Positions 1-64,000 of a stretch of 64,000 nt of DNA are shown one piece after another. The stretch is taken from NCBI GenBank assembly GCA_038087875.1, contig CM075993.1, positions 1,862,001 through 1,926,000 on the forward strand, given 5' to 3'. Both the position numbers and the translations under genes were made by a program. The notes beneath the pieces were generated by a model, which saw nothing but the letters and a program-made list of their open reading frames with translations, did no database searches and had not been told where the DNA came from. The DNA is from Malacoraja senta (Eukaryota). Position 1 is the first letter of the stretch. Each line of letters opens with the position of its first letter.

Positions 1-195
1 GTTCATTGGCTATATTTAACAGGGAGTTAGATGTGGCCCTTGTGGCTAAGGGGATCAGGGGGTATGGAGAGAAGGCCGGTACGGGATACTGAGTTGGATG
101 ATCAGCCATGATCATATTGAATGGCGGTGCAGGCTCGAAGGGCCGAATGGCCTACTCTGCACCTATTTCTATGTTTCTACGTTTCTATGTTTCTA
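1..195 (+). mobile_element. CR1-type LINE 3' end
   Basis: ORF2 C-terminus-like ...ELDVALVAKGIRGYGEKAGTGY, then 3'UTR 'gatcagccatgatcatattgaatggcggtgcaggctcgaagggccgaatggcctact' and a (tttctatg)n tail. Confidence 0.85.
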
Positions 196-501
196 ACCGC
201 TCTTCATCAGTTAAATCCACAAATTCCTTTTAGTTAATTTTTTGTCTCTCGACTAATCTAAGTAGGAACCATTTCCTTATGAAACATTAGCAAAATAAAT
301 CAAACAATTAAAAGCCCATACTCAGAAGACTCATTATATTAATTAAAATTAGATATCTTCATAATAGAATCTTTAATCCATATAAATACAAATACATCAT
401 TGTTTCAACTTGCACGATGCAAGCAGCTTTAGTCATCAAACCAATTAAAATGGTTCTGAATCCATTTTTACAAGATAAATAAGTTGTTAATCACCAAAGA
501 T

Positions 502-703
502 AAGACACAAAATGCTGGAGTAACTCAGCGGGACAGGCAGCACCTCTGGAGAGAAGGAATGGGTCAAAGAGTCTGAAGAAGGGTCTCGACCCGAAACGTC
601 ACCCATTCCTTCTCTCCAGAGATGCTGCCTGTCCCGCTGAGTTACTCCAGCATTTCGTGTCCCATCTTCGGTTTAAAACAGCAACTGCAGTTCCTTCCTA
701 CAC
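502..703 (+). mobile_element. Fold-back Penelope-like pLTR-derived element with hammerhead motif
   Basis: About 60-bp inverted arms (504-564 vs 601-661) flank CTGAAGA-AGGGTCTCGACCC-GAAACGTC; similar to the 3' UTR of the PLE fragments at 20300 and 38430. Confidence 0.8.
573..600 (+). ncRNA. Minimal type-I hammerhead ribozyme motif (PLE-associated)
   Basis: CUGAAGA core, extra A, stem II GGGU-CUCG-ACCC, GAAA, palindromic ACGU stem III, GUC triplet; local stem I is only about 2 bp. Confidence 0.6.
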
Positions 704-1375
704 ATGCAGCCCACAATACATGGAGGGAGCCATTTATGCTTAAGTCAGTATATTGTAGTCACGTCTAGATATTTCTAGTTCTTGGAGACTCTTGGATGGA
801 TAGGGCAGGGTTTGGAGGGATCTGGGCCAAATGCAGGCAAATGGGACTAGTGTAGATGGGACATGTTGGCCGGTGTGGACACGTTGGGCTGAAGGGCCCG
901 TTTCCACACTGTTTGACTCCATGACTCTGTGAAGACTCTCATTTTGTTTACATCTCTGAAGTCGAAGGCCCCAAGATGGCACGGGGAAAACTGTGAACTT
1001 CCTCAGGTGTAACCTGCTATTCTTGTTTAAGTTTGATATGCGTTTATGAGTAGTAAGATTTTTACCGAACTGTCTTCACAAAAGTGAATTCCACCGTACC
1101 TAAGTGCATGTGACAATTCAGCAGCATTGAACGTTTATAGATCGTACACACTACAGCCAGGTATCTATGTAGTACTGGTAAAGTGAACTAGCATAGATGG
1201 GTATCTCTGTCAACATAGATGCGTAGGGCCGAACTTACGAACTCTGTACAGACAGCACCCCTGGTCAGGATGAACCCAGGCTCTGGCGTGTGAGGTAGCA
1301 GCTCTACCGCTGCGCCACCATGCCCCCCCCCCACCCCCCCCCCCCCCATCTCTCCACCTCTGTTGGGGATGTGTA

Positions 1376-1822
1376 GATTCAAGATTCAAGAGAGTTTATT
1401 GTCATGTGTCCCAGATAGGACAATGAAATTCTTGCTTTGCTTCAGCACAACAGAATATAGACGTCATTGACTACAAAACAGATCAGTGTGTCCATATACT
1501 ATTGAATATACATACACACACATAAATAAGCAGATAAAGTGCAATAGGCCTATTAAAGTTCAGAGTTTTGTTTGAGTTGAGTTTAATAGTCTGATGGCTG
1601 TGGGGAAGCAGCTATTCCTGAACCTGGTCGTTGCAGTCTTCAGGCTCCTGTACCTTCTACCTGAAGGTAGTGGAGAGATGAGTGTGTGGCCAGGATGGTG
1701 TGGGTCCTTGATGATGCTGCCAGCCTTTTTGAGGCAGCGACTGCGATAGATCCCCTCGATGGTGGGGAGGTCAGAGCCGAGGATGGACTGGGCAGTGGTC
1801 ACAACTTTTTTGCAGTCTTTTC
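1376..1822 (-). mobile_element. Rex1/Babar-type LINE 3' fragment
   Basis: Minus ORF ...TAQSILGSDLPTIEGIYRSRCLKKAGSIIKDPHHPGHTLISPLPSGRRYRSLKTATTRFRNSCFPTAIRLLN, typical of the Rex1 RT C-terminus; (gaatctt)n tail. Confidence 0.85.
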
Positions 1823-2402
1823 CACTCCTGGGCGCAGGAATCGAGTCACTCTCAGTCCTCGGATGCGAATGTGGTGGAACGCGGCTATTAACTGGAACAA
1901 GGATGAGGGAGCGGGTACCGCGGATACTGAGCCCGGCTTCGCACAGAGCAGCCCGACTGGGGCACGGGGATCGGACCCGGGCACTGACCGAACAAGAGTG
2001 GGAGCGGAGCGGCTCCAGTGTGTGGCCCCAGGACACAGAGCAAGGAGACTGATGCTCAGCTCAATATATCCACCCACCCCTCCCCGAACAAATTTCCAGC
2101 ACCAGCGGACACAGATGGGAGAAGAAAGATCATTCAATAATTGCGGTTTTCAAAGAAAATAACAAGTGATTATCAATGTTCTGACACAACGGGGGTGGAG
2201 CACTAAAGGACTCCCCAACGGGGAGAGAGGGAGAGGGAGAGGGAGAGAGCAATCAGTTTACATTGATATTGAACACAGCTGTGTATCTACAGGCCTCACC
2301 CTCTCTTGCTTACATCCACTTTGCCACCCGCCGTTTGATAGCCAGTATAGACCATAGAACATAGAACAGTACAGCACAAGAACAGGCCCTTCGGCCCACA
2401 AG

Positions 2403-2606
2403 ACAGACACAAAATGCTGGAGCAACTCAGCGGGACAGGCAGCATCTCTGGAGAGAAGGAATGGGGCAAAGAGTCTGAAGAAGGTTCTCGACCCGAAACA
2501 TCACCCATTCCTTCTGTCCAGAGATGCTGCCTGTCCCGCTGAGTTACTCCAGCATTTTGTGTCCATCTTCGGTTTAAACCCAGCAACTGCAGTTCCTTCC
2601 TACACA
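2403..2606 (+). mobile_element. Fold-back PLE pLTR-derived element (paralogue of 502-703)
   Basis: Same arms, same 'caaagagtctgaagaa' junction and same downstream unique flank as 502-783. Confidence 0.8.
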
Positions 2607-2626
2607 TGCAGCCCACAATATATGTA

Positions 2627-2958
2627 GGATGTTGGGGAAGTCCAGGACAAGGGGTCACAGCTTAAGGATAAGGGGGAAATCCTTTAAGACCGAGATGAGG
2701 AAAAACTTTTTCACACAGAGAGTGGTGAATCTCTGTAACTCTCTGCCACAGAAGGTAGTTGAGGCCAGTTCATTGGCTATATTTAAGAGGGAGTTAGATG
2801 TGGCCCTTGTGGCTAAAGGGATCAGGGGGTATGGAGAGAAGGCAGGTACGGGATACTGAGTTGGATGATCAGCCATGATCATATTGAATGGCGGTGCAGG
2901 CTCGAAGGGCCGAATGGCCTACCTCCTGCACCTATTTTCTATGTATCTATGTATCTAT
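2627..2958 (+). mobile_element. CR1-type LINE 3' fragment
   Basis: ORF MLGKSRTRGHSLRIRG...FFTQRVVNLCNSLP, then 3'UTR and a (tctatgta) tail. Confidence 0.9.
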
Positions 2959-3641
2959 GAGCCATTTATGCTTACGTCAGTATATTGTAGTCAAGTCTAG
3001 ATATTTCTAGTTCTTATCTGTATGTACGCTAGTAGGTGAGGTTTTGATACATAGAGGGGTTGTGTCCACATGTGGAGAGCCTAGCGCAAACTCAGAGATT
3101 TAGAGGTGTTTCAGAAGGAACTGCAGATGCTGGAAAAATCGAAGGTAGACAAAAATGCTGGAGAAACTCAGCGGGTGAGGCAGCATCTATGGAGCGAAGG
3201 AATAGGTGACGTTTCGGGTCTGAAGAAGGGTCTCGACAGTAATAGGACAGTAACTAGATAGTTTTTTTTATATAGAACAGTGAACATAGACTAGGACAGG
3301 AAAGGAGCAGGCCCTTTGGCCCACAATGCCCGTGCTATACATGATGTCAAATTAACACCAATCTCTGCCTTGCACATAATTCTAATCCCTCCATTCCCTG
3401 AAAATCCATGTACCTATCCAAAAGCCTCTTAAACACCACTATCGTATCTGCCTCCACCACCACCCTGGCAGCTCGTTCCAGGCACCCCCACCCTCTGTAT
3501 AAAAAACCTTCCCCTACATCCCCTTGAAACTTTGCCCCTCTCACCTTAAAACCATGCCCTCTAGTATTTGAGTTTTCCAACCTGCGAAAAAAGGTTCTGA
3601 ATGTCTCCCCTATCTATGCCTCTTATGACTTTATACATATA

Positions 3642-4266
3642 CTAGACCAAGTGGGACGCGTTGGGTCCCAGTCACACGGGACGCCTGGTCCCCCAACGCA
3701 ACCCGGTCCCCAACGCAATATTCCACCACTCACCCACAGCCGGCAACTGCGCAGATGCTGCTCATTTTGCCTTATTCAGCCTCTCTGGGGTGGGAGATTG
3801 CAACCTTCACGTGGTCCGCCCTGTTTCGACTAATGCAATCAACTCGACGTGCACAAACGGAAGATCAAATAGAACAAGTTGTCCAACAACTTAGGCTGTG
3901 CACGCCACACGAAAGAAGAAGAAGCCTCCCTCATTTTTAAACTTAAAAAAATAATGCATTTGCATTTGCTAGGGCGAGCACAACTCAGTGTACTTGGATA
4001 GCGGCAATTTTGCGAGCAGGGCTAAGCACGGGAATAAGCGAAAGACAGTTGTTTTTTTTCAAGTTTTTAGAGATTTTTGAACATTTTCCTAAATAATTGG
4101 AGAAATAAAGCTTGTAATTTTCAGGTAAGCCGATTTCTGAATCCACGGGGTAAAACTCTACAGGAATATGTAAACAATTTACCGTTAGAGTGTCGATTTT
4201 TCTAGCAGTGTGATTATACACACACACACACACACACACACATCCAAGATCTGAGTTTTAATAGTT
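3642..4266 (-). mobile_element. Non-autonomous Helitron-like element (copy 1, possibly composite)
   Basis: Minus strand ends with hairpin tgggaccc-aac-gcgtccca, then cttggtCTAG|T; (TG)n tract near its 5' end. Confidence 0.55.
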
Positions 4267-4267
4267 A

Positions 4268-4657
4268 CTAGACCAAGTGCAGACCCGTTGGGTCTGGACC
4301 CTGAACGTGCTTCAAACCCCAGGGCGAAAAAAGCGCTAGCGAAAGAAAAAAAATGGCGTCGTTTTTGGAGCGGAGCCGGGCGGCAGCAGCCGTTATGGTG
4401 GCTGGCCAGCAGGAGGAGACAAAATGAGTGAGTGGGGGGGGGGGGGGAGAAGGATTTTATTAAAAATGTGTACATAAACACGACGAAATTTAATCAGGAG
4501 TGGATACTTGGAATGAAAAGTGAAAATCTCGGCGTTTCTGCGTGTGGTGTTGGCGTAGCAACGATTCAAATGAAGGCTGGCACCCACAAGTCAGGCAGGA
4601 ACACACACACACACAGGCAGAAACACACACGCACACAGAGTTTTAAATATAGATAGA
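4268..4657 (-). mobile_element. Non-autonomous Helitron-like element (copy 2)
   Basis: Minus strand: A|TCTATCTATATTTAAAACTC 5' end, (TG)-rich tract, perfect 7-bp hairpin cagaccc-aac-gggtctg, then cacttggtCTAG. Confidence 0.65.
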
Positions 4658-4996
4658 TATATATGTGTGTGTGGGGTAACAGTAATTCCTAGCTAGCGAC
4701 TGGTCTTTGCAGTATCTTAAGGAAAGTGTGGAGTTACATGAATGAGAAAAGGAAAGAATATTTCCGTTCAAGTGAGTGGTGGATGAGTAAAGTAAAATGC
4801 TGGCAGTCTCTGGTATTAGTGAGGGAAGCAACAGCTAATCAGCTTTCCAATCTGGCTGGGTTTTGTCCATCGCTGTCCCCTATGGCTGCTTTAAGCCTCA
4901 TTAAAATGATCTGAAAGTTCAACTCCTTGTCTTTTTACAGACAGTTCTGTCTGCCTCGTCAATGTGGAAGGTTCAAACGTTTCAAAGGTTCCGTTC

Positions 4997-5270
4997 ACTC
5001 CACCTACACCTCACGCTGCCTCGGCAAGGCCAGCAGCATCATCAAGGACCAGTCACTCACTCTTCCCTCTCCCATCGGGCAAGAGGTACACAAGTGTGAA
5101 AACGCACACTTCCAGATTCAGAGACTGTTTCTTCCCAGCTGTTATCAGGCAACTGAACCATCCTATCACCAACTAGAGAGTGGTCCTGACCCTCCCATCT
5201 ATAAAATTGGAGACCCTCGGACTATCATTGGTCGGACTTGACTGGACTATATCTTGCACTGGCCATTATT
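4997..5270 (+). mobile_element. Degenerate Rex1/Babar-type LINE 3' fragment
   Basis: YTSRCLGKASSIIKD / LFPLPSGKRYTSVKTHTSRFRDCFFPAVIRQLN in two frames. Confidence 0.75.
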
Positions 5271-5371
5271 CATGTTATTTCCCTTATCCCATGCTGAGAG
5301 AATGGAGCGGCTGGGCTTGTACACTCTGGAGTTTAGAAGGATGAGAGGGAATCTCATTGAACATATAAGGT

Positions 5372-6152
5372 TACATAGATACATAGAAAATAGGTGCAGG
5401 AGTAGGCCATTCGGCCCTTCGAGCCTGCACCGCCATTCAATATGATCATGGCCTGATCATCCAACTCAGTATCCCGTACCTGCCTTCTCTCCATACCCCC
5501 TGATCCCTTTAGCCACAAGGGCCACATCTACACTCCCCTCTTAAATATAGCCAATGAACTGGCCTCAACCTACCCTCTGAGAGAGTTCCAGAGATTCACC
5601 ACTCTCTGTGTGAAAAAGTTTTTCCTCATCTCGGTCTTAAAGGATTTCCCCCTTATCCTTAAGCTGTGACCCCTTGTCCTGGACTTCCCCAACATCGGGA
5701 ACAATCTTCCTGCATCTAGCCTGTCCAACCCCATAAGAATTTTGTACGTTTCTATAAGATCCCCTCTCAATCGCCTAAATTCTAGCGAGTATAAGCCAAG
5801 TCTATCCAGTCTTTCTTCATATGAAAGTCCTGACATCCCAGGAATCAGTCTGGTGAACCTTCTCTGCACTCCCTCTATGGCTATAATGTCCTTCCTCAGA
5901 TTTGGAGACCAAAACTGTACGCAATACTCCAGGTGTGGTCTCACCAAGACCCTGTACAACTGCAGTAGAACCTCCCTGCTCCTATACTCAAATCCTCTTG
6001 CTATGAAAGCCAACATACCATTCGCTTTCTTCACTGCCTGCTGCACCTGCATGCCAACTTTCAATGACTGGTGTACCATGACACCCAGGTCTCGCTGCAT
6101 CTCCCCATTTCCTAATCGGCCACCATTTAGATAATAGTCTGCCTTCCCGTTT
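5372..6152 (-). mobile_element. CR1-type LINE ORF2 C-terminal fragment and 3'UTR
   Basis: RDLGVMV...KANGMLAFI...LYRVLVRPHLEYCVQFWSP...IEGVQRRFTRLIPG...RGDLIETYKI...TRGHSLRI. Confidence 0.95.
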
Positions 6153-6174
6153 TTGCCACCACTGCCTGCCACCG

Positions 6175-6540
6175 TTGTTAAGGGCTTGGACACACTAGAG
6201 GCAGGAAACATGTTCCCGATGTTGGGGGAGCCCAGAACCAGGGGCCACAGTTTAAGAATAAGGAGTAAGCCATTTAGAACGGAGACGAGGAAACACGTTT
6301 TCTCACAGAGAGTGGTGAGTCTGAGGAATTCTCTGCCTCAGAGGGCGGTGGAGGCAGGTTCTCTGGATGCTTTCGAGCCAGCACCGCCATTCAATGTGAT
6401 CATGGCTGATCATCCCCAATCAGTACCCCGTTCCTGCCTTCTCCCCATATCCCCTGACTCTGCTATATTTAAGAGCCCTATCTAGCTCTCTCTTGAAAGC
6501 ATCCAGAGAACCCGCCTCCACCGCCCTCTGAGGCAGAGAA
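6175..6540. mobile_element. Two inverted CR1 3' fragments
   Basis: Plus-strand KGLDTLEAGNMFP...RVVSLRNSLP abuts a minus-strand CR1 3' end. Confidence 0.75.
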
Positions 6541-7039
6541 TGCATTGGTCGGTGCGGACCCGGTGGGCCGAAGGGCCTGTTTCCGTGCTGTATCTCTAAA
6601 CGCTGGTGCGGTGAGGCAGCAGTTCCACCCGCTGCGTCACTGTGCATTTGTGCACATTTCGAAGGGGAAGGACCTTATTTGAAGGCAAGAGTTTACACTT
6701 TCGCACGGCAGGCGTAGTAAGCTTCGGCAGCAGCTGAATTGTGACAGTAATTGCTCTCCCAAATGACCCATCCATGATGTGAATTAGACAACAATTGTTT
6801 CTGGAGTAAAAGGTGAGCACATTACATGGTGGCAAAGAATGACTTCAAAGTTCCAATCCACCCACGGACAAAATGTAACCGTATTTTTAGTTGACTAGAT
6901 GTTTCTATCGTGGCTGAGCTTTCTTCTTAAATAGGCAGCAACGTACGTATCCAGTTCTCTGTTCCTCCAACATCTCTGTTACATGTCACTCAGGGTGGGA
7001 AAGTGTCACCTCACACCACCCTCATTACAGGTTCTCCAG

Positions 7040-7665
7040 ACAGACAGAGAGAGGGAGTGTGTGTGTGCGTGTGAGAGAGAGAGTGGGGAGAGAGAGAGTG
7101 TGTGTGTGAGGAGAGAGAGAGTGGGGGAGAGAGAGAGTGTGTGTGTGCGTGTGAGGGAGAGAGAGAGTGGGGAGAGAGAGAGTGTGTGTGTGCGTGTGAG
7201 GGAGAGAGAGTGTGTGAGAGAGAGGGAGAGAGAGAGAGAGAGTGTGTGAGAGAGAGAGAGAATGGGGAGAGAGAGAGTGTGTGAGAGAGAGAGAGAGAGA
7301 GTGTGTGTGTGTGAGGGAGAGAGAGAGAGAGTGGGGAGAGAGAGAGGGAGAGAGAGAGAGAGTGTGTGAGAGAGAGAGAGAGAGAGTGTGTGTGAGAGAG
7401 AGAGAGTGAGAGTGTGTGTGAGAGAGAGAGAGAGTGTGTGTGAGAGAGAGAGAGAGAGAGAGTGGGGGAGAGAGAGAGGGAGGGGGAGGGAGAGAGTGTG
7501 AGAGTGTGAGAATGAGAGAGAGGGGGGGAAGAGAGAGAGAGGGGGGAAGAGAGAGAGAGAGAGAGAGAGGGGGGGAAGAGAGAGAGAGAGGGGGGGGAAG
7601 AGAGAGAGAGAGGGGGGAAGAGAGAGAGAGAGAGGGAGAGAGGGAGAGGGAGAGGAGAGAGAGAA
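7040..7665. repeat. (GA)n/(GT)n compound microsatellite
   Basis: Direct inspection. Confidence 0.95.
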
Positions 7666-7689
7666 AGATTATCGCACTGTAGATTTGGT

Positions 7690-8005
7690 TTCAGTTTTAC
7701 AGATACAGCATGGAAACAGGCCCTTTGGCCCACCGAATCCGTGTCGACCAACGAGCACTGGCCCACATTAGTTTCTATGTATCCCAGTTTCACGTCCTAC
7801 ACACTAGGGGCAATTTACACAAGCGAATTAACCTTCAAACACGCACATCTTTGGAGTGTGGGAGTAAACCGGAGCACCCGGAGGAAACCCACGCAGTCCA
7901 CGCGGAGAACGTACAAACTCCACACAGACAGCACTCTTAGTCAGGGTCTAACCCGGGTCTCTGGCGCTGTGGGGCAGCAACTCTACCGCTGCACCACTGT
8001 GCCGT
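7690..8005 (-). mobile_element. tRNA-derived V-SINE (HE1-like)
   Basis: tRNA-like head, V-domain (gtacgttctcc...ggtttcctccgggtgctccggttt...ccaaaga) and CR1-like tail. Confidence 0.8.
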
Positions 8006-8295
8006 ACTGAAGCTAAAGAATGTGAGTCAGAACTGGAAATGAGACAAAGGGATGTTGCTAAGGTGCAGGTGGGAGTAAAAATAACAATTTCGTAACGACC
8101 GGATCATGCCTCAGTTTTGCGATTTTTGCAATTATTTTCAGCAGCGCCTTTTGAAGTCAGATGTCTTCTGTAGAGAAAAAAGTCAAAGTAACTTTGATGT
8201 CCAAGTCAAGCACCAAAGATTACTGGCCATCACGTTAGACTCAGTCACGGAACTTACACCCCATCCCTGCCAGTATTTATTATCCATCTCCTTCA

Positions 8296-8652
8296 AGGCA
8301 GCATGGTGACGCAGCAGTAGAGTTGCTGCCTCACAGCGCCAGAGACCCAGGTTCGATCCTGACTGGAGGTGCTGTCTGTACGGAGTTATGTATGTTCATC
8401 CCGTGGGTTTCTCCGGGAGCTCCGCTTTCCTCCCCCACTCCAAAGACGTACATGTTTGCAGGTTAATTGGCTTGGTATAAATGTAAAAAAAATAGGTTTG
8501 TAGGTTAATTGGCTTAGATAAATTGTAAATTGTCCCTAGTGTGTGTAGGATAGTGTTACTGTGCGGGGATCGCTGGTCGGTACGGACTCGGTGGGCCGAA
8601 GGGCCTGTTTCCACGCTGTATCTCTACACTAAACCAAACTGGACTAAACTAA
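8296..8652 (+). mobile_element. tRNA-derived V-SINE (HE1-like)
   Basis: A/B-box-like 'ggtgacgcagcagtag'/'gttcgatcc', V-domain, tail 'gggccgaagggcctgtttccacgctgtatctct' and (ctaaa)n. Confidence 0.85.
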
Positions 8653-8854
8653 AGGAGGTCAAACCTTTTCTCCCCTTGGGTGAGAAGCAACATCACCTAG
8701 CAACAAATGCAGCATTGGGATGTTTCCAGCTCGTTGTGGATATCTCAGGTCAGATGAAGCCAAGTGCAGAATCTACCATCGGGCTGACTTGAGCTTCCAC
8801 ATGAAGTCCCATGTCACCGCAGACTATTCTTTATGCATGACACAGCACGCACTA

Positions 8855-9468
8855 GGGCGGACACGGTGGCGCAGCGGTAGAGTTGCTGCCTTACAGGGGA
8901 TGCAGCGGCGGAGACCCGGGTTCGATCCTGACTACGGGCGCTGTCTGTACGGAGTTTGTACGTTCTCCCCGTGACCTGCGCGGGTTTTCTCCGAGGTCTT
9001 CGGATTCCTCCCACACTCCGAAGACGTACAGGTTTGTAGGTTAATTGGCTCGGTGTAAATGTTTTTAAAAATTGTCCCTAGTGGGTGTAGGATAGTGTTA
9101 TACTATCGGAGGGGAGAGTGGACGCTGGCGCGGTTTAGCTGCCGCTGCTCTCCCCTCAAATTGTGTTTCTGATTTTCATTTTTGTGCCTTTGGAATGAAT
9201 TCTGTCCTTAATTTGTGTATTGTGATGTTGTTGATGTCTCTACTATTTTTTTTTATTTTTTTAATTCTGCTTATATGTTTTGTAATCTGTTTATCTGCAA
9301 GGCGTCCTTGAGAGTCTTTGAAAGGCGCCCATAAGTGTAATGATAAATAAAAATAAAAAAAATAATAAGTATCCTATAGGACGGTGTTAGTGTGCGTGGA
9401 TCGCTGGTCGGCGCGGACCCGGCGGGCCACAAGGGCCTGTTTCTGCGCTGTATCTCTAAACTGAACTA
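8855..9468 (+). mobile_element. V-SINE interrupted by an approximately 270-bp insert (about 9101-9375)
   Basis: SINE breaks after 'taggatagtgtta' and resumes at 'taggacggtgtta'; the insert ends in an L2-like 'aaggcgtccttgag...gaaaggcgccc' stem-loop and an A-rich tail. Confidence 0.75.
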
Positions 9469-10339
9469 GAGCTCGTTGCTTAAACTGTCTGCGAATAATG
9501 TGATACGTAGATTGAAGGACATCTGGTCTGGTCTGAATCCAAACTCCTTGTAATAATTTACACTGTAGGAACATTATATTCAAAGACTGTTCCTTAAGGG
9601 AGCAGATAAAAGCCCCTGAGACAGACACAAAAAGCTGGAGTAACTCAGCGGGTTCAGACAGCATCTCTGGAGAAAAGGAATAGGTGACTGAGGAAGGGTC
9701 TCGACCCGCAACGTCACATAGAAACATAGACATAAAAGATAGGCGCAGGAGTAGGCCATTCGGCCCTTCGAGCCAGCACCACCTTTCATTATGATCTTGG
9801 CTGATCATCCAAAATCAGTACCCTGTTGGGATGGGAGATTGCAACCTTCACGTGTTCCGGTCAAATAGAACAAGTTGTCCTACAACGTTAGACTGTGCAC
9901 GCCATACGCAAGAAGATGAAGTACCATGTTCCTGCTTTCTCCCCATATCACCTCTTCCTTTTCTCCAGAGATGCTGCCTGTCCCGCGGAGTTACTCCAGG
10001 TTTTTGTGTCTAGCTGCGGTTTCAACCACCATCTGCAGTTCCTTCCCACACAAGGTTGTGTTTGGGGGGCTATTCGCTGCACAGTTGACCAGTTCTTTAT
10101 TGGGCGATGATTGAGTGATGCTCGCTTCATCAAAGACCTCTCGTCCTTGGTGCACTTCTCATCGGGAGGTTTGGCTGATTTATGTCCCAAGCTGAACCCA
10201 TCCTTCTGGGCGGAGAGCAGACACCTGCTATATTCAACAGCAATCATCTGTAAAATGCAGTAATTGGATTGTTCACAACCACAATCTTGGGACACAGAAG
10301 ATAAAGTTGGAACCTGAGACCAATCTCCACTTTTGTTTG

Positions 10340-10861
10340 ATGGTCTGGGCACCGTGTTATGGGAAAGACGTTGTCAAGCTGGAAAGGGCGCGGAGAAGAT
10401 TTACGAGGATGTTGCCAGGACTAGAGGGTGTGAGCTACAGGGAGGGGTTGGAGCAGGCTGGGACTCTATTCCTTGGAGAGCAGGAGGATGAGGGGGTGAT
10501 CTTATAGAGGTGTTTGAAATCATGAGAGGAATAGATCGGGTAGATGCACAGAGTCTCTTGCCCAGAGTAGGGGAATCGAGGACCAGAGGACATTGGTTTA
10601 AGGTGAAGGGGAAAAGATTTAACAGGAATCTGAGGGGTAACATTTTCATACAAAGGGCGGTGGGTGTATGGGACGAGCTGCCAGAGGAGGTAGTTGAGGC
10701 TGGGACTATCCCAACGTTTAAGAAACAGTTTGACAGATACATGGATAGGACAGGTTTGGAGGGATATGGACCAAACGCAGGCAGGTGGGAGTAGTGTAGC
10801 TGGGACATGTTGGCCGGTGTGGGCAAGTTGGGCCGAAGGGCCTGTTTCCACGCTGTATCAC
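10340..10861 (+). mobile_element. CR1-type LINE 3' fragment (second subfamily; tail shared with V-SINEs)
   Basis: VWAPCYGKDVVKLERARRRFTRMLPG / FEIMRGIDRVD...TRGHWFKVKG; ends 'gggccgaagggcctgtttccacgctgtatc'. Confidence 0.9.
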
Positions 10862-12297
10862 TTTGTGACTCTATGTCCCGGGTGATTCAATGGGCTTTGT
10901 ACATTCTGTGTAACCAACAGACGTAAACTCTTTGTATTCAGGAGTGTGAAGTGGCAACAAAGGAGATACCTGGGACTGGGATTGGCAGCGCCAGAAGATC
11001 TCTCCGTAGTTGGAGGCTTGGAGGCCTGGGCCGGTTGACAAGGGAACCCAAAGTTGCATTTTTGGATGCAGATAGTGAATTTGTGTAGGAAGGAACTGCA
11101 GATGCAGGTTTAACCCAAAGATAGGCACAAAAAGCTGGAGTAACTCAGCGGGACAGGCAGCATCTCTGGAGAGAAGGAATGGGTGACGTTTTGGGTCGAG
11201 ACCCATTCCTTCTATCATGTATCTCTGCTTGTACTTAGTGGAGTCAAGGGATATGGGGAGAAGGCAGGCACGGGTTATCGATAGGGGACGATCAGCCATG
11301 ATCACAATGAATGATCGAAGGGCTGAATGGCCTCCTCCAGCACCTATTTTCTATGTTTCTAGAACGTTACTGAAGGCCCAGTGTGTAATGTTAGTGCCCA
11401 ACCACCGATGTGACGTGCTGACTGAGGGGCGGGGAGAGGCTCAGGGTCTCTGTGTGAGTCAGGACTTGCAGGTCACAACCAGCAAGCTCAGGGGCTCCGA
11501 CTGTGACTTAACCCCGAGGACACTAAGAGATGCTCTTAAGAGCTAATGGAAGAACACAGTGACGCTGTGAATTCAAAGGCACACACAATGCTCTCTGGGT
11601 GAACAAAACTATTCCCAGTTCCATAGAAACCAAAGATGTCTTTTGTTCAGTGAATTATTCCAGAAGCAAATTATTGAAGCAAGTTCCAGAAATAAACTCG
11701 TGTTTAGTTGGCTTTTGATATGGGTTTGTTACGCTGTGTTTGTAACGGCCTCTTGGAGAATTAGCAAGTAGAACATAGAACAAAAGATAGGCACACAATG
11801 CTGGAGTAACTCAGCGGGACAGGCAGCATCTCTACAGAGAAGGAATGGGTGACGGTTCGGGTCGAGTTGACCGAAAACATCGGCCATTCCTTCACTCCAG
11901 CGATGCTGCCTGTCCCGCTGAGTTCCTCCAGCACTTCGTGTCTGTCTTCGGTTTAAACCAGCATCTGCAATTTCTTTCCTAAAGTAAATCCAACTTCTCT
12001 GACAATATCATTGTTTTTACTTGCAGCAGTAGAGGAGGTGGTTGATGCCGGGACTATCACAACCTTTAAGAAACAGTTAGACAGGTACATTGGATAGGAC
12101 AGGTTTGGAGGGATATGGACCAAACGCAGGCAGGTGGGACTAGTGTAGCTGGGGCATGTTGGACGGTGTGGGCGAGTTGGGCCGAAGGGCCTGTTTCCAC
12201 GCTGTATCACTCTAAGTGTGAAGGGAATCAGGCCACTTCGTATCTTTGCAACAGAATATGTTATTGAAGATCTATTTCATCATCTGTTTCATCATTA

Positions 12298-12601
12298 GGG
12301 CAGCACGGTGGCGCAGCGGTAGAGTTGCTGCCTTACAGCGCTTGCAGTGCCGGAGACCTGGGTTCGATCCCGACTACGGGCGCTGTCTATACGGAGTTTG
12401 CACGTTCTCCCCGTGACCTGCGTGGGTTTTCTATGAGAACGTTATTTTCCTCCCTCATGTCAAAGACGCGCAGGTTTGCAGGTTAATTGGCTTGGTAGAA
12501 GTGTAAATTGTCCCTAGTGTGTACAGGGTGGTGTTAATGTGCGGGGATCGCTGGTCGGTGCGGACTCAGTGGGCCGAAGGGCCTGTCTAAACTAAACTAA
12601 A
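12298..12601 (+). mobile_element. V-SINE (HE1-like)
   Basis: Full head, V-domain and (ctaaa)n tail. Confidence 0.85.
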
Positions 12602-13112
12602 TCTCACGGCCTCCCAGAAGAGGCGATCTCACCAAATGCTCCTCAGCTCATTCATGTTCATTTGAGTACTTTATGAAGCAAAGTATTATTAAGCATACAC
12701 TTCTTTCATCATGCCTTGTCCCACCAAATGGTGCAGTTGAGAGATCAGTGGGAATTGAGAAAGAAGAACTGTGAGGGGAAAAAAGGTATCACAAGGATGT
12801 TGAAGACTGACAATAAGACATGGAATTGCAAATTTTGTATTCAGTTACAGAATGAAATCAATTCCACTGCAGATATACCCCAGCTGTGAACCACTCTGAC
12901 ACTGACGGCTCACCGCACCGTTCAGTTTTTCAGATGAGTCTTGAGGGGAGTTCAGGAAGACAGGAACGGAATTACAATTCAAGGCAGGTCGGTCGGCAGC
13001 TCAGACCGTGCTTGGATTGTAACAGAAGCCGACACGCGTGAATGGGATATTGAAGCAATCACTAAATCCCACGCGCGGTATCAAACTGTACCTCAACAAA
13101 GATCAAAGAAAA

Positions 13113-13449
13113 TATACACATATATACACATACATACACATATATATACACACACATACACATATATATATATATACACACACATATATATATACACACA
13201 CATATATACGCACATATATATACACATATATATACACATATATATACACATATATATACACATATATATACACAGATATATATACACATATATATACACA
13301 TATACACACACATATACACACACACATATATATATATACACACACATATATACACATATATATATATACACATATATATACATATACACACACATATATA
13401 CACATATACACACACATATATACATACATATACACATACATATATATAT

Positions 13450-13485
<36 letters not shown>

Positions 13486-13523
13486 GTGTATGTGCGTATG
13501 TATATATATATATATATATATAT
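13113..13523. repeat. (TA)/(CA) compound microsatellite
   Basis: Direct inspection. Confidence 0.95.
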
Positions 13524-14302
13524 AATCTGTGTATGTGTGTATATAGCAGATACCTATTAAATCTTTGCCCCCTTCACCTTAAACCTATTTCTTAGCACGT
13601 TGCTGTGAGAAGATGAAACCAACACAGTAAACCTCTGGATGGGGCAAATCCACAAGTAATGTGAATGTGCAAATCACATTTACTTAAAAAGAAAAAGTGG
13701 TGGTCGGTCTAATACAAGGCATGTTTCTGTTTTAGAGATACAGCATGGAAACCAAGATCTAAGATGGCACTGAGCATGGAGACTCTGTGTGGTGGTCCAC
13801 TACAGACACAAATAGCTGGAGTAACTCAGCGGGACAGGCAGCATCTCTGGAGAGAAGGAACGGGTGACGTTTCGGGTCGAGACTGAGTTACTCCAGCTGT
13901 TTGTGTCTATCTTCGGTTTAAACCAGCATCCGCAGTTCCTTCCTGCACAGAGGATCCACGATCATCCATTACAGTAGCTCCACATTTTTAAATCTTCATT
14001 TCATTGTGGATGGCTTTATTCTATTCATGTAGAGCCTTTTCTTTGACTGGACGGTGTTTAAACACAAAGTTTCACTGTACCTCGATGCACATGACAATAC
14101 TAGACTAAACAATAGACTCTACGTGGACAATCATTCCAACAGCCCAGCTTTGATCTCCGTGCAGTTGCTGCCCAATCCCATCCAAATGATGGCCACAAAC
14201 TGGGGGACAAATTGCTGACAGTTATGTTCCTCTCAGACTAACCCCAAGCCCCTCCAGTAGACCTGTGCCTGACTAATGGATCTGAAATACTGTGGTTCCA
14301 TT

Positions 14303-14610
14303 TGGCACGGTAGAGTTGATGCCTTACAGCGCTTGCAGCGTCAGAGACCCGGGTTCGATCCCGACAACGGGTGCTGTCTGTACGGAGTTTGTACGTTCTC
14401 CCTGTGACCTGCGTGGGTTTTCTCCGAGATCTTCGGTTTCCTCCGACACTCCAAAGACGTACATGTTTGTAGGCTAATTGGCTTGGTATAAGTGTAAATT
14501 GTCCCTAATGTGTGTAGGATATTGTTAATGTGTGGGGATCGCTGATCGGTGCGGACTTGATGGGCCGAAGGGCCTGTTTCCGCACTGTATTTCTGCATTA
14601 AAACTAAATA
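14303..14610 (+). mobile_element. V-SINE (HE1-like)
   Basis: Head, V-domain and tail. Confidence 0.85.
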
Positions 14611-14623
14611 ATGTTTTGCCTAA

Positions 14624-14952
14624 TAGCCCTGTCCCACGGTACGAGTTCATTCCAAGAGCTCTCCCGAGTTTAAAAAAAATCAAACTCGTGGTAAGCACGG
14701 AGAATGAACGTAGCGGGTACGTCGGTGCTCGGGGACGTCTCTTAGCGGCTCGTAACGCTAACGGCAGGTACTCGGGGAGACTCGCTAACGGCAGGTAAGC
14801 ACGGGAAGACTCGTGAAGATTTTTCAACACGTTGAAAAATGTCCACGAGAGCCCCGAGTACCGACGAGCGGCCATTACCGTAAATCTCCGAGTTCGAATC
14901 AGGGCAAACTCGGGAGAGCTCTTGGAATGAACTCGTGTCGTGGGACAGGGGT
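14624..14952. mobile_element. PIF/Harbinger-type MITE (family B)
   Basis: About 45-bp TIRs ccctgtcccacggtacgagttcattccaagagctctcccgagttt / aaactcgggagagctcttggaatgaactcgtgtcgtgggacaggg; TAA at both flanks. Confidence 0.75.
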
Positions 14953-15764
14953 TAAAGATAGACACAAAATGCTGGAGTAACCCAGCGGGACAGGCAACTT
15001 CTCCGGAGAGAAGGGAGGGGGCGACGTTCCGGTTCTTCGGACTGACCAAAAGAGTAATGAGAAACTAATGGAAAGTTGCCCTTTGGAGATGAGAGGATGC
15101 CTGCGGGCCTTTATGCTGTGGATCTACAAGTGTTTTTCTTTATTACTCAATCGGATTCCAACAACAAATGTGTTCTTCCTTGCTCCTTAAAAAGCTTTAC
15201 AGCAGCCAAACCTGCACAACTATTATTACATGGATCATCTTTCCATTATGTCTTAATATATTTGTAAGCACCTCTAGCCAAAGAACATTACTGCAACATG
15301 GGGGAATGAGAACTGGTCCATTGCTTTTTAAGAGGCTAGAGATTGCCTGCAGCATCTGAAGACACTTTTTGGATCATAAGATCATAAGGTCATGAGTGAC
15401 AGGAGCGGAATTAGGCCATTCAGCCCATCGAGTCTGCTCCGCCATTCAATCATGGCTGACCTATCTCCAGCATTTTGTGCCTATCTTCTATACTTCTATT
15501 CTATACTGAGCAACGCTGGCTGATCACCATCCTTGAGAGGGTTTGAGAGTCAAATAGGTCAACACATAGTCTGTGGATAGAGCAGTGTTTAGATACAAAA
15601 TGCTGGAGTAACTCAGCGGGACAGGCAGCATCTCTGGAGAGAAGAAATGGGTGACGTTTCGGGTCGAGACCCTTCTTCAGCCCCGATACGTCACCCATTC
15701 CTTCTCTCCAGAGACACTCCAGCTATTTGTATCTATCTTCGGTTTAAACCTTCTTACACACTTA

Positions 15765-16251
15765 AAGGCCTGTCTCACGAGTCTGCGGTCATTGGCGGCG
15801 AAACAGGAAGAATCTGCCGCCATAGACCGCGCACTCGTGAGAACGTACAATTCCGGGGCCGTGCGGTGGTGTTCCCAACACCGCACGGCGCTAAAATAAA
15901 ACCGACAATGTCGAAAACTATATACTCACCGCACAACCTCCACCAGTGATGCACGAGTGCAGCACGGCCGCCCGCACGGGCCGCCGCCAGTGTGGCTCGA
16001 GCGCCGTGCGTCAAACCTCCACTGCCACAGCCTCCGCCAGTGAGTCACGTGCGGCGGGCCGACGTCATCGCAGTCGGCCCGCCCTTTTTTTTACTTACCG
16101 CAAGCACGTGGGACCCGCCGTGTTTGAATTAACTCGGCCCCCGCGCAGCATCCGTGCGGCGCTCCGGTGGATAGGCTCGCCGCTCTCGCCGTTGCCGCGC
16201 GGTCCCCGCTACCGGCGACGCCGCGCTTCACCGCCGATGACCGCAAACAGG
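15765..16251. mobile_element. CpG-rich Harbinger-like MITE with incomplete right terminus
   Basis: Starts tta|aaggcctgtctcac; subterminal inverted repeat tgcggtcattggcggcgaa / ttcaccgccgatgaccgca. Confidence 0.55.
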
Positions 16252-16510
16252 TTTAGTTATACATGTTCAATTATTCAGAGTTTATAAACTATTCCGGGCA
16301 GTTTAGGAGATTTAAGAAGGAGCACATCAGAATATCTATCTATTGACATTAAAAGCCAGATGGAATAGTTTCATTTCAGTGAAAATGAAATGCCTGTGTA
16401 GGTTAATTCATTTGCGAATCCAACACTGTTTCTACTTTGAAGAAGTTCTCCTCCTCTCTCCAGAGACAGTTTCCTCCTCCGCCTTTTTCCTTTCTTCTCC
16501 CCACCCCCCA

Positions 16511-16842
16511 TCAGTCTGAAGAAGGGTTTCGGCCCGAAACGTTGCCTATTTCCTTCGCTCCATAGATGCTGCTGCACCCGCTGAGTTTCTCCAGCATTTT
16601 TGTGTACCTGCTGGAGAAACTCAGCGGGTGCAGCAGCATCTATCGAGCGAAGGAAATAGGCAACGTTTCGGCCCGAAACCCTTCCGGGTTTCGTCCCGAA
16701 ACGTTGCCTATTTCCTTCAGGGTTTCGGCCCGAAACGTTACCTATTTCCTTCGCTCCATAGATGCTGCTGCACCCGCTGAGTTTCTCCAGCATTTTTGTC
16801 TACCTTCGATTTTCCAGCATCTGCAGTTCCTGCTTGAACACT
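16511..16842 (+). mobile_element. Composite palindromic PLE-terminus element
   Basis: Forward, inverted, partial and forward pLTR modules; hammerhead motif at 16516-16543; same junctions as 39004-39335 in the opposite orientation. Confidence 0.8.
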
Positions 16843-17071
16843 GTTTCTCATCATGGCACAATACGGCCATGTTGTTTGGATAGGGAGTAAATGATCACAC
16901 TACAAGATAGGACCAACTATTGTTTTTCTTTCTGCAACACTAACCTTCAGCACAACCTCCTGCCTCGAATCAGAGTTGTAATCGTTTATGCAGATTGTTT
17001 ATTCACTCTCATGGGTCGGGACGGCAAAACTCACTGAACATTGAGCTTGCCAGCACTGAGACAAGAGACAA

Positions 17072-18536
17072 TTGTCACATGTACCGATTGGTACGGTGAA
17101 ATTTGTGGTCACCATACAGCCATACGAATAATAAAGAGCACAGAACACGATAGTCTTTAACACAGACGCCCAGAACTAAATGTGTTTCAAAAGAAACTAA
17201 TGGACTATGGGTTAATAACTGGAAAAAAGCTAATTCTAAAATTTTGGAAGAAGGCTCCAATACCAACTATAAATATGTGGACTTCAAATATGTTCGAAAC
17301 ATTACACCTAGAAGAGATAAGACTCCTCCTGGCAGGTAAACCAGATCACTTCCACCTGACGTGGTCTGCATTTATAGAATTATTACAAACATAGGGTGCA
17401 AAAGTACTTAAAAAAAAATTGAGGTCAGGTAAGGGGGGATGCTAGTTGAAGAGTTGGTATGTCCCATTTACGTAATGCTCATAAAAATATTTGTTTCTCT
17501 CTTTTTCCTCTTTCTCTTTCTCTTTCTTTTCTAGGGTCTATTTCTTAACTCTTTTTCTTTTGTTTTTTAATTTTGCTCTTATAGGGTCTTCGTCCTTGTT
17601 TGTTGTCACATTTCCTACACTCTCACTTTTTCCTTCACTTTCTTCTTTCTTTCAATCTTTTCTTTTTCTAGTGTAAAAAATAAATGGAGTGCATTAATTG
17701 TAAGAAGACATAAGTGACGAGTACTAATGTATGTGGTTGTAATGTAATGTACTTCTAATAAATAAAATAAAAAAATAAAAAAAAGCCTTTAACACAGACA
17801 TCCCCACACAGCGGGATCAAAGTTTCCCACTGTGAGGGAAGGCACCAAAGTTCAGTCATCTTCCTCTGTTGTCCTCTGTTGTTCACCCGTGGTCGGGGGG
17901 GGGGCTCCCGAACCCTCCACAATCGCCGCTACGGGCGGCCCGATGTTCAGGACCCGCTCGTCGGATGATGGAACTCCGACGTCGGAACGGGAGAACATTC
18001 TCAGCGGCTTGGACCTCCGAATCGGCCGCTTCCTACCGGAGACCGCGGCTCCCGAAGTCCACTGGGCGGAGATTCAACGCTGGCGGCCCTCGGCAAAGGG
18101 GTCCCAGGCTCCGCGATGTTGGAGTCAGCGCCGCCCGCGCTGGAAGCTCCGCGAACCACAGCTCCGCGATGTTGAAGCAGCAGGGCCCAACACTCTGGAG
18201 CTTCAAACGGCGATCCCAGGTAAGGCATCGCCCGCTTCGCAATGTATCCAGCGCTGCACCACCGCTGCTGAAGCTTTGGTCCAGTCCGCGGCAGGAAAGG
18301 CCGCGCCAATCAAGTTGGTGGGGGGGGGGGGGGGAGGACGCGACTCGGGGAATAGTCGCATCCATGCCAGGAAGTGACTGAGAAACGGTTTCCCCCTTAC
18401 TCTACCCCCCTCCCCCACATAGAATTACTAAAAAAATCCTCCAAAACGTACTTTTAAACAAACTAAAATGTAAAAAAGATAGAAAAATAGACAGACTGTA
18501 GGCAGAGGCTGCCATCATGCAGCGCCCCTAGTGGCA
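17072..18536 (-). mobile_element. Putative non-autonomous Rex1-like LINE, interrupted by an L1 fragment
   Basis: Minus 3' end 'tttcaccgtaccaatcggtacatgtgacaat' resembles Rex-type tails elsewhere in the window; GC-rich body 17830-18420; no RT ORF. Confidence 0.4.
17168..17783 (+). mobile_element. 5'-truncated L1-type LINE with poly(A) tail and TSD
   Basis: KKLILKFWKKAPIPTINMWTSNMFETLHLEEIR...FHLTWSAFIELL* resembles the fish L1 ORF2 C-terminus; A-rich tail; TSD agtctttaacacagac (17152-17167) / agcctttaacacagac (17784-17799). Confidence 0.8.
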
Positions 18537-19131
18537 CGAATAAAACAAAGATTCAATCAGCATTAATACAAGCCAATTAATGTTAATTTGCACAAAATGC
18601 TGGAGTAGCTCGGCAGGTCAAGCAGCATCTCTGGTAGAGATGGGTCGGTGACCTTTTGGGTCGGGACCCTTCTTCAGACTGATTGTAGTGGTGGGGGAGA
18701 AAGCTAGAATTTAACTGCAGGGAATTTTAAGCAAAGGTATGAATATTGACTTCTCGAACTTTAAGTAACCCTTACTTTCCCTCTCTCTCTCCATCCCTCC
18801 CCCTTCCCAGTTCTCCGACCAGTCTGAATGTCCTTGTTTCCATTTTATCTCTGTCTGTTTGGTTGCCACCTTCTCCGAGCCAACAATTCTATATTTTCCT
18901 TGATCTTTATATTTTTTTGATGATACAGCGCGGAAATTTTAAACGGAGGCAAAAATGCTGGAGAAACTCAGCGGGTTGAGGCAGCATCTATGGAGCGAAG
19001 GAATAGGTGACGTTTCGGGTCGAGACCCTTCTTCAGAAATTTTAAAGAAATGTTAAAGAAAGCTGTGAATCCAGAACTGGAACAGCACAGGCAATTATCA
19101 CACAGGGAATGCAAGTCAATAGTCCTGCACC

Positions 19132-20202
19132 CACAGCTACATCGATGATTGTTTTGGTGCCACATCCTGCACCCACACACAACTGACTGACTTCATCCGC
19201 TTCACCACCAACTTCCATCCAGCACTCAAATACACCTGGACCATTTCCGACACTTCCCTACCATTCCTTGACCTCACTATCTCCATCGCAGGTGATAGAC
19301 TCCTTACCGACATCCACTACAAACCTACCGACTCCCATGGCTATCTGGACTACACTTCTTCCCACCCTGCTTCCTGTAAGGACTCCATCCCCCACTCCCA
19401 ATTCCTCCGTCTACGCCGCATCTGCTCCCAGGATGAGGCGTTCCACACCAGGGCATCTGAAATGTCCTCATTCTTCAGGGAATGGGGGTTCCCCTCCTCC
19501 ACCATAGATGAGGCTTGCACCAGGATCTCTGCCATACCCCGCAACACTGCTCTCTCTCCCCATCCCCCCACTCACAACAAGGGCAGAGTCCCCCTAGTCC
19601 TCACCTTTCACCCCACCAGCCGTCACATACAACAAGTGATCCTCCGTCAGTTTCGCCACCTCCAACGTGACCCCACCACTCGCCACATCTTCCCATCTCC
19701 CCCTATATCTGCCTTCCGCAAAGACCGCTCCCTCCGTAACTCCCTTGTCAATTCTTCCCTTCCCTCCCATACCACCCCCTCCCCTGGCACTTTCCCTTGC
19801 AACCGCAAGAGATGCAACACTTGTCCCTTCGTCTCCCCCCTCTACTCCATTCAAGGACCCAAGCAGTCGTTCCAGGTGCGACAGAGGTTCACCTGCATCT
19901 CCTCCAACCTCATCTATTGCATCTGCTGCTCTAGATGCCAGCTGATCTACATCGGTGAGACCAAGCGGAGGCTTGGCGATCGTTTCGCCGAACACCTCCG
20001 GTCGGTCCGCAATAACCAACCTGACTTCCCGGTGGCTCAGCACTTCAACTCCCCCTCCCATTCCGTATCTGACCTCTCTGTCCTGGGTCTCCTCCATGGC
20101 CACAGCGAGCAACACCGTAAATTGGAGGAAATGCACCTCATATTCCGCTTGGGCAGTCTACATCCTGGTGGCCTGAACATTGAATTCTCCCAATTCTGCT
20201 AG
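19132..20202 (+). CDS. 5'-truncated Penelope-like (Neptune-type) RT C-terminal half and GIY-YIG endonuclease
   Basis: The frame is open upstream of the tracked ATG at 19462 and includes YIDD (19138-19149), LPFLDL, YKPTD..YLDYTSSHP, SQFLRLRRICS, the Cys linker CNRKRCNTC and NLIYCICCSRCQLIYIGETKRRLGDRFAEH. Confidence 0.9.
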   Translation, partial: HSYIDDCFGATSCTHTQLTDFIRFTTNFHPALKYTWTISDTSLPFLDLTISIAGDRLLTDIHYKPTDSHGYLDYTSSHPASCKDSIPHSQFLRLRRICSQDEAFHTRASEMSSFFREWGFPSSTIDEACTRISAIPRNTALSPHPPTHNKGRVPLVLTFHPTSRHIQQVILRQFRHLQRDPTTRHIFPSPPISAFRKDRSLRNSLVNSSLPSHTTPSPGTFPCNRKRCNTCPFVSPLYSIQGPKQSFQVRQRFTCISSNLIYCICCSRCQLIYIGETKRRLGDRFAEHLRSVRNNQPDFPVAQHFNSPSHSVSDLSVLGLLHGHSEQHRKLEEMHLIFRLGSLHPGGLNIEFSQFC

Positions 20203-20318
20203 CCCTTGCTGTCCCTCCCCTTCATCAGCCATCTGGTTGTCTCCTCCCCTCCCCCAGCCCTCGGGCTCCTCCTCCGCCTTTTTCCTTTTTTCCTTTCTTC
20301 TCCCCACCCCCTATCAGT

Positions 20319-20346
20319 CTGAAGAAGGGTTTCGGCCCGAAACGTT
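20319..20346 (+). ncRNA. Minimal hammerhead ribozyme motif in PLE 3' pLTR (variant B)
   Basis: CUGAAGA-A-GGGU-UUCG-GCCC-GAAA-CG-UU. Confidence 0.6.
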
Positions 20347-20869
20347 GCCTATTTCCTTCGCTCCATAGATGCTGCTGCACCCGCTGAGTTTCTCCAGCAT
20401 TTTTGTGTACCTTCGATTTTCCAGCATCTGCAGTTCCTTCTTTAACACAATAGTATTTGTGGGTTTGGAGGCAAGAGAGAGAGCAGGTTGGCAAATTCCA
20501 ATGTGGTTTCCTTAGATCAGCTGTTTGGGAAATACTGAAAGACTGAATCTCAGATACAGAGTAACAGATGAAAATTACTCAGAAGATTGTTCCTATGGTG
20601 ACTGGGTTTCACCTTATTAAAGGACTTGCAAACAATACTACAATCCAAAGATATAAGCTTTCAGAAAGCCTTATCTGTAAACACATTCTGCAGCAGAGAT
20701 AATGGTTTTAGAAAACACTGCATACATTTGTGTACTCTGCTGCTTCTAAGAATTTCAGAGGCCAATGTTCTATTCATGATCTAATAATTGATTTTCAAAT
20801 GGTCTGACGAGTATCCAGTGGAGACTGTAGTCAAGGCTGTTCACTCTGGATAAAGAGAAATCTATTTTA

Positions 20870-21073
20870 TGCGTAGGAAGGAACTGCAGATATGCTGGTT
20901 TACACCGATGATAGACACAAAATGCTGGAGTAACTCAGCGGGACAGGCGGCTTCTCTGGAGAGAAGGAATGGGTGACGTTTTGCGACGAGACCGTTCTTC
21001 AGACTGAAGAAGGGTCTCGACCCGAAACGTCACCCATTCCTTCTCTCCAGAGAAGCTGCCTGTCCCGCTGAGT
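20870..21073. mobile_element. Fold-back PLE element with back-to-back hammerhead motifs
   Basis: Degenerate minus motif (about 20965-21002) abuts the intact plus motif at 21004-21031 at the symmetry centre. Confidence 0.75.
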
Positions 21074-21074
21074 T

Positions 21075-21362
21075 TAGTTTAGGGATACAGCGCGGAAACA
21101 GGCCCTCCGGCCCATGGAGTCCGCGCCGACCAGCGATCCCTGCACACACTAACTCTATCCTACACACACTTGGGGCAATTTTCATTTACACCCCAAGCCA
21201 ATTAAACTACAAACCTGTACGTCTTTGGAGTGTGGGAGGAAACCGAAGATCTCAGAGAAAACACACGTGGTCACGGGGAGAACATGCAAACTCCGTACAG
21301 ACAGCACCCGGGTCTCCAGCGCTGTAAGGCAGCAACTCTACCGCTGCGCCACCGTGACCGCC
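21075..21362 (-). mobile_element. V-SINE (HE1-like)
   Basis: Reverse-complement match to the other copies. Confidence 0.85.
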
Positions 21363-21654
21363 CAGAGTTACTCCACCATTCTGTGTCCAGCTATTTCAAG
21401 CACTTATTTAAACATTCCCCATCGACGACCAACGTAGTAACACTGTATGACATTCCTTCCTCTGGCTTCACAGTTCACAACTCCATAATCCTTATCGCAC
21501 AACCTGTAATCTTTTAACCTCTGGCCTTTCTCCAACCACATGCCTATCAAACCCCCTCTCCCCCAAACCCCCCCCCCCCCCTCTCCCCCAACCCTCAAAA
21601 AAGGGCACAAAGTGCTGGAGTAACTCAGCGGGACAGGCAGCATCTCCAGAGAAT

Positions 21655-21970
21655 GGGCGGCCCAGTGGCGCAGAGGTAGAGTCACTGCCTTGCAGCGAAT
21701 GCAGCGCCAGAGACCCGGGTTCGATCCTGACTACGGGCGCTGTCTGTTTGGAGTTTGTACGTTCTCACCGTGACCCGTGTGGGGTTTCTCCGAGATCTTC
21801 GGTTTCTTCCCACACTCCAAAGACGTGCAGGTATGTAGGTTAATTGGCTTGGTAAAATGCAAAAGTTGTCCCTAGTGTGTGTAGGATGGCGTCAATGTGC
21901 GGGATCGCAGGTCGGTGCGGACCCGGTGGGCCGAAGGGCCTGTTTCCGTGCTGTATCTCTAAACTAAACT
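21655..21970 (+). mobile_element. V-SINE (HE1-like)
   Basis: Head, V-domain and tail. Confidence 0.85.
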
Positions 21971-23015
21971 GAAAAAAACCGCAACTAAATGGTGGTAGGT
22001 ATATGGAACGAGCTGTCAAAGGATGCTTCCAAAGACACACTCCAAAGGCGTACAGGTTTGTAGGCTAATTGTCTTGGTAAAATTGTAAATTGGCTCTAGT
22101 GTGTGTAGAATAGTGTTAATGTACAGGGATCGCTGGTCAGCATGGGCTCGGTGGGCCGAAGGACCTGCATCTCTAAACTGGAACTTTCAACCAGAGGGAC
22201 ATGTTTTTGCTGCCAGGTCAAACATAGTACAAGATCACTGATATATAAAAATCAGTTTCCATTTGCACATTGCTCTGGATTGCAATTTAATCTGGTGTGC
22301 TTCATGTTTTCAAACCCCAGGAGAGGGAGATCAAATAATGTTATGCAAATCTAAGTTTATTAAATAGTGTCTAAGTAGCTCCAATCTAGTCAGTGCCCCC
22401 ATGTTTCCTTTACCCTCATTACTTTTTTGCATATCTTTCATTCATGTATTCCATATCTCTCCACATCACCGTCTCCCCTGACTCTCAGTTTGAAGAAGAG
22501 TCTCGACCCGAAACGTCACCCATTCCTTCTCTGCAGAGACGCTGCCTGTCCCGCTGAGTTACTCCAGCTTTTTGCGTCAATCGTTGGTTTAAACCAGCAT
22601 CTGCAGTTCCTTCCTGCACATAATTTGATATATCATAGAAAATAGGTGCAGGAGTAGGCCATTCGGCCCTCCGAGCCAGCACAGCCATTCAATATGTTCA
22701 TGGCTGATCATCCAAAATCAGTACCCCGTTCCTGCTTACCCCCCATATCCCTTGATTCCCTTAGCCCTAAGAGCTAAATCTAACTCTCTCTTTAATATAT
22801 CCTTCCTTCAGGTCTCCCTTCAACCTCTGGCCTTCCAGAGAAAATTATCTGATACTGGATTTTCAACTGCAGGTTATGAGATGGCGAAGGGTTCCCATCT
22901 CTTCAGCAAAGGAGAAGAGTCTCGACCAGAAACGTCACCCATTCCTTCTCTCCAGAGAAGCTGCCCGTCCCGCTGAGTTACTCCAGCTTTTTGCGTCTAT
23001 CTTCAGCAAAGGAGA

Positions 23016-23360
23016 CTCCCCCTCCCATTCCGAATCTGACCTTTCTGTCCTGGGCCTCCTCCATGGCCAGAGTGGGGACCACCGGAAATTGGAGGAGCAG
23101 CACCTCATATTCCGCTTGGGCAGTTTGCACCCCAGCGGTATTAACATCGACTTCTCCAATTTCCAGTAGCCCTTGCTGTCTCCTCTCCTTCTCAGCTCTC
23201 CCTCAGCCCTCTGGTTCCTCCTCTTCCTTTCTCCTTTCTACTCCCCGCACCCCCACCCTACATCAGTCTGAAGAAGGGTTTCGGCCCGAAACATTGCCTA
23301 TTTCCTTCGCTCCATAGATGCTGCTGCACCCGCTGAGTTTCTCCAGCACTTTTGTCGACC
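23016..23360 (+). mobile_element. PLE endonuclease C-terminal fragment and pLTR
   Basis: SPSHSESDLSVLGLLHGQ...RKLEEQHLIFRLGSLHPSGINIDFSNF*, then UTR and a hammerhead-like motif at 23268. Confidence 0.85.
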
Positions 23361-23744
23361 TCCTGTTTAGCATCACCTCAGGCAAGCAGCAACAGAACAG
23401 AGGCGGCGTGTCTGAGAGAACGGAAACAATAGCATAGAGTTCATGAGCATCATTAGGCTTCTCGCAAGCGAGCCAGCATCAGTCAGTACTCTAAATTAAC
23501 CAAGAACACAGGTCGGCAGACCGGAGTCTCAGCTTTGATGCGTTTATCAAAGGCTTTATGGGAAGGAATATCAGGATCAAAGCTAATCGCTGCTATACTC
23601 ACAGCAAAGAAGAGAAAACTAGAGAGGGTATATTTGCAGAAGTAAATCTAAGGAATTTTTGCACTTTGCAACGATAATCTCAACGGCACTCGGATACTTC
23701 AGCGGCATCGGTGAAAACAAAGCGGTCGGGCGGTGAAAGCATAA

Positions 23745-24080
23745 AGGGCCTGTCCCACTTACCCGATTTTTTTCGGCGACTTGCCGGCACCCGTCATAGT
23801 CGTGGCAGGTCGCCGAAAATGTTTTGAATGTGGAAAATCCAGCGGCGAACAGAAAAAGGTACGACTCTTTGAGCAACTACTCATCACCAAACAGGTGTCT
23901 GTTTGGTGGTGAGTAGTCGCGGGGTGACGCCTGTTTGGTGATGAGTAGTCGCCCAAAGAGTCGTACCTTTTTCTGGTCTCCGCTGGATTTTCAACACGTT
24001 GAAAAATTTCGGCAACCTGCTGCGACTATGACGGGTGCCGGCAAGTCGCCGAAATAAATCGCTTAAGTGGGACGGGCCCT
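23745..24080. mobile_element. PIF/Harbinger-type MITE (family A), near-complete palindrome
   Basis: TAA|AGGGCCTGTCCCACTT ... AAGTGGGACGGGCCCT|TAA, with long inverted arms. Confidence 0.85.
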
Positions 24081-25089
24081 TAATGGAAAAAAAGATTGCA
24101 AAACAAAAAGATAAGACACAAGCGTTAGGTAAAATTAACTAGGATAAATCTCGTCCAGAACAACAGGTATGAATTTTTGAAGAGTCTGAATTTTATGGAC
24201 AGGGTTCGGCCCGGAACGTTGCCTATTTCCTTCGCTCCATAGATGCTGCTGCACCCGCTGAGTTTCTCCAGCGTTTTTGTCTACCTTCGATTTTCCAGCA
24301 TCTGCTGGAAGTTCTTTCTTAAACAACAGTTAATGGACTCGGAGATCTCAACAATCTCCGTGTAAATCTGAGTATAATTTACTCCAAGATATATGCATTG
24401 CTCATCCTAATTTATAATACAAAAAAACAACGAGAGGCTTCCTAAATCCATCACTTCTCAACAACAACTGCCCTGAACAGTTAATTGAATAAATTGCTGC
24501 CTTTATTGCGTTCCATACATCATTAGCATCAAACCACTTTAAAATTGATTCTTTCATTCCCTGCCCTGGAGTTTTGATATTAATATTCTTGCTTTATAAT
24601 AAAGTGCAGCTGATGTAATTTTGTGGCATCAGGAATTGTTGTTGAGGATCGATCGATGGCCGTTGGATTTCCTGAGACTTCAACTCACATATTGTGTCGG
24701 TTAATTTTTGTTCTTTGCTCATTTTCAGCGTCTGAGCTTCGCTATTGTGACTAAAGATAGACACAAAAAGCTGGAGTAACTCAGCGGGACAGGCAGCATC
24801 TCTGGAGAGAAGGAATGGGTCGAGACCCATTCTTCAGACGGTAAAGGTTCAGAAGAAAGGTCTTGACCCGAAACGTCACCCATTCCTTCTCTCCAGAGAC
24901 GCTGCCTGTCCCGCTGAGTTACTCCAACTTTTTGCGCCTATCATCGGTTTAAACCAGCATCTGCAGTTCCTTCCTCCACTATTATGACAATGTTTATTTT
25001 CCATCCCTTGTGAAAGATGTTGAACCAACTCCTTGGACCGTTCCTGCTGATGAAGATGTGACCATGTTGGTTTTTTTTTTAAAAGAGTT

Positions 25090-25562
25090 TTAGTTGAGTT
25101 TTAGAGATACAGCGTGGAAATACAGGCCCTTCAGCCCATCGAGCCCACGCCGACCAGCACACCAAAGGGCCTGTCCCACTTGGGCGTCACGCAGGTGGCG
25201 CGCGAAGATTTTGTGAATCCCCAAAATTCTGGGGCGACCGTGCGTCACTGCCTGCGCCACCACACGCCATGCGCACGTAATTCGCACCATGCACGAATCA
25301 CGTGTGCGTCACGACACGCGCATTGTGACGCATAAATGATGTCGCGTAAATGACGCGCAAATGACACCCAAGTGGGACAGGCCCTTAACACTATCCTACA
25401 CGCGCTGGGGACAATTTACGATTTTTACCGAAGCCAATGTACCTACAAACCTGGACGTCTTTGGAGTGTGGGAGGAGACCAGAGATCTTGGAGAACATCC
25501 ATACAGACTGGCGCTGTAAGCTCCGTAAAGCAGCAACTCTACCACTGCGCCACCATGCCGCC
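25090..25562 (-). mobile_element. V-SINE interrupted by a Harbinger MITE
   Basis: SINE sequence is split at the 'taacactatcc' site. Confidence 0.75.
25166..25385. mobile_element. PIF/Harbinger-type MITE (family C)
   Basis: CAA|AGGGCCTGTCCCACTTGGGCGTCA ... TGACACCCAAGTGGGACAGGCCCT|TAA. Confidence 0.8.
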
Positions 25563-25799
25563 CAATGAGCAGGAATTGATTTAGCCAGAGGGCAGTGAAT
25601 CTGTAGAACTCATTGCCACAGAAGGCTGTGGAGGCCAAGTCAGTGAGTATTTTTGTAAAGCTGAAAGGAATGACTGTCTTGACTCCTGGGTGGAGGATTG
25701 AAGCGTAGAGGAGATATCCCGTCTCCTGCACTTGCTTGGGAAAGTGCCTGAGAAGGGAAGACGGAATTGGTGCAGATGGACGATCAAACTAAGGAGTTT

Positions 25800-26130
25800 C
25801 AGTTTTAGTTTAGTTTAATTTATTTAGGTTAGAGATACAGCGCGGAAACAGGCCCTTCGGCCCACCGAGTCCATGCCAACCAGCGATCCCAGCACATTAA
25901 CACCACCCTACACACACTGGGGACAATATTACAGTTGCACCGAGCCAATTAACCTACAAAACCTGTATGTCTTTGGAGTGCTGGAGGAAACCAAAGATCT
26001 CGGAGAAAACCCACGCAGGTCACGGGGAGAACGTACAAACTCCGTACGGACAGCACCCGTAATTGGGATCGAACCTGGGTCTCTGGCGCTGTGAGGGAGC
26101 AACTCTACCGCTGCGCCACTGTGCCACCCA
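25800..26130 (-). mobile_element. V-SINE (HE1-like)
   Basis: Full-length reverse copy. Confidence 0.85.
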
Positions 26131-27149
26131 TAAACAAAGGGAGGGATACCGTAAGACTTTGATACCGTAACACCTAAATACCTTAAGAGCAGTGTTTAAG
26201 AAGGAACTGCAGATGCTGGAAAATCGAAGGTAGACAAAAATGCTGGAGAAACTCAGCGGGTGCAGCAGCATCTATGGAGCGAAGGAAATAGGCGAGCTGC
26301 ACAACAGATGTCTACCTTAAGAGCAGTATCTTAAGATACCTTAAGAAGATGCTCTGATGGTGAAATCTCGCTGAGGATGGCAGAAATGCGAAGGATGATG
26401 TGTTGGAAGCAACAAAACTGTTGGGTTGTAAGTTGATGACCAGGAGGGAGGGGGGGGGCACTTCATTCTTGCTCTGAATGGGAGCAGAGGGAGGGAAAGA
26501 ATGTTGGCAGCTTAGATCTGTGTGGTATTTTGATGTCAAAACCGTTGTATTTGATATTGAGAATGAGGAATTCTTGGATGTGGATGGAGTTTGGTCTTCA
26601 CAGTAACATCCCCGGGCAAATCAAGAGTTGCAGCAGAAATGTAAGAAAATATGAAAAGCACGGGAGCAAGAAGGGGAAAGAGAATGAGAGAATAAAGAGA
26701 GGGGGGAGTGGTGAGAGGAGGGAAGGAAAGAGAGAAGGCTTGTTGACACAAGGAACTGCAGATGCTGGTTAACAAAAAATGACACAAAGTGCTGGAGTTA
26801 AAGCCCTGTCCCACTGTACGAGTTCATTCAAGAGCTCTCCCTATGGAAGATAGATTGTATTTTTTAAATGTAGTGGTTTGTAAGGGTGCAGATATTGTTC
26901 ACCATCCTCCCACCCAAGATAGGGACATAGACTCATGAGGTCATAGAGCACAGAGCACAGAAAGAGACCTTTCCAACCAATTCATCCATGCCAATGGTTG
27001 GCACGGACTTCGTGGGCCGAAGGGCCTGTTTCCGCAGTATATTTCTAAACTAAAACTAAACTCTCCTGTTAATCTCCATATCCTGCTTTCTTTCTTATAT
27101 CTTTCTTTCCCTCTTTCACTTTCTTTTACTTTCCATCTTTCTCTCAGTT

Positions 27150-27174
27150 TCTCTCTCTCTCAAAATCTCTCCTT

Positions 27175-27231
<57 letters not shown>

Positions 27232-27279
27232 ATCTCTCCTTTTTCTCTCTCTCTCTCTCTCTCTCTCAAAATCTCTCCT

Positions 27280-27340
<61 letters not shown>

Positions 27341-27382
27341 ATCTCTCCTTTTTCTCTCTCTCTCTCTCTCTCAAAATCTCTC

Positions 27383-27432
<50 letters not shown>

Positions 27433-27540
27433 ATCTCTCCTTTTTCTCTCTCTCTCTCTCTCAAAATCTCTCCTTTTTCTCTCTCTCTCTCTCTCTCAAA
27501 AAATCTCTCCTTTTTCTCTCTCTCTCTCTCAAAAAATCTC

Positions 27541-27609
<69 letters not shown>

Positions 27610-27612
27610 ACA
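27150..27612. repeat. (CT)n microsatellite with higher-order CAAAATCTCTCCTTTTT spacer
   Basis: The spacer recurs about 9 times between variable (CT)n runs. Confidence 0.9.
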
Positions 27613-28414
27613 CTTTCTCTCCCCTTCTCTGTCCCTTTCTCTCTTCCCTACTTCCTTTATCCTTTTTAGAAACATAGAAAAACAGGTGCAGGAGTAGGCC
27701 ATTCGGCCCTTCGAGCCTGCACCGCCATTCGATATGATCATGGCTGATCATCTAAAATCAGTAGCCCATTCTTGCTTTCCCCCCCCGATATTCCTTTAGC
27801 CCCGAGCTAAATCTAAGAGCTAAATTTATTTCCGCTTTCTGCCCTTTGCTGTGGAATTGAGGCGAGTTTGATTTAGAAATGCTGCACTCTTTAGTGGAAG
27901 CTGATGTTATCCACAGAACAACATTCAGCAGCGGGCAAACTGGGACTGATGAAGCTGCTGCTATGCATGGTGAATTTAATGGAGCAGAAATGCCTCTTCA
28001 CATACTGGAGGCAGGCCACTAGATGGAACAGGGAACAAGCCATTTAGAGCACTGACCTGCTTAAAAAACAGGTCTAAAAATAAGCGGAGCTGCAGAATGC
28101 TTTGTTGCAGATTATAGAGTGCAACAAATGAGGAAACTGAATTATTATTTTTTAATACCTTGGTAAATAATAATACTAATGCACAAAATCAGCATTTCAT
28201 ACCCGTGAGTGTGTGGCTCCAGACTCCCTACAGCCATCAATATCATTTACAGTCAGGCTTTCAAACTGATGAAGTGCCTGTTGTGATAGAAATATAGTGG
28301 ATATATGAAATTTACAAAGCAGAAAATACTGTAAGCACCCACCAGGCTAGGTAGTATGGGAGAACGTAGAATATAGAACAGTATAGACCAGTGTACAGTG
28401 TAACTCAGTGGGTC

Positions 28415-28691
28415 AATAGACAACAGGCGCAGGAGTTGGCCATTCGGCCCTTCGAGCCAGCACCGCCATTCAAGGTGATCATGGCTGATCATCCCCAATC
28501 AGTACCCCGTTCCTGCCTTCTCCCCATATCCCCTGACTCCGCTATCTTTAAGAGCCCTATCTAGCTCTCTCTTGAAAGCATCCAGAGAACCTGCCTCCAC
28601 CGCCCTCTGAGGCAGAGAATTCCACAGACTCACCACTCTCTGTGAGAAAAAGTGTTTCCTCGTCTCCGTTCAAAATGGCTTACCCCTTATT
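28415..28691 (-). mobile_element. CR1-type LINE 3' fragment
   Basis: Reverse complement of the CR1 3' end seen at 59705-60075. Confidence 0.85.
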
Positions 28692-29215
28692 CAGGTCAGG
28701 CAGCATCTGTGGAGAACATGGATAGGTGACGTTTCACAGAGTGCTGGAGTAACTCAGCGGGTCAGGCAGCATCTGTGGAGAACATGGATAGGTGACGTTT
28801 CACAGAGTGCTGGAGTAACTCAGCGGGTCAGGCAGCATCTGTGGAGAACATGGATAGGTGACGTTTCACAGAGTGCTGGAGTAACTCAGCGGGTGCAGCA
28901 GCATCTGTGGAGCGAAGGAAATGGGCAACCTTTCGGGCCGAAACCCTGAAGGAAATAGGCAACGTTTCGGGCCGAAACCCGGAAGGGTTTCGGGCCGAAA
29001 CGTTGCCTATTTCCTTCGCTCCATAGATGCTGCCGGAACATGGATAGGTGACGTTTCACAGAGGTGCTGGAGTAACTCAGTGGGTCAGGCAGCATCTGTG
29101 GAGAACATGGATAGGTGACGTTTCACAGAGTGCTGGAGTAACTCAGCGGGTCAGGCAGCAACTGTGGAGAACATGGATAGGTGACGTTTCGGGTCGAGAC
29201 CCTTCATCAGACTGA
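28692..29215 (-). repeat. 66-bp tandem array of PLE pLTR fragments with embedded palindromic module
   Basis: Unit gtgctggagtaactcagcgggtcaggcagcatctgtggagaacatggataggtgacgtttcacaga starts at 28741 and 28807, with a partial third start at 28873; hammerhead motif with canonical CUGAUGA on the minus strand at 29183-29210. Confidence 0.85.
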
Positions 29216-31636
29216 ACAGGCCTTTTGGCCACTGCTGAACACAACGCTGTTAAACTCATCCCCTCTGCCTGCACGTGATCCATAAGGCTCCGTTCCCTGC
29301 AAGTCCACGTGCCTGTCTAAAAACCACCAACGGATGGAAACACAAAACTAGTAAATAGAGAAAGCAAAGCTGCAAGTCGTACTAATGTAGAGGGAATAAC
29401 TGACCCAACAATACAAGTGGAACACAGAACAGCACAGCATAGGAGAGGCCCTTCAGCCCGCAATATTTGTGATGGACATGACCACATTAAATTGATCTCC
29501 AACGCCTGCACATATCTTATCTTTTTTTTTAACCTTAATTTTATCCTTGTAATATCATTGCTGAGGTGACCCGTGGTCTTGTCAAACACATGTCATTGTC
29601 CCGTCGACCCTGTGTTAACCCACATATGACAAATAAAACCGGAACTGACCTGAGCTGATCCATACCCTACCATATCCACGAGAAACCCAGCACAGATGGT
29701 ATAGAGAGAGAGAGAGAGCTTTGTGGAGAACCTTGTTTAGTTCAGTTGATTGTCACGTGTACCGAGGTACAGTGGAAAGCTTGTGTTGCGTGCTAACCAG
29801 TCAGCGGGAAGACAATACATGATTACAATCGAGCCGTTCACAGTGTATAGATACACGATGAGGGAATAATGTTTTGTGAGTTTAAGAAGATCGTAGCTAA
29901 AGAAATGTTGCCCAACATGGGGAACATATTTCCTGCATCTAGCCTGTCCAATCCCCTAAGAATTTTGAAGAAGGGTTTCGGCCCGAAACGTTGCCCATTT
30001 CCTTCGCTCCATAGATGCTGCTGCACCCGCTGAGTTTCTCCAGCGCTAAGATTTTTATATGTTTCTGTAAGATCTCCTCTCATCCTTCTAAATTCCAGTG
30101 AATACAAGCCCAGTTGACCCATTCTTTCATCATATGTCAGTCAGTAAGTCACCTAACTATGACCATGGCCCAGTTTTATCTCCCATTGCCACACCTTGAC
30201 CTGCAGCGTGTCCTTCAGGCTTGTCCTTCACATCTGTTAGTACTATTTGTTTTGTTTGCTCACTCTATCTGCCCACGTAAAGACCATAGCTCATTAAGAT
30301 CTATCGATGACTCTCATCATTCTTATCCCCTCCTATCTGGTCTTCTCTCCAACTCTGAAGTTCCAGAGAAAACATAGGAAGTTCTATGAACAAGGGTTTC
30401 GACCCTAAACGCCACCCATTCTCTCCAGAGATGCTGCCTGTCCCGCTGAGTTCCTCCAGCATTTTGTGTCTAAGTTGAGATGAAATAGAGGATGCTTCAG
30501 GGGCAGGTTAAGGTTGGGGACAGTGGGTGAGAGGGAGTGGGGGTTGAAACTGGGATGAAGGAGATAGGAAATAAGTTGAAGAAGGAGAGAAGAGAGAGGG
30601 GGAGAACTTAGGAGAAGGTTGGAGATAGGAAGGAGAGATAGGAAGAGGAAAATGACTTGGAGAGGAGAGATAGGAGAGAGGTAGAGGAATGGGGGAAATA
30701 AGAGGAACATTGGAAGAGAAGATATGAGCAAGGAGATGAGATCGGAGATAAATTGGAGGTAGAATAGGAGAAATACTATTGAATGAGTTACTCCAGCATT
30801 TGTGTGTCTATCTTGGGTTTAAACCAGCATCTGCGGTTCCTTCCTACACGATCCCTGGAAGCGTCCGTGACGAGATGCCCTCTGCGACGCGTCGGGCGAC
30901 AATTCTGTCCACATGTTGGACGACGACAGAGGCCAACAGCGAGCTGACACACGAGCGAACGAACGATACAACAGCGCAGCATTGGAACAGGCCCTTCGGC
31001 CCACAATGTTTGTGCTGAACACGGCTGCTAAAAACAATCCAAGTTGGTCCAACCGCTCCGAGTAGCTAATACCTCCCTCCTCACGCTCCGACTGCCCGTC
31101 TCGCTCTCCGATGGACATCGCCAAGAGCCAAAGCAACCAAGTGCCAATTCTTGCTTCGAATCCCCACGCGTTTGTCCTTTGCTGGTCTGATCACTGTTTC
31201 ACCACCATGTAGCAATTGGAAGGAACATATTCAAGCAGAACTAAAATGGCTTTGGATGTGATCGTCCAAGCTGGCAAATTTCACACTGATCAGTTTTCCC
31301 TATGTCTTCTCAGCTTAAATCAATTATTAAAGAGTTGCTTCACACATCCTGCTACACAATGTCTAAATCAACGAGACGGGCAGAAGCATTAGCCGGTCCC
31401 TGGCGCTGGCCATAAAATGTAATGAAAGATATTAAAGGAATTACTCAAAATGTTATTGAGAGTGGAAGGAAGATGTTGTTAAGATGTCAAATGATACAAA
31501 GGATTGGCAATTGAAATGCCCGACACTGCAGTGGGCGAGAGTCGGGGGGAAGGTTCTTATGCAAAATGTCCAGGAGATGAGTGGGATTACGAGCGGTAGA
31601 TGGCACTATCATAGGAAGAAGAGACCCGAATACGTC

Positions 31637-31941
31637 TTAGTTTAGAGATACAGCACGGAAACAGGCCCTTCGGCCCACGGTGTCCGCGCCGACCAGCGAT
31701 CCCCGCGCACTAACACTATCCGACACACACTAGGGGACAGTTGACAATTTTACCGAAGCCAATTAGCCGACAAACCCGCACGTCTTTGGAGTGTGGGAGG
31801 AAACCGGAGCACCCGGAGAAAACCCACGCAGGTCACGGGGAGAACGTACAAACTCCGTACAGACAGCACCCGTAGTCAGGGTCGAACTCGGGTCTCTGGC
31901 GCTGTGAGGCAGCAACTCTACCGCTGCACCACTATGCCGCC
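31637..31941 (-). mobile_element. V-SINE (HE1-like)
   Basis: Full-length reverse copy. Confidence 0.85.
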
Positions 31942-33141
31942 TTTGAGAGAAAAAATGTGAAGTTTACAACTGTGGCAATGAATTATTCCAGATGTCAAGT
32001 CACTTAAAGGAGGATAATGAAGATTAAATGAAAAGGATTACACATATATAAAGAGGAGCATAATTGCCTCTTAGATTTGGAACATGTTGTACCTGAAACT
32101 GGGCTGATTTCTGCAATGTTTGAATCTCCAAATGACTTTCAGTGGATAATGTTAGACGTTGAATGGATCAGTTTGTGTTTTCAAGAATTTCCCCAATATG
32201 AGTCCTGAAGCCCACACCACCCTGGCCATGCTCTCATTCCACCCCAACCATCGGGAAGGAAGTGCAGGAGCCTGAAATCCGTGACCACCAGCTCCAAGAA
32301 CAGCTTCTTCTCAAACAAACATCACACTTGAACAGTTTAGTATCTAAAACCCCTAATCCAGAATCAACATTTATAATTACACAAACTACGGGTGCTGTCT
32401 GTACGGAGTTTGCACGTCCTCCCCGTGACCTGCGTGGGTTTTCTCTGAGATCTTCAATTTCCTCCCACACTCCAAAGACGTACAGGTTTGTAAGTTAATT
32501 GGCTTGGTGTGTGTGTGTAAAAATTGTCCCTAGTGTGTGTAGGATAGTGTTAATGTGTGGGGATCGCTGGTCGGCACGGACTCGGTGGGCCGAAGGGCCT
32601 GTTTCCGCGCTGTATCTCTAAACTAGAGAGGTGGATGTTAACAGTCCTGTGATACTACTTAAAATAGGAGAGTTTGTTTCTGATGAACTAACATATATAT
32701 TCAGACATGGTGTTTAAGAAGGAACTGCAGATGCTGGAAAAATCAGACATGGATTATTTTCACTGGAACATGGATAGTTGAGGGGAGACTTTATAGAAGG
32801 ATATACAATTCTGGGAGGCATAGATAGGATAGACATTCAGAACCTTTATCGCCAAGATGGAAATATCAAACACTAGAGGGCATAGAGTCATACTGCGTGG
32901 AAACAGGCCCTTCAGCCCAACTTGCCCACACCGACCAACATGTCCTACCTACACGAGTTCCACCTGCCTGTGGTCCATATCCCTCCAAACCATTCCGATC
33001 AATGTACATGTCCAAAAGTCAAATATTTTGTGACTGGGAGCTCGGAGAGTACAGCCTGTTTGCTAGATACAACCTTGTTTGTTGTCCTTGATACTCACTG
33101 ACATTCACACTATACAACTTGATTAAAATCTTAACTGATTG

Positions 33142-33455
33142 GGGGCGGCACGGTGGCTCAGCGGTAGAGTCGCTGCCTCACAGCGCCAGAGACCTGGGTT
33201 CGATCCCGACTACGGGCGCTGTCTGCACGGAGTTTGTACATTCACCCCGTGACCTGCCCGGGTTTTCTCCAAGAACTTCACTTTCCTCCCACACTCTAAA
33301 GACGTACAGGTTTGTTGGTTAATTGGCTTGGTGTAAGTGTAAATATGTCCCTAGTGTGGGTAGGATAGTGTTAGTGTGCGGGGATCGCTGGTCGGTGCAG
33401 ACTCGGTGGGCCGAAGGGCCTGTTTCCGCGCTGTATCTTTAAACTAAACTAAACT
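33142..33455 (+). mobile_element. V-SINE (HE1-like)
   Basis: Full head, V-domain and tail. Confidence 0.85.
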
Positions 33456-33877
33456 GATTAATGAAGGACTCTATGGCCATTATATAAAATTCGCATCATT
33501 ATTGGAATGCATTAATTTTCAGGCTGTGTCTACAATATATTAATGTTCCAGATTAATCACTCCCAGTATGGATCGAAAATGGCCAATTTATAACATAATC
33601 ATTCAATCAGGTCAACATCTTATTATTATGTGATAAGCATTGTCTAGCCAGTATAATAGACAAGCTTCACAAGACATTCTGCACCATTACTGTAAATATA
33701 AGACTTTTAATGCATTTTTTAATTTTCTGATTTATATAATTTTATGCCTTTTAATACTTGACGGCATCTATTCTGGTGTTGACTCCTGGCGAAGAAAAAT
33801 TGAAATGGTTGTAAATTGATATTTCTTTGTGCTTCTAGATATCCTGCTCTGTTGCCAAAGCACCATGTTGATGGATA

Positions 33878-34270
33878 GTGTGTCTGTATCTGTGTGTGTG
33901 TCTGTGTGTCTGTGTGTCTGTGTGTCTGTGTATCTGTGTGTCTGTGTGTGTCTGTGTGTGTCTGTGTGTCTGTGTGTGTCTGTGTTCTTGCGTGTGTGTG
34001 TGTGTTTATCAGTGTCTATGTGTATGTATGCGCATGTGCGTGCGTGTATTAGTGTATTCACACGTGAGTGTGTGTTTGCCAAAGTTTTATGTTTGTCATA
34101 TATGTGTGTGTGTGTGTATGTATGCATGTATGCGTGTGTGTGAGTGCGTGCATGTGTGTGTGCGTGCATGTATGTGTGTAAGTGTGCGTGCGTGCATATG
34201 TGTGCGCGTGTGTGTACGTGCATGTATGTGTGTGTGCATGTGTACAAGTGTGTGTGCGTGTGCGTACACA
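33878..34270. repeat. Degenerate (GT)n/(GTCTGT)n microsatellite
   Basis: Direct inspection. Confidence 0.9.
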
Positions 34271-35413
34271 CCCATCCTAACCAAGAATCTATCTATCTCT
34301 GCCTTTAAAATATCCACTTTATCCTGTATCTGTACACTGTGGACGGCTCGATTGTAATCGTGTATTGTCTTTCCGCTGACTGGTTAGCACGCAACAAAAG
34401 CTTTTCACTGTACCTCGATACACGTGACAATAAACTAAACTGTAACTGAACTCGTCCACATCCAGTTTTGCCCCAGTATCATCAGCATGTTATAAATCTT
34501 AATGCAGTCCCTTCTCGTTCTTTAAAACGCAGTGAATAGAAGCCCAATTATCGTGATTTACCTAATCAGGGAGCTCGCACAGATTTCTGACAATTATTCT
34601 GATGAAGGTAGACAAAAATGCTGGAGAAACTCAGCGGGTGCAGCAGCATCTATGGAGCGAAGGAAACAGGCAACGTTTCGGGCCGAAACCCTTGACATCA
34701 GTTCAACATAAGCAGATTAATAAACGCACTAATATAGCACAGACAAGTTGGTACAATTACATGTTAATATAACCAGTGAAACCCATGAAAATATATAACG
34801 ATAGTATGTTGTTTTTAAGGCACATTTTAGTTCAGTTAACAGTTCCATTAACTGATTGAACGTCTGATTGTCGGAATTACTGATGGACGTAATATTAATG
34901 GTATGACTGACCTGGAAGATTGATAACCTTATATGAAGGAAGATAGACACAAAAAGCTGGAGTAACTCAGCGGGACAGGCAGCATCTCTGGAGAGAAGGA
35001 ATGGGTGACGTTTCGGGTCGGGACCCTTCTTCAGACTGGTTATGGATAAGGGAAAAGAGAGATATAGACGATGATGTAGAGAGATAAGAGTTATTTTGAT
35101 GGGACTAAACACGAGAGGATTCAAAGGGATAGTTGTCCCACTGCGACCCACGTCACTCAGGAAACAGCAGCTCAATTGTTGCCGATGTTGGGGGGAGTCC
35201 AGAACCAGGGGTCACACAGTTTGAGAATAAAGGATAGGCCATTTAGGACTGAGATGAGGAAAAACTTTTTCACCCAGAGAGTTGCGAATCTGTGGAATTC
35301 TCTGCCACAGAAGGCAGTGGAGGCCAATTCACTGGATGTTTCAAGAGAGAGTTAAATTTAGCACTTAGGGCTAAAGGAATCAAGGGATATGGGGAGAAAG
35401 CAGGAACGGGTTA

Positions 35414-35649
35414 AGGGCCAGTCCCACTTTCACGACCTAATTCACAACCTTTTATACTCGTGGACATTTTTCATCGTTGAAAAAACGCCCCGACCTACTT
35501 GATGCCACGAGTACCTACGACTAGCATCACAACCTCCTAAGACCTACCTAAGACCTACCTACGACCTCGTGACGACCATGCTGCGAGTGTGAGTCAAGGG
35601 CAAACTCGGCAGAGGTCGTGAATTAAGTCGTGAAAGTGGGGCAGGCCCT
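35414..35649. mobile_element. PIF/Harbinger-type MITE (family D) inserted in a CR1 3' end
   Basis: TTA|AGGGCCAGTCCCACTTTCACGACCTAATTCAC ... GTGAATTAAGTCGTGAAAGTGGGGCAGGCCCT|TAA; CR1 sequence continues on both sides. Confidence 0.8.
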
Positions 35650-36111
35650 TAACTGATTTTGGATGACCAGCCATGATCATAGTGAGACAAGAATCAAGAG
35701 TGTTTTATTGTCAGAGGTCCCGGATGGGACAATGAAATTCTTACTTGCTGCAGCACAACAGAATATGTGAATATGTAAACATTGTATATAACGGGGGAAG
35801 AGAAAAAAAAGAAAAAGTTCAACAAATAACAAATAATAATATAGTATTTTGTAGTTCAGAGTTCAGAGCTTATTTGTTGTATTGTTTAATAGCCTGATGG
35901 CTGTAGGGAAGAAGCTGTTCCTGAACTTGGCGGTGCTGGCTCGAAGGCCGAATGGCCTACTCCTGCACCTATTTTTCTATGTTTCTATGTTTCTAATTGC
36001 TAAAGTGTCCACACACCATCACTGACTGTAATTTAAACCCTACTCACTGGCATGAATGTGGGGCATTTTGAAATGGTGATAAGCCTCTTCACAAATGACA
36101 TTTCCTCCTAT

Positions 36112-36584
36112 TGTGTTTAAGAAGGAACTGCAGATGCTGGAAAATCGAAGGTAGACAAAAAGTGCTGGAGAAACTCAGCGGGTGCGGCAGCATCTATGGA
36201 GCGAAGGAAATAGGCAACGTTTCGGGACGAAACGTTGCCTATTTCCTTCGCTCCATAGAAGAAGGGTTTCGTCCCGAAACGTTGCCTATTTCCTTCACTC
36301 CATAGAAGAAGGGTTTCTTCCCGAAATGTTGCCTATTTCCTTCGCTCCATAGAAGAAGGGTTTCGTCCCGAAACGTTGCCTATTTCCTTCACTCCATAGA
36401 AGAAGGGTTTCGGCCCGAAACGTTGCCTATTTCCTTCGCTCCATAGAAGAAGGGTTTCGTCCCGAAACGTTGCCTATTTCCTTCGCTCCATAGAAGAAGG
36501 GTTTCGGCCCGAAACGTTGCCTATTTCCTTCGCACCATAGATGCTGCTGCACCCGCTGAGTTTCTCCAGCACTTTTGTCTACCT
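36112..36584. repeat. PLE fold-back containing six 47-bp tandem units
   Basis: Unit gaagggtttcg[t/g]cccgaaacgttgcctatttccttc[g/a]ctccatagaa starts at 36261, 36308, 36355, 36402, 36449 and 36496. Confidence 0.85.
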
Positions 36585-36854
36585 CTGTCCGTCTTTCCCC
36601 TCCTATTGTACGTATTGTCAATCTCAGACAGTTTTACGACAATCTCTGAAAAGAAGCAACATTCATGTCACATGTGCCTAGGTCACTCATTCAGTTTACT
36701 CCATAATACAGCTGCTAGGTTTAGCACAGATGCAGCGACGAAAATCTGGATGGTGTTCAGGAAGAATAATCTTATCTTCCACTGAGTTTAGCCCAGCGTA
36801 GTTTAATGTCAAGTGTGCTGAGGTGCAGTGCACGGCCTTTTTTAAATCTGCGTG

Positions 36855-36933
36855 TTAGTTTAGTTTAGAGAAACAGGCCCTTCGGCCCACCGAGTCCGTG
36901 CCGACCAGCGATCCTCCGCACATTAACACCATC

Positions 36934-36982
<49 letters not shown>

Positions 36983-37160
36983 GGACAATTTGCACGTACA
37001 CGCCTGTACGTCTTTGGAGTGTGTGGGAGGAAACCGGAGCACCCGGAGAAAACCCACGCGGGTCACGGGGAGAAGGTACAAAGTCCGTACAGACAAGCAC
37101 CCGCAGTCGGGATCGAACCCGCGTTGCAAGCGCCGTAAGGCAGCAACTCTACCGCGCCAC
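36855..37160 (-). mobile_element. V-SINE with expanded (CA)n
   Basis: (CA)n at 36936-36979 lies in the SINE 'ctacacacactaggg' site. Confidence 0.8.
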
Positions 37161-37916
37161 CCAGCAGTTATCCTGCCAGCGGAACGACAATACATGATTA
37201 CAATCAAGCCGTCGACAGTGTACAGATACAGGGTAAAGGGAATAATGTTTAGTGCAAGGTAAAGTCCAGGAAAGTCCGATTAAAGATAGTCCGAGCGTCT
37301 CCAAGGAGATGGGTGGTAGGTTAGGACCGCTCCCTAGTTTGTGATAGGATGGTTCAGTTGCCTGATAACAGCTGGGAACTTTTGCGTGAAGGAATAAAAT
37401 GTATTACTGAACATTCTACATCTTTTAAATATCATCGTGTTTTGCGGATTGAGATGAAAACTCAACATTATTTGGCCAAATGTCAGAGTATGAATGACAG
37501 GTTGGCATTAACGGGCTGGAAGACCCCCCCTCCCCCCCCCCCCCGATCACCCGTATCATGGAACATAGAACATAGAACAGTACAGCACAGGAACAGGCCC
37601 TTCAGCCCACAATGTCTCTGCTAGCCACATCACGGACAGAGATAGTGAGTAGTTGTGGCCCAACCACCAATCTGCGTGAGAAAATGCGTGGGAAAGAACT
37701 GCAGATGCCGGTTTAAATCGAAGATGGACACAAAATGCTGGAGTAACTCAGCTGGGACAGGCAGCGTCTCTGGAGAGAAGGAATGGGTGGCGTTTCGGGA
37801 CGAGACCCTTCTTCACTCTTTGTGATAACCCAGGCTGCTGACCTGAAAAGGGAACTTTGGGAATGCAAGGTATGGAACATATACGGATGGTAAAGGTGAA
37901 TAAAAGTTCTGCACAG

Positions 37917-38537
37917 ACAGCCCTTCCAGGTGAGGCAGAGGTTCTCTTGCACCTCCTCCAACCTCATCCACTGTATCCGTTGTTCGAGATGTCGACTCTT
38001 ATACATCGGTGAGACCAAACGCAGACTGGGCGATCGTTTCGCTGAACGCCTCCACTCAGTCCGCCTGAACCAACCTGATCTCCCGGTGGCTAAACATTCT
38101 AATTCCCCTTCCCATTCCCACACTGACCTTTCTGTCCTCGGTCTCCTCCATGTCAGAGTGAGGATAAACGCAAATTGGAGGAACAGCATCTCATATTTCG
38201 CTTGGGCAGCTTCCAGCCCAGTGGTATGAATATTGATCTGTCGAACTTCAGGTAGCCCCGGCATTCCCTCTCTCTCTATCCCTCCCCCACCCAAGACGCA
38301 CCAGCTTCTCGTTCTCACCCAACAAACAGCTAACAATGGTCTGTTTCCTTTATCATTGTAACATCTTTGCATATCTTTCATTCATTGTTCTTTATCTCCC
38401 TACATCACCGTCTATATCTCTCCTTTCCCTAACCAGTCTGAAGAAGGGTCTCGACCCGAAACGCCACCCATTCCTTCTCTCCAGAGATGCTGCCTGTCCC
38501 AGCTGAGTTACTCCAGCATTTTGTGTCTATCTTCGGT
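37917..38537 (+). mobile_element. PLE GIY-YIG fragment and pLTR (second subfamily)
   Basis: RQRFSCTSSNLIHCIRCSRCRLLYIGETKRRLGDRFAE (frameshifted), UTR, hammerhead-like motif at 38438. Confidence 0.85.
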
Positions 38538-39003
38538 ACAGATCATCCAGTTCTCCAGAGCTGCTGCCTTTGAGTTTTACACCTCTGCTCAAGAATCTGA
38601 TTACACTGTTTATACAAAAAGCTGAGTGGAAATAAGGATCCAGCATCTAATGCAGCCCAAACTGAATGTAATTAGTTATAATATCTCCAGGGCTGCAACT
38701 TATATTAGTGGATGTGGCCAGACATTATCGATCTCCTCCCAGAACTCTGCTCTTTTGAGAATATTTTGTGAAATGTTCCAAATGGACTTTAAAAACATTA
38801 AATGAGTGAATATCCAATATGAAAAAGAACCGTTACCAGCTCAATTATCACCATGCTTTCCAAATATTAGCTTATTATGGTGAATCATTGTAAAATAATA
38901 TTTATTTCCTTTCTTTATGGCTAGTTATCCCATTATATGTGGTGATAGCGAGCTTAGTGCTGTGTTGGGCTCTGCAAAGTGGGAAGGTCGTTACTTAGTA
39001 AGA

Positions 39004-39335
39004 GTGTTTAAGAAAGAACTGCAGATGCTGGAAAATCAAAGGTAGACAAAAATGCTGGAGAAACTCAGCGGGTGCAGCAGCATCTATGGAGCGAAGGAAA
39101 TAGGCAACGTTTCGGGCCGAAACCCTGAAGGAAATAGGCAACGTTTCGGGACGAAACCCGGAAGGGTTTCGGGCCGAAACGTTGCCTATTTCCTTCGCTC
39201 CATAGATGCTGCTGCACCCGCTGAGTTTCTCCAGCAGGTACACAAAAATGCTGGAGAAACTCAGCGGGTGCAGCAGCATCTATGGAGCGAAGGAAATAGG
39301 CAACGTTTCGGGTCGAGACCCTTCTTCAGACTGAT
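39004..39335 (-). mobile_element. Composite palindromic PLE-terminus element (same as 16511-16842)
   Basis: Same junctions 'ccagcaggtacac', 'gaaacccggaaggg' and 'gaaaccctgaagg'. Confidence 0.8.
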
Positions 39336-40649
39336 GTAGGGTGATGAATCTGTGGAATTCTTTGCCACAGAAGGCTGTGGAGGCCAAGTTAATGGATATT
39401 TTTAAGGCAGAGACAGATAGATTTTTGATTTGTACGGGCGTCAGGGGTTACGGGGAGAAGGCAGGAGAATGGGGTTAGGAGGGAGAGATAGATCAGCCAT
39501 GAATGAATGGCGGAGTAGACTTGATGGGCCGAATGGCCCTAATTCTGCTCCTATCACTTATGAACTTAGGAGCTTAGAACAGAACAAATCATAGAAATTG
39601 AAAATATCAGAAGACATGTGTAGGAAGGAACTGCTCGATGCTGATTTAAACTGAAGATCGACACAAGAAACAAGGATTGAAGAAGGGTCTCGACCCGAAG
39701 CAGCACCTTTGTACTGTGTTGGGCTCTGCAAAGTGGGAAGGGCTTTACTTTGTAAGAATGTTTAAGAAGGAACTGCAGATGGTAGACAAAAATGCTGAGA
39801 AACTCAGCGGGTGAGGCAGCATCTATGGAGCGAAGGAAATAGGTGAGGCACTCTACCGCTGCGCCACTCTGATTAATTGAGTCTCATTTTCTTTTCTTTT
39901 TTACTTCCTGTCTTTCCTTTTTTTAGGGCGGCACAGTTGCGCAGCGGGCAGTGCTGATACCGTACGGCGCCAGAGACCCAGGTTCGATCCTGACCTCCGA
40001 GGCTGCCTGTGCGCCGTTTGTACGTTCTCCCCTGTGACCGTGTGGGTTTCCTCCGGGTGCTCCGGGTTTCCTGCGACATCCCAAAGACGTGCTGGTTTTG
40101 TGGGTTAACTGGCATCTTTAAATTGACAGTAATAGGTAGAAAAAAAAGAGGGGAGAAAAAAACAAAAAATAGTGAAAATAAGTGAGATGAGATTGAACTA
40201 GTTTGAATGGGTGATCGATGGTCAGCATGGACACCGTGGGCCGAAGGGCCTCTGTTGCCATGCTGTATCTATAACGTACAGGAAGCAAGATTGGGAGTGG
40301 AAACTCTGTCACCCATCCAAACCTTTAAGATTATTTTTGCAATTTTTAAATGGCTTCCAATGGAAACATTAAAAAACTATTATAATTTCTGTGAAGCATT
40401 AAAACAAAAAGTAAAAGGAGAAAGGTAAGGCATTAAAAATACATTAAAACACAAAGAATAATTCAAAAAACATTCTCTCTACAATTCAATACAATCATTT
40501 GATAATAGGCTGTTTAACCAGCCACTAATCTCTGAGCTGGCAGTCGCTTTTCAGATCGTTTCATCCATTGCCAGACCTGCCTGGACCAGCATCAGAGATG
40601 CTGCTAAAGTTTGGCAGTGGAGAGTTCCCACACAAGTTATCGGAGTAAA

Positions 40650-41157
40650 GTTAGGCCATTCGGCCCATCGAGTCTACTCCACAATTCAATCATGGCTGGT
40701 CTCTGCCCCCTAATCCCATTTTCCTGCCTTCTCCCCATAACCCTCGACACCCGTTCTAATCAGGATTTGTCTATCCCTGCCTTAAAAATATCCACTGACT
40801 TGGCCTCCACAGCCCTCTGTGGCAATGAGTTCCACAGATTAACTACCCTCTGACTAAAGAAGTTCCTCCTCACCTCCTTTCTAAAAGAGCGCCCTTTAAT
40901 TCTGAGGCTGTGACCTCTGGTCCTAGACTCTCCCACTAGTGGAAACATCCTCTCCACATCCACTCTATGGGTTTCGGCCCGAAACGTTGCCTATTTCCTT
41001 CGCTCCATAGATGCTGCTGCACCCGCTGAGTTTCTCCAGCATTTTTGTGTACCTTCCACTCTATCTATGCCTTTCATTATTCTGTAAGTTTCAATGAGGT
41101 CCCCCCCTCAACCTTCTAAACTCCAGCGAGTACAGGCCCAGTGCTGTCAAACGCTCA
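40650..41157 (-). mobile_element. CR1 3' fragment interrupted by a short PLE-derived insert with 10-bp TSD
   Basis: DVERMFPLVGESRTRGHSLRIKG; tccactctat duplicated at 40959-40968 and 41055-41064. Confidence 0.85.
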
Positions 41158-41914
41158 GTGAAATGTATGGGAGAGGTGAAATATGCCTCAGGAGCAGTGT
41201 GTCTCTCTCAAGGCAGAGAGATGTCAAGTCTCGCTCATTCTCCGCACTTACCTCTCTGGACGTGGCTGGATGTTGACGGTTCCCTATGGAACCAAAGGAA
41301 CATTGGGAAAAAGGAGAACCTCATCCAACTTAGAGTCAAAGAGTTAAACAACATGGAAACAAGCCCAACTGAGTCTACCATTACCAACCATAGACCTATG
41401 TTAGTTATCCCTGTTTCTCACCCACAGGCAAGAGAATGGGGTTGGGAGGGAGAGATAGATCAGCCATGATTGAATGGCAGAGTAGACTTGATGGGCCGAA
41501 TGGCCTAATCTCTGGTCCTATCACTTATGACCACTCCTGACTCGGGGACAATTTACAGAGTCAGGAGGAACTGCAGATGCTGGTTTACACCGAACATAGA
41601 CACAAAATGCTGGAGTAACTCAGTGGGACAGGCAGCGTCTCTGGAGAGAAGGAATGGGTGGCGTTTACGGCTGTGGCCCTTCTTCAAACTGAGAGTCAGG
41701 GCAGAGGGAGACACAGAGATATGGAAGGACAAGGTGTGAAGACGAGAGATCAAAGGGGATGTTGCTCAAGGAAAATGTAGAATAGATCATTGTTAGCTGA
41801 GGGGAAGGTGACAACGAAGCATACAGAGATAAACTTTAATCAGGGACAGTCAGACTGGTCGGAGAACTAGGATGGGGGAGGGGACGGAGAGAGAGGGAAA
41901 GCAAGGGTTACTTG

Positions 41915-43152
41915 AAACATAGAAAATAGGTGCAGGAGTAGGCCATTCGGCCCTTCGAGCCTGCACCGCCATTCTATATGATCATCGCTGATCATCCAAC
42001 TCCCCCTGTTGACTTGGGTCCCTTGGCACTGTATGTGAAGCCAACAGTTTTAAACTTGGGTTTTAAGATGGACAGTGATTTTAAATTAGATCGTCAAATA
42101 GGCGCGGTAGTTAAGTCCAGCTTCTTTCATTTAAGGCAGCTGGCAAAGGTGAAGCCCTTTCTTCAACGACAGCATTTTGAAACAGTAATCCATGCCTTCA
42201 CCACGTCTCGGCTGGATTACTGTAACGCACTTTATTTTGGAGTTAGCCAATCATTCCTTGCACGTCTCCAGTTGGTTCAGAATGCTGCTGCTCGCCTTTT
42301 AACTGGAACACGTAAGAGGGAGCACATAACGCCTATTCTGGCCTCCCGCCACTGGCTGCCTGTGTACTTTAGAGTTCATTTTAAGATTCTTTTATTTGTT
42401 TTTAAATCTTTAAATGGTCTCGCCCCGCCTTACCTCTCTGAGCTGCTTCATCCCTACGCTCCTGCTCGGTGCCTCAGGTCAGCTGATCAGCTGCTCCTGG
42501 AGGTACCGAGGTCCAAGCGGAAGCTCAGAGGGGGGATAGAGCCTTCTCTGTTGCTGCTCCGACATTATGGAACACTCTACCTTTGCACATTAGACAGGCC
42601 CCTTCACTGTCCATTTTCAAAACTAGTCTTAAAACCCTTTTCTATTCCTTGGCTTTTGACCCTGCATGAGACTTTGCTCCTGTTTTAGTGTTTCTATTGT
42701 TTTTTTTATTGTTTTTACTGTCTTTAATGTTTTTATTGTTCTGTTTTATGTTTGTGATTGGTCATGTACAGCACTTTGTGGCAACAGTGGTTGTTGTTAA
42801 AGTGTCTGTAAATAACGTTCAGTTCAGTTCAGTATCCCGTACCTGCCTTCTCTCCATACCCCCTGATCCCTTTAGCCACAAGGGCCACATCTAACTCCCT
42901 CTTAAATATAGCCAATGAACTGGCCTCAACTACCTTCTGTGGCAGAGAGTTCCACAGATTCACCACTCTCTGTGTGAAAAATGATTTTCTCATCTCGGTC
43001 CTAAAAGACTTCCCTCTTATCCTTAAACTGTGACCCCTAGTTCTGGACTTCCCCAACATCGGGAATAATCTTCCTGCATCTAGCCTGTCCAAACCCCTTA
43101 AGAATTTTGTACGTTTCTATAAGATCCCCCCTCAATCTTCTGAATTCTAGCG
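41915..43152 (-). mobile_element. CR1 3' fragment split by the L2 insertion
   Basis: 'gatcatccaactc' (ending about 42002) rejoins 'agtatcccgtacc' (42831); minus ORF DRLDAGRLFPMLGKSRTRGH. Confidence 0.85.
42003..42830 (+). mobile_element. L2 LINE 3' fragment inserted into a CR1 3'UTR
   Basis: FFHLRQLAKVKPFL...ETVIHAFTTSRLDYCNAL...LQLVQNAAARLLTG...HITPILAS.HWLPV.FRVHFKILL; (gttca)n tail. Confidence 0.9.
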
Positions 43153-43412
43153 TTGAAGTTAGAGAAGACAATGTTCATACCGCTGGGGTGTAAACTGCCC
43201 AAGCGAAATACGAGGCAAAAATGTTGTTGTGCCTCACTCTGACAGTGGAGGCGGCCCAGGACAGAAAGGTCCATGTGGGAATGGGAGGGGGAGTTAAAGT
43301 GTTTGGCAACCGGGAGATCAGGTAGGTTTAGGCGTACTGAGGGGCAGTGTTCAGCGATACAATCGCCGAGCCTGTGTTTGGTCTCGCCAATGTACTGGAG
43401 GGATGGAATATA
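43153..43412 (-). mobile_element. Degenerate PLE GIY-YIG fragment
   Basis: [17 protein letters not shown]...FRLGSLHPSGMNIVFSNF. Confidence 0.8.
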
Positions 43413-43414
43413 GG

Positions 43415-43423
43415 GGTGTGTGT

Positions 43424-43519
<96 letters not shown>

Positions 43520-43526
43520 GTGTGCG

Positions 43527-43561
<35 letters not shown>

Positions 43562-43627
43562 ATTTGTGTGTGCACACACACACACACATATACACACACA
43601 TATACATACACACACATATACATAGAC

Positions 43628-43658
<31 letters not shown>

Positions 43659-43745
43659 CATATATATAGATATATAGATATACAGATATATACACACATA
43701 CACACACATATACATATAGATATATAGATATATAGATACACACAC
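43415..43745. repeat. (GT)n and (CA/TA)n microsatellite
   Basis: Direct inspection. Confidence 0.95.
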
Positions 43746-44096
43746 GTATAGATTGTTTGGTTCCTGGAGTCTTCACGCCTGTTCTGTACGATTCTGGCTA
43801 ACTTTTAACTGCCTTAGCTTCAAACATAAATCTATAGATCGCTGCCATCAAAATGTTTACACAAAAAACAGATTTCATTTATAAAAGATGCATTTAATCA
43901 CTTCTTCGAACTAGCCGGTTTCATCAATGCAAGGAAATTAGATTGTGGACCAAACTTCACAATGCAATCAACACTTTAACAACGAGCTGCTCCAACACAA
44001 TAAACCATGAAGAAATACCAAAAATTGAGTTTATTCAACAAAATGATTACTAAAATTAAAGTTCGCACTCGATACTCATCTTGGATGTATTGGAGG

Positions 44097-44560
44097 TAGA
44101 CCCAGAGTGCTGGAGTAACTCAGCGGGTCAGGCAGCATCTGTGGAGAACATGGATAGGTGACGTTTCACAGAGTGCTGGAGTAACTCAGCAGGTCAGGCA
44201 GCATCTGTGGAGCGAAGGAAATGGGCAACCTTTCGGGCCGAAACCCTGAAGGAAATAGGCAACGTTTTGGGCTGAAACCCGGAAGGGTTTCGGACCGAAA
44301 CGTTGCCTATTTCCTTCGCTCTATAGATGCTGCCGTAACATGGATAGGTGACGTTTCACAGAGCGCTGGAGTAACTCAGCGGGTCTGGCAGCATCTGTGG
44401 AGAACATGGATAGGTGACGTTTCACAGAGTGCTGGAGTAACTCAGCGGGTCAGGCAGCATCTGTTGAGAACATGGATAGGTGACGTTTCACAGAGTGCTG
44501 GAGTAACTCAGCGGGTCAGGCAGCATCTGTGGAGAACATGGATAGGTGACGTTTCAGGAG
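44097..44560 (-). repeat. Second 66-bp PLE tandem array with the same embedded palindromic module
   Basis: Same unit and same internal module as 28692-29215. Confidence 0.85.
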
Positions 44561-45119
44561 AACCTTCTTCACGCTCAACCCAAAACGGCATAATCTCTCG
44601 TCTTCACACCTTGTCCTTCCATATCTCTGTCTCCCCCGCTCCCCTGACTCTCGACCCGAAACGTCACCCATTCCTTCTCTCCAGAGATGCTGCCTGACCC
44701 GCTGAGTTACTCCAGCATTTTGTGTCTATCTTCGCTTTAAACCAGCACCCGCAGTTCCTCCCTACACATGGAAATACTGGAGTCAACTTTACAATTACTA
44801 ATTCATGAAGCTAGGCGATAAACATTGAAGCAACGATTATTTTGTTCTGTAAGTCACAGTTTGCTGCCTGATTCATGGCAGGCAGTGGGCCTTCATGTAC
44901 AAAATTCCACGGATAAGTGGAGAGATGAATTATAAATAAAAAAAGTAAATTGATCAATAAAATCGATTCAAGTAGTCATTCAATCTGGCCCAGTTAGGAC
45001 CCCCAAGCGGCAACAAGCATTTGCTTTCCTAATTGTTGTTTTCAAGAGAAATGGTTTTTAATTAAACAGAAACATGTAAAAATTAAAACTCCAGGCATCC
45101 CTGTACCTAGAAGATCAAG

Positions 45120-45468
45120 GACAAGTCCCTCTTCTCCCTTCTCCCATTGGGCAAAAAGTATAGAAGTGTGAAAACGCACACCTCCAGATTCTGGGCAGTT
45201 TCTTCCCAGCTGTTACCAGGCAACTGAATCATCCTACCACAACCAGAGAGCAGTGCTGAACTACTATCTACTTCATTGGTGACCCTCAGACTACCTTTGA
45301 TTGGACTTTGCTGGCTTTACCTTGCACTAAACATTATTCCCTTATGATGTATCTATACACTGCAAATGGCTCGATTGTAATCCTGCATTGTCTTCCTGCT
45401 GACTGGTTAGCCCGCAACAAAAGCTTTTCACTGTACCTCGGTACACGTGACAATAAACTAAACTGAGC
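45120..45468 (+). mobile_element. Rex1/Babar-type LINE 3' fragment
   Basis: Similar to 4997-5270; tail 'tttcactgtacctcggtacacgtgacaataaactaaactg'. Confidence 0.7.
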
Positions 45469-46554
45469 TGCCCTAACTAGTAGTGAACAATGTCCTTTAC
45501 TAATTCACAATCTACACAACCATAATCCACTAATTCCTTCATGACAACTAAGGCACAAAGTATTCATTTAAGGTTTATGGTTTACCGAGGTACAGTGAAA
45601 AGCTTCTGTTACCAGTCCGAAGAAGGGTCTCGACCCGAATCGCACCTATCCATATTCTCCAGAGAAGCTGCCTGACCCGCTGAGTTACTCCAGCACTTTG
45701 TGTATTTTTTTCCCTGAACCGGCACCTGCAGTTACTTGTGCCTTCAACATTTATATGTCAATTCCTATCGACTAATATAAAGCACAGATTTTTAGCATTT
45801 AGTCAGTTAGTTTAGTTTATTGTCACGTGTACCGAGGTACGGTGAAAAGCTTTGGTTGTGCTCTAACTAGCCAGCGGAACGACAATACATGATTACAATC
45901 GAGATAGTCACAGTGTACAGCTGTGTGATATGGGAATCTTGTTTAGTGCAAGATAGAAACATAGAAAATAGGTGCAGGAGGAGGCCATTCGGCCCTTCGA
46001 GCCAGCACCACCATTCAATGTGATCATGGCTGATCGTCCCCAATCAATAACCCGTGTCTGCCTTCTCCCCATATCCCTTGACTCCACTAGCCCCTAGAGC
46101 TCTATCTACTCTCTCTTAAATCTATCCAGTGACTTGGCCTCCATTCCTTCTGTGGCAGGGAATTCCACAAATTCACAACTCTCTGGGTGAAAACGTTTTT
46201 TCTCACTTCAGTCTTAAATGACCTCCCCTTTATTCTAAGACTGCGGCCCCTGGTTCTGGACCTGCCCGACATTGGGAACCTAAGATAAAGCCAGTAAAGA
46301 CCGATCAAAGATAGTCTGAGGGTCTCCAATGAGGTAGATAGTAGTTCAGGACCGCTCCCAAGTCATGTGCTCATTTAAATATTCAAATGTTCAAGATCTC
46401 AGCCAGAATATTGTTAATTCTTGAATGTAGTTCCACCTTCAAAACAATCCATAAACCAGCATGACATGGTGGAAGGTGAAATTAAACGTGGTGTTAGCAG
46501 TGGCCAAATGTAAAGCTATTAATCCTCCCATTCTGCGTGCTGCCCACAGTGACA

Positions 46555-46912
46555 TAGTCATAGAATGATACAGCGTGGAAACTGGCCCTTCGACCCAACT
46601 TGCCCACACCAGCCAACATGTCCCAGCTACACTAGTCCCACTGGCTTGCGTTTGGTCCACATCCATCCAAACCTGTCCTATCCATGTACCTGTCTAACTG
46701 TTTCTTAAATGTTGGGATAGTCTCATCTCAACTACCTCCTCTGGCAGCTTGTCCCATACACCCACCACCCTTTGTGTGAAAAAGTTACCCCTCAGGTTCC
46801 TATTCAATCTTTTCCCCTTCACTTTAAACCCATGTCCTCTGGTCCTCGATTCCCCTACTCTGGGCAGGAGACTCTGTGCATCTACCCGATCTATTCCTCT
46901 CACGATTCTGTA
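46555..46912 (-). mobile_element. CR1-type LINE 3' fragment
   Basis: YRIVRGIDRVDAQSLLPRVGESRTRGHGFKVKG. Confidence 0.85.
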
Positions 46913-47617
46913 CACGATTGACTAAAGTCCATTTGGTTTTCCGCTGGGTAAAATCGAGCAGAGTGCCGACTGACTCCCAAAAAGTTTGGCGAGACTTTTG
47001 CAAGTTGAATCTCACCCTGAAAGTCACGGATCAAATGCCAAGGATTTCGTTCCTACTCCCATTAACATGAGATCACTGTTGCTATTCACACCATCTCAGC
47101 TCGAGTTTTTATATAGACGGTTAGATTGATGAGATTTATCACACCAGGGTTGTATCTCCAAAGCTGCTATGAATACTTGCTTTTAATGTGGTCCCAACAG
47201 GTACATGCTGTGCTTCGCAAAGAAAAAACGAGCAAACCACAGCAAAGATGCCATTCCCCAATTTATAATCCCTGACGAATTTTTCAGTAAGGAGATGAGA
47301 TTTTAAAACTGTTGTTTTTAAAGGTTTCACGTTTAATATGTACCCCCCAGTGGAGGAAATATTTAAAAATTAAATCTCAAGCAAGTACAACGAACTCAGG
47401 TGATGAGAATCTTTTTTTTTAATGCCACTGTATTCGGTCAGAATGCCTACAGATCTGATGGGGAACGTTTAATGGGGATCTCTCTAGATGTTTTCAAGAG
47501 AGAATTAGATTTAGTTCTTAGGCTAAAAGAATCAGGGGATATGGGGAGATAGCAAGAACAGGGTACTGCTTTTGTATGATCAGCCCTGATCATATTGAAT
47601 GACGGTGCTGGCTTGAA

Positions 47618-48168
47618 GTTGCCCTGCTTTTCCCCCATATCCCTAGATTCCGTTAGCCCTAAGAGCTAAATCTAACTCTCTCTTGAATACATCCAGCGAA
47701 TTGGCCTCCACTGCCTTCTGTGGCAGAGAATTCCACAGATTCACCACTCTCTGGGTGAAAAAGTTTTTCCTCATCTCAGTCCTAAATTCTTAAACGGTGA
47801 CCCCTGGTTCTTGACTCACAAAACATCGGAAACATTTTTCCTGCATCTAGCAGGAAATTTTATATGTTTCTATAAGATTCCCTCTCATCCTTTTGAATTC
47901 CAGTGAATACAAGCCCAGTCGACACATTTCATGCACCATTTGTCAGTCCCGCCATCCCGGGAATTAACCTGGTGAACCTACGCTGCACTCGCTCAACAGC
48001 AAAAATGTCCTTCCTCAAATTAGGAGACCAAAATTGCACACAATACTCCAGGTGAGGTCTCACCAGGGCCCGGTACAACTGCAGTAGGGCCTCCTTGTTC
48101 CTAAACTCAAATCCTCTCGCCATGACGGCCAACATGCCATTAGCTTTCTTCACCGCCTGCTGTACCTG
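47618..48168 (-). mobile_element. CR1-type LINE ORF2 fragment
   Basis: QVQQAVKKANGMLA...LYRALVRPHLEYCVQFWSPNLRKD. Confidence 0.9.
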
Positions 48169-49593
48169 CCTGCTGAGTGTGGAAACTCCGCACATACAGG
48201 CAACACTCGAGGTCAGGATCGAACCCGTGTCTCTGCGGCTGTCAGGCAGAAAATCTACCAACTGCACCAACTGGTGGGAGCGGATGAATCCCACACGACC
48301 ACAGGGAGAACGTGCAAACTCCGCACAGACAGCACCTGAAGTTGGGATGGAACCTGGGTCTCTGGCGCTGTGAGGCAGCAGCTCTACCAATGTTTTACTC
48401 CAATGTGCCAATGACTGTATGTATCAAATCAAGACACACGGCTGCTGCCAGAGGTGGGATGGTGACACTGGCAGCTCAATATAGAAGCGAGGATTGGATA
48501 AGATTGATGTTAAATGAATGGGCGACATCATGAAGTAAGGTTCTATAACTGCGAAGTGCTGACGGAAGAGTTTTTACATATTAAATATAGATTAATATAT
48601 CACAGGTTGGGAATTTTACAAAACGTATTTGCAAAAATGTGCAGAAGGAAATTGCATATTTTCACATTTGCTTGGCAGAATAATAAATGATGTGTTGGAT
48701 AAGCTGCTATCTGCTGGAACACATTGGAGATTGTACACATCAGCTTTCAGCTGAGCTCATTTGGTATGAAAAATCCCAAATGGGAAACCATTTTTCTCAT
48801 TAATTGTCTTTATTCCCCCCCTCCTGGTGAACCTACGCTGCACTCGCTCGCCCGGGTAAAAGATCCTGGGGTGATCTGGCTAGACTGATTTCTGAAAACA
48901 AATTCTAATTTAAGAGTTTAAGAAGGAACTGCAGATGCTGGAAAATCGAAGGTAGACAAAAATGCTGGAGAAACTCAGCGGGTGAGGCAGCATTTATGGA
49001 GCAAAGGAAATAGGCAACGTTTCAATAGACAACAGGTGCAGGCCATTTGGCCATTCAAGCCAGCACCGCCATTCAATGTGATCATGGCTGATCATCCCCA
49101 ATCAGAACCCCGTTCCTGCCTTCACCCCATATCCCCTGACTCCGCTATCTTTAAGAACCCTATCTAGCTCTCTCTTGAAAGCATCCAGAGAACCTGCCTC
49201 CACCGCCCTCTGAGGCAGAGAATTCCACAGACTCACCACTCTCTGTGAGAAAAAGTGTTTCCTCATCTCCGTTCTAAATGGCTTACTCCTTATTCTTAAA
49301 TGCACACTGGCACACACAAGGTTTAAAGGGATATGGGCCAAATGCGGATAAATGTGACTAGTTTAGATGGGGCCCTCGGTTTCCCTCGGTTTTGGCCCGA
49401 AATGTTGCCTATTTCCTTCGCTCCATAGATGCTGCCTCGCATGCTGAGTTTCTCCAGCATTTTTGTCTACCTTCTAATTTAAGAGCACATTTTTTAAAGC
49501 AACCAGGGCTAGATTTCACTCTGTGGATCAATAACTCAGCGAACTGCGTCATAAATAATAGACAAGGGGTCTTGGAGATCTTTTCCGAGCGTT

Positions 49594-49948
49594 AATAATA
49601 ATAATAATAATAATGGATGGGATTTATATAGCGCCTTTCTAATACTCAAGGCGCTTTACATCGCATTATTCATTCACTCCTCAGTCACACTCGGTGGTGG
49701 TGAGCTACTTCTGTAGCCACAGCTGCCCTGGGGCAGACTGACGGAAGCGTGGCTGCTAATCTGCGCCCACGGCCCCTCCGACCACCACCAATCACTCACA
49801 CACATTCACACACATTCATACGCAGGCAAAGGTGGGTGAAGTGTCTTGCCCAAGGACACAACGACAGTATGCACTCCAAGCGGGATTCGAACCGGCTACC
49901 CTCCGGTTGCCAGCCGAACACTTAGCCCATTGCGCCATCTGTCGTCCC
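49594..49948 (-). mobile_element. tRNA-derived CORE-type SINE with L2-like tail (AFC-like)
   Basis: Minus strand: gggacgacagatggcgcaatgg...ggttcgaatccc head; 'gtgtccttgggcaagacacttcaccc' CORE-like block; 'gtaaagcgccttgagtattagaaaggcgctatataaat' and (att)n tail; flanking gagcgtta/gagtgtta duplication. Confidence 0.8.
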
Positions 49949-52900
49949 GAGTGTTAGCATTGCCCTAAGCGGCTAAGGATTCCCCGCCAAGTGTAACTTT
50001 GCCCGAGCTTAGGATGAGAGGGTGAATTGTTTTTGTGAAAGAAAATTCAGGTGAGTTTACGTCCGCAAAATGGGATCCAGTGGGAATGAATATTAATACA
50101 GCCCGGCGTTATTGAAACAAGAGGTGGAGTTTTGTCGTGAAATGCAAAATCTATTCGCCGATAGTTACTAACGTTTGTTTTAGCCAGGCTAGCGTTTGCA
50201 TTCAAATTCAAATTGACCAAGAATTCGAATTGTTTTCAAGAGAGAGTTAGATTCCGCTCTCTTAGGGCTAATGGAATCAAGGGATATGGGGGGGGGGGGG
50301 GGGGGGGGGAAGCAGGAACGGGATACTGATTTTGGATGATCAGCCATGATCATATTGATTGACTGTGCTGGCTCGAAGGGCCGAATGGCCTACTCCTGCA
50401 TCTACATAGATGTACAGGTTTGAAGGTTAATTGGCTTGTTATAAGTGTAAATTGTCCCTAGTGTGAGCGGGGATCGCTGGTCGGTGTGGACTCGGTGGGC
50501 CGAAGGGCCTGTTTCTGCGCTGTATCTCGAAACTAAATTTTCTATGTTTCTATGACTCAATTTGGAAGGGCTTTTTAGAGTAAACTTTATTCAAGAAGAA
50601 GTAGAATGTTGGAGGTCCCAAAACGTCACCCATTCCTTCTCTCCAGAGATGCTGCCTGTCCCACTGAGTTACTCCAGCACTTGGTGGTGTTCGAGGCATT
50701 TAATTACATTACATGTTCTTTGTGGAAACATATCATTCAGCCCAACATCCTGCTGTTTCTATCCACTCCCGCTTTTCAGCTATGCTTGGCCAGGCCGACC
50801 TCTGTGAGATTCTTTGCCACAGAAGGCTGTGGAGGCCGAGTCAATGGATATTTTTAAGCAGAGATAGATAGATTCTTGATTAGTGCGGGTGTCAGGGGTT
50901 ACGGGGAGAAGGCAGGAGAATGGGGTTAGGAGGGAGAGATAGATCAGCCATGATTGAATGGCGGAACAGACTTGATGGGCTGAATAGCCCGATTCTGCTC
51001 CTATCACTTGTGACCTTATTGACCTTACGAGCCTGCAACGCTGTCAGGACAACAGGCCTTCATGGTCAGATCAACTGTAGTGGAGGCAGTCAGAACCTTC
51101 CTCCTCAGGGTGGAAGTGGCCAACATTCGAGGGCACAGCTATAAGGTGAGAGGGGGTAAATTTAATGGAGATACACAGGGAGTGTTTTTTTACACAGAGG
51201 GTGGTGGGTGCCTGGAACGAGCTGCCTGGGATGGTGATGGAGGCAGATTCAATAGAGGCGTGTAAGAGGTTTTTAGACAGGCACATGGAAGTGCAGTGAT
51301 ATCTATAATGTACAGGGAGATGTGATCAGTCGAACTTTGGCAACATGTTCAGCACTAACATTGAGGGCTGAATGGCCTGTTCCTGTGCTGTACTGTTCCA
51401 TGTTCTATATATTGCTCTGTAGAGGGGCTTAAAGGCATACTCTTGCCCCAAATTTGTTTCCTTGTTCGTTCCCCATTTAGTAACTCGGTTCAATCCATAC
51501 CATTGTGGGACCGCATTTGTGGAGTGCACGGCTTCCTCAAAGGGCCGAATGGTCTCCTGCCGTGGAATAATAACATTGTGACAAGGTTGAAAAAGGAGGC
51601 CATGAAAACATTAAACTAAAGACGGAGATGAATATCTAGGTTGGGATGGATAGATTAGTCGCCAAACTAAGGAAAAGGCATCAAGGCCGTTTCGAAGCGA
51701 AACTTAACACAAAATAAAATGGATGTGCCTTCTGATATTTTTGACTTGTAGATTGAGATTTGCAACGTACGTTTTGATGCCTAAGACCCAATCTCAGTTG
51801 AAAGTTGTGCGCAAATGAAGAAAGTAAGTGAAAGGGAACACGAGTGATCTCTTGGAATATTTGATGCTCAGATGATATCTTTGATGTTTTATTTGAGTTG
51901 GTCGTCTCTTCGGGGAGATTGAGTGCAGTGGGAACCAAGTGTTACATGGTCTATTGAGGCAGGGCTTTCACAGATCAGGGGATATCAGCTCCTTGATAGT
52001 CTGCCGAGCAGTGTAAAGGCAAGATCAGTAATGAGTATGTTTATTTAAGACGTTTTAGTGAAATGGTTTGATGTGGGGAAGATCCAGGCATGAGTTTGCA
52101 GGAGATATTCTGGAGCATTCACAACAGTGCCAGCAATCAGTTGACAGGACCATTCGGCCCATCATGCCGAAGCCAGCTTGTTTAAAGAGCTGATTCTTGC
52201 CCCAGTCACCGTGGCAAGAAATAAAAATGGTATTTTGTGATATTTGAAGAGATTACCGAGAACTTCTCCTTGTTATCGGACACAAGCAACGCAATGACAT
52301 CATGGAGATGTTATACTACATATCATTTCCACAAAAATTGGAGAAACAAGGAACTGCAGATGCCGGAATCTTGAGCAAAACACAAAGTGCTGGAGTAATT
52401 CAACACTTTGTGTTATGAAGGATCAGAAGGGTGCAGATCGGAAACGCCACCTGCCCATGGCCTCCAGAGATGCTACCCGACCTGCTCAATTATTCCAGCT
52501 CTGTCTTTTGCGCAGTTCCCAAAAAAATTTGCCCTAATTCATTCAATGACATGTTATAGTTTAGTTTAGAGATACAGCACAGAAACAGGCCCTTCGGCCC
52601 ACCGTGTCCTCGCCGACCAGCGATCCCCGCACACGAAGACTATCCTACACACACTAGGGACAATTTACAGTTATACCAAGCCAATTAGCCTACAAACCTG
52701 TATGATTGGGGATGATCAGCCATGATCACATTGAATGGCGGTGCTGGCTCGAAGGGCTGAATGGCCTACTCCTGCACCTATTGTCTTCTTCTCCGAGATC
52801 TTCAATTTCCTCCCACACTCCAAAGACGTACAGGTTTGTAGGTTAATTTGACTTGGTACAAATGTAAAATTGTCCGTAGTGTGTGTCGGATAGCGTTAGT

Positions 52901-53720
52901 GTGTGGGGATCGCTGGTCGATGCAGACGTGAAGGGCCGAAGGGCCTGTTTCTGCGCTGTATCTCCAAACTAAACTGAAAACGAATTGAAGGCGAAAAAGA
53001 CCAAATAACTGGCAGTGATTCAGATGGATGAAGCCAAGTCAAGTTTATTGTCAAATGCATAACCGATGTGCGGTCCAGGTACAATGAATATCTTGCAGTA
53101 ATATCAAAGGCAAAGAGACTCACAGAAACAAATTATACACAAATTATGCCTAAATGACACATTAAATTTCTAAACGAAAGACTGTGCAGAAGAACAAGAC
53201 ATTAGTGGAAAACACAATTAGAAGAAAAATCATTATAAAACAATTTAGAGACACAGAAGGTATAAAGACAACTCCCAACAACGTTAGAGTTGGCAGGTTA
53301 ATTCTTTGCTGTAAACGGTCTCTCGTGAGTAGATGAGGAGTCGAATCTGGGCAGAGTCGATGGGAATTAAAAGCAAAATTAGATGAGTGTGAATGTGTGC
53401 TTGATATTGAATGAATGGGCCGAAGGGTCTCGAGCCGAAACGTCAACCATTCCTTCTCTCCAGAGATGCTGTCTGTCCCGCTGAGTTACTCCAGCATTTT
53501 GTGTCTATCTTTGGTTTAAACCCGCATCTGCAGTTCCTTCCTGCACCCTAACTGTCCTTCCAAGCCCCTTCCCCCTCTGCTCCAAACAGTCCGAGGAAGG
53601 GTCCCGGCCCCAAACATATTCGGTCCATTCCCGCCCCAGTCGCTGCCGGAGCCTCTGAGTTCCTCCAGCACTTTCTTCTTGATCAAGCTTCCAGCTAATC
53701 TCTCGAATCGCCAAAGAGAT

Positions 53721-54712
<992 letters not shown>

Positions 54713-54904
54713 ATGAGAAATTACCAGAGAGTGCAGCCAGCACAGAGATGTGGAAAGGCACCAGACCGAAGAAAGGTCTCGACCCAAAACGTCACCCATC
54801 CCTTCTCTCCAGAGATGCTGCCTGCCCCGCTGAGTTACTCCAGCTTTTTGTGCCTATCTTTGGTGTAAACCAGCATCTGCAGTTCCTTCCCACACTCCGT
54901 GCCT

Positions 54905-55140
54905 AGATTCAACGTTTCAAGATTCAAGAGAGTTTATTGTCATGTGTCCCAGATAGGACAATGAAATTCTTGCTTTGCTTCAGCACAACAGGATATAGAC
55001 GGCATGAATACAGAACAGATCAGTGTGTCCATATACCATTATATAAATATATACACACGTGAATAAATAAAACAGATCAAGTGCAAATAAACTGATAATG
55101 GGCCATTAATGTTCAGAGTTTTGTTCGAGTTGAGTTCAAT
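54905..55140 (-). mobile_element. Rex1/Babar-type LINE 3'UTR
   Basis: Closely similar to 1376-1590. Confidence 0.8.
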
Positions 55141-55539
55141 ACTTGTTTCAACGTTGTATGAATCTTTCTGTTTTTGGATGAGGATTATCAGATGGACTGA
55201 TGCAGGGTTTCTGGAAGATTTCAGGACTCGTGCAAACACAAACGGGAAGAGTTAACACTTATTGCTCGCCGTCACAGACTTCAATTCATAATCCAGAGAG
55301 CGGTGATGATTTTTATAATGGAGCTGCTGAGGATTCCTGAATTATTTAAGGATCCTTGGCTTCAGGCCGTTTGATTTTAGCAAAGTGAAGACATTCACGT
55401 GAACGCAGGGGCAGTCTGATGTCAGGCGAAAGGTTCAACGTTCTCATATCTGACGGCCAGCGCTCTCTGGCCTTCATAGCACGATGTCCAATTTGATTGA
55501 TTGAAAGATACAGCATGGAAACAGGTCATAATGTCATGT

Positions 55540-55957
55540 GATACGAGTAGAATTAGGCCATTCGGCCCATCAAGTCTACTCCGCCATTCCATCATGGCTG
55601 ATCTATCTCTCCCTCCTAACCCCATTCTCCTGCCTCCTCCCCATAACCTCTGACACCCGTACTAATCAAGAATCTATCTATCTCTGCCTTAAGAATATCC
55701 ACTGACTTGGCCTCCACAGCCGTCTGTGGCAAAGAATTCCACAGATTCACCACCCATTGACCAAAGAAATTCCTCCTCATCTCTTTCCTAAAAGAACGTC
55801 CTTTAACTCTGAGGCTGTGACCTCTAGTCCTAGACTCTCCCACTAGTGGAAACATCCTCTCCACATCCACTCTATCCAAGCCTTTCACTATTCTGTACGT
55901 TTGAATGAGGTCCCCCCCCCTCATTCTTCTAAACTCCAGCGAGTACAGGCCCAGTGC
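55540..55957 (-). mobile_element. CR1-type LINE 3' fragment
   Basis: MRGGDLIQTYRIVKGLDRVDVERMFPLVGESRTRGH. Confidence 0.9.
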
Positions 55958-56231
55958 CTACAAAGGCTCATCCTTCGGCCCACTGAGTCCACGCGGAACA
56001 TCGATCACCCTGGTTCTGTGTTATCCCACAACCTTCACACTCTTTGTGTAAGAAGGAACTGCAGGTGCCGGTTTAAATGGAAGGTAGACACAAAGTGCTG
56101 GAGTAACTGAGCGGGTTAGGCAGCACCTCTGGAGAAAAGGCATGGCCGGCGTTTCGGGTCGAGACCCTTCTTCAGACCGAGACCCATTATCTCTAAAGTA
56201 CACATCCCATGATGCAGCCATAATACCTAGT

Positions 56232-56626
<395 letters not shown>

Positions 56627-59600
56627 CAAGTCAAAACTGCAAACTTTTAATGGATTAAAAAAAAAATTAACACCAAGCTGAAACTCCAAGCATTCAATTG
56701 GAAACTTTGAGCAAAACTTTCGTTTTGTATTCATTTGTGATAGATCTAATAAGTAGAACTTGGAATAAATAACTTGGAACTGAATGTTATTGTTCAATCG
56801 TCTAACAGCCTGAATAAATCTTTTAAACAGAAGCATAGCAGCATAATAAAGTAAACAGTTCAATAATTAATGATCCAGAAATGACTTTTTCTGGATTTTT
56901 TAGCGCATAAAAGGGACATTTAATTTTCCTCCCAATTTGAGTAAGAAAGAGGAAATATCTTAGAGGGTAATTCATAACAATAAGAAATTAGCATTACAAA
57001 TCTATTATTTTTTTAACTTATAGATATAGATAGATAGATATTCTAGACAGTAACTTCGACACAAAATGACTGCATTTACATCAGCCTCTCATCATTAAGA
57101 ATGATGTGATCTTCAGTTTACATTTTCCTCCTGTGGTATACATTGTTAATTATTTAAAAGTGTTTTAAATATTTCAACAAAATTGAATGAATTAGAATTT
57201 TTTTTAATTTTTTTTTAAAGTATTCATCTCATTTTTAGTCATGTAGCTTCATGCTTAAGATCTGCAGGTCACTTCCCGGGAGGATAACAGGGACAACGGA
57301 CAATCTTAACAGGACCTTTCTAAGAAAAATATACCAACTACTTTGGGGACAACACAATGGCTCAGCGGTAGAGTTGCTGCCTTACAGCGCCAGGGACCCG
57401 GGTTCGACCCAAACTCTCGGGTGCTGTCGGATTCTGGAGTACCTCGGTGGGTCAGGCAGCATCTCTGGAGAACACGGATAGGTGGCGTTTTGAGTCAGAA
57501 TACTTCTTCAAACTGAAGCATCACCTAAGTTAGACACCAAATGCTGGAGTAACTCAGCAGGACAGGCAGTATCTCTGGATGGATGGAAGGAATGGGTGAC
57601 GTTTCGGGTCGAGACCCTTCTTCAGACTAAAACTAACCACTGATTGTTGCAAAACCAGAGTTACTTTTATTTGAGAATTGTTTAATATTACACAGATCTT
57701 ATTGAAACATATAAGATTATTAAGGGTTTGGACGCGCTAGAGGCAGGAAACATGCTCCCGATGTTGGGGGGAGTCCAGAATGAGGGGCCACAGTTTAAGA
57801 ATAACGGGTAGGCCATTTAGAACGGAGATAAGGAAAAACTTTTTCAAAGGAAGAGTCGAGACCCTTCTTCTGACAAGACCTGAAACGTCACCCATTCCTT
57901 CTCTCCAGAGATGCTGCCTGACCCGCTTAGTTACTCCAGCACTTTGTGTCTATCTTCGGTGTAAAACAGCATCTGCAGTTCCTTCCTGCACACAGCATCT
58001 CTGGAGAACGTGGATAGGCGATGTTTTGGGTCAGGAAAGGTCCCGCCCCCCCGGAAGGGTCTCGACCCGAAACGTCACCTATTCCCTCGCTCCATAGATG
58101 CTGCCTCACCCGCTGAGTTTCTCCAGCTTTTTTGTCCACCTTCGATTTTTCCAGCATCTGCAGTTCTTTCTTAAACATTTTGTGTGTAGATACATGATCA
58201 GGGAATAAGGTGCAGAAGCCTGAGAGTGGAGGGGAAGAGGCTGTTTTTTGAGTCCGACGTCTCTTCAAGCTGCTTTAGCAATCAGCAGGATCAGAACTAA
58301 CCCTCAGCTGTTGTTCCACGTTCTTGCCCATTGATCCGTTCCCCTAGAGCCCAAAGGTCTAGCGATCTCAAGCCTGAAAACGTTCAAAGATTGCAAAGTC
58401 TTCCTGAGACCGATGAAGAGCTTGTTAACTGTTTGTGGCCAGTCAGGGGATTTTGTTTGCCTTCCTGCATACTAATCATTTACTCTACGTTAGAGGAGCA
58501 GCTTTGAAATGGAACTTCTACACAACATGTCCATGCCGACCATCGATCGCCCGCTCCCACTAGTTCTATGTTATCCCACTTTCTCATCCACTCCCTACAC
58601 ACTTGGGGAAATTGGATCGAGTGGATGTGGAGAGAATGTTTTCACTAGTGGGAGAGTCTAGGACCGGAGGGCATCTCCTCTGAATTAAAGGACGTTCCTA
58701 CAGGAAGGAGATGAAGAGGAATTTCTTTAGTCAGAGGGTGATGAATCTGTGGAATTCTTTGCCACTGAAGGCTGCGGAGGCCAAGTCAGTGGGTATTTTT
58801 AAGGCCGAGAGAGATAGATTCTTGAAGAGTATGGGTGTCAGAGGTTATAGGGAGAAGGCTGGAGAATGGGGTTAGGAGGGAGAGATAGATCAACCATGAT
58901 TGATTGGACTTGATGGGCCGAATGGCCTAATTCTGCTCCTATCACTCATGGCTTATGACAATTTTACAGATGCCAATCAACCTACAAACTCGCACGTCTT
59001 TGGGATATGGGAGGAAACTAGAGCACCCGGAGGAAACCTGCGTCACGGGGAGAAGGTGCAAACTCCACACAGACAGCACCCGTGGCCAGGATCAAACTCG
59101 GGTCTCTGGCGCTGTGAGGCTGTGAGGCTGCAGCTCTCCAGGCTGAGCCCCTTTGCTGTTCATTCTAAATGGACAATCCCTGGTTACAGTCCGTACTGAT
59201 GGACACTGTTTCTCCGATGGAAGTGGGTATGAATCTAGTACAATTTCACCGCCCATTAGACCCGATTTAGAAAATTATATTTATGAATACTTAATCTGAT
59301 TGTGTATCGACCGTTAATATTCCCAATTTAGACGGGCTGTTACATCGATTTGTTTGGAGAATGTCACATTACATGTTTTGTCTTTGTCCGCAAACAGTAT
59401 AAAATCCTTAATATTATTAAAGTTATCGATTCTGAGTCTTGGTGAGTATGCAATTGAAAACAGAGCACCACTATCACCACCTTGCATGGGACCTTCTTTC
59501 AATTCAAGATCATTCCTTCTGTGATGTCAGTAAAACTAACAAAGGTAGACAAAAATGCTGGAGAAACTCAGTGGGACAGGCAGCATCTATGGAGCGAAGG

Positions 59601-59704
59601 AATGGGTGACGTTTCGGGTCGAGACCCTTCTTCAGACTAAAACTAACCACTGATTGTTGCAAAACCAGAGTTACTTTTATTTGAGAATTGTTTAATATTA
59701 CACA

Positions 59705-60075
59705 GATCTTATTGAAACATATAAGATTATTAAGGGATTGGACACGCTGGAGGCAGAAAACATGTTCCCGATGTTGGGGGAGTCCAGAATGAGGGGCCAC
59801 AGTTTAAGAATAAAAGGTAGGCCATTTAGAACGGAGACGAGGAAACACTTTTTCACCCGGATAGTTGTGAGTCTGTGGAATTCTCTGCCTTGGAAGGCAG
59901 TGGAGGCCAATTGTCTGGATGCTTTCAAGAGAGAGTTAGATAGAGCTCTTAAAGATAGCGGAGTCAGGGGATATGGGGAGAAGGCAGGAACGGGGTACTG
60001 ATTGGGGATGATCAGCCATGATCACAGTGAATGGCGGTGCTGGCTCGAGGGCCTAATGGCCTACTCCTATCGTCT
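59705..60075 (+). mobile_element. CR1-type LINE 3' fragment
   Basis: DTLEAENMFPMLGESRMRGHSLRIKG...GYGEKAGTGY and UTR. Confidence 0.9.
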
Positions 60076-61427
60076 ATTAATGGCCGCATTACATTGATAA
60101 TACCAGTGATTTTCTTTGCTGTTAGGTGAAGCTCATTTTCCAGTTATCAAGAGAATTAGGCGCGAGCCTGCCTTGTACCTACGTCGGACAGTGGGAATTT
60201 TCCAAAGCCTGAGCATTTTCGCTGGTGCTCTGCAAAGTGGTCCAGTGTAGAGTTGCTGCCTCACAGCGCCGGCGACCCGGGTTCAATCCTGACCACGGAT
60301 GCCATCCGCACGGAGTTTGTACGTTCTCCCTGTGACCGCGTGGGTTTTCTCCGGGAGCTCCTGGTTTCCTTCCACACTCCAAAGACGTACAGGTTTGTAG
60401 GTTAATTGGCTTGGTGTTAAAGTAAAACTGTCCCTAGTGTGTGTGTGTGTGTAGGGTAGAGTAGAGTCAATGATCGGGGATCGCTGGTCGGTGAGGACCC
60501 GGTGGCCCGTTTCCGCGCTGTATCTTGAAAACTAAACGAAACTATCAAAGCTCACTGCTCCTGCCTTACGCAATACAGCTCACGTTGGTTGCCAATTCGT
60601 TTCGAGTCCAGGGACTCAACAAGAACTGAACAATTACAGGAGGAAAAGATAAAGCTTATTAGTTTTAAAGGGCTGGAACGACTATCAGTCAGTTGCAGTG
60701 ATCGGGGTAATAACACACACACACTGTACCGATGCCATCTAACAGTATGGTACTCTTTTCTGCAAACACTCTCCTACATGTCAGAGAAAACCCACGTGGT
60801 CACGGGGAGAACCTACAAACTCCGTATAGACAGCACCCGTAGTTGGGATCGAACCCGGGTCTCCGGCGCTGCATGCTACCGCTGCGCCACCATGGGCCGA
60901 GTGGCCTGTTTCCACGCTGTATCTCTGAACTAAACTAAACTAAAGATGGGCACAATTCTTGCCTATCATTGTCCACACTTAAACGCAGTGAATGTTTGGG
61001 ATTTCAACTTACTGAGGGGAAGACAGCAGTTGGTTTAAACTTTGGCTAAGCAAATACAGTATAAATAGTTTAGTTTAGTTTATTGTGAAAAGCTTTTTGT
61101 TGAGTGCTATCCAGTCAGCTAAAACACCATACATGGTTACAATCGAGTCGTCCACAGGTGGAGAGTCTCGACCCGAAACGTCACCCATTCCGTTCTCTCC
61201 AGAGATGCTGCCTGTCCCGCTGAGTCACTCCACCATTTTGTGTCTGTCTTCGGTTGAAACCAGCATCCGCAGTTCCTCACTACACATTGACCATTGAATA
61301 TTGAGGAGAACGTGCAAACTCCACAAAGGCAGCGGAGGTCAGGTTTGAACCATCCCAACAGCAACATTAGCTGTATCACTGTACGACCCAGTACAGCCCA
61401 TAGTACGGGATGTTTCACAATTCAATA

Positions 61428-61730
61428 GTTTAGTTTGGAGACACAGCGCGGAAATCCTTCGGCCCACCGAGTCCGCACCAACCAGCGACCCCCGCACATT
61501 AACACTATCCTACACACTAGGGACAATTTATATTTTATACCGAAGCCAATTAACTTGAAAACTTGCACGTCTTTGGAGTGTGGGAGGAAACTGAACATCT
61601 CGGAGAAAACCCAGGCAGGTCACGGGGAGATCGTGCAAACTCCGCACAGACAGCTCCTGCGGTCGGGATCGAACCTGGGTCCCCGGCGCTGTGAGGCAGC
61701 AACTCTACTGCTGCGCCACCGTGCTGCCCT
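61428..61730 (-). mobile_element. V-SINE (HE1-like)
   Basis: Full-length reverse copy. Confidence 0.85.
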
Positions 61731-62093
61731 AGTCCAGCAACTTAATCTTTGCATCTCCATCACTATAACTTACGCAAAAGAATAAATACATCATAAATGA
61801 TAGTACAATATAAACTTCCCCGACTAAATATATAAAATACCTATTCTCTATAAAGATGATATTCTGTCCCTCAGGCATAACACCAATTTAAAACATTCAA
61901 TATTTATACAAGCAATTGATTCACAACTATTCAAATCTATACAGACTAAATTGATCTGGAAGTGAAATACTGCAGCTGATGGCATTTTCTAAAAGTCATT
62001 TTCAGGATCTGGGGTTTTTGTTGCTAAGCCAGCATTTATTGCCATTCCCTGTATGATCTTGTGAATCTGATGCTGGGCCAACTTAGTCCGAGA

Positions 62094-62490
62094 GTAGGCT
62101 TGCCAACTTTCTCGCTCCCAAATAAGGGACAAAAGGTCAAAACACGGGACAAATTCCCGACGGCAATTCGTTGACCGACTGGGCCGTGGCTGGGTGAATG
62201 ACGAGTTGGCCCGGGTGCTGGACTGCACACAAAGCCCAGCCGGCGGGGCCAGCTGGGGAGTTTGGGCCGGGCCGGGCGATGTCGCTCGCCCCACCCAACT
62301 CATGAACCGATGATCGGCCGTGAGAAGGAGGGGTGATGATGTTGGCGGTTAGCGAAGGACGGACAGCTGGCCGGGCTGCCGACCGACCGACGGGGCCACA
62401 GGCGAGGTGCTGCTGCTGCACTCCATGGGCTGCACAACGTCGGGACGGGTGAGGCGGGGCCGGACGTGACCCTCCGACCCGACAGTCCCC
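62094..62490. mobile_element. Possible hAT-type MITE left end (GC/CpG-rich)
   Basis: Starts TAGGCTTGCCAAC (resembles TAGGGTTGCCA hAT termini) with repeated GGGACAAA; no matching right TIR seen. Confidence 0.35.
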
Positions 62491-62788
62491 CTAACAGATT
62501 TCAAAGGAGAAGGGAGGACACCCAGAAGGCAATGTCCACAAGGCTACAAGGAGCAATGATCATTTCAGATTCTGATATCTCGACTTATTTTGCTTTTGAC
62601 TTAATAGATTCCTGGATTGATTAAGCGATGGAGACTTTCAGTCTGAAGAAAGGTCTCGACCCGAAACGTCACCCATTCCTTCTCCCCAGATATGCTGCCT
62701 GTCCCGCTGAGTTACTCCAACTTTATGTGTGTCTGTAAGGGATGAAGACAAGCAGGCTCAACTTCAAAGTTAAAAGTGGGAGGTTTAA

Positions 62789-63075
62789 AGGGCCTGTCCC
62801 ACTTCCGCGACTTTTTCAAACTTACCGAAAATGTTCAACATGTTGAAGATCCAGCGGCGACCAGAACAAGGTACGACACTTTGGGCGACTACTCACGACC
62901 ATACAGGCTTCACCCCGCGACATGTCACCTGTATGGTCGTGAGTAGTCTCCTAATCACCTAAAGAGTCGCAGCGTCTTTCTGGTCGACGCTGGATTTTCA
63001 CCATGTTGAAAATTTTCGGCGACCTTTGACGGTGCCGGCAGTCGCCGAAAAAGTAGCGCAAGTGGGACAGGCCCT
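62789..63075. mobile_element. PIF/Harbinger-type MITE (family A)
   Basis: TAA|AGGGCCTGTCCCACTT ... AAGTGGGACAGGCCCT|TAA; internal similarity to 23745-24080. Confidence 0.85.
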
Positions 63076-63598
63076 TAAAAGGGAACGTTGATGTTGAACA
63101 GGCAGCAAAATAATAGTGAGATCTGGCTGATTGCATTGAATTTCACCATAATCATGCGTATTCTTGTTAACTGCTCAAGAGATCAAATTGCACGTTTAAG
63201 CATACAAGCTATAATTAATTGGAATATTCCGTGCATGGTGCTGGCAGGACAAGTTTAAGTTGTTATGCCCTGGGTTAATGATTGATGTTAATTTAGTTTT
63301 CTAGTGCTGTCATGCTCATTAACTTCAGAATTATCCACTGACGTCGGCAAGATTTCAGTTTGAACAAAGGACAAAAATAAACTCAAGATGAGAACAAAAT
63401 CTCGGTGGTCGATAATTTATTTTAAAAACGCACTTGGCGTAATTATGTAGGAAGGAACTGCAGATGCTGGTTTAAACCGGAGACAGACACAAAATGCTGG
63501 AGTAACTCAGCGGGACAGGCAGCGACTCTGGAGGGAAGGAATGGGTGACGTTTCTGGTGCAGGCGAGTTGAGAGTTGAGGAGAATGTGGGTAGAATAA

Positions 63599-63853
63599 TG
63601 GGCCTGTCCCACTTACTCGGCTTTTTCAGCAACTTCCGGCACCCGTCATAGGTCGCCGAAAATTTCCAACATGTTGAAAATCCAGCGTCGACCAGAACAA
63701 GGTCGCGAGTCGTCTCCTCAGTCGCCCAAAGAGTCGAAGCGTCTTTCTGGTCACCGCTGGATTTTCAACATGTCGAAAATTTTCGCCGACCTGCAACGAC
63801 CTATGACGGGTGCCGGAAGTCGCTGAAAAAGTTGCGTAAGTGGGACAGGCCCG
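63599..63853. mobile_element. PIF/Harbinger-type MITE (family A)
   Basis: TAA|TGGGCCTGTCCCACTTAC ... GTAAGTGGGACAGGCCCG|TAA; palindromic. Confidence 0.85.
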
Positions 63854-64000
63854 TAAGTTAGAGCAAAAATTGTATTGTTCCAAGAACAAGCATGAACTCA
63901 ATGGGCCATATAGCTTCCTCTTTGGAATAAAGGATCAATACGAGTATCAGTTGTTTTTTTGTTGCATTGATGTTCTTTAAAGGCATGTCATACCATCCCA

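Follow-up and report, generated by a model that had tools for sequence, protein, structure and literature searches.

Minimal hammerhead ribozymes have been described in the pseudo-LTRs (pLTRs) of metazoan Penelope-like elements (PLEs), including the fish elements Xena, Poseidon and Neptune (Cervera and de la Pena 2014, PMC4209133), an arrangement that has therefore been known in fishes since 2014. Their role in PLEs has been called unclear (PMC8557442). The tail of these elements is defined by internal starts of reverse transcription (PMC4209133, PMC11167929), and the hammerhead of an anole PLE was found to cut only with protein and to be dispensable for insertion in vitro (PMC11167929). Among vertebrate PLEs, a recent preprint reports only Neptune and Poseidon (bioRxiv 10.64898/2026.07.22.740005). 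Here, we analysed a 64-kb stretch of the genome of the skate Malacoraja senta (the window) in which a motif of this kind recurs. We put at about 0.6 the probability that three statements hold together: judged from its sequence, the motif is a minimal type-I hammerhead in the pLTR of a young, very abundant Neptune-type PLE; it is likely able to cut only slowly, as a protein-assisted dimer; and most copies of the element are short, dead inserts, likely produced by reverse transcription that starts internally and runs off at the motif edge, where the template RNA would have its 5' end. Because the young family offers 19,101 identical motifs as well as intact ORFs by the dozen, the question of the hammerhead's role becomes a countable one.

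A generic minimal-hammerhead descriptor (CUGANGA, stem II, GAAA, palindrome, UH) recovered 11 intact motifs in the window, compared with a mean of 0.07 and a maximum of 1 in 100 dinucleotide shuffles of it, and 33 matches in 598.8 kb of random loci. All 14 sites listed in the initial annotation are present at their coordinates and on their strands, and its idea of a very high-copy family is borne out by 44,606 matches to the exact motif pattern in the 1.94-Gb genome, against 0 for a reversed control. Its list of copies was nevertheless too short: a loose pattern matches 36 times in the window, and the full set of the ~130-bp unit comprises 91 segments between 493 and 63558 (44 plus, 47 minus; 7,856 bases summed), most of them 5'-truncated and with 18 head-to-head inverted pairs among them. 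Across 60 sampled loci (598.8 kb), the unit forms 213 segments and covers about 3.3% of the sequence. This extrapolates to some 0.7 million segments in the genome, and at such coverage many host transcripts could be affected even if cleavage is rare. An Rfam search of the window gave 74 matches at E<=5, none of them to a hammerhead family, as expected for minimal forms.

On the plus strand, the intact family B hammerhead at 573..600 is preceded by an inverted copy (493-564) starting at the cut-site position, a junction found only here and at the duplicate at 2475. An intact family A hammerhead at 16516..16543 lies within a complex cluster of direct and inverted copies (16472-16848), another at 20319..20346 has the UUCG loop and GUU, with the cut predicted after 20346, and an intact family B core without stem I (21004..21031) is the right arm of a fold-back pair (20874-21074). 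The minus strand carries two intact family B cores, one without stem I and with its 5' junction at C3 (15653..15680) and one 5'-truncated at the motif edge (19009..19036), as well as an intact motif with U at N7 that heads a 66-bp tandem run (29183..29210), an intact family B motif with a loop change (35007..35034), an intact motif of an intermediate subfamily (39302..39329) and two intact family B motifs (57598..57625 and 59608..59635). Several window copies (573/2475, 57625/59635) are local duplicates of one another, not independent insertions. The three sites annotated as mutated are so, all on the plus strand: 23268-23295 at 16.2, in an older PLE 3' end with ORF end and UTR (23015..23361); 38438-38465 at U16.1, in an older family B 3' end with ORF end and a 185-nt UTR (37918..38537); and 62643-62670 at G10.1, in a solo unit (62640..62730). 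Absent from the earlier list were a duplicate of the 493-700 inverted pair (2406..2602, no strand assigned), with a mutated motif at 2475-2502, and a minus-strand solo unit at 56049..56177 whose motif (56148-56175) is mutated at U16.1.

The core boxes CUGANGA and GAAA are present with a UH cleavage triplet in type-I order, loop 3 is absent and a palindrome occupies 15.2-16.2. Being ACGU in 11/11 intact window copies, and kept in 22 of 23 upstream pLTRs, this palindrome agrees with the minimal type-I architecture proposed at first. Helix II has 4 bp with G10.1-C11.1 (95.6% of cells paired), and 111 of 116 copies carry an extra A after A9. Local stem I, annotated as about 2 bp, has this length in 8 of the 11 intact window copies, with 1 bp in one and 0 in two; helix I is likewise 2 bp in 26 of 33 random-locus matches, and folding gave no support for a distal extension of stem I. 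Two variants of stem II and cleavage triplet do exist, but their coupling is not strict, as 39302..39329 joins CUCG-ACCC to GUU. Similarly, the CUGAUGA noted at 29183 is present, but its U is a change at the free position N7, seen in 5/116 copies.

Origin from a PLE and position in its pLTR are both confirmed by a full-length element (locus L021), in which motifs at 3223 and 7167, 3,944 nt apart, flank a 1,221-aa RT/GIY-YIG ORF. This ORF has DKG, YIDD, a CX4CXXC linker between RT and EN (residues 1088-1096) and, at the C terminus, GIY-YIG; Pfam matches to RVT_1 (E 5.9e-6) and GIY-YIG (E 0.0022) are both under the curated cut-off. Among 150 N-terminal matches listed, 27 lie in open frames of at least 1,186 aa, and tandems of ~4.0 kb occur. 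In the window, a 5'-truncated family A ORF (19136..20202, plus) retains the end of the RT core, the thumb, the CX4CXXC zinc linker, GIY-YIG (Pfam E 4e-4) and the stop; it has 98% DNA identity to full-length copies, and its best 150 genome matches are 95-100% identical. A pyrimidine-rich UTR (20203..20318, plus) follows, ending in a TCAGT conserved across subfamilies, and beyond the hammerhead lies the remainder of the pLTR unit (20347..20448, plus). The unit has two preferred 3' ends, at positions ~93-96 and ~128-131, and the stretch between them is the PLE tail. Thus, the motif does sit in the 3' UTR just past the GIY-YIG stop, 116 nt after the stop of frame 19123-20202, but this is not its sole role: the UTR with the motif doubles as the 5' leader of the next tandem copy, whose first ATG comes 163 nt after C3. 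The family also shows other traits of EN+ PLEs, namely partial tandems forming pLTRs, inverted 5'-truncated copies, a 30-40-bp tail and target-site duplications. We place the element provisionally in the Neptune clade by its CX2-5CxxC linker between RT and EN, not by a tree; this linker is shared by Neptune and Nematis and absent from Penelope/Poseidon (PMC8557442).

Is the motif more than a sequence pattern? The excess conservation of the core over the rest of the pLTR, raised in the initial annotation as a check, was found in part. In 21 older ORF-linked copies, themselves selected for their similarity to the motif, identity between subfamilies is 97.8% at the 11 core positions, compared with 48% for ORF third positions and 54% for the UTR, but the 60 nt downstream also reach 86-88%, which points to selection on the unit beyond the ribozyme. 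No two-sided covariation was seen, with 0/6 pairs changing on both sides and 2 on one side among 17 distinct rows; the family is too homogeneous for this lack of two-sided changes to weigh against pairing. In the family A monomer, stem II has a predicted probability of about 0 because positions 6-11 are predicted to pair with 36-41, and the bare dimer fold (-13 kcal/mol, predicted) is far weaker than the best dimer fold. The element is ribozyme-bearing at the level of sequence only, with a monomer predicted to misfold. One could also argue that the motif is a catalytically silent relic and that selection keeps the ~130-bp unit for its role as a promoter and a site of protein binding, the hammerhead consensus persisting on that account. 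The 2-bp stem I and the misfolded monomer would suit such a relic, as would the missing cut-site footprint in genomic copies, the anole experiments, which describe catalytic mutants without effect on insertion and no RNA-seq ends at the cut (PMC11167929), and a report in which 8/9 tested dimers did not cut (bioRxiv 10.64898/2026.07.22.740005). We consider it improbable, because subfamilies that differ at about half of their ORF third positions have all 11 catalytic positions in common, together with the additional base ahead of stem II, G10.1-C11.1 and the ACGU palindrome, and because substitutions in stems I and II preserve pairing through wobble.

The ends of the genomic copies speak to what the templates were. 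Nested genome-wide counts show no accumulation of 5' ends at the predicted cut, where 2.1% of matches are lost per 2 nt against 2.35% in the adjoining sequence: matches starting at positions 31, 29 and 27 number 30,294, 29,582 and 28,950. Copies thus read through the cut site, so that uncut or re-ligated RNA served as template. A young solo unit at 26191..26293 (minus, 98%) is a rare case in that its 5' end coincides exactly with the predicted cut. In contrast, matches starting at positions 9, 1 and -5 number 28,303, 19,101 and 9,376, and 67% of young-family copies lose the match within 14 nt at the motif 5' edge. The pile spans unit positions -5 to +12. It is equal in short-ended (42/108) and tail-ended (43/102) segments, which argues that the stop is fixed by position and not by length. 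Target-site duplications of 7-21 bp accompany 27 of 50 sampled 5'-edge junctions (control mean 0.73, maximum 4), and in 4/50 the first bases of the motif are copied again, which would be expected if the enzyme jumps on reaching the end of its template. Near-full-length copies behave differently, as 0/23 upstream pLTRs end at the motif edge, the nearest ending at -27. Thus, cut RNA is traceless among insertions, whereas the 5' edge of the motif ends two thirds of copies and none of the long ones. We found no earlier description of such a 5'-edge pile of PLE copies in the literature searched.

It is possible, if unlikely, that no RNA 5' end lies there and that the pile reflects early stalling of the reverse transcriptase, or snap-back of the cDNA, at local structure before the enzyme becomes processive. 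Candidates for such a stall are the palindromes TCAG-T-CTGA and GTTTCG-GCC-CGAAAC, or the G-rich cDNA of the pyrimidine tract. Head-to-head inverted pairs outnumber tail-to-tail ones 49 to 7 among 304 segments, and many have their pivot in these palindromes, five of them at position 11 and several between -2 and 0; 13/50 sampled junctions are inverted; and the 5' ends are spread (7, 7, 15, 8, 3 and 10 over six positions, with another third of copies ending within positions 1-8) and do not mark a sharp start site. However, 37/50 junctions are not inverted, 26 of these having plain duplications, the stop zone is unmoved by the start site, and the enzyme gets past the whole predicted structure before it stops.

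Run-off is the more likely reading. Reverse transcription would start 93-131 bases downstream of the motif and proceed to the 5' end of an RNA that coincides with the front edge of the motif, leaving solo units of ~95-135 bp; transcription of this RNA may start near the conserved TCAGT. If such RNA is the main template, the 0/23 long copies ending at the motif edge call for a second template class, which we postulate: tandem read-through RNA or re-ligated circles might give the long copies, and the role of the hammerhead might be to cleave a minor part of the tandem transcripts into units of ~4 kb. A more specific version, which we regard as rather doubtful, would have the RNA begin at the hammerhead edge, the solos arise in their tens of thousands as 'strong-stop'-like run-offs from an internal start at the tail, and the full-length copies derive from hammerhead-cut, re-ligated ~4-kb circles; such an endless template would explain why full-length copies never stop at the motif edge. 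If true, the model in which PLEs transpose through a circular template would gain genomic support, and the minimal hammerhead would have a function.

The 5' context of the motif could also be set by splicing, if the UTR were an intron running from GT at the ORF stop to CAG before helix I, as in D. virilis Penelope, whose intron is reported to extend up to the 5' end of helix I (PMC4209133). GT overlaps the stop in 13/21 older copies, and CAG precedes U2.1, after a pyrimidine tract, in 17/21. We see little probability in this, since the young active family lacks GT at the stop, splicing would not lengthen stem I, and what lies upstream of short copies is target DNA, with duplications, and no shared exon; a genomic search for the joined form at 1 mismatch gave 0 matches, weak evidence as PLEs keep introns.

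Finally, the short units might be an independent, non-autonomous SINE or retrozyme family propagating from its own RNA. Solo inserts of ~95-135 bp with duplications do dominate, and tandem runs exist: a 47-bp array at 36228..36541 (plus, 6.7 copies, unit positions 3-51), which without C3-U4 has no complete hammerhead, and 66-bp runs at 28694..29190 (minus, unit positions ~21-80, plus 34-bp re-copies), whose repeat lacks the CUGA box. A cluster at 44108-44571 matches the latter runs. Yet the 5' ends are ragged, without a fixed head, and the solos match the subfamilies of the autonomous element; nor do the window's runs hold the complete hammerhead in at least two consecutive units that defines a retrozyme (bioRxiv 10.64898/2026.07.22.740005). 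We take this origin to be very improbable and largely refuted.

Compared with the animal non-LTR retrozymes of Li et al. (bioRxiv 10.64898/2026.07.22.740005), whose survey included one chondrichthyan species, the skate units are likewise pLTR-derived, hammerhead-bearing and often monomeric, but their tandem runs lack complete hammerheads and they appear to be truncation products of an autonomous element. With D. virilis Penelope (Schostak et al. 2008, PMC2377424) the element would share an internal TATA-less promoter with a start site in the pLTR, and a pyrimidine tract and AG ahead of helix I. There, transcription starts 46 bp upstream of a 75-bp intron ending at helix I, whereas the RNA end proposed for the skate lies at helix I itself, without a demonstrated intron. 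Like PAc, the Poseidon PLE of Anolis carolinensis (Frangieh et al. 2024, PMC11167929), the skate element is organised in tandem, has uncut RNA as its template and carries, downstream of the hammerhead, a tail flanked by two preferred 3' ends. It differs in its zinc linker, absent from Poseidon, in its first ATG (163 nt after C3; the PAc ORF starts inside stem II) and in its 5'-end pile, none being described for PAc in the parts of that paper used here. The Neptune clade of EN+ PLEs (Craig et al. 2021, PMC8557442) shares with the skate element C-terminal GIY-YIG, the CX2-5CxxC linker, DKG, partial tandems, inverted 5'-truncated copies and a 30-40-bp tail; the difference is that no clear microsatellite target was seen at 50 skate junctions. 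With the metazoan minimal hammerheads (PMC4209133) the skate motif has in common the type-I order without loop 3, the palindromic 15.2-16.2, a single additional base separating A9 from G10.1, the G10.1-C11.1 pair, and one motif per pLTR with most copies single and dispersed. Its stem I of 2 bp, beside a stem II of 4 bp, has the length of the D. virilis variant and is below the 4-5 bp of S. mansoni, and its 44,606 exact copies form one homogeneous family, compared with about 4,000 in coelacanth and about 9,000 in X. tropicalis, counted there with that study's own descriptor and so by different methods.

Unit positions are numbered from C3 of the CUGA box (position 1, with U2.1 at 0), the predicted cut falling after position 28; the young form, with a UUCG loop and GUU, is called family A, and family B comprises the older forms (CUCG, GUC). 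All 14 hammerhead sites named in the initial annotation were found in the window sequence. Its claim of very high copy number also held, as a genome-wide search (1.94 Gb) for the exact pattern gave 44,606 matches, with 0 for a control. A generic, family-independent descriptor detected 11 intact motifs in the window (mean over 100 shuffles, 0.07). Applied to 60 loci of 10 kb at even spacing, it detected 33, where five shuffles gave 0, 0, 0, 0 and 1; each of the 33 comes from a single Penelope-like element (PLE) family. In BLAST searches with two window-derived references, the ~130-bp unit turned up as 91 window segments and as 213 segments across the 60 loci (3.3% of 598.8 kb); its density is thus about fourfold higher in the window than in the sampled loci. 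The repeats are in keeping with a cartilaginous fish host. The Rfam scan of the window gave no hammerhead match, only microsatellite and hairpin noise under gathering scores, most of it from very long GT, GA, TC and AT microsatellites at 53725-54711, 7073-7668, 27150-27644 and 13112-13524.

The window frame at 19123-20202 is the 3' third of the PLE ORF, whose C-terminal 146 aa had 98,078 first-look candidates genome-wide, the best 150 at 95-100% identity. The motif does lie downstream of the GIY-YIG stop codon, as first proposed, its start being 116 nt past this codon in the window, and the next copy's first ATG follows that start at a distance of 163 nt. We observed a complete copy at locus L021, made up of a 1,221-aa ORF between two pseudo-LTRs, whose motifs are separated by 3,944 nt; the ORF carries DKG, YIDD, a CX4CXXC linker and GIY-YIG. 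Open frames of at least 1,186 aa surround 27 of the 150 N-terminal matches listed, some of which are arranged head-to-tail with a period of 3,996-3,997 bp. The linker points to a probable place in the Neptune clade, for which it serves as a marker in passages of Craig et al. 2021 (PMC8557442); the vertebrate PLEs listed in parts of a 2026 preprint (Li et al., bioRxiv 10.64898/2026.07.22.740005) are Neptune and Poseidon only. A PDB search with the PLE ORF gave 0 matches. In the L021 ORF, residues ~150-500 separate the N-terminal domain from the RT as a long proline/histidine-rich insert with internal repeats, which varies in length, the open frames spanning 1,186-1,302 aa among copies. A short upstream ORF (L021 3273-3400) begins within the pseudo-LTR, overlaps the main ATG and stops just past it. 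The main ATG also coincides with a strong splice-donor-like site for which no acceptor was found in L021; a second intron from AAG|GTATG at the first ATG was rejected because the candidate acceptor reads CAA in 30/30 loci.

The motif shows the minimal-hammerhead traits described in sections of Cervera and de la Peña 2014 (PMC4209133): an additional base follows A9, the G10.1-C11.1 pair is present, and 15.2-16.2 is palindromic. When 21 older ORF-linked copies were compared with one young copy (one chimeric row excluded), the 11 core positions were 97.8% identical (226/231), a figure biased upward by the omission of ORF ends lacking a motif within four errors; identity was 83.5% over the 28-nt motif, 86-88% over the next 60 nt, 54% in the UTR and 48% at ORF third positions. 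Across 116 spanning copies, non-CpG core positions averaged 0.96 versus 0.87 at positions 31-88 (p 7e-5), conservation at positions 1-4 being inflated by copy selection. G12, which lies within a CpG, is changed in 28% of these copies, which indicates that inserted copies decay neutrally. The 2-bp stem I counts against activity, as does the covariation check, where none of the stem pairs was altered on both sides. The predicted monomer fold pairs positions 6-11 with 36-41, with a stem II probability near 0, and among dimers the bare fold is predicted at ~-13 kcal/mol, against -27 to -31 when the shortest fragments adopt their best dimer fold. Weak or protein-dependent cleavage has been reported for minimal hammerheads in portions of PMC4209133, Frangieh et al. 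2024 on Anolis PAc (PMC11167929), the 2026 preprint and a review (PMC6765202). Unit positions 64-79 (window 20382-20398) form a second strongly conserved block (~0.95), which folds into a small hairpin and is a candidate protein-binding or RT-start signal. An inverted copy at 493-564, which could provide a long helix I for the motif at 573, was rejected as a family since it has only 2 matches genome-wide, both in the window.

Copying of cut RNA would place 5' ends at position 29, but a pile of ends at the cut site was rejected genome-wide for family A. Extending a family-A anchor to positions 31, 29 and 27 gave 30,294, 29,582 and 28,950 exact matches, that is, a loss of 2.35% before the predicted cut bond versus 2.14% across it. 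About 98% of these family-A copies thus pass through the cut site, which implies that the templates were uncut or re-ligated. Locally, 10/304 segments start at positions 28-30, two of them being deletions between ACCC repeats and two a single duplicated event. A tandem array of ~2.45-kb period (locus L171, G000:C1:3.87-4.04 Mb) that drops out at the cut site was also dismissed as a junction, the cause being a point change at U16.1; the family-A pseudo-LTR in each array unit has A in place of U16.1.

The loss lies instead at the 5' edge of the motif. Starting the family-A match at position 9, 1 or -5 gives 28,303, 19,101 and 9,376 exact hits genome-wide, respectively, a 67% loss across 14 nt versus ~15% expected from the cut-site rate. 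We sampled 50 junctions, namely the places lacking the six upstream bases among the first 100 listed, at 48 loci within the first 10.3 Mb of contig 1; they end 0-5 nt upstream of C3 in 7, 7, 15, 8, 3 and 10 cases, at least one of the 50 (L165) being a point change and no true junction. Target-site duplications of 7-21 bp flank 27/50 (mismatched control mean 0.73, maximum 4), 13/50 are inverted, and the first bases of the motif are re-copied in 4/50. Two different PLE copies, L098 and L041, have identical 40 nt upstream of the 5' junction, reflecting either the same target site in another repeat or a common origin. In the 60 sampled loci, 97/157 segments reaching position 12 end within -5 to +12, a proportion that missing UTR references may inflate for old copies.

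The pile is equal for short-ended (42/108) and tail-ended (43/102) segments. Inverted pairs among 304 segments are head-to-head in 49 cases versus 7 tail-to-tail, many of the former pivoting on palindromes at the motif. Of the near-full-length loci, the best 30 were compared: the upstream motif is present in 23, each of which extends at least 27 nt beyond it, with nine continuing past the 1.5-kb locus edge; in the remaining seven, the end is downstream of the 5' half of the motif. At a pass rate near 0.39, 23/23 passing has p ~4e-10 assuming independent loci, although some loci are not independent.

Sequence features of the older subfamilies also suggest a possible intron that would start at the stop codon and end at the CAG ahead of helix I, with GT in 13/21 and CAG in 17/21 older copies. 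However, the young family lacks the GT, and the UTR-spliced joined form has 0 genomic matches. In four contig runs, 0 joints cross the UTR among 15 joints listed (7,506 further), which carries no weight either way. Coverage of the family-A UTR (window 20134-20250) is deep in contig run X19 but shallow in the other three (X1, X3 and X6), whereas that of the hammerhead unit is deep in every run; by contig depth, a weak measure, the unit looks common to several organisms and the young UTR lineage-specific.

Unit 3' ends form two clusters, at ~93-96 and ~128-131, and the interval between them corresponds to the tail, which PMC11167929 relates, in the sections covered, to a pair of internal sites where RT starts. 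In the most likely course of events, the protein of the element would bind downstream of the tail and prime at the nicked target, with reverse transcription beginning internally on the RNA (at 93-96 or 128-131) and proceeding back through an uncut hammerhead. Whereas anatomy and counts are observations, we infer cleavage as well as a start site and two classes of template. RNA starting near a conserved TCAGT, which we take to match the initiator consensus YYANWYY, would yield by run-off a solo unit of ~95-135 bp, at times following a short jump or snap-back. With circles or tandem read-through RNA as template, copying would extend into the preceding ORF, giving long copies with pseudo-LTRs of any length. 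As a dimer, the hammerhead itself would cut tandem transcripts in a minority of cases. The main rival to this reading is an early stall of copying that is induced by structure.

Several hammerhead units are inserted in fragments of a LINE RT C-terminus, presumably CR1-like, at 5570-6337 (minus strand), 10492-10794, 29838-30140, 47929-48423, 55616-55957 and 59696-60001; Pfam gave no match on one of them, nor on a plus-strand 248-aa frame (41942-42688) that to us resembles an L2-type LINE ORF2 end. A second very abundant short repeat, at 21071-21356 and ~25 other window places, has a tRNA-like head on the opposite strand, is likely a SINE and often serves as the PLE-unit target. The clusters at 16472-16848, 39003-39343, 28874-29033 and 44174-44333 have one complex junction in common (positions 6-81 inverted, a 34-bp re-copy, then 8 onward), which suggests one rearranged master re-copied, or local duplication. 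Local duplications spaced ~1.9-2.0 kb apart (493-700 and 2406-2602; 57533-57628 and 59553-59638) mean that their motif pairs are not independent insertions. Pfam searches of seven non-repeat window ORFs gave 0 matches and no host gene was identified.

In the main text of the openly available papers that the literature search covered, we found no prior description of a 5'-edge boundary that long copies lack, nor any report of chondrichthyan PLE hammerheads. PLE truncation, palindrome-bearing inverted junctions and solo pseudo-LTRs are generally known, as parts of PMC3846280 and PMC8557442 describe. The missing cut-site footprint is consistent with what sections of PMC11167929 report. Minimal hammerheads, dispersed and in the thousands, are described in passages of PMC4209133 from pseudo-LTRs of fish Neptune, Poseidon and Xena elements; the present element is a further example of this type, and its copy set is unusually large and young.
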